The notes below the pieces were generated by a model. That model worked only from the letters and a program-made list of their open reading frames with translations, searched no databases and was not told the DNA's origin. Shown here one piece after another: positions 1 through 43,862 of a stretch of 43,862 nt of DNA (positions within the stretch are counted from its first letter, which is position 1; every line of letters starts with the position of its first letter). The position numbers and the translations under genes are program-made. The DNA lies in contig CAMCZF010000001.1 in assembly GCA_945885775.1 (NCBI GenBank), forward strand, positions 1-43,862. The letters are read 5' to 3'. This DNA is from Rhodoferax sp. OV413. GTDB lineage: Bacteria; Pseudomonadota; Gammaproteobacteria; Burkholderiales; Burkholderiaceae_C.

Positions 1-794
1 CACTCAAGGACGCGCTCAACGAGGCCATGCGCGACTGGGTCGCCAATGTGGACAACACCTTCTACATCATCGGCACCGTGGCCGGGCCGCACCCCTACCC
101 GATGATGGTGCGCGATTTCCAGAGCGTGATCGGCAAGGAATGCCTGGTACAAATGCCCGAGATGCTGGCCCAGCAGGGTTGTCGCGGGCCGCAGCCCGAT
201 GCGGTGATCGCCTGCGTCGGCGGCGGCAGCAATGCCATGGGCATTTTCCACCCCTACATCGCGCACGACGGCACCCGCCTGATCGGCGTGGAGGCGGCGG
301 GCGAAGGCATGGATTCGGGCCGCCATTCGGCCTCGCTGCAGCGGGGCAGCCCAGGCGTGCTGCACGGTAACCGCACCTATGTGCTGCAGGACGACAATGG
401 TCAGGTCACCGAAACCCACAGCATCAGCGCCGGCCTGGACTATCCCGGCGTCGGCCCGGAACACGCCTTCCTCAAGGACATCGGCCGTGCCGAGTACGTT
501 GGCATCACCGACACGGAAGCGCTGGCGGCCTTTCACTACCTGTGCCGCACCGAGGGCATCATCCCGGCGCTCGAGTCCAGCCACGCCGTGGCCTACGCCA
601 TGCAACTGGCCAAGACCATGCGCCCGGACCAGTCCATCCTGGTCAACCTGTCAGGCCGGGGCGACAAGGACATCGGCACGGTGGCCGACCTTAGCAACGG
701 CGACTTTTACTGCCGCCCCAGCTGCCAGGGCCAGTCGGTCAAGGGCGGCGGGGTGCAATTGGTGTCACTGGCGGCCTTGGGAGCCAAAGCATGA
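1..794 (+). CDS. trpB: Tryptophan synthase beta chain, 5' end outside window
   Basis: Frame open from position 3 ([12 protein letters not shown]...). Motifs [50 protein letters not shown]. Stop overlaps trpA start (ATGA). Confidence 0.98.
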
Positions 795-1615
795 GCCGCA
801 TTGCCAGCACGCTGGCGGCGCTCAAGCAGCAGGGCAAGAAGGCGCTGATCCCCTATGTCACCGCCGGCTACCCGTTTGCCGACGTCACGCCGGAGCTGAT
901 GCACGCCATGGTGGCCGGCGGCGCCGACATCATTGAACTTGGCGTCCCGTTCTCCGACCCCAGCGCCGATGGCCCGGTAATCCAGAAGGCCGGCGACCGT
1001 GCGCTGGCGCTGGGCATCGGCATGGTGCAGGTGCTGGCCATGGTCCGAGCCTTCCGCGCCACCAACAGCACAACGCCGGTGGTCCTGATGGGCTACGCCA
1101 ACCCGGTCGAACGCTACAACCAGAAACATGCCCGCGCCGATGGTGCCAGCGCCTTTGTGCACGACGCCGCAGCGGCGGGCGTGGACGGCGTGCTGGTGGT
1201 GGACTACCCGCCCGAAGAGTGCGAAGACTTTGCCGCTGAGCTGGCCCGCCACGGCCTGGACCTGATCTTCCTGCTGGCGCCCACCAGCACCGACGAGCGG
1301 ATGGCCCAGGTGGCACGGGTGGCCACAGGTTACGTTTACTACGTGTCGCTCAAGGGCGTGACTGGGGCCGGCACTCTGGACACCGCCGCCGTAGAGGCCA
1401 TGCTGCCACGCATCCGCCAGTTTGTCAGCGTGCCGGTGGGCGTGGGCTTTGGCATCCGCGATGCTGCCACCGCCAAGACCATCTCCAAAGTAGCCGACGC
1501 CGTGGTGATTGGCAGCAAAATCATCCAGCTGCTGGAAGACCAGCCGCGTGAAAAGGTGGCTGCCACTGCGCAAAAGTTTTTAAGCGAGATTCGCCTGGCG
1601 TTGGACGCGGGCTGA
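791..1615 (+). CDS. trpA: Tryptophan synthase alpha chain
   Basis: Motifs [44 protein letters not shown]. Follows trpB. Confidence 0.98.
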
Positions 1616-1730
1616 CGGTTTGCAAATGCACTATGCCCCAGGTACAGTTAGTGCGCTTACGGAAGGGGAGAAAATGCCAATTGAGTGGGCCACAGTCGCC
1701 ATACCAAGTGAGTACATTGCAAGGTTTTTT

Positions 1731-1786
1731 GCTATTTTTATATCAGTGACTTATGCAATATCCAAGTGGGTTACGATGATTTTCAT
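1731..1786 (+). repeat. Degenerate copy (E) of the ~56-bp dispersed element
   Basis: GCTATTTTTATATCAGT GACTTATGCAATATC CAAGTGGGTTACGATGATTTTCAT aligns without gaps to the other copies, including CAAT at spacer positions 9-12. Right arm of core and tail are degenerate. Confidence 0.55.
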
Positions 1787-1833
1787 TGCTTCTTCGACCT
1801 GAATAGCACACGAGGGTTTGAGGACTAAAACAC

Positions 1834-2340
1834 GTCAGGCCTTTCAATACATGCCGTCTAAGCGCCACCCCCTTCCTCAGTTTCTTACCGGTCGCGTCTC
1901 CCAGCTGGTTTATGAGAGGTGGCTTTCCCGCAAGGCGGCCGCCCACCTAAAACGGGACCAAAAGCGCGGCTATGAGGACGTTTCCGGCTCGCTGTATCGC
2001 GATCAGATTCACGATGCAGTGTTGGCGAGCGAAGGCCTGGACTACTACACAGGGGAAGAGCTCGATTGGAGTCTTCTTAGCAAGTACAACAACGAAGATT
2101 CAGCCGCAGGCAAGCACACTTACAAGGCGGGATTCGCGCTTCTCCCCACGATCGACCATATCGAGTCTGCTCGCATGAACTCAGGGTTTCACATCTGCGG
2201 CTGGCGAACTAATGACGCAAAGCACGACCTGACACACCACGAGTTCATTCAGCTTTGTAAACTCGTACTCCAGAAGGCAGGGTTAAATGTCACCAGCGAG
2301 GCCTAACACCTCGCTCAACCGGACCCGCTATGGCAAGCCT
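1834..2340 (+). mobile_element. Relic integron-type gene cassette (single ORF plus truncated attC), no integrase in window
   Basis: Stop codon lies inside GCCTAAC (RYYYAAC, 2301-2307), followed by ACCTCGCTCAACCGGACCCGCTATGGCAAG (R''-spacer-L'' pattern). GTCAGGC at 1834-1840 is one mismatch from the complementary GTTAGGC and ends 10 nt before the ATG. The right half of attC is absent. Confidence 0.65.
1851..2306 (+). CDS. Hypothetical protein with HNH/His-Me finger endonuclease-like C-terminal motif (151 aa from ATG 1851; TTG 1818 is an alternative start)
   Basis: Pattern G-x-D-YYTGEEL...PTIDHIE...FHIC-x-W-x-x-N-x-x-K-x-DL...EFIQLC. Codon usage is visibly richer in A/T-ending codons than the flanking core genes. 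Confidence 0.6.
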   Translation: MPSKRHPLPQFLTGRVSQLVYERWLSRKAAAHLKRDQKRGYEDVSGSLYRDQIHDAVLASEGLDYYTGEELDWSLLSKYNNEDSAAGKHTYKAGFALLPTIDHIESARMNSGFHICGWRTNDAKHDLTHHEFIQLCKLVLQKAGLNVTSEA

Positions 2341-2379
2341 GCAGTTAAAAACTGGCATCGCATCAGCAACCACCCCAGA

Positions 2380-2575
2380 AAAACCACCCGAGGCTGCGCT
2401 GCGCGCCACCCTTTTGACGCTGCCGAGCAGCGCAGCGGCTGGCGGATCAAGAGGCTCAGATGTTTGAGCCCGCAAGGCGAGTTTCTGAGCCTCCCGCCGG
2501 GCGCGAGCAGCGCAGGGGAGTCGCGACAGCGACCAGCGGCTTAGGGTGGCGCGCAGCGCAGCCTCGGGTGGTTTT
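2380..2575. repeat. 196-bp structured element with perfect 33-bp terminal inverted repeats (REPIN/MITE-like)
   Basis: AAAACCACCCGAGGCTGCGCTGCGCGCCACCCT (2380-2412) is the exact reverse complement of 2543-2575. Inner stem GAGGCTCAGA (2451-2460)/TCTGAGCCTC (2484-2493). Direct repeat GAGCAGCGCAG at 2425 and 2505. Confidence 0.85.
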
Positions 2576-2667
2576 GGCCGAAGCCGCCGGAATACTGGAG
2601 AGCAACACGCCGTTGTCGGATAATGCCTCGATGTTGGACGCCCTTGGGAACCGAACTGGAGACCGCT

Positions 2668-3540
2668 ATGAGCTGGCTTGAAAAACTGCTGCCCCCGAAG
2701 ATTCAACACACCGATCCGGCAGACCGGCGCAGCGTGCCCGAAGGACTGTGGATCAAATGTCCCAGTTGCGAGACAGTGCTGTACAAGACCGACCTGGAGC
2801 ACAACCAAAATGTCTGCCCGACCTGCAGCCACCACCACCGCATCGGGGCGAGGGCCCGGCTTAACCTGTTTTTGGACAATGAAGGGCGCTATGAGATCGG
2901 GCAGGAGGTGCTGCCTGTGGATGCCCTCAAGTTCAAGGACAGCCGCAAGTACCCGGAACGGCTCAAGGAAGCTTTGGAGAACACCGGCGAGACCGACGCG
3001 CTGGTGGTGATGGGCGGCGCTGTGCTGGGCATCGGCGTGGTGGCAGCCTGCTTTGAGTTCGAGTTCATGGGTGGCAGCATGGGTTCGGTGGTGGGTGAGC
3101 GATTTGTACGCGGCGTACACACCGCCATCGAGCAAAAAGTACCCTTCATCTGCTTCACCTCCACCGGTGGTGCGCGCATGCAAGAGGGCTTGCTAAGCCT
3201 GATGCAAATGGCCAAGACCAACGCTTCGCTGACGCGGCTGGCCAAAAAAGGCCTGCCCTATATCAGTGTGCTGACCGACCCCACCATGGGAGGCGTCAGC
3301 GCCGGTTTTGCGTTCTTGGGCGATGTGGTGGTCGCCGAGCCCAAGGCCTTGATCGGCTTTGCCGGCCCGCGTGTGATCGAGTCGACGGTGCGCGTGACGC
3401 TGCCTGAGGGCTTCCAGCGGTCTGAGTTTCTGCAAACCAAGGGGGCGATCGACTTCATCTGCGACCGGCGTGAACTGCGTAAAACCCTGGCCAGCACCCT
3501 GGCCATGCTGCAGCGCCAGCCCGCCGAGGCCGTAGGTTGA
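2668..3540 (+). CDS. accD: Acetyl-CoA carboxylase carboxyltransferase beta subunit
   Basis: MSWLEKLLP start with GGAG RBS. C4 zinc finger (CPSC...CPTC), [28 protein letters not shown]. Confidence 0.97.
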
Positions 3541-4107
3541 TCAGACGGTCAGCAATACCAGGCCCTGCAGGTGGCCCAGCACAATGGCAGCTACCTGCAG
3601 CAAGACCAGCAGCGCCAAGGGCGACAGGTCAACACCGCCGACCAGCGGCACCAGGCGCCGAATCGGCGTTAACGGCGGCGCACACAGGCGCTCCACCACG
3701 TCTGCCATGACGGACGCGGTCTGCACCCAGGACAGGACGGCGTAGACAATCAGCAGCCCGGTCAAACCCGAAATCGCCAAACGCACCACCCCAAACCCAG
3801 CCAGGATAGGCACAGCAAACAGGCCATCGTCGGCACCGGCGAGCAGCCACAACACCATGAACTGCGCCAACTGCAACAGGTAAGCCCCCGCCAGACTGGC
3901 TGTGTCCAATGCGCCCACCGCAGGCAGCACCCGACGCAAGGGCAGCACCAGCCAGTCGGTCAGGGCGAACACAAAACGACCCAGCGGATTGCCCGAGCGT
4001 GCTGACATGGGGATGCGCTGGTGCTGCATGTACACCCGCAGCAGGCAGCTGCCGCCCACCACGCCGGTCACCACTTCGAGCAGCAGGGAAATAATCTGAT
4101 AGAGCAT
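3541..4107 (-). CDS. yggT: YggT family membrane protein
   Basis: Two YGGT-type repeats (NPLGRFVFALTDWLVLPLRRVLP; PIRRLVPLVGGVDLSPL), hydrophobic. Start taken at ATG 4107. Confidence 0.9.
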   Translation of the reverse strand: MLYQIISLLLEVVTGVVGGSCLLRVYMQHQRIPMSARSGNPLGRFVFALTDWLVLPLRRVLPAVGALDTASLAGAYLLQLAQFMVLWLLAGADDGLFAVPILAGFGVVRLAISGLTGLLIVYAVLSWVQTASVMADVVERLCAPPLTPIRRLVPLVGGVDLSPLALLVLLQVAAIVLGHLQGLVLLTV

Positions 4108-4132
4108 GATGAGGTTGGGTAAAACTTCCCGA

Positions 4133-4164
4133 ATCATAGCGACCCGGCGCCAGCCAACTAAAAT
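4133..4164. promoter_or_regulatory. Candidate divergent sigma70 -10 elements for yggT and lysS
   Basis: TATGAT on the minus strand (4133-4138) and TAAAAT on the plus strand (4159-4164) in the short divergent intergenic region. Confidence 0.45.
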
Positions 4165-4202
4165 CAATGGTTGTCCCACCGCCCGATGCGAGCACCAGCC
4201 CC

Positions 4203-5762
4203 ATGTCTGAAACCACGACCCACGCCCCCGTCCACGACGAGAACCAGCTCATGCTGGAGCGGCGTGACAAACTCAAAGCCATCCGCGCACTGCAGGCGCA
4301 GGGTCATGGCGTGGCTTTCCCCAATGACTTCAAGCCGACCGACCGTGCCGATGCACTCTTCGCTGCGCATGCTGGCCAGACTCCAGAGGGCCTACTGGCC
4401 CAGGGCAGCGTGGCCAAAGTGGCCGGTCGCATGATGCTTAAGCGGGTGATGGGCAAGGCCAGCTTCTGCACGCTGCAAGACAGCACTGGCCGCATCCAGA
4501 TCTATATTAAGGGCGAGGACGTGGGTGAGGCGGTGTATGCCAGCTTCAAACACTGGGATCTGGGCGACATCGTGGCAGCCGAAGGCACGATGTTCAAGAC
4601 CAAGACCGGCGAGCTGTCGATCCACGCTACCCAGGTGCGCCTGCTGACCAAAAGCCTGCGCCCCATGCCCGACAAGTTCCACGGCATCGCCGACCAGGAA
4701 GTGAAGTACCGGCAGCGCTATGTCGACCTGATGATGGACGAGACGGCGCGCCAGCGCTTCACGGCGCGCAGCAAGGCTGTGAGCGGCATCCGCGAGTTCA
4801 TGGTGGCGCACAACTTCTTGGAAGTCGAGACGCCCATGCTGCACCCGATCCCCGGCGGCGCCAATGCCCGGCCCTTTACCACTCACCATAACGCGCTGGA
4901 CCAGCAAATGTTTTTGCGCATCGCTCCTGAGCTCTACCTCAAACGGCTGATCGTGGGAGGCTTTGAGCGGGTGTTCGAGATCAACCGTAACTTCCGCAAT
5001 GAAGGCATCTCGGTGCGGCACAACCCCGAGTTCACCATGATGGAGTTCTACGCGGCCTACTGGGACTACCAGGACCTCATGACTTTCACCGAAAGCCTGG
5101 TGCGCGACGCCGCGCGCAAGGCCGTGGACACGCTGCAGCTCAGCTACGACGGCAAACCGGTGGACCTGGCCCTGCCCTTTGAGCGGCTCACCATCCGCGA
5201 GGCCATCGTCAAATACACCGAAGCGGCACTGACGCTTGACGATGGCAGTGGCCTGAGGGTCGACAACCCGGCTTGGCTGATCAACGCTTTACGCAGGCTC
5301 GGCCTGTCGGAAGCCAAACACAAGCTCTCGGGCCGCTCGCTGGCCAGCCTGCAAGTGCTGTACTTTGAGGAAACCGTGGAAGACAAGCTCTGGCAGCCCA
5401 CCTTTATTTGCGAGCATCCGGTGGAAATCTCACCGCTGGCGCGCGAGAGCGACCACAAACCCGGTGTGACCGAGCGCTTCGAGCTCTACATCACCGGGCG
5501 CGAGTTCGGCAACGGCTTTTCAGAGCTGAACGACGCCGAAGAACAAGCGGCACGGTTTCATGCCCAGGTCGAGGCCAAGGACAGTGGCGATGACGAGGCC
5601 ATGTACTTCGACCACGACTTTGTACGGGCGCTGGAGTACGGCATGCCACCCACCGGCGGCTGCGGCATTGGCATCGACCGGCTGATGATGCTGCTGACCG
5701 ACAGCCCGAGCATCCGCGACGTGATCCTGTTCCCTGCCCTGCGCCGCGAGGGCGGGCACTGA
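4203..5762 (+). CDS. lysS: Lysine--tRNA ligase (class II)
   Basis: OB-fold ([15 protein letters not shown]), [54 protein letters not shown]. Confidence 0.98.
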
Positions 5763-5769
5763 GCCGCAT

Positions 5770-6300
5770 TTGAACTACCTGGGCCACTACGCCCCCGAGC
5801 TGCAAGCGCGGGTGCAGGGGCTGCTCACCCAGGGCGAGCTGGGCGCCTGGCTGCTGGCGCGCTACCCGAAGGCCCACGGCCTGCGCACCGACCGCGCGCT
5901 GTACGACTACATCCAGGGCCTGAAAACCGAGTTTTTGCGCGGCGCCGAACCGCTGAGCCGGGCCTGCTTTGACAGCAAACTGCACACCGTGGCACACGCC
6001 CTGGGCACCCACACCGCGGTATCGCGGGTGCAGGGCTCGCGCCTCAAAGCCAAACGCGAAATCCGCGTCGCGGCGCTGTTCAAGGACACACCCCTGCCAT
6101 TTTTGACCATGATCGCGGTGCACGAGCTGGCCCACTTCAAGGAACGCGAACACAACCGCGCTTTCTACCAGCTCTGCGCCCACATGGCAACCGAATACCA
6201 CCAGCTCGAGTTTGACCTGCGGGTTTACCTGACGCACCTGGAGTCCGGTGGTGCCAAGCTGTGGGTAGCGCCGAGTGCGGAGGGGCGGCCAACGGACTGA
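5770..6300 (+). CDS. YgjP-like (M48/DUF45) zinc metallopeptidase-domain protein
   Basis: HELAH (HEXXH) followed by EREHNRAFY. TTG start 7 nt after the lysS stop. Confidence 0.8.
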   Translation: MNYLGHYAPELQARVQGLLTQGELGAWLLARYPKAHGLRTDRALYDYIQGLKTEFLRGAEPLSRACFDSKLHTVAHALGTHTAVSRVQGSRLKAKREIRVAALFKDTPLPFLTMIAVHELAHFKEREHNRAFYQLCAHMATEYHQLEFDLRVYLTHLESGGAKLWVAPSAEGRPTD

Positions 6301-6428
6301 GGTTTGAGGCACTCCGGTCTTGATCAGATCCATCAGCGGAATGCGGGCACCATGGTTGGAGAGCAGCTGGGGGAACAATACAGCGGTAGTTGAACGAACA
6401 CCTGCGCCGCGCACCAACCCTCGCGCCA

Positions 6429-6522
6429 GATCAGGGTGGTGGGGCGTTCGGCGCAGCGGCATCAAGGAGGAGCCCAACGGGCGGGGGACAGCCGCGGAGC
6501 CGAATGCCCCGCCGGCCTGATC
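6429..6522. repeat. 94-nt imperfect long hairpin between convergent genes
   Basis: Nested complementarity: GATCAGG/CCTGATC, GGGGCGTTCGGC/GCCGAATGCCCC, GCGGC/GCCGC, inner GCCC-AAC-GGGC. Confidence 0.65.
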
Positions 6523-6542
6523 CTAGAAGTCAGCGCCAGAGC

Positions 6543-6905
6543 TCAGCCACCCGAGCGCTTGACCACGTAGCCAAGAGCCACCAAGGATGCCATCACCCGC
6601 TCCACGTGGTCGCCCTGCACCTCGATCACCCCATCCTTGACCGTGCCACCCGAGCCACAAGCCGCCTTGAGTTGCTTACCCAAAGCGGTCAGTTCAGCGG
6701 GCGCCAGCGGCAGGCCCTTGACCAGCGTGACGCCCTTGCCAGCCCGGCCCTTGGTCTCGCGTGACACGCGCACCACGCCATCGCCAACCGGCTGGGGACG
6801 GGCGCTGCGGCAAACGCACTGCGCCAGAGGCTGACGGCACACCGGGCACATACGGCCGGTCTCGGTGGAGTAGACCAGGCCGCCAGAGGAGGAACGAGAC
6901 TTCAT
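6543..6905 (-). CDS. yciH: Translation initiation factor SUI1/eIF1 homolog
   Basis: LVYSTETGR, RETKGRAGKGVTLV, LKAACGSGGTVKDGVIEVQGDH. N-terminal CPVC...CVC. Confidence 0.93.
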   Translation of the reverse strand: MKSRSSSGGLVYSTETGRMCPVCRQPLAQCVCRSARPQPVGDGVVRVSRETKGRAGKGVTLVKGLPLAPAELTALGKQLKAACGSGGTVKDGVIEVQGDHVERVMASLVALGYVVKRSGG

Positions 6906-6910
6906 GGGCA

Positions 6911-6966
6911 GCTATTCTATTTGTAGCTGAAACCCCAATACCGACGGGGGCTATGTGCCAAAATCA
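6911..6966 (+). repeat. Copy A of the ~56-bp dispersed element
   Basis: GCTATTCTATTTGTAGC TGAAACCCCAATACC GACGGGGGCTATGTGCCAAAATCA, in the divergent yciH intergenic region. Confidence 0.85.
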
Positions 6967-6999
6967 TGTCCTATCAAACATCCGCTAGGAACCACGCCA

Positions 7000-7227
7000 A
7001 TGTCACGTCCAAGCCTTTGGGCTCCCAAGGTGGCCAGCCTGATCCAGGGCGGCAACAGCGCCGCCGCACTGGCACAGATCAAGGTAGCGCCCAGTGTGAA
7101 AGACCTGCAGGATTTGCGCAAGCTGCTGGGCCAAGGCCAACTGCTGGCCAAGCACCCAGCGATCGACCAGGCCACCGCCGACCAGATTGCGGCTCTGTCC
7201 GCGCCACGACTGCACCGCTCACCCTGA
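7000..7227 (+). CDS. Small hypothetical protein (75 aa)
   Basis: AGGA RBS at 6987-6990, host-like GC-ending codons, fills the gap between yciH and nagZ. No recognised motif. Confidence 0.65.
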   Translation: MSRPSLWAPKVASLIQGGNSAAALAQIKVAPSVKDLQDLRKLLGQGQLLAKHPAIDQATADQIAALSAPRLHRSP

Positions 7228-7256
7228 GCCGCTCGGGGTGCCAAATGCCGATCAGC

Positions 7257-8339
7257 TCAGGGCAGCAGCCCGAGCGCGTGCATGTAGTCGGGCTGCACCA
7301 TCAATTCGCCCCATTCCAGCGCCGGGCCACGCGGCAACAGGGCCAGACGGCGTTCCTCGCTGCCCTCCCAGGGTTGCCACTCCTCTTTGAGCTGGGCCTC
7401 GGTCAGGCCGCTGATCAGGGCATCCAACACCGCACCGCCGCCCAGCGACTGGTTGCACAGCAGCACCAGGTCGCAGCCGGCATTGAGTGCGGCCACGGCG
7501 GCCTGGGCGTGGCTGACCGGCGCACCGTCAAGCACGCGGGCACCGGCCATCGACAGATCGTCACTGAACACCGCGCCGCCAAAACCGAGCTGGCCGCGCA
7601 GGATGTCGCCCAGCCAGCGCTGCGAAAAACCGGCTGCTCGGGCATCAACCTTGGGGTAGACCACGTGCGCTGGCATCACTGACGACAGGGTGGTGTTCAG
7701 CCAGCCATAGGGCGCAGCGTCCTCAGACAGGATGGCTTTAAGGCTGCGTCGGTCCACCGGCAGATCGGTGTGGGAATCAGCGCGTACAAAGCCGTGACCC
7801 GGAAAATGCTTGCCGCAGTTGGCCATGCCGCTTTGCAGCAGGCCGTGCATCAGGCTTTTGGCCAGCAGGCTGACCACGCGCGGGTCGCGGCCAAAAGCGC
7901 GGTCGCCGATGACGCCGCTGGCGCCATAGTCCAGGTCCAGCACCGGCGTGAAACTCAAATCGACGCCGCAGGCGCGCAGCTCGGCGCCCAGCACGTAACC
8001 GCAGGCGGTGGCGGCATTGGTGGCGCGCATGGCACCACTGCCCTCCCCGCCCTGGCCGTCTTGCAACCAGAGCTCACCCAGTGCCCGCATTGGCGGCAGG
8101 TGGGTGAAACCGTCGGTCTTGAAGCGCTGCACCCGGCCACCTTCGTGGTCCACACAAATCAAGAGGTCAGCGCGCAGTTTCTTGATGCTGCGGCAAAGGG
8201 CGCTGAGTTGCGCCCGGTCCTGCCAGTTGCGTGCAAACAGAATCAGCCCACCTACCAGTGGGTGCTTGAGGCGCTGCCGGTCAAGCTTATTTAGGCTCAC
8301 GCCTTCAATGTCGATGATGAGGGGAGCGTGTTGGGTCAT
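7257..8339 (-). CDS. nagZ: Beta-N-acetylhexosaminidase (GH3)
   Basis: VDHEGGRVQRF, KHFPGHG...DSH, FSDDLSMAGA. Follows acpS. Confidence 0.96.
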   Translation of the reverse strand: MTQHAPLIIDIEGVSLNKLDRQRLKHPLVGGLILFARNWQDRAQLSALCRSIKKLRADLLICVDHEGGRVQRFKTDGFTHLPPMRALGELWLQDGQGGEGSGAMRATNAATACGYVLGAELRACGVDLSFTPVLDLDYGASGVIGDRAFGRDPRVVSLLAKSLMHGLLQSGMANCGKHFPGHGFVRADSHTDLPVDRRSLKAILSEDAAPYGWLNTTLSSVMPAHVVYPKVDARAAGFSQRWLGDILRGQLGFGGAVFSDDLSMAGARVLDGAPVSHAQAAVAALNAGCDLVLLCNQSLGGGAVLDALISGLTEAQLKEEWQPWEGSEERRLALLPRGPALEWGELMVQPDYMHALGLLP

Positions 8340-8358
8340 GAAGATATCCAGGGATTTT

Positions 8359-8414
8359 GCTATATATTTTATAGCTATATCGCTATATTTGACGGGGCCT
8401 AGAGGCCTATTTAA
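8359..8414 (+). repeat. Copy B of the ~56-bp dispersed element; tail overlaps acpS stop codon
   Basis: GCTATATATTTTATAGC TATATCGCTATATTT GACGGGGCCTAGAGGCCTATTTAA. Confidence 0.85.
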
Positions 8415-8809
8415 TCATTATTTTTTTCTACCACCACAAAGCTGGCGGCGTAGTCGGTTTCATCCGTCACAGTCACATGGGCACGAAGGCCTTGGCCCTC
8501 AAACCAGGTTTTCAGGCCGCCATGCAGCACGATCACAGGCTGGCCGCTCGGCAGCTTGCCCACCTCGCACAGGCGCCAGCTCATCGGCATGCGCATGCCC
8601 AGGCCAATTGCCTTGCTGAAAGCCTCCTTGGCGCTGAAGCGGGTAGCCAGGTAGCGGAGGCCGCGTTCGGGCCAGCGGGCACTGCGGCTGCGCCAGGTGA
8701 CCAGTTCGGCGTCACTGAGGATTTTTTGGGCGAAACGCTCGCCATGGCGCTCTAAGCTGGCGCGGATGCGGCGCACGTCACAAATGTCGGTGCCAATGCC
8801 GTAAATCAT
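8411..8809 (-). CDS. acpS: Holo-[acyl-carrier-protein] synthase
   Basis: [24 protein letters not shown]. Position after pdxJ. Confidence 0.96.
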
Positions 8810-8830
8810 CTGCCGTGCAGCTCAGCGGTT

Positions 8831-9598
8831 TCAGGCCGCGCCGTGGGCGTCGGCAATGCAACGCAGGTAGTCACCAACGGCGGCGCTGTAGCCCATCTCC
8901 AGCGCGTCGGCGATCAGCGCATGGCCAATTGACACCTCTTGCACGCCCGGTACCTCGCGCAAAAAGGCAGTCAGGTTGTCGCGGTTGAGGTCGTGCCCGG
9001 CGTTGATGCCCAGGCCAGCGGCGCGGGCGGCACGGGCGGCTTCGGCGAAACGCTTCAACTGCGTGGCCCGCGCAGGCGTGGCCCAGGCCGCGGCATAAGG
9101 TTCGGTGTAAAGCTCCACCCGGTCAGCGCCGACCGCGCGGGCTGCGGCCATGGCCGAGGCATCAGCGTCCATGAACAGGCTGACCCGCGCCCCTAGGGCA
9201 TGGGCCTGTGCAATCAGCGGACGCAGCCGTTCGGCGTCGGTCGGGAAATTCCAGCCGTGGTCGCTGGTGAACTGGCCCTCTGCATCGGGCACAAAGGTGA
9301 CCTGCTGCACCGGCAAGAGGCGCGCCCGCACATCGGCCACGACCGCCATCAGGTTGTGGAATGGGTTGCCCTCGATGTTGTATTCGCGTCCAGGCCATTG
9401 CTGCACAAGGGCTGCAAGTTCCGGTACATCCGCGGCGCGAATGTGCCGCTCGTCGGGCCGCGGGTGCACGGTGATGCCTTTGGCGCCGGCTTGAAGGCAC
9501 AGTGTGGCGGCGCGAGTCAGGCTGGGGATGCCAAGGTGACGGGTGTTGCGCAGGGTGGCAACCTTGTTGACGTTGACGGAGAGTGCGGTGGTGTTCAT
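8831..9598 (-). CDS. pdxJ: Pyridoxine 5'-phosphate synthase
   Basis: [49 protein letters not shown] 9598 overlaps recO stop. Confidence 0.96.
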
Positions 9599-10347
9599 AG
9601 GGATTGCAGGTCGATCATCATTTGCCGGGTACGCAGGGTGCCCACGCCGCAATGGTAATTCAGCAGGGCGCGCAGTTGCGGCTTGAGCTCAGCCATCACC
9701 GCAGCGCAAGTGCGCAGGGTGGTGGCAAACGGCGCGTTATTGCCCAGCACTTGCTGCAGTTCGGCCCATTGTGAACCGCTCAGGCTGGCGCGATCCGTCG
9801 CGGCCGTCTGGCGCAGGCCGCCTTCGGGCACCAGGCTGTAGCGCGCGTCAGGGTCCAACACGCCAAGCGTCATGGTTTGGGCATCCAGCAGCGGCAGCAG
9901 GCCGATCTCGCGCAGCAACAGCAGCTCAAAGGCCCGCAGCGCCGCCTGCAACAGTTCGGCGTGGCCACTGGCCAAGACTGCTGTCACTTGCGCGTATAGA
10001 TCAAACAGGGCCGGGTGCGGGTCATCCCGCGCCAGCAACGTGAGCAGCAACTCATTGAGGTAGTACCCCGACAGCAAGGCGTCGCCAGTGGGCATGACAT
10101 GGCCACCTACCCACTCTGCAGCCTTCAGGGTGCGGATTTCAGTGTCGCCACCAAAATTCAGACGCAGCGGCTGCAATGGCAGCAAGATCGGCCGAAAGTT
10201 GGAGCTGGGCCGCTTCGCTCCCTTGGCCACCAAGGCGATACGCCCATGGTGCCGCGTGAACACCTCAAGAATAAGGCTGGACTCGCTCCAGTCGTAGCGG
10301 TGCAGCACATAGGCTGGCTCATCAGAAAACCGGTTACTCGTAGCCAA
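9595..10347 (-). CDS. recO: DNA repair protein RecO
   Basis: [47 protein letters not shown] start inferred at 10347, overlapping the era end. Confidence 0.93.
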
Positions 10348-11362
10348 AGCTGCGCACCCGCGCTTCGTCGTCGGCCCAGCCTGAGCGCACTTTGACCCAG
10401 AGCTCGATGAACACCTTGGCATCCAGCAGTTTTTCCAGTTCGACCCGGGTCTCGGTGCCGATGCGCTTGATGCGCTCGCCCTTGTCACCAATCACCATGG
10501 CCTTGTGGGTGTCTCGCTCGACAACGATGGTGGCGGCGATACGCAGCAAGCGCTTTTGCTTGCCGCGCCCGGCCTCTTCGCCAAATTTGTCGATGATCAC
10601 GGTCGAGGTGTAGGGCAACTCGTCGCCAGTCAGGCGAAACAACTTTTCACGCACCGTCTCGCTGGCCAGAAATTTCTCACTGCGATCGGTCAGCTCATCT
10701 TCAGCGTACCACCAGGACTGCTCGGGTAAAAAGCGCTCGCATAGGACCAGCAGGCGTTCGATATCCCGGGCATTCTTGGCCGACATCGGGACAAATTCGG
10801 TAAACGCATGGCGTTGTTGCATCTCTTGCAGCCAGGGCGCAATGTCGCCGCGGCGGTGGATCTGGTCGAACTTGTTGGCCACCAGCAGCGTCGGAATATC
10901 TTTGCCCAGCAAGCCGAGCACGCGGGCATCAGCCTGATTGAACTGACCAGCCTCCACCACAAACAGGATCAGGTCAACATCGCCCACCGCGCCCAGCACC
11001 GTCTTGTTGAGCGAGCGGTTCAAAGCGTTGTTGTGTCGGGTCTGGAAGCCCGGGGTGTCAACAAACACGAACTGGGTCGCACCCTGGGTGCGCATGCCGG
11101 TAATCCGGTGTCGGGTGGTTTGCGCCTTGCGCGAAGTGATGCTGATCTTCTGGCCTACCAGCGCATTGAGCAGGGTGGACTTGCCCACATTGGGCTTGCC
11201 AACAATGGCGATCAAGCCACAGCGCTGGCCTGGCACAGGCACCCCGCCCGCCGGCGCAGCACGCAAGCCCTTGAGCATGCTGGCCAAGGCCGCAGCCTGG
11301 TCATCGGCACTGGGCTCGGCGGTGTCGTCTTGGTTGTCAGTGGTCGATTCAGTCGCGTTCAT
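10334..11362 (-). CDS. era: GTPase Era
   Basis: [23 protein letters not shown]-domain [13 protein letters not shown]. Confidence 0.97.
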
Positions 11363-12045
11363 TTGCTTGCCCCAGCTTTCAGTGTTTGCAGCATGGCCGT
11401 AGCTGCAGCCTGCTCGGCGGCGCGGCGCGAGCCGCCAATGCCACGCTCGGCCAGGCCGAATTCGGTGATTTCACATTCGACATCAAAGGTCTGCTTGTGC
11501 GCCACTCCCAGGGTGCCGACCACCCGGTACAGGGGCAGTTTCATCTTGCGTCCCTGCAGCCATTCCTGCAACTCGGTTTTCGGGTCCTTGCCGATCGCCT
11601 CCATCTGCGGATTGATCTCGACCCCCTTGAACAAACGTTGCACCAGGGCTTGCGCAGCAGCAAAGCCGGCGTCCAGGTGCACTGCGCCGATCACGGCCTC
11701 GAGTGCATCGGCCAGAATAGAAGGTCGCTTTTGCCCACCAGAACGCGCCTCGCCCTCTCCCACTCGCAACACCTCTGGCAAACCCAGCGCCAGTGCCAGT
11801 TGATGCAGCGTGTCCTGCTTGACCAAATTGGCGCGCACACGCGACAGGTCACCTTCGGGCAGGGCCTTGAGCTGCGCATACAGCAGGTCGGCGACCGCCA
11901 GGTTCAGCACCGAGTCGCCCAAAAACTCCAGCCTCTCGTTGTGGTCAATGGAGAAACTGCGGTGCGTCAGCGCCTGCGTCAGCAGTTGAGGTGTCGCGAA
12001 ATCATGCTGCAAGCGCTGCTGCAAGGCGACCAGTCCGTCGTTCAC
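11359..12045 (-). CDS. rnc: Ribonuclease III
   Basis: [28 protein letters not shown], ds[17 protein letters not shown] start inferred at 12045. Confidence 0.96.
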
Positions 12046-12086
12046 TCGCAACGACCTTGGCGCGGGCAAAGTCTGACTGGGACCAT
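12042..12086 (-). pseudogene. 14-codon minigene [14 protein letters not shown] between lepB and rnc; probable internally deleted remnant of the gene (DUF4845 family) usually found here
   Basis: ATG 5 nt after the lepB stop. Its TGA overlaps the rnc GTG (GTGA). Identity as a DUF4845 remnant is inferred from synteny. Confidence 0.45.
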
Positions 12087-12091
12087 TCGGC

Positions 12092-13057
12092 TCAATTGAA
12101 AGACCCAATGCGCTTGAGGTTGCCAAAATTCATCCAGACAAAGAACGCACGCCCCACGATGTTTTTGTCCGGTACGAAACCCCAGTAGCGCGAGTCGAGC
12201 GAGTTATCGCGGTTGTCGCCCATCATGAAGTAGTGACCCGCTGGCACCTTGCACACCACGCCCTCGGCGCTGTAACGACAGTTTTCCTTGAAAGGAAAAT
12301 CATCTGCGCCAGGCACAAAACCCGGCCGGTCATCGTCATTCAGCACCCGGTGCCGACGCTCGCCAAAGGTTTCCTCGTACTGCTTGAAGTAGCGCATCAC
12401 GTCTTCGTCAAAAAACTCAGGCACTGCCGCGGTGGGCATCGCTTGGCCATTAATGGTGAGTCGCTTGTTGATGTAGGCCACCTCGTCACCGGGCACGCCG
12501 ACCACGCGCTTGATGTAGTCAAGGCTGGGTTTGGGCGGGTAGCGAAAGACCATCACGTCGCCACGCATGGGCGGCGTGCCTTCGGTGATCTTGGTATTGA
12601 GCACCGGCAGCCGCAAACCGTAGTGAAACTTGTTGACCAGGATCAGGTCACCGATCCACAGCGTCGGGATCATCGAGCCCGAGGGGATTTTGAAAGGCTC
12701 AAAAAGGAAAGAGCGCAGCAGGAAAACGGCCAGGATTACCGGGAATAAACCCGCCGTCCAGTCAAGCCACCAGGGTTGCGCCAGAACGGCCGCCCGGGCT
12801 GGCGCAGTGTCCGTGTCAACTTGGGTGATGCCCATTTTGAGCAACTCTTGGCGACGCTGCACAGCCTGCGCCTCCAGCAGGGCCGCAGCCTTCTGCCTCG
12901 CCGGCAAAAAATGAAAGCGTTCCGCAAGCCAGTAGACGCCCGCGACAAGCGTGGCCAAAAACAACAGCAGCGCGAAGTTGCCCTCGACCATACCGAAGTA
13001 CCAAGAGCCGGCATAGCCCGCAAAGGCTGCGAGCACAAATGCTGTGAGGGCCTGCAT
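12092..13057 (-). CDS. lepB: Signal peptidase I
   Basis: EPFKIPSGSMIPTL, DYIKRVVGVPGD, GDNRDNSLDSRYWG. ATG overlaps lepA stop (TGATG). Confidence 0.97.
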   Translation of the reverse strand: MQALTAFVLAAFAGYAGSWYFGMVEGNFALLLFLATLVAGVYWLAERFHFLPARQKAAALLEAQAVQRRQELLKMGITQVDTDTAPARAAVLAQPWWLDWTAGLFPVILAVFLLRSFLFEPFKIPSGSMIPTLWIGDLILVNKFHYGLRLPVLNTKITEGTPPMRGDVMVFRYPPKPSLDYIKRVVGVPGDEVAYINKRLTINGQAMPTAAVPEFFDEDVMRYFKQYEETFGERRHRVLNDDDRPGFVPGADDFPFKENCRYSAEGVVCKVPAGHYFMMGDNRDNSLDSRYWGFVPDKNIVGRAFFVWMNFGNLKRIGSFN

Positions 13058-14868
13058 CAATCGTCCACCTGCAGAATTGCCAGAAAGGCCTCTTGTGGCA
13101 CTTCTACGGAGCCAATTTGCTTCATGCGTTTTTTCCCTGCTTTTTGTTTGTCGAGGAGCTTGCGTTTGCGCGAAATATCGCCGCCGTAACACTTGGCGAT
13201 CACGTTCTTGCGAAGGGCTTTGATTGTCTCACGCGCAATGATGTTGGCCCCAATGGCGGCCTGGATCGCCACGTCATACATCTGGCGCGAAATGATCTCT
13301 CGCATCTTGGCAACCACCGCTCGACCGCGGTATTGCGACTGCGACCGATGCACGATGATGGACAGCGCGTCCACCTTGTCGCCATTGAGCAAGATATCGA
13401 CCTTAACCACGTCGGCGGCGCGGTACTCCTTAAACTCGTAATCCATCGAAGCGTAGCCGCGAGATACCGATTTCAGCTTGTCAAAAAAGTCCAGGACGAT
13501 CTCAGCCAGCGGCATCTCATAGGTGAGCATGACCTGCCGACCATGGTAGGCCATGTTCATCTGCATGCCGCGCTTTTGGTTGGCCAGCGTCATCACCGCA
13601 CCCACATAGTCTTGGGGCATGTACAGGTGCACCGTGACAATGGGCTCGCGGACTTCATCCAGCCGACCCTGGTCGGGCATCTTGGACGGGTTCTCCACCA
13701 TGCGCACCTCGCCGTCGGCCTGAACCACCTGGTACACCACACTGGGCGCAGTGGTGATCAGGTCTTGGTCGAACTCTCGCTCGAGCCGCTCCTGCACGAT
13801 CTCCATGTGCAGTAGGCCGAGAAAGCCGCAGCGAAAACCAAAGCCCAGCGCCTGTGACACTTCGGGCTCGTAATGCAGCGACGCGTCGTTGAGCTTGAGC
13901 TTTTCCAAGCTGTCACGCAAGCCCTCATACTGGTTGGCCTCAGTCGGGTAGAGCCCGGCAAACACCTGAGGCTGAATTTCCTTGAACCCGGGCAGCGCCT
14001 CGGTGGCTGTGAGCGCCGCACCGCCTGTACCTGGTTTGATCAAGGTGACGGTATCACCCACTTTGGCCGCCTGCAGTTCGCGGATGCCGGCAATGATGTA
14101 ACCGACCTCGCCCGCCTCCAGCGAGGGCCGCGGCTCATTGCCCGGCGTGAAGACACCCAGCGTGTCGGCGTTGTAGGTGGCGCCGGTGGCCATCAACTTA
14201 ATGCGTTCGCCGCGGGCCAACCGGCCGTCAACGACACGCACCAACATCACAACACCCACATAGCTGTCAAACCAGCTGTCAATGATCATGGCGCGCAGCG
14301 CGCCTTTGGGGTTGCCTTTGGGAGCTGGAATACGGGCGACCACGGCCTCAAGTATTTCGTCAATGCCCATGCCGGTCTTGGCCGAACAGGGGATGGCGTC
14401 CGTGGCGTCGATGCCGATGACATCCTCGATTTCGATCTTGGCGTTCTCCGGATCAGCGTTGGGCAGATCCATCTTGTTGAGCACCGGCACCACCTCGACC
14501 CCAAGGTCCAGCGCGGTGTAGCAATTGGCCACAGTCTGCGCTTCAACGCCCTGGCTGGCATCGACCACCAGCAGCGCGCCCTCGCAGGCCGACAGGGAGC
14601 GACTGACTTCGTATGAGAAGTCTACGTGGCCAGGTGTGTCAATCAAATTCAGGTTATAGGTCTGACCGTCAAGGGCCTTGTAATGCAGCGCCGCGGTCTG
14701 TGCCTTGATGGTTATCCCACGCTCTTTCTCGATGTCCATCGAGTCCAGCACCTGCGCCTCCATCTCGCGTTCCTGCAAGCCGCCACAACGCTGGATCAGG
14801 CGGTCAGCCAGGGTCGACTTACCATGGTCAATGTGGGCAATGATCGAGAAATTTCTGATGTGATTCAT
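13057..14868 (-). CDS. lepA: Elongation factor 4 (LepA)
   Basis: [54 protein letters not shown]. Confidence 0.99.
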
Positions 14869-14909
14869 CAACGGGAACGTTCAAGTGATTGAATTAAAAG
14901 CGTCTGACC

Positions 14910-14944
14910 AAGAAAAAAGGGCGCGTCGGAATTGGACGCGCCCT
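14910..14944 (-). terminator. Intrinsic terminator-like hairpin ~40 nt upstream of the lepA start
   Basis: Minus strand AGGGCGCGTC-CAATTCC-GACGCGCCCT followed by TTTTTCTT. Confidence 0.75.
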
Positions 14945-14983
14945 GAACCAACAGTCTTTGGCAACTGCGAAAGTTGGAACTTC

Positions 14984-14989
14984 ATTGTA
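14984..14989 (-). promoter_or_regulatory. Candidate -10 element for the lepA operon
   Basis: TACAAT on the minus strand, ~120 nt upstream of lepA. Confidence 0.45.
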
Positions 14990-15058
14990 GGCAAAAAGTC
15001 ACTGGCGGGCCGCCGAACAACAATTTGGGATACACGTTGCATGTCAGCAACATCTTTA

Positions 15059-15078
15059 TTGTTCACAGCTTATTCACA
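15059..15078 (+). promoter_or_regulatory. Tandem DnaA-box-like 9-mers
   Basis: TTGTTCACA (15059-15067, one mismatch) and TTATTCACA (15070-15078, exact TTWTNCACA match), starting 11 bp apart. Confidence 0.55.
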
Positions 15079-15318
15079 ATTATTTAACGAAGCAAGGGAG
15101 TGCGGTGTGGGCGAGCTGCTGACCAACCGCCGGATCCCGGGGTCTATCTCGTATCGTGGATTTATGCCGACCCTTTATGCCAGTAACCCTCGGCATCGGG
15201 CCCCCATTCTAACCAGAATCGCACTTAGCCTTCGCCAAAGTTAGTGTATGCCCACTTATGCAGACATCGGGAACACCCGAAATAAATTAACCGCGCATCA
15301 GCGCAGGCTCGGTATTTC

Positions 15319-15361
15319 GCAAAAAGACCCAAAGTCCCTGGGGAGATTAAAGTCTTTTTGC
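15319..15361. terminator. Possible bidirectional terminator/hairpin downstream of degP
   Basis: GCAAAAAGAC (15319-15328) and GTCTTTTTGC (15352-15361) are 10-bp inverted repeats just past the degP stop. The loop is long and the stem is AT-rich. Confidence 0.4.
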
Positions 15362-15372
15362 TGAGCGCAATG

Positions 15373-16836
15373 CTAGCGCGTGGGACGGATCACCGCGTAC
15401 TGGGCCCATTCGCCGCGACGGAACTGGACGCTGATCGGCTTAGACTTGTCAAGCTTGGCCACCGCTGCCTCGAAGTCCTTGACAGTATTGACCTCGATAT
15501 TGGCAATCGCCACCAGCACATCACCCTCGCGCATGCCTGCCCGCGCAGCGGCATCAACCACCGCATCGACACGCACCCCACCTTTGAGCTTGAGATCCTT
15601 CTTCTGCGCCTCGGTCAGGTCGCTGACCGACATCCCCAGCGCCTGACCGGCACTTGAGGTTTTGGGCTTTTCTTCCGGCTCGTTGGCTTTGCGCGCCGGC
15701 TTGTCGGCTTCGATCTCCGCAATGGTGACCGACAAATCCTTGTAGCTGCCGCGTCGAAACACCGTCAACGAACTCCGTGTACCGGGCTTGGTCGCACCCA
15801 CCATCCGCGGCAGATCACTGGACTTTTCGACGGCCTTGCCTTCAAACTTGACGATGATGTCGCCCGCCTCCACGCCGGCCTTGTCGGCCGGAGCACCAGG
15901 TTCAACTGCCCGCACCAACGCACCCTGCGCCTTGCCCAGACCGATGGACTCCGCCACTTCTTTGGTCACCTGGTCGATCTGCACCCCAATTCGGCCACGC
16001 GAGACCCTACCCGAGACGCGCAATTGCTCACTCACGCGCACTGCCTCATCCATCGGAATGGCGAACGAAATCCCCATCGAGCCGCCTGAACGTGAATAGA
16101 TCTGACTGTTGATGCCAACCACCTCGCCACGCATGTTGATCAGCGGTCCGCCCGAGTTACCGGGATTGATGGCCACGTCGGTCTGGATGAAGGGCAGGTA
16201 ATCGCCGGTGTCGCGCTGCTTGGCGCTGACGATGCCTGCGGTCACAGTATTTTCAAGGCCGAACGGCGAGCCGATGGCCATCACCCACTCTCCCACCTTG
16301 AGCCGACTGACGTCCCCCACCTTAACGGCTGGCAGTCCAACTGCATCGATCTTGACCAGGGCGACGTCGCTGCGTTTGTCGGCGCCGATGAGTTTGGCCT
16401 TGAACTCGCGCTTGTCGGTCAGCGTGACGATGACCTCATCCGCGCCCTCCACCACATGGGCGTTGGTCATGATCAGGCCATCGCTCGACAGGATGAAGCC
16501 GGAGCCGACCCCGCGCGGTTGCTCTTCCTCCTGGGGTTGAGGCCGGTTGGGCCTGGGCGTCTGACGCGGTACGTTGGGCATGGGCAGGCCAAAGCGCTTG
16601 AAGAATTCCAGCATCTCCTCATCGGTACCGCCAGCCCCGCCGCGAGCAGCCACTTTTTCGACGGTGCGGATATTCACCACCGACGGCCCGACCTGCTCCA
16701 CCAGGTCGGTGAAGTCAGGCAGTGTGCGGGTCTGAGCCAGCGCGGGTGCTGCAGGCAGGATGCCCACTGCCGCAGTCATTGCCAGGACCAGCGTCAGCGC
16801 TAGCGCTTGCCGCTTTTTCTTATCGATTAAAGCCAT
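15373..16836 (-). CDS. degP: HtrA/DegP-DegQ (MucD-like) periplasmic serine protease with two PDZ domains
   Basis: GSGFI, TNAHVV, QTDVAINPGNSGGPL, signal peptide. GAAAGG RBS before ATG 16836. Confidence 0.93.
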   Translation of the reverse strand: MALIDKKKRQALALTLVLAMTAAVGILPAAPALAQTRTLPDFTDLVEQVGPSVVNIRTVEKVAARGGAGGTDEEMLEFFKRFGLPMPNVPRQTPRPNRPQPQEEEQPRGVGSGFILSSDGLIMTNAHVVEGADEVIVTLTDKREFKAKLIGADKRSDVALVKIDAVGLPAVKVGDVSRLKVGEWVMAIGSPFGLENTVTAGIVSAKQRDTGDYLPFIQTDVAINPGNSGGPLINMRGEVVGINSQIYSRSGGSMGISFAIPMDEAVRVSEQLRVSGRVSRGRIGVQIDQVTKEVAESIGLGKAQGALVRAVEPGAPADKAGVEAGDIIVKFEGKAVEKSSDLPRMVGATKPGTRSSLTVFRRGSYKDLSVTIAEIEADKPARKANEPEEKPKTSSAGQALGMSVSDLTEAQKKDLKLKGGVRVDAVVDAAARAGMREGDVLVAIANIEVNTVKDFEAAVAKLDKSKPISVQFRRGEWAQYAVIRPTR

Positions 16837-16875
16837 GGTCGACCTTTCATACAAAAACAAAATAAAAATGGGGTG

Positions 16876-17886
16876 CTATTTGCGCCGCTCAAGAGCCTGG
16901 GCAAATGTCAAAAGGGTTTGTTGTGGCACCTCGCCGACTACGGTCAGCCACCAGTCGCCTAGGCGGCGCGTCAAGGTATGGGTGGCGCCAAGCGCCTGGG
17001 CGCCGGGTTGGCTATGCCGCCGGGAGTCAAAGTCTTCGAGGAACAGGGAGACAGTGGCCAGGCCGTCAGAAAAAATCCATTGCAGGGTGTTGTCGTGGCG
17101 ACCCTCAGCGGCGCTGGCGCCCGGACGCCGGTAGCAACTCATCGGCTGAAAGCCGGGCACCGGAGCCTTGAGCGCCCAGCCCTCGGCTACGGCCGTCGTC
17201 TTCACCAAATCCGGCGTCTCAACCAGGTAACCCTCGGTGTTGCCCATCATCTGGCTCAGACGCGCCATGCTGACTGGTGCATCAAGCTGCAGATCCGAGA
17301 ATGCCGCCTGCTCCAGCACCTGGCCTTCGAAATTCAGCGTTTGCAACTTCACCACCAAGCCGGTCTTTTTTTCAGTCCAGACTTGATAGGCAAAGCGGAG
17401 CTTGTCACGCGGGCGAAGCTGAATCACATCCGTTTCAAAACCGGCGACGCGTTCGTGGCCAGCCGGCCGCAGGCTGTAAAACCGAGCAATCGAGGCATCG
17501 CCCGACTGCAGTAAATTCGGGAATAGGCCGAAAGATTCACGCCGCTCGGACACCGCCACGCGGCTGTCAGGAAAAAACGTCAGCACTTGCTCATTTCGGC
17601 GAAAGGTCGACCGTGGGGCGCCGGTCAGTGTCTCGACCCGCTCCATTTGCTGTTCACCGTCGCACACATGCCAAATTCGCGCACTGGACATGCTGCTGCC
17701 CACCGAGACGACAAACGTACCGATGTAGGTGCGCTTACGCGAGGCCTCATGCATGCGCAGCAACCACTCGCCCAATCGCCGGTCCTCGGCAGGCCCCGGG
17801 GTTGCTGCAGCAGCCGCCTGCCTAGTCTGCCCACCAGCAGTGAGGGCAAGCAAGCAGCCGGCGAGCAGCCAAGCAAAAAATCTCAA
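16876..17886 (-). CDS. rseB: Sigma-E regulatory protein RseB/MucB
   Basis: YIGTFV...SSARIWH, PRDKLRFAY, FSDGLATVSLF, VVGEVP. Lies between rseA and degP. Confidence 0.92.
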   Translation of the reverse strand: MRFFAWLLAGCLLALTAGGQTRQAAAAATPGPAEDRRLGEWLLRMHEASRKRTYIGTFVVSVGSSMSSARIWHVCDGEQQMERVETLTGAPRSTFRRNEQVLTFFPDSRVAVSERRESFGLFPNLLQSGDASIARFYSLRPAGHERVAGFETDVIQLRPRDKLRFAYQVWTEKKTGLVVKLQTLNFEGQVLEQAAFSDLQLDAPVSMARLSQMMGNTEGYLVETPDLVKTTAVAEGWALKAPVPGFQPMSCYRRPGASAAEGRHDNTLQWIFSDGLATVSLFLEDFDSRRHSQPGAQALGATHTLTRRLGDWWLTVVGEVPQQTLLTFAQALERRK

Positions 17887-18434
17887 GGTGCCCCCCCTTG
17901 GAAGGTGGCATTACGTAAAAAACCAGCCGGTGTTTGCAGGACTGAGGCACCCCCAAACTGCTTGTGAGCCGCTAGCAGGGCGTCGAGTTGGGGGTCGCGA
18001 ATCATGGCCGCCGAGGCCTCGACGCGGGGCTCGGTCGGCACCTTCGCTAATTGTTCTTGACCCGTCGCACCACCCGAATCCCGCCAGTTTTGCCAGCCAA
18101 GTAAAGATCCCGCCACCAGCAACATCACACCGGCCAGTCGCGCCCAATGAAACCGCGCGTCGTTGGCGGCTTCTAGGGTTCCGGCGGGCGTCGGCTCCTG
18201 CTGCAACCGGTCGCGCAGGCGACCAAGGAAGGCCGCATCCTCGGCAAGCCCCCCGACCTGATCCCCTCGCAACACCTCACCCAGTACATGGTAGGCCCGC
18301 CAATGCCGTTGCCCGTCCTCGGTTTGGCTAACCCAGTCAAAGGCTTGGGCCAACTCTGCACCGTCCAATTGCCCGTCAGCCAAGGCCGACGCCAGTTCAG
18401 CATCGAGATCAGAATGTTGGGGCGTCATGGTCAT
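17883..18434 (-). CDS. rseA: Anti-sigma-E factor RseA/MucA
   Basis: SALADGQL...WRAYHVLGEVLR N-terminal domain, one TM segment, MIRDPQLDALLAAH C-terminus. Confidence 0.9.
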   Translation of the reverse strand: MTMTPQHSDLDAELASALADGQLDGAELAQAFDWVSQTEDGQRHWRAYHVLGEVLRGDQVGGLAEDAAFLGRLRDRLQQEPTPAGTLEAANDARFHWARLAGVMLLVAGSLLGWQNWRDSGGATGQEQLAKVPTEPRVEASAAMIRDPQLDALLAAHKQFGGASVLQTPAGFLRNATFQGGAP

Positions 18435-18440
18435 GGTGGT

Positions 18441-19070
18441 CTACCAGCGTTTGCCGGTCTGTCTCTCCAACATCGGTTTTAATTTGGCGGAAATCAGCTC
18501 TCGCGCCCTAAAAATACGTGACCGCACCGTGCCCATCGGGCAGTCCATCACGGCGGCGATCTCTTCATAACTCAAGCCCTCAATCTCACGCAGGCTTAGC
18601 GCCTGGCGCAAATCAAGCGGCAGGGCCGCCAAACCACTGTTGACAGCAGCAGCGACTTCCTTGGCGGCAAGAATCGACTCGGGCGTTTCATCATCAGTTG
18701 GTTCCCCCGCCGCCCAAAAAGTTTCATCCTTGTCCTCATTTGATGCAAAAGCCCGGTCTGACATGGTCGGCGACCGCTTGCGTTCCTGCAAAAACTTCTT
18801 CGCCGTGTTCACGGCGATGCGGTACAGCCAGGTGTAAAACTGAGACTCTCCGCGAAATTTCGGCAGCGCACGGTAGGCCCTGATGAAAGTCTCTTGGGCA
18901 ATATCTTCGACCAGATCACTGTCCCGCACCATCCGGCCGATCAGACGTTGAAGCCGCCGCTGGTACTTGATCACCAGCAGTTCAAAGGCCCGCTGGTCAC
19001 CTTCCACGGCCCGCTGTACCAGCATCGCGTCGCTGTCGTCAGGCGGTGGGGTAGGCGGGGTATTGCTCAA
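18441..19070 (-). CDS. rpoE: ECF sigma factor RpoE (sigma-24/AlgU)
   Basis: AFELLVIKYQ, EDIAQETFIRAYRAL...FRGESQFYTWLYRIAVNTAK, EIEGLSYEEIA...GTVRSRIFRARE. Confidence 0.96.
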   Translation of the reverse strand: MSNTPPTPPPDDSDAMLVQRAVEGDQRAFELLVIKYQRRLQRLIGRMVRDSDLVEDIAQETFIRAYRALPKFRGESQFYTWLYRIAVNTAKKFLQERKRSPTMSDRAFASNEDKDETFWAAGEPTDDETPESILAAKEVAAAVNSGLAALPLDLRQALSLREIEGLSYEEIAAVMDCPMGTVRSRIFRARELISAKLKPMLERQTGKRW

Positions 19071-19546
19071 CGGGTCACGGCCTGGGCAGCGTCACCGTCG
19101 GCGGCTGGCTCTGCCCACCGCGCCGGTGCAAATACGGCACGCCGCAAGGCCGCCCATTGTTGGGCATTGTCGCCACGTTGCGCCCACAGCCAGATCCTTT
19201 TGCCCGTCTCGGACCGCAGGCTCAAAAGCAGGCCAGACTGCCAGTCGAGGTGATGCTGCAGCACGCCTTGGCTCTGTTCAACAACCCAAGGACCCGTGCC
19301 CCGCCAGCGCCAGACAAGGCCATCCCACGCCAATTCGCCACTGGGCCAGCGCAGCCACTGCCGGACAGCGATTGCCAGAGCGATGGAGAAAGTGATGAAA
19401 AACAGCGCCTGCCGCCACCCTGCCGCGTCAAGAGGATTTAGCCAGGAAACGCCCGTCAGGACGCCCAAACTGGCCAACGCAATCAACAGATACCCGTGGA
19501 TCCGCGACCGCCCCACTCGGAAGGCAAGCGCCGGGGCTTGATGCAT
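19067..19546 (-). CDS. Hypothetical membrane protein (YgfX-like), stop overlapping the rpoE start
   Basis: Two N-terminal hydrophobic segments, Trp-rich C-terminus ending WAALRRAVF. Stop overlaps rpoE TTG start. Confidence 0.65.
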   Translation of the reverse strand: MHQAPALAFRVGRSRIHGYLLIALASLGVLTGVSWLNPLDAAGWRQALFFITFSIALAIAVRQWLRWPSGELAWDGLVWRWRGTGPWVVEQSQGVLQHHLDWQSGLLLSLRSETGKRIWLWAQRGDNAQQWAALRRAVFAPARWAEPAADGDAAQAVTR

Positions 19547-19590
19547 GGTGACAGACGGTCTGGGCGACGCAAGTCAGGCGCGAACGGGAA

Positions 19591-20838
19591 TCAACTCAGG
19601 CGCTTGAACACCAGCGAGCCATTGGTGCCGCCAAAGCCAAAATTATTTTTCAGCGCGACGTCAATCTTCATGGCCCGCGCGGTATTGGCACAGTAATCCA
19701 GGTCGCATTCGGGATCCTGGTTGAAGATGTTGATCGTCGGCGGACTAATCTGATGGTGCAAGGCCAACACCGTGAACACCGACTCAATGCCACCGGCGCC
19801 ACCCAACAGGTGGCCCGTCATGGATTTGGTCGAATTAACGACCACCTGTTGGGCGTGGGCGCCGAGTGCAGCCTTGATGGCATGGGTTTCGTTCAGGTCT
19901 CCGAGCGGCGTGGAAGTACCATGGGCGTTCACATACTGGACGTCGTCCGCATTAACACCCGCATTACGCAATGCGGCCACCATCGCCCGGCGCGGCCCGT
20001 CCATATTGGGCGCCGTCATGTGGCTGGCGTCGGCGCTCATGCCAAAGCCGGCCAGTTCGGCATAGATATTGGCGCCGCGCGCCTTGGCGTGCTCGTACTC
20101 CTCGAGCACCATCACGCCCGCGCCTTCGCCCAACACAAAGCCATCGCGGTCACGGTCCCAGGGCCTCGATGCCGTCTCGGGATCATCGTTACGGGTGCTT
20201 AGAGCCCGCATCGCGGCAAAACCACCAATCCCCAAAGGGGACACGGTGGATTCGGCGCCACCCGCGACCATCACATCAGCGTCGCCGTATTCGATCATGC
20301 GACCCGCTTCGCCAATGCAATGCAGGCCCGTGGTGCAGGCCGTGACCACTGAGATATTTGGGCCCTTGAAACCAAACCGTATCGACACTTGTCCGGCCAC
20401 CATGTTGACGATGGTGGATGGCACAAAAAAGGGCGAAATACGCCGGGCTCCGCGCTGCATGAACTCGCCATGCACCTCTTCGATCATCTGCAAGCCGCCA
20501 ATGCCCGACCCCAGTACGCAACCAATTCGGTTGGCTAAGTCATCATCCAGCGCCGCACCTATGGGCAAACCAGCGTCGGCCACCGCCTGGTGGGCCGCTG
20601 CCACGCCGAAATGGATGAAGGTGTCCATGGTGCGCGCCTCTTTAGCGCTCATGTAGGACTCCAAGTCGAAGCCTTTAACTTCACCGGCAATTTTGCAGGC
20701 AAAGGTGGAGGCGTCAAATTTGGTGATCAGGCCGATACCGGACTTACCGGCCAGGATTTGGGCCCAGGCCTGAGCCACCGTATTACCTACGGGGCTAACA
20801 CAACCCAAACCAGTGATAACAACGCGACGACGGGCCAT
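19591..20838 (-). CDS. fabF: 3-oxoacyl-ACP synthase II
   Basis: [43 protein letters not shown]. Confidence 0.97.
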
Positions 20839-20866
20839 TGAAGTATGCAATCAGGAGTTCATCTGA

Positions 20867-20916
20867 CAAAAGCCGCCGGCGACGGCACGAATTCAGGGCA
20901 ACTGAACGGAGGCGGC
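20867..20916 (-). terminator. Terminator-like/branched hairpin between acpP and fabF
   Basis: GCCGCC (20872-20877)/GGCGGC (20911-20916) enclose TTCAG-GGCAA-CTGAA. TTTTG follows on the minus strand. Confidence 0.4.
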
Positions 20917-20931
20917 ACAAGCCGCATGGCC

Positions 20932-21198
<267 letters not shown>

Positions 21199-21254
21199 TC
21201 AATGATTTTAGCCGTGCTTCGGGCCCATTGGCTTTTCATGCCATCTGGCCTGAT

Positions 21255-22001
21255 TCACATGAACATGCCGCCATTGACATGCAGCTCTTGCCCGGTGACA
21301 TAGGCCGCTTGCGGCGAGGCCAGGTAAGCCACGGCATGTGCAATATCAGACGGCTGGCCCAGGTGCCCCAGCGGGATTTGGGTTAACAGGGCTTTGTGTT
21401 GCTCAGGAGGCAGCTTGGCAGTCATGTCGGTCGCTATGAAACCGGGCGCCACACAATTGACGGTGATGTTGCGCGAACCAAGTTCGCGCGCCAGGGCCCG
21501 CGTCATGCCCGCCACCCCGGCTTTGGCCGCAGCGTAGTTGGCCTGGCCGGCATTGCCCGACGCGCCCACGACCGAGGTGATGTTGATGATGCGGCCATAG
21601 CGCTGCTTCATCATGGTGCGCATCACAGCACGGCTCATGCGGAACACCGACTTCAGGTTGGTGTCCAGCACCGCGTCCCACTCTTCGTCCTTCATGCGCA
21701 TGGCCAGGTTGTCGCGCGTGATGCCTGCGTTGTTCACCAGAATGTGCAGCGCGCCGTGCGACTTGAGCAGGGCATCAATCAGCGCCTCAACCGCTGGCGC
21801 CTCGTTCACGTTGAGGGTGCGTCCGCCGCAGCCAACAAAGCCGGCTAGGGTGTCACTGATACTCGCGGCGCCCTCATCGGTCGTGGCCGTGCCGATCACC
21901 GACAGGCCACGCTGCGCCAGTTCGAGTGCAATGGCGGCGCCAATGCCCCGTGAAGCACCAGTGACCAGGGCGACCTGGCCTTTGAATTCAAGATCGCTCA
22001 T
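21255..22001 (-). CDS. fabG: 3-oxoacyl-ACP reductase
   Basis: TGASRGIG, NNAGITRD, YAAAK, VAPGFI, HVNGGM. Confidence 0.97.
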   Translation of the reverse strand: MSDLEFKGQVALVTGASRGIGAAIALELAQRGLSVIGTATTDEGAASISDTLAGFVGCGGRTLNVNEAPAVEALIDALLKSHGALHILVNNAGITRDNLAMRMKDEEWDAVLDTNLKSVFRMSRAVMRTMMKQRYGRIINITSVVGASGNAGQANYAAAKAGVAGMTRALARELGSRNITVNCVAPGFIATDMTAKLPPEQHKALLTQIPLGHLGQPSDIAHAVAYLASPQAAYVTGQELHVNGGMFM

Positions 22002-22948
22002 GCCAGTGCTGCCTTCACGTCTGACAGGGTAACTGGGTCGCTCACAGCGTAGCCATTGAGCTCAGGGTCAATGCGCTTGACCAAACCAGCCAGCACCTTA
22101 CCCGGACCACACTCAATCAGAGTGCTCAGTCCCCGCGCTTTCATAGCCTGCACACACTCGACCCAGCGCACCGGCCCAAACGCCTGCCGGTACAAGGCAT
22201 CGCGGATCTGTACCGGATCGGATTGCACCGTGACATCGATGTTATTGATCAAGGGGATGCTGGGCGCCCGCAAGGCCAGTGTGGCCAGGCGCTCGCGCAG
22301 GCGCTCGGCCGCCGGACGCATCAAACTGGAATGAAACGGGGCGGAGACCGGCAGAGGCAAGGCGCGTTTTGCCCCAGCGGCCTTGAGTTGCTCACAGGCT
22401 CGCTCAACCGCCGCCTTGCTACCGGCAATCACGGTCTGCGCGGGGTCATTGAAATTGGCGGCTTCCACCACCTCACCCGAACCCGCCCCAAACTCAGCCG
22501 TGACCGCGGCGCAGCCAGCGATGACGCTGGCCGACTCCATGCCAAGGATCGCTGCCATAGCACCGACGCCCACCGGCACGGCATCCTGCATCGCCTGCGC
22601 TCGAAAGCGCACCAGGGGCGCAGCCTCGGCCAATGACAGCACGCCGGCTGCCACCAAAGCTGAATACTCGCCCAACGAGTGGCCAGCCACGGCGGAGGGC
22701 GCCATGCCGACCTCAGCCATCCAGACCCGGTATGCCGCCACACCCGCCAGCAGCATGATGGGTTGGGTATTGGTGGTCAGGGCCAGCACCTCTTTCGGGC
22801 CCTGCCCGATCAGGGCACCCAGGTCCTCCCCGAGCGCGTCGGAGGCCTCCTGAACCGCCTGACGCACCACCGGGTGTGCACCCCAGGCATCGAGCATGCC
22901 AACTGACTGCGAGCCCTGGCCGGGAAAAACAAAGGCAAATGGTGCCAT
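21998..22948 (-). CDS. fabD: Malonyl-CoA:ACP transacylase
   Basis: FVFPGQGSQ, GHSLGEY, VSAPFHS, ECGPGKVL. Start at ATG 22948. Confidence 0.97.
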   Translation of the reverse strand: MAPFAFVFPGQGSQSVGMLDAWGAHPVVRQAVQEASDALGEDLGALIGQGPKEVLALTTNTQPIMLLAGVAAYRVWMAEVGMAPSAVAGHSLGEYSALVAAGVLSLAEAAPLVRFRAQAMQDAVPVGVGAMAAILGMESASVIAGCAAVTAEFGAGSGEVVEAANFNDPAQTVIAGSKAAVERACEQLKAAGAKRALPLPVSAPFHSSLMRPAAERLRERLATLALRAPSIPLINNIDVTVQSDPVQIRDALYRQAFGPVRWVECVQAMKARGLSTLIECGPGKVLAGLVKRIDPELNGYAVSDPVTLSDVKAALA

Positions 22949-22969
22949 GGAAATTTCAAAAATAATGGA

Positions 22970-23025
22970 TGAAAATAGGCTCCAGGCCTTGTACAGCCTA
23001 GGTTTACCGCTATAAATCGAGGAGC
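22970..23025 (-). repeat. Copy D of the ~56-bp element; core overlaps the last codons and stop of fabH
   Basis: GCTCCTCGATTTATAGC GGTAAACCTAGGCTG TACAAGGCCTGGAGCCTATTTTCA. Confidence 0.75.
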
Positions 23026-23987
23026 ACAGCACCCCAGGTGAAGCCGCCACCCACGCCTTCGAGCATCAGCGTGTCGCCCGGCTGAATACGGCCGCTGCGC
23101 ACCGCAACATCAAGCGCCAGCGGGATTGAGGCAGCCGACGTATTGCCATGCTGGTCCAGGGTGACGATCACCTTGTCCATCGACAGTTTGAGCTTGCGCG
23201 CCGTGCTTTGAATGATACGAATGTTGGCCTGGTGCGGGACCAGCCAGTCAATATCGGCCTCGGTCTTGCCGGCCTTAGCCAGCACGGCGCGCGCCGCACC
23301 CTCCAACAGGCCCACAGCCAGTTTGAACACCGCCTGCCCATCCATCTTCAGCAGCGGGTCCCCCAAGACCTGACCCCCCGCCACATGGCCGGGCACACAG
23401 AGGATGCCAACATGGCTGCCGTCGGCGTGCAAGTCGCTGGCCAGAATGCCGGGGACCTCAGAGGTCTCCAAGACCACGGCACCAGCGCCATCACCAAACA
23501 GCACGCAAGTGGTACGGTCCTTGAAATCGAGAATGCGAGAAAAAATTTCGGTACCCACCACCAAGGCCTTGTGAGCCGCACCAATACGGATCATGGCGTC
23601 GGCCACGGTCAGCGCATACACAAAACCGCTACAAACGGCCTGCACATCAAACGCGGCACCACCGGCGGCTCCAAGTTTGTGCTGCAGGATGCAGGCGGTA
23701 GAGGGGAACACCATGTCGGGGGTGGACGTGGCGACGATGATCAGGTCGATGTCGCTGGCTTGCAAGCCCGCCGCCTCGAGCGCAGCACGGCATGCAGGCA
23801 AGGCCAGGTCACTGCTGAAGACGCCGGCGGAGGCAAAATGCCGTGCGTGAATGCCGGTGCGCTCGACAATCCAGTCATCCGAACTTTCCACGCCCTGTAA
23901 GGCTAATTCGGCCACCAGATCAGCGTTGCTCAGGCGCCGCTGCGGCAAATAGCTGCCGGTGCCAGTAATTCGGGAATACAGTGTCAT
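23010..23987 (-). CDS. fabH: 3-oxoacyl-ACP synthase III
   Basis: [36 protein letters not shown]. Confidence 0.97.
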
Positions 23988-23990
23988 GGG

Positions 23991-25046
23991 TCAGACGCTC
24001 AAGGCGGGGCTGGACTCGGGGAGGACCATGGGTTCGGTGCTGGCCAACAGCGGTGCCGCACGAGCGATACGGGCTTGCACCCGTTGCAACAAGTCGTTGC
24101 GCGCCGCGTCGTAGGCGCGGGTCAGGGCAAAGCCAAAACCAAGTTCATCGGCGGAGCCGTGGCTCTTGAACACCAAACCCCGCAGACCCAATAGTGCGCC
24201 CCCGTTGTATCGGCGGTGGTCCATGCGCTTTTTCAGCGCTGCGATCACCGGGTAGGCGGCCACAGCGGCCATTTTGGTGAGCAAGTTGCGCGAGAACTCG
24301 GCCCTCAGGAAGTCGACAATCATGGTGGCCAGGCCTTCGCTGGCCTTGAGTGCGACATTGCCAACGAAACCGTCACAGACCACAATGTCGGCCTTGCCCT
24401 TGAAAATGTCATTGCCCTCAACATTGCCAACAAAGTTGAGATCGCCGGCCTGGGCTGCAGCACGCAACAGTTCACCCGCTTTTTTGATGACTTCGTTGCC
24501 CTTGATCGCCTCTTCGCCAATATTGAGCAGCCCGACCGACGGGTTATCTTCGCCGTTGAGCACCGATACCAGGGCAGCCCCCATCACTGCAAACTGCAGC
24601 AGGTGCTCGGCAGTGCAGTCGACATTGGCGCCCATGTCGAGCACCGTGGTGGCCCGACCTTTTGCGTTGGGAATCTGGCCGGCTATGGCCGGCCGGTCAA
24701 TACCATCCAAGGTCTTGAGCAGGTAACGGGAGATGGCCATCAAGGCCGCCGTGTTACCAGCCGAAACGGCAGCTTGGGCGCGACGGTCCTTCACCTGCTG
24801 GATAGCCACCCGCATCGAAGAGTCTTTCTTGCGACGCAGCGCGACTTCAAGCGGGTCGTCCATCGTGACCACCTCACTGGCGGCGATCACAGTGGCTCGG
24901 GGATGGACAAAAGACTGAAGCGGCGCGGATAGCCCGACCAGCAGCAGGTGGGCATCAGGGTGCCGCAACAAAAACTGTCGGCAGGCCGGCAGCGTGATCC
25001 GTGGCCCATGATCGCCACCCATGCAATCAACGGCAATGGTGATCAT
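23991..25046 (-). CDS. plsX: Phosphate acyltransferase PlsX
   Basis: [48 protein letters not shown]. Confidence 0.97.
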
Positions 25047-25093
25047 GGCACAACGACGCTATTGGCAGGCAGGCAACCGGGAAGGAGCAGCAT

Positions 25094-25135
25094 CAAAACA
25101 AAGGCCCGAGGCTACAGGTTCAGTAGCATCGGGCC
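25094..25135 (-). terminator. Terminator-like hairpin after rpmF whose inner stem-loop is the 17-bp repeat core
   Basis: GGCCCGA-G-GCTAC-AGGTTCA-GTAGC-A-TCGGGCC, followed on the minus strand by TTTGTTTTG. Confidence 0.65.
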
Positions 25136-25153
25136 CGGATAGAGTGCTTGCGA

Positions 25154-25336
25154 TCAGGCTTCTGACTTGGTCTTGAGGACTTTGCGCCCCCGGTAAAAAC
25201 CGGTCGGGCTGATGTGATGACGCAGATGGGTTTCGCCCGTGGTCGGCTCGACAGCAATGCCGGGTACAACCAGTGCGTTGTGCGAGCGATGCATACCGCG
25301 TTTTGAAGGCGATTTTTTATTTTGCTGGACAGCCAT
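25154..25336 (-). CDS. rpmF: 50S ribosomal protein L32
   Basis: [19 protein letters not shown]...[17 protein letters not shown] (lacks the zinc-binding cysteines). Confidence 0.98.
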
Positions 25337-25454
25337 GGTCTGCTCCTTGCGTCTGTACGCTGTACGCTGCGCGATTGGCGCAGCGGCGGGTGAGTGGAAT
25401 GCACGGCATCGGGCCGCGCGAAGCCCTAGAGTATATCGTAACTTAGGCGCTCAT

Positions 25455-26003
25455 TCAATCAGGGCTGCCGCGCCGCAACTTGGCCAGGGCGGCAAACGGG
25501 TGGGCCTTTTCCGGCTCCTGCGCATCAAAATTCGGATCCGCCACAGCCATTTTGAGGCCAGCCGGACAGGCCTCGTGGCGCGGCACCAGCGGCAGCGCCA
25601 TCAGCAGTTCATCCTCAATCAAGCCGGCCAAATTAAACTGTCGACTGGTCACCAGCAGGTCCTCTTCAGCGTCATCGTCCTGAGCCTCGGCCAGGGCCTC
25701 GGTCTCGACAAATCGGAACCAGCGGTCAACTGCAAGCGCCTGCTCGACAGGGCCCAGGCAGCGCTGACAAGTCAGTGGCAGTTTGGCAGCCAGTGTCAGG
25801 TGCAGCCAGGCCTGGGTAGCGCCAGTTTGGTCCGCGCGCAAGTCGCCCTGGACCGACCAATCAACAGGGTTATCGGCCCCGAGACCTTGTGTTTCCTCGA
25901 TCAGCCGATCGTAATTCGATAGCAAATCACGGCCTGAGCGTGGCCGTGTCGATTCGGCAAAGGCTTGAACGTCAAGGGAGGGTGCCCGGGTTTCATTTTG
26001 CAT
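25455..26003 (-). CDS. yceD: YceD/DUF177 family protein
   Basis: LTCQRCL, LIEDELLMALPLVPRH, HPFAALAKL. Upstream of rpmF. Confidence 0.93.
   Translation of the reverse strand: MQNETRAPSLDVQAFAESTRPRSGRDLLSNYDRLIEETQGLGADNPVDWSVQGDLRADQTGATQAWLHLTLAAKLPLTCQRCLGPVEQALAVDRWFRFVETEALAEAQDDDAEEDLLVTSRQFNLAGLIEDELLMALPLVPRHEACPAGLKMAVADPNFDAQEPEKAHPFAALAKLRRGSPD
25868..25923 (-). repeat. Degenerate in-frame copy (I) of the ~56-bp element inside yceD
   Basis: GCTATCGAATTACGATC GGCTGATCGAGGAAA CACAAGGTCTCGGGGCCGATAACC. Same reading frame as the algR copy. Confidence 0.45.
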
Positions 26004-26028
26004 GGCCTCAGTGTAAGAGAATCACGGC

Positions 26029-26628
26029 ATGACTGAAACCGTACACCGCCGCCTGTTGCTCGGCTCGACCTCTCCCTACCGGCGCGAGTTACTGGCCCGA
26101 TTACGTATCCCTTTCGAGGTAGCAGCGCCCGACGTTGACGAAACCGCCCAACCCAACGAGACGCCACAGCAACTCGCCTGCCGGCTGGCCATGACCAAGG
26201 CCATGACCGTGGCGGCGCGGTTTCCAGACCATGTCGTGATCGGTTCGGACCAAGTGGCGGACCTGGCTGGCCAAGCGCTGGGCAAGCCAGGCAACCATGA
26301 ACGGGCGGTGGCGCAGCTTCGGCAGATGCGGGGGCAGACCGTGATCTTTCAGACGGCGGTAGCGGTGGTCTGCCAAGCCAGCGGCTTTGCGCAGATGGAG
26401 ATTGCACAGGTCAAGGTGCTGTTCCGGGATGTGAGCGACGCTGAGATCGAGACTTATCTGCTGGCCGAGACCCCCTATGACTGCGCCGGCAGCGCTAAAA
26501 GCGAAGGGCTAGGCATTGCGCTGCTGGAGCGCATCGACAACGACGATCCCACCGCGTTGGTGGGGCTGCCGCTGATTCGCACCTGCCGCATGCTGGCTGC
26601 CGCCGGTGTGCGACTGCTGACGGCATGA
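26029..26628 (+). CDS. maf: Maf family nucleoside triphosphate pyrophosphatase (YceF-like)
   Basis: LLLGSTSPYRRELL, VIGSDQVA, LGKPG, CAGSAKSEGLG, ALVGLPL. Confidence 0.94.
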   Translation: MTETVHRRLLLGSTSPYRRELLARLRIPFEVAAPDVDETAQPNETPQQLACRLAMTKAMTVAARFPDHVVIGSDQVADLAGQALGKPGNHERAVAQLRQMRGQTVIFQTAVAVVCQASGFAQMEIAQVKVLFRDVSDAEIETYLLAETPYDCAGSAKSEGLGIALLERIDNDDPTALVGLPLIRTCRMLAAAGVRLLTA

Positions 26629-27413
26629 GTGCTGCGCCACTGCCCGGCAGCGCCGTGGTGCCCGGCAGGCTGTACCTGGTGCCGGCGCCGCTCGATTTTG
26701 GTTGCGAGTTGCCAACCCAGCTGCAGGACAGCCTGCCCCTAGGCACCTTGCAAGTGGCGGCGCGGCTGAACCACTGGATTTGCGAAAACGCCAAATCGAC
26801 GCGCGCATACCTCAAGCGCGTGGACGAACTGATCCCCCTGCTGCAGCCGGTGCAAGCCTTGCACTTGCAGGAATTACCGCGCGAAGTGCACAAAAAAGGC
26901 GACCATCAGGGCAACTTTGACGCCCGCCCCCTGCTGGTGCCAGCTCTGGCCGGTCATGACATGGGACTTGTCAGTGAGGCCGGTATGCCGGCTGTGGCTG
27001 ACCCGGGCTCGTCGGTGGTGCGAGCGGCCCATGACCTGGGCTTGACGGTGGTGCCCTTGGTCGGGCCGGTATCTCTGTTGCTGGCGCTGGCGGCCAGCGG
27101 CCTGAACGGCCAGCAGTTCGCCTTTGTCGGCTACCTGCCGCAGGATGCCGCCGAGCGAACCCAACGCATCCGCGACCTCGAATCCCTGGCTCTCAAAACG
27201 GGCCAAACCCAGCTGTTCATAGAGACGCCCTACCGCAATGCCGCCATGGTGCAGGCTCTGCTACAAACTTTGCAGCACAACACTCGGCTCGCCATCTGCA
27301 GTGGCCTGACGCTGGCCGCCGCGCAATGCCGCAGCCACACCGTCAAACAGTGGCGCCAGCAAAGTGCAGCGCTGGACAAACATACACCTGCGGTATTTGC
27401 CTTGGGCCGCTGA
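26625..27413 (+). CDS. SAM-dependent methyltransferase, tetrapyrrole methylase/RsmI-like family
   Basis: LYLVPAPL, SEAGMPAVADPG, LAASGLNGQQFAFVGYLP, FIETPYRN. Confidence 0.85.
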   Translation: MSAAPLPGSAVVPGRLYLVPAPLDFGCELPTQLQDSLPLGTLQVAARLNHWICENAKSTRAYLKRVDELIPLLQPVQALHLQELPREVHKKGDHQGNFDARPLLVPALAGHDMGLVSEAGMPAVADPGSSVVRAAHDLGLTVVPLVGPVSLLLALAASGLNGQQFAFVGYLPQDAAERTQRIRDLESLALKTGQTQLFIETPYRNAAMVQALLQTLQHNTRLAICSGLTLAAAQCRSHTVKQWRQQSAALDKHTPAVFALGR

Positions 27414-27427
27414 GCCCACCGCGGCTT

Positions 27428-28486
27428 TTAGCGTAGCACCGCGCTGTGGCCGAGGGTGCGCACCGCGGCCTCGCCGATGGAGGCACCAAAACGCTTGACC
27501 AGACGCTCGGCCACGTTTTCGTGACGCGTGTAGTCAACGATGTCCTCGGCTTTGACGACTTCTCGCGCCACATAGTCCAGGTTGGCCAACTGGTCTGCCA
27601 GACCGAGCGCCACCGCCTGCTCGCCACTCCAGAACAGGCCGCTGAAGGTCTCCGGCGTCTCTTTCAGGCGCGCACCGCGTCCAGCCCTCACCACAGCAAT
27701 GAATTGCAAATGAATTTGGTCCAACATGGATTGGGCAAACACCCTCTGTTTGTCGGTCTGCGGGCTGAACGGGTCGAGAAAGCCTTTGTTTTCACCCGCG
27801 GTCATCAGACGGCGCTCAATGCCCAGCTTGTCCATCAGCCCGGTGAAGCCAAAGCCATCCATCAGCACGCCAATGCTGCCCACAATGCTGGCCTTGTCGA
27901 CAAAAATCTTGTCGGCTGCCACGGCAATGTAATAAGCGGCCGAGGCGCAAGACTCTTCCACCACGGCATAGACCGGCTTTTGGTGCTTGGCTTTCAGACG
28001 GCGAATCTCGTCGTTGATGATGCCGGCCTGGACCGGACTGCCGCCCGGTGAATTGATCAATAGCACCACGGCCAAAGCGCCCTGGTCCTCAAAGGCCGCC
28101 CTTAGCGAGGCGCCAATCGCGTCGGCACTGGCCTCAGCACCTGAGGCGATCTCGCCCTTGATCTCGACCACCGCCGTGTGGGGCTGCGAGACATCGCGGG
28201 TTGGCCCATTTTGGCTAAAACCAATCCAGGCCACCACCATCAAAAAACCAAGCCAAGCCAGGCGCACGCCGTTGCGCCAGCGTCGCGCCACCCGCTGCTC
28301 TTCCAGCGCTGCAAAAGCCAGTTTTTCCAGCGTGGCGCGCTCCCACCCTGGGGCTGCCGGCTGGCCGAACTTCGCTTCATTTTTCATAGCGCTAGCGTCA
28401 ATACCAGCAAGGCTTGGCGGCTGATTTGATGGATCGGATACAGAAGAAGGCGTGGTACCAGGCTCAGGGCTCAGAGGGTCGTTCAT
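27428..28486 (-). CDS. sppA: S49 family peptidase (SppA-like)
   Basis: INSPGGSPVQ, CASAAYYIA, SIVGSIGV, FSGLFWSG. ATG immediately after the Rieske stop. Confidence 0.9.
   Translation of the reverse strand: MNDPLSPEPGTTPSSVSDPSNQPPSLAGIDASAMKNEAKFGQPAAPGWERATLEKLAFAALEEQRVARRWRNGVRLAWLGFLMVVAWIGFSQNGPTRDVSQPHTAVVEIKGEIASGAEASADAIGASLRAAFEDQGALAVVLLINSPGGSPVQAGIINDEIRRLKAKHQKPVYAVVEESCASAAYYIAVAADKIFVDKASIVGSIGVLMDGFGFTGLMDKLGIERRLMTAGENKGFLDPFSPQTDKQRVFAQSMLDQIHLQFIAVVRAGRGARLKETPETFSGLFWSGEQAVALGLADQLANLDYVAREVVKAEDIVDYTRHENVAERLVKRFGASIGEAAVRTLGHSAVLR
28374..28429 (+). repeat. Copy F of the ~56-bp element, inside the sppA 5' region (antisense to the gene)
   Basis: GCTTCATTTTTCATAGC GCTAGCGTCAATACC AGCAAGGCTTGGCGGCTGATTTGA. 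Encodes NQPPSLAGIDASAMKNEA. Confidence 0.7.
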
Positions 28487-28864
28487 TCAAAACTCAAGGG
28501 GTTGCAGGTTGTGGGCAGTATGCCAGTGCACGACGCCGTCGCCCTCGGACAAGGTGATTTTGATCAGGCCACCCCGACAAGGGCCGCTGCGGCACTGGCC
28601 GATCTGCGGTTGGTACAGCGCGCCGTGGGTAGCACAGATCAGCCAGTCGCCACTGATGTCAAAGAAACGATTGGGCTGGAAATCCATCTCCATGGCCACA
28701 TGGGCACAGCGGTTCAGGTAGCCGTGCACCTGGCCTTGGTAGCGAATGGCAAAGGCGCGGCAGGTCTGGCCGCCAAACACCACGTCAAACGGCACCGCCA
28801 GGCCGCCATTCGTCAAATCGGCCGAGCCGCACAGCGCAATCGCTTCGTTGTTCGGCATGCTCAT
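28487..28864 (-). CDS. Rieske [2Fe-2S] ferredoxin
   Basis: NRCAHV...ICATHGALY (CxH...CxxH), GPC. Confidence 0.92.
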   Translation of the reverse strand: MSMPNNEAIALCGSADLTNGGLAVPFDVVFGGQTCRAFAIRYQGQVHGYLNRCAHVAMEMDFQPNRFFDISGDWLICATHGALYQPQIGQCRSGPCRGGLIKITLSEGDGVVHWHTAHNLQPLEF

Positions 28865-28873
28865 AGCCCGGCA

Positions 28874-29563
28874 TCAGCCATGGTGCAGCAGCCACTGGTG
28901 CAATTGCGGCACAGAGTGCGCGACAAACAGCGGCCCGAGCTCGCCAAAAGCCTCCGGGCTGTGCGCACCATAGCTCACAGCCACACTGGCGCAGCCGGCA
29001 TTGCGCGCCATCTGAAGGTCATGGGTGGTGTCGCCGATCATCAAGGTGCGCGCCGGCGTGACACCGAACTCGGCCATGAGCTCGTGCAGCATGCGCGGGT
29101 GCGGCTTCCCGGCCGTCTCGTCAGCAGTGCGGGAGGCATCAAACAGACCACGCAACTCGACCGCCTGCAGCGCGACGTCAAGGCCGCTGCGGCTTTTGCC
29201 CGTTGCCACCGTCAGCCAGTGCTGGCGCGCCTTGAGCTCAGCCAGCATCGCCAGGGTACCGTCAAACAGGCTGATGCGGTGCTGATCGGCCATATAGTGG
29301 TGGCGGTAGCGCTCGCCAAGCTCTGGGTGGCGCGACTCTGGCACATCGGGCGCAGCATGGGCCAAGGCCGCCCTCAGGCCCATGCCAATTACAAAAGCGG
29401 CATCTCGGTCGCTAGGAACGGTTCCGCCCACATCGCGCACTGCCAACTGGATGCTGCGCGCAATGATGGCGGTGGAGTCGAACAGAGTGCCGTCCCAGTC
29501 AAAAGCAATCAAATCATATTGACGGCGGCGGGCGGCAGATTCAGGCTGGGACAGGGGTGACAT
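28874..29563 (-). CDS. HAD-IA hydrolase (phosphoglycolate phosphatase-like)
   Basis: FDWDGTL, VATGK, KPHPRML, MIGDTTHDLQMA, VSYGAH. Confidence 0.9.
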   Translation of the reverse strand: MSPLSQPESAARRRQYDLIAFDWDGTLFDSTAIIARSIQLAVRDVGGTVPSDRDAAFVIGMGLRAALAHAAPDVPESRHPELGERYRHHYMADQHRISLFDGTLAMLAELKARQHWLTVATGKSRSGLDVALQAVELRGLFDASRTADETAGKPHPRMLHELMAEFGVTPARTLMIGDTTHDLQMARNAGCASVAVSYGAHSPEAFGELGPLFVAHSVPQLHQWLLHHG

Positions 29564-30554
29564 GATGGGAAAAGGCTTCCAGTTCAGGGGGCAGTTCGGC
29601 GAGCAGGGTCTGGCGTTCGCCAAGGAGGGGGTGGTTGAATTGCAGCCGCCAGGCATGCAAAAACATGCGCTTAAGTGGCGGTGTTGCCGAGGCGCGCTGC
29701 AGCGATTTGTTCAGCTCAAAATCACCGTACTTGTCATCGCCAGCGATGGGAAAGCCTTCACTGGCGAGATGCACCCGGATCTGGTGGGTTCGGCCGGTGC
29801 GAATTGTGACCTCCAGAAGAGTAAAGCCCGCACCACTGTAGCGGACCTTGACCAAGGTCAAGGCAGCCATGGCGTCGGGATCGTCTTTGGCCACCACCCG
29901 CACCCGACGCTCGCCGTCGGGCAGCAGGTACTTGTGCAGCGATTTGTCAAGCACTTTGCGATTGACGGGCCACTGGCCAACCACCAGCGCCAGATAGGTC
30001 TTGCCAGTTTCGCGCTCACGGAACTGGTCCTGCAGTTGGCGCAGCGCTGAGCGCTTTTTGGCCAGCAGCAAAATGCCGCTGGTCTCGCGGTCCAGTCGGT
30101 GCACCAGTTCCAGGAACGGCGCTTGCGGCCGCGCCATGCGCAGCTGCTCGATGACACCAAAACTCACGCCCGAGCCGCCATGTACCGCCACGCCGGCCGG
30201 TTTGTCGATGGCCAGTAAGTGGTCGTCCTCAAACAGCACCACAAAGCTGCGAGCCGGTGCAACCAGGGCGGCCGCAACCATTTCCTGAGATTTCTCGGCC
30301 ATGCGCTCCGACACCCGGACCGGCGGCAGGCGCACCAAATCACCGGCTTGCACCCGCGCATCGGCGCCGGCGCGGCCCTTGTTGACCCGTACCTCGCCAC
30401 TGCGGATGATGCGATAGACATGGGTTTTAGGCACGCCCTTGAGGTGCCGCATCAGGTAGTTGTCCAGCCGCTGACCGGCGCTTTCGTCGTCGACCTTCAG
30501 GGTTTTCGCCTGGGGCGACGACGGAGCCGGATTGGCCCCTATAATGTGTTTCAC
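29541..30554 (-). CDS. rluC: 23S rRNA pseudouridine synthase (RluC)
   Basis: S4 domain GQRLDNYL...IIRSGEVRVN, HRLDRETSG, TGRTHQIRVH, FLHA. Divergent from rne. Confidence 0.93.
   Translation of the reverse strand: MKHIIGANPAPSSPQAKTLKVDDESAGQRLDNYLMRHLKGVPKTHVYRIIRSGEVRVNKGRAGADARVQAGDLVRLPPVRVSERMAEKSQEMVAAALVAPARSFVVLFEDDHLLAIDKPAGVAVHGGSGVSFGVIEQLRMARPQAPFLELVHRLDRETSGILLLAKKRSALRQLQDQFRERETGKTYLALVVGQWPVNRKVLDKSLHKYLLPDGERRVRVVAKDDPDAMAALTLVKVRYSGAGFTLLEVTIRTGRTHQIRVHLASEGFPIAGDDKYGDFELNKSLQRASATPPLKRMFLHAWRLQFNHPLLGERQTLLAELPPELEAFSHHVTPVPA
30540..30545 (+). promoter_or_regulatory. Consensus -10 hexamer, candidate rne promoter inside the first codons of rluC
   Basis: Perfect TATAAT on the plus strand, 511 nt upstream of the rne ATG. 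Confidence 0.5.
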
Positions 30555-30567
30555 TAGCGCCGAGCTG

Positions 30568-30580
30568 TAAGTGGTTGATT
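30568..30580 (-). promoter_or_regulatory. IHF-binding consensus site
   Basis: Minus strand AATCAACCACTTA matches WATCAANNNNTTR exactly. Confidence 0.5.
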
Positions 30581-30836
30581 TGTCTGGAGTTTAGTCCACA
30601 CGCCATCCACAGTCCCGCTAGCAGGTCGATACCGCCGAGCATGATGCGCGCAAACCACAAGCCAGTTGCCTGTGGTGGCCTGCACCACATACGGTCAAGA
30701 CGACGCCTTGAACCACTGATACGGAATACCCCAAATCCGCAGACCACAGCGCCTGCGGATGGATTGAAGCAAGATGTTTGTGTTGATGAGCCTGTACCCC
30801 TTGTGCCTGCGGCGTGTTAGTGCGCCGTCGACTGGC

Positions 30837-30892
30837 ATGGGGCGGCCATCAGCGTCCGACCGATGGACGCAGCCCGCTATTTCAGCGATAGC
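30837..30892 (-). repeat. Copy G of the ~56-bp element, in the rluC-rne intergenic region
   Basis: GCTATCGCTGAAATAGC GGGCTGCGTCCATCG GTCGGACGCTGATGGCCGCCCCAT. Second hairpin GCGTCC-N7-GGACGC. Confidence 0.65.
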
Positions 30893-31055
30893 ACTTCCAC
30901 AACCCAGGCTACTTGCTCCCCTCCACGCGCCTACGCCCGGACTCCTCATTTGAGTCCTGGTTCTCCGGCAATTCCTCCTCAGTTCAAAGCGTCAGTTCCG
31001 GTATCAATGGCTCATTATGGGCCGGTTGAATGATTGAACTGAAGGAACGCTACCC

Positions 31056-34000
31056 ATGAAACGGATGCTGATCAACGCCACGCAGGCTGAAGAACGCCGC
31101 TTGGCCATTGTCGATGGACAAAAACTTCTCGATTACGAAATCGAGATCGAGGGGCGCGAACAGCGCAAGGGCAATATTTACAAAGCCGTAGTGACCCGGG
31201 TCGAGCCCTCGCTCGAAGCCTGCTTTGTCGACTACGGCGAAGACCGGCACGGCTTTTTGCCGTTCAAGGAAATCTCGCGCCAGTATTTCCAGCCCGGCGT
31301 GGCCGCCAATCAGGCCCGCATCCAGGATGCCATCCGCGAAGGCCAAGAACTGCTGGTGCAGGTGGAAAAAGAAGAGCGCGGCAACAAGGGTGCAGCGCTG
31401 ACGACCTTTGTGTCATTGGCCGGCCGCTATGTGGTACTGATGCCCAACAACCCGCGGGGCGGTGGCGTGTCGCGCCGGATTGAGGGCGAAGACCGTACCG
31501 AGCTGAAAGAAGCGCTCGACCAGCTCGAGTACCCCAACGGCATGAGCATCATTGCGCGCACTGCCGGTATCGGCCGCAGCGCGCCCGAGCTGCAGTGGGA
31601 CCTGAACTACCTGCTCAAGCTCTGGACCGCCATTGACGGCGCGGCCAAGGGTGGCAAAGGCGCCTTCTTGATTTACCAGGAATCGAGCTTGGTGATCCGC
31701 GCCATTCGCGACTACTTCAACCACGACATTGGCGACATCCTGATCGACACCGACGACGTGTATGACCAGGCCCAGCAGTTCATGGCGCACGTCATGCCCG
31801 AGCATGCAGCCAGGGTCAAGCGCTACCGCGATGACGCGCCGCTGTTCTCGCGTTTCCAGATTGAGCACCAGATCGAGTCGGCTTACGCCCGCACCGTACA
31901 GCTGCCCAGTGGTGGCGCGATCGTGATCGACCACACGGAAGCCCTGGTGTCAGTGGACGTGAACTCAGCGCGCTCCATTCGTGGTGGTGACATCGAAGAG
32001 ACCGCCACACGCACCAATCTGGAAGCTGCCGACGAGGTAGCGCGCCAGATGCGCCTGCGCGATTTGGGTGGCCTGATCGTGATCGACGTCATCGACATGG
32101 AAGAAAGCCGTAACCGGCGTGAAGTAGAAAGCCGCCTGCGCGACGCGCTGCGGCAGGACCGCGCCCGGGTGCAGTTCGGTACGATCAGTAAGTTCGGCCT
32201 CATGGAAATGAGCCGCCAGCGACTGCGTCCTGCGCTGAGCGAAGGTGCCTCCATCCCCTGCCCGCGCTGCGGCGGTGCTGGCCATATCCGCGACACCGAA
32301 TCGAGCGCGCTGCAAATCCTGCGCATCATCCAGGAAGAGTCGCTCAAGGACAACACAGCCTCGGTGCTGTGCCAGGTGCCGGTCGAGGTGGCCTCGTTCC
32401 TGCTCAATGAGAAGCGCACCGAGATCGCCAAAATTGAGCTCAAACAGCGCATCAACGTGCTGATGGTGCCCAACAAAGCACTGGAAACCCCGAACTACAA
32501 GCTCGAGCGCCTCAAGCACGACGACCCGCGGCTGGACAACATCCAGGCCTCTTACAAGATGGCGGAAGAGATCGAGGATGCCACCTCGGTCACACGCCGC
32601 TCGCAGGAGCCGACTAACAAGCAAACGCCAGTGATCAAGGGCGTGCTGCCCGACGCGCCAGCGCCCGCTGCCGCACCGCGGGCGGAAGCGCCTAAGCCGG
32701 TGGTGCAAGCCACCGCACCCGTGGCACCGGCACCGGTTGTGCGGCCTACAACGCCAGCACCAGCGCCGACGGCAGAAAAGGGCTTTTTTGGCTGGGTCAA
32801 GCAACTGTTTGCGCCAGCACCTGCTGCCGCACCGGTGGCCGCACCGCAGCCTGCAATCGAGCCCGCCAAAGACGACAAGCGCGACGGCCGTGGCCGGGAT
32901 GGCGCACGCCGCGGCGAACCGCGCGCTGACGGTCGGGGTGAGCCCCGCGCCGATGGCCGGGGTGGACGCGGCGAGGGACGCGGTGAAGGCCGGGGTGAAG
33001 GCCGTGGCGGACGGGGCGGACGGGGCCGGGGCGAACGCACCGGACCAGGCCAGCGTGACCGCATGGACGCCGACGGCAAGCCAACCGGCAACGAGGGCGT
33101 GAACCTGCCAGAGGCTGCGGTTTCTGCTGCAGACGCACCGGCCGCAGAAGCACGCACAGAGCGACCGGGCCGAAGCGGTGAACGTAGTGAACGTGGTGAG
33201 CGCAATGACCGGGGCGAGCGTAGCCGGGGCGAGCGTCGACCCGAGCGCAGCCGTCGCCCGGACGAGCCCGCCAGGCCAGACACCCATGGCGCACCTGAAG
33301 TGCAACGGGCTGATGCCCTGGCAGCTGGTGCCGATGCGGCTCCCGGCGTCGAATCTGGCGAGCAGCAGGCTGAGGGCGGCGCTCGATCGCAAGAACCGCG
33401 CGAACGACGCCCCCGTGGCCGCGACCGTGACCGTGGACCACGCCCGGAGCGTGGTGAGAGAAGCGACCGCGGCGAACGCACCGAGCGCACGGAACCCGCA
33501 GGGCGCGAGGAAGCCGCGACCAACGAGGAGACCTCCGCGGAGCCGCGCAAGTCTTACTTCACAGCCAGCGCAGCCACGCCAAACGCTGCACCGGGCACTG
33601 ATCAGCCGATGAGCCCAGCGCCCATGCCCGCCGAGGCACCAGCGGCTTTGGCAAGCTTGGCACCCGTTGTAAACGAGCCTGTGCCATCGCCGGCTCAAGA
33701 GCCAACGCCAGTGGCGGCAACGCCAGCAGTTGTTTCTGTGGTGACAACGGCGCCAGTTCACATGCCCGCGGCAGTGCCCGTGGCCTCCACGGCCGCCGCC
33801 GCCATGCCCTCGGTCCAAGCCTTTGTCTTGCCCTTGGGCGAGTTGGCCGCTGTCGCAGAAAGCTCAGGCTTGAACTGGGTCAATTCGGATGCTGTCAAGA
33901 TTGCGGCTGTACAAGCCGCGATAGCGGCAGAGCCGAAACCGGTCCACGTGCCCCGGCAACGACCGGCAGCCCCGGTGCTCGATGAAGGTCCGCTGGTGCT

Positions 34001-34067
34001 GGTGGAAACGCAGCGAGACCTGCGAAACGTTAAGCTGCCCTTCGAGACCAACAGCTCGGGGACTTGA
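31056..34067 (+). CDS. rne: Ribonuclease E
   Basis: [14 protein letters not shown]1 domain ([23 protein letters not shown]), DVNSAR, CPRC Zn-link, membrane-targeting-like [11 protein letters not shown], long Arg/Glu/Ala/Pro-rich C-terminus. Confidence 0.98.
32910..33038 (+). repeat. Tandem coding repeats in the RNase E disordered region
   Basis: RGEPRADG x2, then RGEG x3 and RGG repeats. Confidence 0.8.
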
Positions 34068-34086
34068 TCAGGGGAACAGGCAGGCC

Positions 34087-35364
34087 TCAGCGCTTGGCGG
34101 CTTCCCGCCAAGCCTGAGCCGCCGCGGCAGTATCGCCACGTTGTTCCGCCAGCTCTGCCAAGGCGCGCCAGGCGTTACGCTGCAAGCCGGCATCCTGCAG
34201 GCGCGGCAGCGACTGCTTGATCAGTTGCTGGGCTTTGCCCCAAAGTTGCAAACGCATGCAGGTCACGCCTGCCAAGTACTGCAACAGCGCGTCGCCAGGG
34301 TTGCGCATCTGAGCCTGCTCAATACGGGTCAGCCAAGCTGGTTCGGGCGCACCTGCGGCCAAGGCAAAACTACGCTCCAAGGCATCGATCAACTGCAAGC
34401 TCTGGACCGGCGTCAGTGTGGATGGCTGCGCGACCAGGCTGTCCCAGACTGGCAACAGCCAGCTGCGCGCCAGTTCAACGTCGCCGTCGAGTTGCAGCAG
34501 ACGGCGCGCGGCCTCGGTCGCCACCTCGGGCAATTGACGCTCCGCAGGATCGAGCTGGAGCCAGGCGCTCTGCAGTTGCTCCGGGTCATGGGCGCTCTGT
34601 AACAGCTCCAGAGCGAGGCCACGCAAAATACCCTGTGCCGCCAATTCAGAGAACGCCCTGTGCTTGGCGAGTAGGCGCGCCGTGTCCAGCGCCGACCGGG
34701 TCCGCTGCGCCATCCGAGCGGCCTTTAAGCGCAAGCGCAGGGCAATCGTTCGGCGGGCCGCACCGAGCGGCAATTCATCAAGGCCCTGCAGCGCCGCTTC
34801 AGGGTCACGGTCCTCTAGCGCCCAGCGGGCCGCACGGAACTGGACGCCCTCCCGCATTTCCTGTGCGTCCCGTCGGGTGGAATGCTCAAGCGCCAACCGC
34901 AAATGATGGGACCGGGCAGCCCGATCCTGCAGCGACTGCGCGCTCTCCGCCGCGAGCAAATGCGCCAGGGCGCGCAGCCGACCGGAATAGTTCAGCGTTT
35001 CGCCCAAACGCGTCATGGCATCTTCCCGGGTCAGAACCGTTTCAGCGGCCTTGCGCGCCCGGATGAAGCGCCCGGCCACCAAATGCGACAAGGCATCGAG
35101 CAGCGCGGCGTAGACCGAGCGCTCCTGGTGCTGAATGCGCCAGCGCCTGGCGTGACCCGGCATGGCAAACAGTGCCGCCAGCGAGCGCAGGGCCAGATGC
35201 AGGGTGACGAACAGAAGAGCCAGCAAGAGCAGCATCAGGTTCAGTGACAGGTCCAGGCGATAGGGCGGCCAAAAAAGCGTGATCGTGCCCTGGTTGTCGC
35301 CCGCAAACAAAGCTATCGCGACGGCCACGGCAAACAGCGACAAGAGCCATAAGGCGACGCGCAT
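34087..35364 (-). CDS. hemY: HemY-like TPR membrane protein (heme biosynthesis-associated)
   Basis: Two N-terminal TM segments, GRFIRARKAA, LWGKAQQL. Follows hemX. Confidence 0.88.
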   Translation of the reverse strand: MRVALWLLSLFAVAVAIALFAGDNQGTITLFWPPYRLDLSLNLMLLLLALLFVTLHLALRSLAALFAMPGHARRWRIQHQERSVYAALLDALSHLVAGRFIRARKAAETVLTREDAMTRLGETLNYSGRLRALAHLLAAESAQSLQDRAARSHHLRLALEHSTRRDAQEMREGVQFRAARWALEDRDPEAALQGLDELPLGAARRTIALRLRLKAARMAQRTRSALDTARLLAKHRAFSELAAQGILRGLALELLQSAHDPEQLQSAWLQLDPAERQLPEVATEAARRLLQLDGDVELARSWLLPVWDSLVAQPSTLTPVQSLQLIDALERSFALAAGAPEPAWLTRIEQAQMRNPGDALLQYLAGVTCMRLQLWGKAQQLIKQSLPRLQDAGLQRNAWRALAELAEQRGDTAAAAQAWREAAKR

Positions 35365-35366
35365 GG

Positions 35367-36434
35367 TCAGCGACCTGCCGCCGCCGTGGCCAGGGCGGCC
35401 AGGGTATCGTCCACGCGGGGCAACTGCAACAGCTGCAGTTGTTGTTGCACCTGCAGCAGCAGAGCGGCCGCAGATTGCGTCTTGCGCGACGCCGGGTCAA
35501 AGTACTTGTCCAGGCCGTAACGGGCGGCGACCAGATCGGCGCGCGCTGACTCCATCTGCCGCGCCAGTAGCCCCAGGCGGGCATTCAGGAGCCTAAGCTT
35601 AAAGTTCTCTCGCAAGAAAAACGACTGTTCAGGCGACAAAAGGGCCGCCTCGGGCTCCTCGATACGGCTGAGCCGCACCAACGCGCGGGCCTCGTCCCAG
35701 ACCAACTGCAGCGCCTGCTGCCACCAACTGGGTTTGGCTTCAGGCAGTGCCCGCTTGGCGGCCGCGATCGCCGCCACCGGTGCCACCGCGTTGGCCAGCA
35801 CCAGTTCGTCGGCCAGGCGCACCAGCTCGTCGAGTTTGACCAGCAAACTTGGCGTGTCGCTCACAGCCGCTGACTTGATTCGTTCGATGTCGCGCACAAT
35901 GGCCCGCTGCAAAGCGTTGAGCCTGGGCTGGGCTGCTCGTAGCACCCGTTGGTCCGCCGATCGCAGCGCGGCCAGCAAAGGCTCAACACTGCCCGTCAAT
36001 TGCGCCTGCTGCTGGGCCAACCGGATCGCCGATTCAATGTCCACCACCAGGTTTTCGTCGCGCGAGCGTGACAGGCTTTGCATCAGCTCTTGCAACTGGG
36101 TCCGTTGCAGCGAAATCTCACTCAGCCGTGCCTCAAACACCGCCACACGGGCTGCTGTCTCGCGCGCCAGTTCCTGGGCCTGGCGGGCACTGGCGCGGGC
36201 CTCTTGCGCTTGCTCGCCGGTCTGGGCACTTTGGCTCGCCAGTTGCAGCTGAATGTTGTCGAGTTTTTGCCAAAGCAACAGGTTGGCCAGCAGCGCCAGC
36301 AGGGCCAAAGCACCGCAGGCCGCCAGCCAACCCCAGGCGCGACGCGTCACAGGGGGGGGCGCCGCGGTCTCGGCGGCGCCGACCACGCCATTCCCCCCCT
36401 CACCTTGCGGCGCTGGCGCATATGTATCAGTCAT
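35367..36434 (-). CDS. hemX: HemX family membrane protein
   Basis: TM segment plus coiled coil, LAQQQAQL, LLSPEQSFFLRENFKLRLLNARLGLL. Confidence 0.9.
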   Translation of the reverse strand: MTDTYAPAPQGEGGNGVVGAAETAAPPPVTRRAWGWLAACGALALLALLANLLLWQKLDNIQLQLASQSAQTGEQAQEARASARQAQELARETAARVAVFEARLSEISLQRTQLQELMQSLSRSRDENLVVDIESAIRLAQQQAQLTGSVEPLLAALRSADQRVLRAAQPRLNALQRAIVRDIERIKSAAVSDTPSLLVKLDELVRLADELVLANAVAPVAAIAAAKRALPEAKPSWWQQALQLVWDEARALVRLSRIEEPEAALLSPEQSFFLRENFKLRLLNARLGLLARQMESARADLVAARYGLDKYFDPASRKTQSAAALLLQVQQQLQLLQLPRVDDTLAALATAAAGR

Positions 36435-37273
36435 TCAACTGATTCTATCGAGGCCACGATGTCTGACAGGGCGGGCCGTGACTCGTGCACTTGGCCAAAA
36501 CCGGCCGCCCGGGCCGCCAACGCAATGCGCGGATGGGTCGCGACCGCACAGGCTTGCTGCCAGCTTTGCCCTGGCAGCAAGTGCAGCAAATTTACGATGG
36601 CTTGCGAACTACTGAACAGCCAGACCGAACCATCATCGGCCGCCCGACTCGCCAGGTCGCGCTCAGCTCGGCCCCAACGGGGCGCGCTGCGCTGGTAGGC
36701 CACCAAAAACTGTGCTTGCAGGCCACGCGCGGCCAATTGCTCAGCCAGCCAGTCACGTCCACGACCTGTTTGGTGTTCGGTCACGCTGCCAGACCCGCCG
36801 CCCCCCCCAGGCGGCTGCGCCTCACTGTCGCCATCAACATCATCGCCACGCACAATCAATACCCGGTCGCCGGTCTGCAGTTGGTCACGCACCACCTGCC
36901 ACAGTGACTCGGAGTCAAATTGGCCGGCCTCGGGTGACGGCATGTCGATGCAAGCCGCAGATACACCGGCTTGCAGCAGCGCCTGCCGGGTCCCTGGCCC
37001 GGTCACCCATGCTCTTGTTTTTATAGCTGAAGACCCAATAAGGACGGGGGCTAGAGGCGGTTTTTCTGCAAAAAATAGACCAACGGCATTGGCGCTGACG
37101 AACATCACTGCAGCCCAGTCGCCCAGCCGCTCCCAAGCCTGGTGCAAGGGTGCGGTATCGGTCACGGCGGCCACCTCGATCAGCGGCAGCGCCACCACAT
37201 CCAGACCCCGTGTCCTCAAATCCTGACACCAGCGCTGCGCTTCGCGCTGCGGCCGGGTGACGATCACGCGCAT
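36431..37273 (-). CDS. hemD: Uroporphyrinogen-III synthase
   Basis: MRVIVTRP, LPLIEV, FVSANAV, GPGT, DSESL, GRDWL, AYQR, FSSSQA, HPRIA. Confidence 0.93.
   Translation of the reverse strand: MRVIVTRPQREAQRWCQDLRTRGLDVVALPLIEVAAVTDTAPLHQAWERLGDWAAVMFVSANAVGLFFAEKPPLAPVLIGSSAIKTRAWVTGPGTRQALLQAGVSAACIDMPSPEAGQFDSESLWQVVRDQLQTGDRVLIVRGDDVDGDSEAQPPGGGGGSGSVTEHQTGRGRDWLAEQLAARGLQAQFLVAYQRSAPRWGRAERDLASRAADDGSVWLFSSSQAIVNLLHLLPGQSWQQACAVATHPRIALAARAAGFGQVHESRPALSDIVASIESVE
37011..37066 (+). repeat. Copy C of the ~56-bp element, in frame inside hemD (antisense to the gene)
   Basis: GCTCTTGTTTTTATAGC TGAAGACCCAATAAG GACGGGGGCTAGAGGCGGTTTTTC. AT-rich patch in a GC-rich gene; encodes KPPLAPVLIGSSAIKTRA. 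Confidence 0.88.
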
Positions 37274-37278
37274 GCGGC

Positions 37279-38226
37279 TCAGGTGTTGTCAGGCTGCTCG
37301 CTGGCGAGCACGAGCGTTCCGCCCTGGGCCAACACGCCGGCGCGCAGTTCGGCTGCGACCCGCTCGCCCAGCGCGTTGGCATCAGCCAGGTCAAGAACCG
37401 TGGCCTGAGCGCGCACCTGAACCAAGGGCAGGTGGCCTTCCGGGTCGCCCCATGCTGCGCGCAGGCCCAGCAGGTCGCCGTCAAAAGTGGCAAAGGCAGC
37501 CAGTGGCATGGAACAACTGCCGCCCATGCAGCGGCTGACCGCGCGCTCGGCGGTTACCGCAGCCCAGGTGCGGGCGTGCGCCAACGGGGCCAGCGCGGCG
37601 ATCACATCAGGGAGATCACTGCGCACCTCGATCCCAAGCGCACCTTGGCCTGCAGCGGGCAGCATGGCGTCGGGCTCAAAGCGAGCGCGGATGCGTTCGG
37701 CCAGGCCGAGACGTTTGAGACCGGCTGCCGCCAACACGATGGCATCAAAGCCGCCATCATCGAGTTTGCGCAAACGGGTGTCGAGGTTGCCCCGCAGCGG
37801 TTCAATTCGCAAATCCGGCCGCAAGGCACGCAGCAGCGCCATGCGGCGCAGGCTAGAGGTGCCGACCACCGCCCCCTGCGGCAACTCAGCCAGGCTGGCA
37901 TAACGGTTGGAGACCAGGGCATCGTGCGGATCTTCCCGCGCCATAACGCAGGCCAGTTGGAACCCTTCGGGCAACTCCATCGGCACGTCTTTGAGCGAAT
38001 GCACTGCCAAGTTGGCTCGTCCCTCTTCGAGCGCCACCTCAAGTTCTTTCACGAACAGCCCCTTCCCACCGACCTTGCTGAGGGAGCGGTCAAGGATCTG
38101 GTCGCCACGGGTGGTCATGCCCAGCAGCGTGACTTTGTGGCCAAGCCCAATCAGCAGGTCGCGCACGTGCTCGGCCTGCCATAAAGCCAATCGGCTTTCT
38201 CTTGTTGCGATGGTCAAAATGCTCAT
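37279..38226 (-). CDS. hemC: Hydroxymethylbilane synthase
   Basis: [49 protein letters not shown]. Confidence 0.98.
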
Positions 38227-38276
38227 GCGTGGTGGCCCAAACTCGTACCCGACGTGTAATTTTTAAAGGTCGGACG

Positions 38277-38286
38277 ATGCTAGCAT
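38277..38286. promoter_or_regulatory. Palindromic extended -10 (TGcTAGCAT on both strands) between divergent hemC and ppc
   Basis: ATGCTAGCAT is a perfect palindrome within an 86-bp divergent intergenic region. Confidence 0.5.
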
Positions 38287-38312
38287 GGTCCGCCTCTTGC
38301 TACGCCTCTGCC

Positions 38313-41171
38313 ATGAACAAACCTGCCCCCCCTGCCCCGTCTGAACGCTCGCCGACTGCCAAGAGCAAAGACAACGAAAGACCGCTGGTCGAGGACATCC
38401 GGCTGCTGGGGCGCATTTTGGGCGACGTGATCCGGGAGCAAGAGGGTGAAACCGCGTTTGAGCTGATCGAGCAGATTCGCAAGCTGTCGGTCGCGTTCCG
38501 GCGCGACGCCGACCACGACGCCGACCGCGCCCTTAAAAAGCTGCTCAAGGGCCTGAGCGGCGACCAGACGGTGAGCGTGATCCGCGCCTTCACTTATTTC
38601 AGCCATCTGGCCAACCTGGCCGAAGACCGACACCATATCCGCCGCCGTGCCATCCATGAGCGCGCCGGCGACACCCAGGAGGGCAGCATCGACGTTGCCC
38701 TGGCCCGTCTGCGCTGGGCGGGTATTTCGACCAAAACCATCGCCCAGACCCTGGCCACCAGCTTTGTGTCACCGGTGCTGACCGCGCACCCGACCGAAGT
38801 CCAGCGCAAGAGCATTCTGGATGCCGAGCGCGATATTGCCCAACTTCTGAGTGCCCGGGACGACATACGGGCCAAGGCTGCGGTCAACAACACCCGCAAG
38901 GATGCCTTAAGCCCACGCGAGCTGGCCGCCAATGAGGCTCAGATGCGAGCCCGGGTGCTGCAGCTGTGGCAAACCCGGCTGCTGCGCTTTACCAAGCTCA
39001 CCGTGGCCGACGAGGTGGAAAACGCCCTGAGCTATTACGAGGCCACGTTTTTGCGCGAGATCCCGCGCCTCTACGCGGACCTGGAGCGCGAGCTGGGGCA
39101 GCAGCCGGTGCACAGTTTTTTGCGCATGGGCCAGTGGATTGGCGGCGACCGTGACGGCAACCCCAATGTCAATGCCCAAACCCTGGTGCATGCCATGCGC
39201 CGCCAGGCCGAGGTGGCGCTGCGCCACTACCTGACCGAGGTGCATTACCTGGGGGGGGAACTCTCGATCTCGGCGATGCTGGTCCAGTGCGCCCCGGCCA
39301 TGCAGGCGCTGGCCGATCGCTCACCGGACACCAACGCCCACCGGCAAGATGAACCCTACCGCCGGGCCCTGACGGGCATGTACGCCCGGCTGGCAGCCTC
39401 GCTCAAGGCGCTGACCGGCGGCGACGCCGCACGCCACGCCGTGGCGCCCCAAAATGCCTATGCCAGTGCGGCCGAGTTTCTGGCCGATCTGCGCACCATC
39501 GAAACCTCGCTGAAGTCGCACCATGGCGCCGCCTTGACGGTGCAACGGCTGCACCCGCTGATCCGGGCAGTCGAAGTCTTTGGCTTTCATCTGGCCACCG
39601 TTGACCTGCGTCAGAGCTCGGACAAGCACGAACTGGTGGTGGCCGAGCTGTTGGCCCAGGCCCAATTGGAGGGCGGCTACGCCCAGCTCGATGAGGCTGC
39701 AAAACGCAGCGTTCTGATGCAGCAATTGCGCGATGCACGGCCGCTGCGGGTGCCTGGGGCCAGCTATTCCGAACACACATTGAGTGAACTGGCCATTTTT
39801 GAGACCGCCCGGCAACTGCATCAGGACTTCGGCGCCCAGGCGATCCGCCACTACATCATCAGCCACACAGAAACGGTGAGCGACTTGCTGGAGGTGCTGC
39901 TGCTGCAAAAAGAGGTGGGCCTGATGCGCGGCCTGCTAGCGGATGGCGCGCAGGGCAGCGCCACCAACGACCTGATTGTGGTGCCCCTGTTTGAGACCAT
40001 TGACGACCTGCGCAATGCCGCACCCATCATGCGCGAGTTTTACGCCCTGCCCGGCGTGCAGGCCATGGTGCGGCGCAGCGGCGCCGAGCAGGACATCATG
40101 CTGGGCTACTCCGACAGCAACAAAGACGGCGGCATTTTCACCAGCAACTGGGAGCTCTACCGCGCTGAAATCGCCCTGGTGGCCATTTTTGACGAGCTCA
40201 ACGGCGGCGTCGCCGAGGGCGGCATTCGCCTGCGCATGTTCCACGGCCGCGGCGGTACGGTCGGGCGCGGCGGTGGCCCCAGTTACCAGGCTATCCTGGC
40301 CCAGCCGCCCGGCACGGTACGGGGCCAAATTCGGCTGACCGAACAAGGCGAGGTGATTGGCTCCAAATACGCCAACCCCGAGATTGGGCGGCGCAACCTG
40401 GAAACCCTGGTGGCAGCCACGCTGGAGGCGACCCTGCTGCAGCCGACCAAGCCCGCCAGCGCGCCCTTTCTCAAGGCTGCCGCCGAGCTCTCCGCCACCA
40501 GCATGGCGGCCTACCGCCAGCTGGTCTATGAGACCCCAGGCTTTACCGAGTATTTTTTTGACTCGACCCCGATCCGTGAAATTGCCGAGCTCAACATCGG
40601 CTCGCGTCCAGCCTCGCGCAAACCAAGCCAGCGGATCGAAGACCTGAGGGCCATCCCCTGGGGCTTTAGCTGGGGCCAGTGCCGGTTGACGCTGCCGGGC
40701 TGGTACGGGTTTGGTTCGGCGGTGGAGCAGTTCCTGCGCGCAGAGGGCACCAAGCCGCAAAAAGAGCGCTTGGCGCTGCTTCAGCAAATGCAGCGTCAAT
40801 GGCCGTTCTTCAAAACCCTGCTGTCCAACATGGACATGGTGATCGCCAAGAGTGACCTGGCCCTGGCCTCGCGCTACGCTGAGCTGGTGACCGACGCGCG
40901 CCTGCGAAAAAAGATTTTCAGCATGATCGAGGCCGAATGGCACCGCACGGTGACGGCACTGGGCCAAATCACCGGCGAGCGCCAGCGTCTGGCCAGCAAC
41001 ACCGCGCTGCAACGCTCCATCCGCCACCGCTTTCCTTACATTGACCCGCTGCACCACCTCCAGGTGGAGCTGGTGCGCCGCTACCGCGCCGGCCAGGCGG
41101 ACGAGCGGGTCCAGCGCGGTATTCACATTTCAATCAATGGCATCGCAGCCGGTCTGCGCAACACCGGGTAA
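38313..41171 (+). CDS. ppc: Phosphoenolpyruvate carboxylase
   Basis: [60 protein letters not shown]. Start at ATG 38313. Confidence 0.98.
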
Positions 41172-41188
41172 GGCACAGGGTCAAGGGC

Positions 41189-41935
41189 TCAGGTGCCGAA
41201 GGCCTCACGCACGGCGGCCAGTTGTCGGCGCGAAACCGGCAGGGACTCGGCAAGCCCGTGCAAGCGCACAGCCCATCCGCTGCCGTCGGGGCCGACCTCG
41301 TGCCTATCGAGCGCACGCAACGCCGAGCGCGCCACCAGGGCATTGCGGTGAATGCGGATGAAGCGGTTGCCATGGCGCTGCTCCTGTTCGCTCAGCGACC
41401 CCTCCAACAGATGGGTGGCCGTGGCCGTGCCAACGGTCAGGTACTTCAGCTCAGCCTTGAGGTAAAGCACCTGCGACAGCGGCAGCCGCTCCAGCCGACC
41501 ACGCCCCGGAACTATCAAAAATTCATCGGTCAAATCAGGTTCTAGCGCCTGTCGGGATTGACGGAACCGCTCTACTTTTTGTAGCGCTGACTGGAGTCGC
41601 TCCAGCCGGACCGGTTTGGTCAGGTAATCCACGGCATCGAGCTCAAAGGCCTGCAGCGCGTGCTCGGCATGGGCGGTGACGAACACCACGACGGGCGGGG
41701 CTGTCAAACCGGCCAGGGCGCGGGCCAGGCTCAGGCCATCGGCGCCAGGCATGTGGATGTCGACCAGCACCACATCCGCGAGGTGGTGCTGCAGCCAGGC
41801 CAGCGCCTGTGCCCCATTGGTGGCCTCGCCCAAGCACTGCGCAGCGGGCTGCGTGCAGTCGCCCAGCAGTGTGCGCAGCCGGCTGCGCGCCAAAGCCTCG
41901 TCGTCCACGACCAGCACCGTCAACGGGCGGCTCAT
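41189..41935 (-). CDS. algR: LytTR-family response regulator (AlgR-like)
   Basis: REC domain (VVDDE, DIHMPG, FVTAH, DYLTKP) plus LytTR domain (FIRIHRNALV, LPVSRRQ). Confidence 0.85.
   Translation of the reverse strand: MSRPLTVLVVDDEALARSRLRTLLGDCTQPAAQCLGEATNGAQALAWLQHHLADVVLVDIHMPGADGLSLARALAGLTAPPVVVFVTAHAEHALQAFELDAVDYLTKPVRLERLQSALQKVERFRQSRQALEPDLTDEFLIVPGRGRLERLPLSQVLYLKAELKYLTVGTATATHLLEGSLSEQEQRHGNRFIRIHRNALVARSALRALDRHEVGPDGSGWAVRLHGLAESLPVSRRQLAAVREAFGT
41530..41585 (-). repeat. Copy H of the ~56-bp element, in frame in the REC-LytTR linker of algR
   Basis: GCTACAAAAAGTAGAGC GGTTCCGTCAATCCC GACAGGCGCTAGAACCTGATTTGA. Encodes LQKVERFRQSRQALEPDL. Confidence 0.8.
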
Positions 41936-42969
41936 GCCGGCACCTCAAGCCGCACCACAAACCAGTTGTCGCGCAGACCGAAGCGGCACTGGCCCTGCAC
42001 ATCGTGCAGCAGCCTCAGTCGGTCCTGGACGTTGGCCAGCGCCAGGCCCTGTCCAGGGGCACCCGGGCCATCGGGCAGCGTGTTGCTGACCTTGATCACC
42101 ACGCGCTCGCCCCGACGCTCGGTGCTGATGCGGACCTCAGCCCCTGCGGCGCTGGGCTCTACCCCATGGCGAACTGCGTTCTCCACCAGCGGCTGTAACA
42201 ACAGCGGCGGCAGCAGGGCGGCACCAGCCCGCGGGTCGAGCTGCCAACTCAAGCGCAAGCGCTCGCCAAACCGCACCTGCTCGATCGCCAGGTAACGCTG
42301 GGCCAGCGCAATCTCTTGGCCAAGCGTGACCACCGGGCCAGGCTCGCGCAGGGCATGGCGGAACAGGTCGCTCAGGTCTTCCAGCAGTGCCTCAGCACGG
42401 GCCGGTTCGGCCCGCACCAGCGCTATGGCGGTGTTGAGGGTATTGAACAGAAAGTGCGGCCGGATGCGCGCCTGCAGCTCACCCAAACGGGCCTGGGTGG
42501 TGGCCGGGATCTGGCCACGGGCGCGCCAGGCCAGCGCGGCCACCAGCAAGGCCGCCAGCAGCGCGCCACTGGCGGCACTGGCCAGCCAGGGCAGTTGGTC
42601 ATGACCGCCCGCCAGCCACAGCACGCCGCAACCGTAAAGCCCGGCCAAGCCGCCCAGGCCTACCCCCATCGCCTGCTGCCACCTCAGCGGCAGCCGCGCG
42701 AGCAGGGTTTTCAGGCTGCAGGCGACCAACAGCCACACCAAAACGCCGGGCAAAACGGCCCCCGTCAACACACTGAACCGTATCAGCCACTCGCCCAAGG
42801 TGCCAGCGCCAAACAGCGCCGCCACCGCCGCCACCAGTTCGACAAACAGAACTGCCCGTAGCACCACACCCAGGTGGCAGGCATCAAACAGCAGCACCGC
42901 GTCTGGGCGCAGTGTGCGACCCGGCGCTGGCGCGTCAGGCAAGACCGATAAAATTTGGGGGTTAGACAT
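41932..42969 (-). CDS. algZ: LytS/AlgZ(FimS)-like sensor histidine kinase
   Basis: Four TM segments, [47 protein letters not shown]. Confidence 0.85.
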
Positions 42970-43053
42970 CAGGTCGTGGGATTCAGCCGCATTATTGATG
43001 ATCTACTTTTACAACCTTCAACCCTGGTCCAGCGCTGCTCGCGCCGCCCCCGC

Positions 43054-43862
43054 ATGTCACAAACCCAATTTGATAAAAAATCGCAAGCCTGGTCAGCGCT
43101 GTTTTCCGAGCCCATGAGTGACCTGGTCAAGCGCTACACCGCCAGCGTGTTTTTTGACAAACGGCTGTGGCAAGCCGACATTGCTGGCTCGCTGGCGCAT
43201 GCCGAGATGCTGTGCCACCAGGGCATCCTGTCCGCCGCCGACCAGGCCGCCATTGCCCGCGGCATGGCGCAAATCAGCGCCGAGATCGAGGCCGGCCAAT
43301 TTGAGTGGCGGCTGGATCTGGAGGACGTGCACCTGAACATCGAGGCCCGCCTGACCCAGCTGGTGGGTGACGCCGGCAAACGCCTGCACACCGGGCGCAG
43401 CCGCAACGACCAGGTGGCGACCGACGTGCGGCTATGGCTGCGCAGCGAGATCGACCTGATCAATGCCCTGCTGCGCGAGCTGCAGCTGGCCCTGGTGGAC
43501 GTGGCCGAGCGCCATGTGGCGGTGATCCTGCCCGGCTTTACCCATCTGCAGGTGGCGCAGCCGGTGAGCTTTGGCCACCACCTGCTGGCCTATGTGGAGA
43601 TGTTCAGCCGCGATGCCGAGCGCCTGGCCGACGTGCGCCGGCGCACCAACCGCCTGCCGCTGGGCAGCGCCGCGCTGGCCGGCACCACTTACCCGCTGGA
43701 CCGGGACCGGGTAGCGCGCACCCTGGGCATGGTGGACGAGCAGGGCCAGCCGCAGGTCTGCCAGAACAGCCTGGACGCGGTGAGCGACCGCGATTTTGCG
43801 ATTGAATTCACCGCCGCCGCCAGCCTGTGCATGGTGCACATCAGCCGGCTGAGCGAGGAGCT
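43054..43862 (+). CDS. argH: Argininosuccinate lyase, 3' end outside window
   Basis: [14 protein letters not shown]..., [57 protein letters not shown]. Confidence 0.97.

Follow-up and report, generated by a model that had tools for sequence, protein, structure and literature searches.

A 65–70 bp three-part sequence element dispersed through Comamonadaceae genomes: a predicted protein-binding site and candidate DNA-uptake signal

Analysis of a 43,862 bp sequence from Rhodoferax sp. OV413 (contig CAMCZF010000001.1, positions 1–43,862; the window) and of the 3.39 Mb genome to which it belongs (G000) revealed a real family of dispersed sequence elements. A matrix scan found 334–338 copies in the genome and none in null sequence. 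The element is predicted to be a double-stranded protein-binding site, tentatively one that is kept by molecular drive of the DNA-uptake type. No earlier description of it was found in the literature searched or in Rfam.

Architecture of the element and its copies in the window

The element was about 65–70 bp long, with an information content of 49 bits and a conserved span from approximately position −3 to +66, instead of the 56 bp proposed in an earlier note on the window. Its core is a 17 bp odd dyad, T-GCTAY-N7-RTAGC-W, centred at position 9; a second, weaker dyad is centred at 32, 23 bp from the first, and the tail is asymmetric (GGSCTRGAGSC-N2-WTTT..AA). Core and tail are obligate partners at a single spacing: within ±12 bp, 306 core–tail pairs were found at offset 0 compared to nine at all other offsets together, which agreed with the invariant spacing described earlier, and half-sites were not enriched. 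The A-tracts avoid TpA, pyrimidine–purine steps are conserved and the GC content is 44%. A/T periodicity was weak, and 10.5–11 bp was not the top period. All 333 of the 56-mers compared were distinct, with a mean pairwise identity of 50% and an asymmetric profile. No Watson–Crick covariation was found in 323 G000 copies, and among 41 copies taken from six further genomes pairing signals were weak and present at 2/16 pairs only. A search of Rfam gave no match at the gathering score; there were three weak matches, none of which overlapped a copy.

The nine window copies (Table 1) all lay where the earlier note had placed them, with the sequences it quoted. They were scored with a matrix trained without the contig of the window, against a null of reversed, complemented and codon-shuffled genome sequence in which the best score was 9–10 bits. 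Eight were clear members of the family (21–69 bits), as was claimed for all nine; copy G was not. The excess over shuffled sequence (338 matches against none) also held genome-wide, where 334 copies scored ≥18 bits; over 3.39 Mb this is approximately one per 10 kb rather than the one per 5 kb first estimated. The core as originally written, GCTAY-N7-RTAGC, was exact in only A, B and G of the seven sequences quoted. In a distant congener (G020), the sites of eight of the nine copies were also occupied by the element. Copy G is probably a decayed copy, as its site in G020 scored 20 bits; its middle forms a hairpin in G000 and a different hairpin in G020. A second gene caller gave the ORF of copy C a later start, with the copy upstream of it.

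Table 1. Element copies in the window and the host gene of copy H (positions are those of the window).
Feature	Position	Strand	Score (bits)	Context
Copy E	1731–1793	+	21 (weak)	Intergenic, in a stretch that congener G020 lacks
Copy A	6911–6973	+	40	Between divergent genes; site also occupied in G198 and G020
Copy B	8359–8421	+	69	Overlaps 3′ end of ORF 8411–8809 (−); same site in G198 and G020
Copy D	22963–23025	−	47	Overlaps 3′ end of ORF 23010–23987 (−); same site in G198 and G020
Copy I	25861–25923	−	25	Inside gene whose G198 ortholog has Pfam YceD; same site in G198 and G020
Copy F	28374–28436	+	44	Antisense over 5′ part of ORF 27428–28486 (−); same site in G198 and G020
Copy G	30830–30892	−	−17 (core 13, tail −23)	Upstream of 1000-aa ORF at 31065
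Copy C	37011–37073	+	61	Antisense within listed ORF 36431–37273 (−); same site in G198 and G020
Copy H	41523–41585	−	36	Recodes residues about 117–138 (ALQKVER...LEPDL) of a receiver–LytTR regulator, length unchanged
Host gene of copy H	41189–41935	−		Response_reg and LytTR in G198 ortholog; in-place test case

Recoding in place, persistence and births

Half of the copies (166/334) lay wholly within ORFs, 87 in sense and 79 in antisense orientation, in reading frames without stops, and 160 of the 3076 called genes (about 5% of proteins) were shaped by the element. Of 27 congeners scored for copy H, 16 reached at least 20 bits, and the copy was gap-free in 27/28 aligned orthologs, one of them from another family. 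Compared to the element-poor congener G008, which is not a clean outgroup since it probably descends from an element-bearing ancestor, the net length change was zero in 13/23 covered in-gene copies and ranged from −15 to +16 amino acids; none of the 23 showed a gain of 21 residues. GcvP was colinear with two solved structures through its element. Six of 17 in-domain copies exceeded the Pfam model by at least 12 residues, a count made on element copies alone. These alignments indicate that the element mostly recodes genes in place, with their length unchanged.

For all 75 copies in aligned DNA, the sister genome had the element at the corresponding position. At high-information columns, 4/123 four-fold sites differed between sister genomes compared to 22,415/110,381 elsewhere, and outside the in-gene class 11/416 differed compared to 12% in the intergenic background. 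As judged by these comparisons, purifying selection on the motif columns is strong. Repeated overwriting cannot explain this conservation, because change at the low-information columns (21/125 four-fold sites) did not exceed the neutral rate. Under the element, 131/1014 codons had amino-acid changes compared to 4.9%, a more than doubled turnover. Seven non-decayed ortholog pairs were scored for the G000 dialect, giving +5.6 to +14.0 for the G000 copies and −17.9 to +0.6 for those of G020; by this score the middle of the element at orthologous sites has been switched to each genome's own dialect. Persistence at sites, purifying selection, the general lack of length gain and the lack of covariation together support the earlier suggestion of a multi-part protein recognition site under selection, as opposed to a recent MITE. 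The analogy drawn with Rickettsia palindromic elements fails, since most copies are not insertions.

Evidence of copying between loci was also present. Eight pairs of copies with unrelated flanks shared 25–43 exact bases, for which simulations gave 0–4 copies. Copies found only in G020 had net length changes of 0, 0, +24, +30 and −33 nt, and the +24 and +30 nt cases were anchored on tail-like target sequence. On an evenly balanced judgement, a copy may be born during replication, when 20–45 nt of single-stranded DNA derived from another copy are patched into a target that matches in part. Single-strand patching is proposed because half-sites were not enriched, and the leading-strand bias of some genomes (below) would follow from it. 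SPDIR, in which ectopic single strands are integrated at microhomologies during replication (bioRxiv 10.1101/2023.11.22.568220), would likewise yield births with variable net lengths and a strand bias; as described there it is a rare mutation process and not a repeat family, and it is invoked, by analogy, for the births only. The dialects at old sites, the occasional locus-to-locus copying and the strand bias of some genomes had no place in the earlier note.

Distribution among genomes, replicons and strands

Many Comamonadaceae hold hundreds of copies, the named carriers being Acidovorax, Rhodoferax, Polaromonas, Giesbergeria and Comamonas; in the other families searched the element was not found at scale. 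Among 80 congeners, 34 were element-rich and 36 element-poor (<10 matches), and 16 congeners gave no match at all. In one genome, near-identical copies occurred in 146 bp tandem units. The hundreds of dispersed G000 copies are single, and spacings below 1 kb were under-represented (12/140 compared to 27 expected, P = 0.001); only 1/140 was below 300 bp, and there were no close inverted pairs or BIME-like clusters in this genome. Copies were spread round whole chromosomes, with no concentration at ori or ter.

DNA of low GC content and foreign DNA held few copies. There was one copy in 18 windows below 55% GC compared to 31 in 43 windows above 66% GC. Two plasmids (618 kb) gave two matches where 38 would be expected from the density in G198, and five cultured phages (408 kb) gave none compared to 25 expected. 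All five copy-bearing phage records, which had been selected for having a match, encoded a tyrosine integrase.

Strand bias differed between genomes. The leading-strand share was 23/24 beyond dnaA in A. temperans (G417 contig 2), moderate in G157 (21/30 among the copies listed), G186 (26/39), G418 (48/81) and G020 (40/63), and not elevated in four genomes, including G229 (27/52), G198 (44/97) and G000 (98/209).

Competing readings and significance

The reading that best explains these results, held tentatively, is that the element is a DNA-uptake signal whose copies would be kept by molecular drive. A trans-acting protein is predicted, and very probably reads both the sequence and the shape of the element with a preference that drifts between lineages. 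Should this reader belong to the competence pathway, which is possible, fragments with a better site would enter more often, and imported better sites would replace worse alleles through homologous recombination, even at some amino-acid cost. G000 has comEC, dprA and a ComP_DUS-family pilin; dprA holds two copies of the element and comEC one. Natural transformation has been described in A. temperans and A. facilis, both of them element carriers, and salmon DNA gave limited competition in V. eiseniae (PMC4212676). The element is also carried by A. defluvii although this species was not transformable in that study (PMC4212676), which counts against uptake. No receptor or partner protein was found among the 80 congeners, 79 of which have comEC and 76 ComP_DUS regardless of the element. 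Also against the uptake reading is the replichore bias, 23/24 in A. temperans, which is not known as a feature of uptake sequences.

The Pasteurellaceae USS and Neisseriaceae DUS are described as accumulating in place and not by insertion (PMC2817400; PMC7811141). The element resembles them in its in-place origin, preferred frames at variable residues, scarcity in foreign DNA, shape-setting A-tracts and, with respect to DUS, lineage dialects. It differs in size and form: the cores described for USS and DUS span 9–11 bp with AT flanks, and such a signal would be expected to have a core of 9–12 bp in a motif of up to about 30 bp, whereas the 65–70 bp element, which has two dyads and a tail that is present entirely or not at all, is two to six times longer and ten times sparser. 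Close inverted pairs (terminators), typical of USS, were not seen, and the leading-strand bias of some genomes and the signs of copying between loci set the element further apart.

The known chromosomal sites matS, SlmA/Noc, KOPS and Chi are 8–16 bp long and regionally or strictly polarised, KOPS and Chi by replichore. Like the element, they are numerous selected protein sites within genes. The element, however, is 65–70 bp long and evenly distributed, and both of its orientations are conserved (16/400 and 15/576 changes between G000 and G198). It did not co-occur with the AddAB helicase–nuclease as a Chi-type site would: an AddB query matched in 10/16 zero-match genomes and went unmatched in 16/34 element-rich ones. 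A site for a cytoplasmic chromosome-organising or replication-associated protein, under ordinary host selection, is somewhat unlikely. Such a protein might be a wrapping or bending oligomer such as a LysR-like tetramer: the core follows the LysR T-N11-A rule (PMC6449761), with T3 at 95% and A15 at 99%, and two dyads 23 bp apart with TpA-avoiding A-tracts suit a bending protein, against which the weak A/T periodicity speaks. Since an asymmetric complex might prefer a particular orientation relative to the fork, the leading-strand excess in G417 contig 2, G157, G186, G418 and G020 was counted in its favour, and under-dispersion and chromosome residence would fit it equally. However, copies were not concentrated at ori or ter, both orientations were equally conserved, G229, G198 and G000 had no strand bias, and with fewer than 10 matches in 36/80 congeners the function of the element must often be dispensable. 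Additionally, a LysR operator would be promoter-placed with fixed orientation, unlike a motif with half of its copies in ORFs in both senses.

Slightly less probable again is a self-propagating, family-wide chromosome address, patched into genes at forks without lengthening them and retuned with the specificity of its reader. Drive would then suffice to alter the encoded proteins at hundreds of loci. Such an address would fall outside both mobile elements and classical uptake sequences, and would be a bacterial counterpart of co-evolving reader-and-site systems.

It is improbable that the element descends from a REP-like single-stranded mobile unit, with an RTAG tag and hairpin, moved at forks by an HUH/RAYT enzyme and later domesticated. 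Acidovorax-type copies do have RTAG followed by a GCGCTT...AAGCGC inverted repeat, as in the GTAG families of REP/REPIN–RAYT systems described in PMC3733652 and PMC3116915; the written strand is the lagging-strand template, the described IS200/IS605 target (PMC6006769); some copies add 24–30 nt; and a Y1 transposase gene adjoins one copy, at the 3′ end of the gene only. Yet most in-gene copies add nothing although half of all copies are in genes, no covariation was found in the 323 G000 copies, and this genome has no doublets or BIME-like clusters. The transposase does not track the element, having its own, different flanking repeats and being present in 12/16 zero-match congeners. The main text of PMC3733652 contains none of six Comamonadaceae genus names, and Polaromonas naphthalenivorans appears once in its supplements.

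A packaging or release site for another transfer route (a gene-transfer-agent-like, transducing or secretion machine) is more doubtful still. The footprint is of wrapping size, the same signatures of drive would follow, and some phage copies lie beside terminase-like ORFs (judged by eye); against this, under-dispersion is limited to <1 kb, smaller than a capsid load, the five cultured phages have no copies and no machine of this kind was identified. An origin as a conventional MITE or a Rickettsia-type family of coding insertions is largely refuted: hundreds of dispersed copies in stop-free frames and the tandem units in one genome would fit, but the 333 distinct 56-mers at 50% mean identity, the 75/75 shared sites, the lack of a 21-amino-acid insertion in 23 orthologs, of empty sites shorter by the element length and, in four metagenome assemblies, of joints at copy A or copy B do not. 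BRE, as described (PMC3110155), is likewise a dispersed repeat of some of the same genera and partly in genes; its description (about 90 bp, 69% GC, 1–29 copies, often tandem, also in Bordetella) sets it apart from a 44% GC element with hundreds of single copies in one family.

Sequence-specific DNA uptake is, according to PMC7811141, described for two bacterial families only. If the element is an uptake signal it would be a third, unrelated and much longer one, in a family common in freshwater, soil and wastewater; this would reopen the origin of uptake specificity and allow a direct test of the selective uptake for which there are hints in Verminephrobacter. The split between element-rich and element-poor congeners (34 and 36 of 80) is a ready phylogenetic profile for finding the reader protein. 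Possible applications are as a marker of temperate-phage hosts and as a tool in transforming the Comamonadaceae that carry the element. Whatever the reader, one DNA pattern shapes approximately 5% of the proteins of G000.

Copy number and anatomy of the element

The nine sequences quoted in the earlier note were present exactly as given. A 70-column matrix was iterated on the window's own genome (G000; 3.39 Mb, 82% complete, 332 contigs) and the claim that the family stands out from null sequence held: 338 matches scored at least 14 bits and 334 at least 18 bits, against 0 in the reversed genome. Null maxima were 9.0 bits (reversed, complemented) and 9.9 bits (codon-shuffled). When the matrix was trained without the window's own contig, the claimed copies A (40 bits), B (69), C (61), D (47), E (21), F (44), H (36) and I (25) were recovered and copy G (-17) was not. 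A search of Rfam found no family at its gathering score and no weak match overlapping any copy.

Information spanned positions -3 to about +66, totalling 49 bits, and fell into three parts: a dyad core (T-GCTAY-N7-RTAGC-W) centred on position 9, a middle centred on 32 and a tail (GGSCTRGAGSC..WTTT..Y....AA), with ~22 bits each from core and tail. At cut-offs of at least 10 for the core and at least 8 for the tail, core-tail pairs within 12 bp numbered 306 at offset 0 and 9 at all other offsets. Tails without a core were at null level (2 vs 2 at 18 bits); cores without a tail showed a small excess (22 vs 4 in the null). The 56-mers were all distinct (333/333), with a mean identity of 50%, and dependence between columns was local. 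Watson-Crick pairing across three possible stems was at chance level in the G000 copies; in 41 copies from six other genomes, 2/16 pairs rose weakly above that level (uncorrected). TpA was avoided in the A/T tracts at 7-11 and 51-54 (ATAT, for example, was observed 2 times vs 28 expected), and pyrimidine-purine steps were fixed at positions 14, 35 and 42. These features suggest that double-stranded DNA would be recognised by its shape.

Coordinates of individual features in the window, in its genome (G000) and in a further genome (G118)
Feature	Record	Position	Strand	Observation
Copy E	window	1731-1793	+	
GC-rich repeat, ~115 bp, unrelated to the element	window	6409-6523		Forms a single long hairpin; BLAST gave 12 matches in G000 and many in the sister genome and metagenomes; could be a betaproteobacterial repeat element (BRE) or a MITE
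Weak Rfam AsrC match	window	14795-14868		26 bits vs gathering score 111; probably coding similarity
Copy G	window	30830-30892	-	Probably decayed; hairpin in the middle, where distant congener G020 has another, dissimilar hairpin; lies upstream of an ORF and was possibly co-opted as a leader structure
ORF downstream of copy G	window	31065		1000 aa; by eye, presumably RNase E-like
Y1 (RAYT-like) transposase	G000:C113 (L305)	5217-5912		Single copy, beside a gltB-like gene; in 73/80 congeners; short palindromic repeats of its own lie on its flanks and recur at ~ten places in G000
AddAB-like genes	G000:C4	16815-22695		Patchy in the genus (AddB query found in 39/80); both missing at the syntenic site in element-poor G008
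Two similar loci	G000:C261; C287	1913; 1019		97% alike upstream; the likeness stops exactly at element position 55-56, as it would for a duplication that ended inside the tail
Tandem copies	G118 (L278; L279)	4654-5015; 4867-4883		Three near-identical copies in 146-bp tandem units; one core common to tails on both strands

Distribution and gene context

A strict pattern, which recovers 115 G000 copies, was used for surveys. It was present in 48/150 Comamonadaceae genomes, at least 10 matches being found in 31, and named carriers were Acidovorax, Rhodoferax, Polaromonas, Giesbergeria and Comamonas. Among 80 congeners, 34 had at least 40 matches (rich) and 10 had 10-39 (middling); 1-9 were found in 20 and none in 16 (together, poor). 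Analysis of 157 genomes from other families of the order revealed 3 matches in one (G298) and 1 each in four. Strict matches also occurred in L229, L230, L264 and L253, whose titles name Synechococcus sp. and Candidatus Egaibacter; the out-of-family matches probably stem from bins that were mislabelled or mixed, or from transfer. The idea that element-poor genomes use a replacement motif was rejected, as none was found in G008 and the signal in G216 was repeat-protein coding sequence.

Copies were spread round complete chromosomes, with spacings below 1 kb depleted (12/140 vs 27 expected), and density climbed ~13-fold with local GC. Two plasmids held 2 matches in 618 kb; five cultured phages, taken irrespective of host or lifestyle, held 0 in 408 kb. 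The strict pattern was found in 25 viral loci, and the five pattern-carrying viral records examined held 15 matches in 285 kb, each of the five encoding an integrase. Phage copies (L106, L107, L108, L109, L112 and L113) were often paired, 430-1060 bp apart, unlike the chromosome copies, which were under-dispersed; some phage copies lay beside ORFs that we presume by eye to be terminase-like.

With 3076 genes called by our own codon-pair caller in G000, the 334 copies comprised 166 wholly in ORFs, 72 over an ORF end, 83 intergenic and 13 at contig edges. In-gene copies were sense in 87 cases and antisense in 79, and 124 sat in the two frames most often stop-free. Host genes resembling DNA repair or competence genes included dprA (twice), comEC, MutL, RecN-like and AddA-like genes; further element-bearing genes, identified by eye, we take to be UvrA, UvrD, RecG, PriA and RecJ.

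At the site of copy H, in a receiver-LytTR regulator gene, 27/28 aligned orthologs were gap-free, with or without the element. The element scored at least 20 bits in 16 of the 27 congeners scored; for most of these 16, DNA identity to the gene in the window was ~70%. The core of the element was largely a synonymous recoding of LQKVER. Comparison with 770 kb of G008 covered 23 in-gene copies and left 5 uncovered; net length was unchanged in 13/23, eight copies differed by +2 to +6 aa, and single copies by -15 and +16 aa. Identity to G008 was 43% under the element vs 74% elsewhere. A few decayed copies persist in G008, so that it is an impure outgroup. An insertion family was rejected on the gap-free orthologs at copy H and the mostly zero or small net changes against G008. 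GcvP could be aligned across the element to PDB 9uz6 and 4lgl, the gaps being of a single residue. In a scan of 45 proteins of the sister genome, G198, the copy lay within an uninterrupted Pfam match in 17, of which 11 exceeded the Pfam model by <10 residues and 6 by 12-49 (raw lengths, no control set). No joints were found at copies A and B in metagenome contigs.

Conservation, births and dialects

Alignment of 752 kb of G000 with G198 (91% identity; drawn from 1.18 of the 4.3 Mb of G198) revealed the same site to be occupied for 75/75 aligned copies, 69 of which were scorable without gaps. In high-information columns 4/123 four-fold sites differed vs a 20.3% background, and 2/96 A/T sites vs 44%; in low-information columns 21/125 four-fold sites differed. 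The variable columns do not outpace the neutral rate, so the conservation does not come from repeated overwriting. Amino-acid change between the two genomes was 12.9% under the element vs 4.9%, elevated only from about -25 to +78, where the synonymous rate did not rise. Local hypermutation was rejected because synonymous rates beside the element equalled background.

Eight copy pairs with unrelated flanks had 25-43 exact in-register bases in common. Runs of 25 or more were observed in 20 copies (some of them segmental duplicates) vs 0-4 in second-order Markov simulations, which may understate higher-order convergence. Five copies found only in G020 that had an alignable G000 site showed net differences of 0, 0, +24, +30 and -33 nt; in the two with a positive difference, the tail overlay target sequence that was itself tail-like. 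The shared runs and variable net lengths fit short single-strand patches of the kind that the consulted part of the SPDIR report describes (bioRxiv 10.1101/2023.11.22.568220), and by analogy new copies may be born in this manner.

Strand polarity was counted by hand from match listings, with the origin set at dnaA. In A. temperans 64/74 exact matches lay on the majority strand of their own contig, and 23/24 matches beyond dnaA were on the leading strand; the one-mismatch matches listed for contig 1 were mixed (14 vs 12). In other genomes the leading-strand share was 21/30 (G157; the 30 matches that head a listing of 128), 26/39 (G186), 48/81 (G418), 40/63 (G020), 27/52 (G229) and 8/21 among the matches listed (G267); by GC skew it was 44/97 in G198 and 98/209 in G000. 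Conservation between G000 and G198 was equal for both orientations, and we therefore read the bias as arising when copies are born and not from what they do, a polar function being less likely.

The dialect comparison rests on 66 kb of G020. Eight of the nine window copies had an element at the same position there, and the ninth (E) lay in a stretch absent from G020. Over positions 19-33, the score for the G000 dialect was +5.6 to +14.0 in the seven G000 copies that are intact and -17.9 to +0.6 in their G020 counterparts; other genomes also had their own middles. Since middles differ by genome at shared old sites, old sites have been retuned in step, which would imply a trans-acting reader whose preference changes.

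Candidate partners and readings

No partner protein was found among the candidates profiled over the 80 congeners or in partial synteny-gap searches. The latter, which took in 770 kb from G008, 400 kb from G216 and 160 kb from G268 and so less than half of every genome, gave no convincing DNA-binding candidate. We rejected comEC, AddB, the ComP_DUS pilin family and the gltB-adjacent Y1 transposase, none of which tracked the element across the congeners; gltB and trpA/trpB are names that we presume from the sequence by eye. A membrane protein beside a bactofilin-like gene (both names presumed) went undetected in 15/36 poor, 1/10 middling and 3/34 rich genomes, a suggestive distribution that is not one-to-one and whose counts ignore kinship.

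By analogy, the most likely reading, held tentatively, is an uptake-type signal under molecular drive, which would maintain the copies. In arising in place, in lying at permissive residues, in being scarce in foreign DNA, in its dialects and in its even spread, the element resembles the uptake sequences of Pasteurellaceae and Neisseriaceae as portrayed in the sections consulted of PMC2817400 and PMC7811141, and an extract of PMC4212676 reports competence in the family with limited competition by foreign DNA. Unlike those sequences, the element is long, has no receptor found, forms no inverted pairs and shows strand bias, all of which count against uptake. A site for a cytoplasmic architectural protein is somewhat less probable. 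That the element is a domesticated REP-like unit is improbable, and another transfer route more improbable still. The BRE, as far as the excerpt of PMC3110155 describes it, differs in GC content, length and copy number, and is set apart by that description only.

The element was undescribed in the full-text literature searched, which covered few subscription papers and no figures or bioRxiv supplements. The element is a real, family-wide selected site and apparently an undescribed one; it evolves like an uptake sequence but by its size and pairing does not belong among them.
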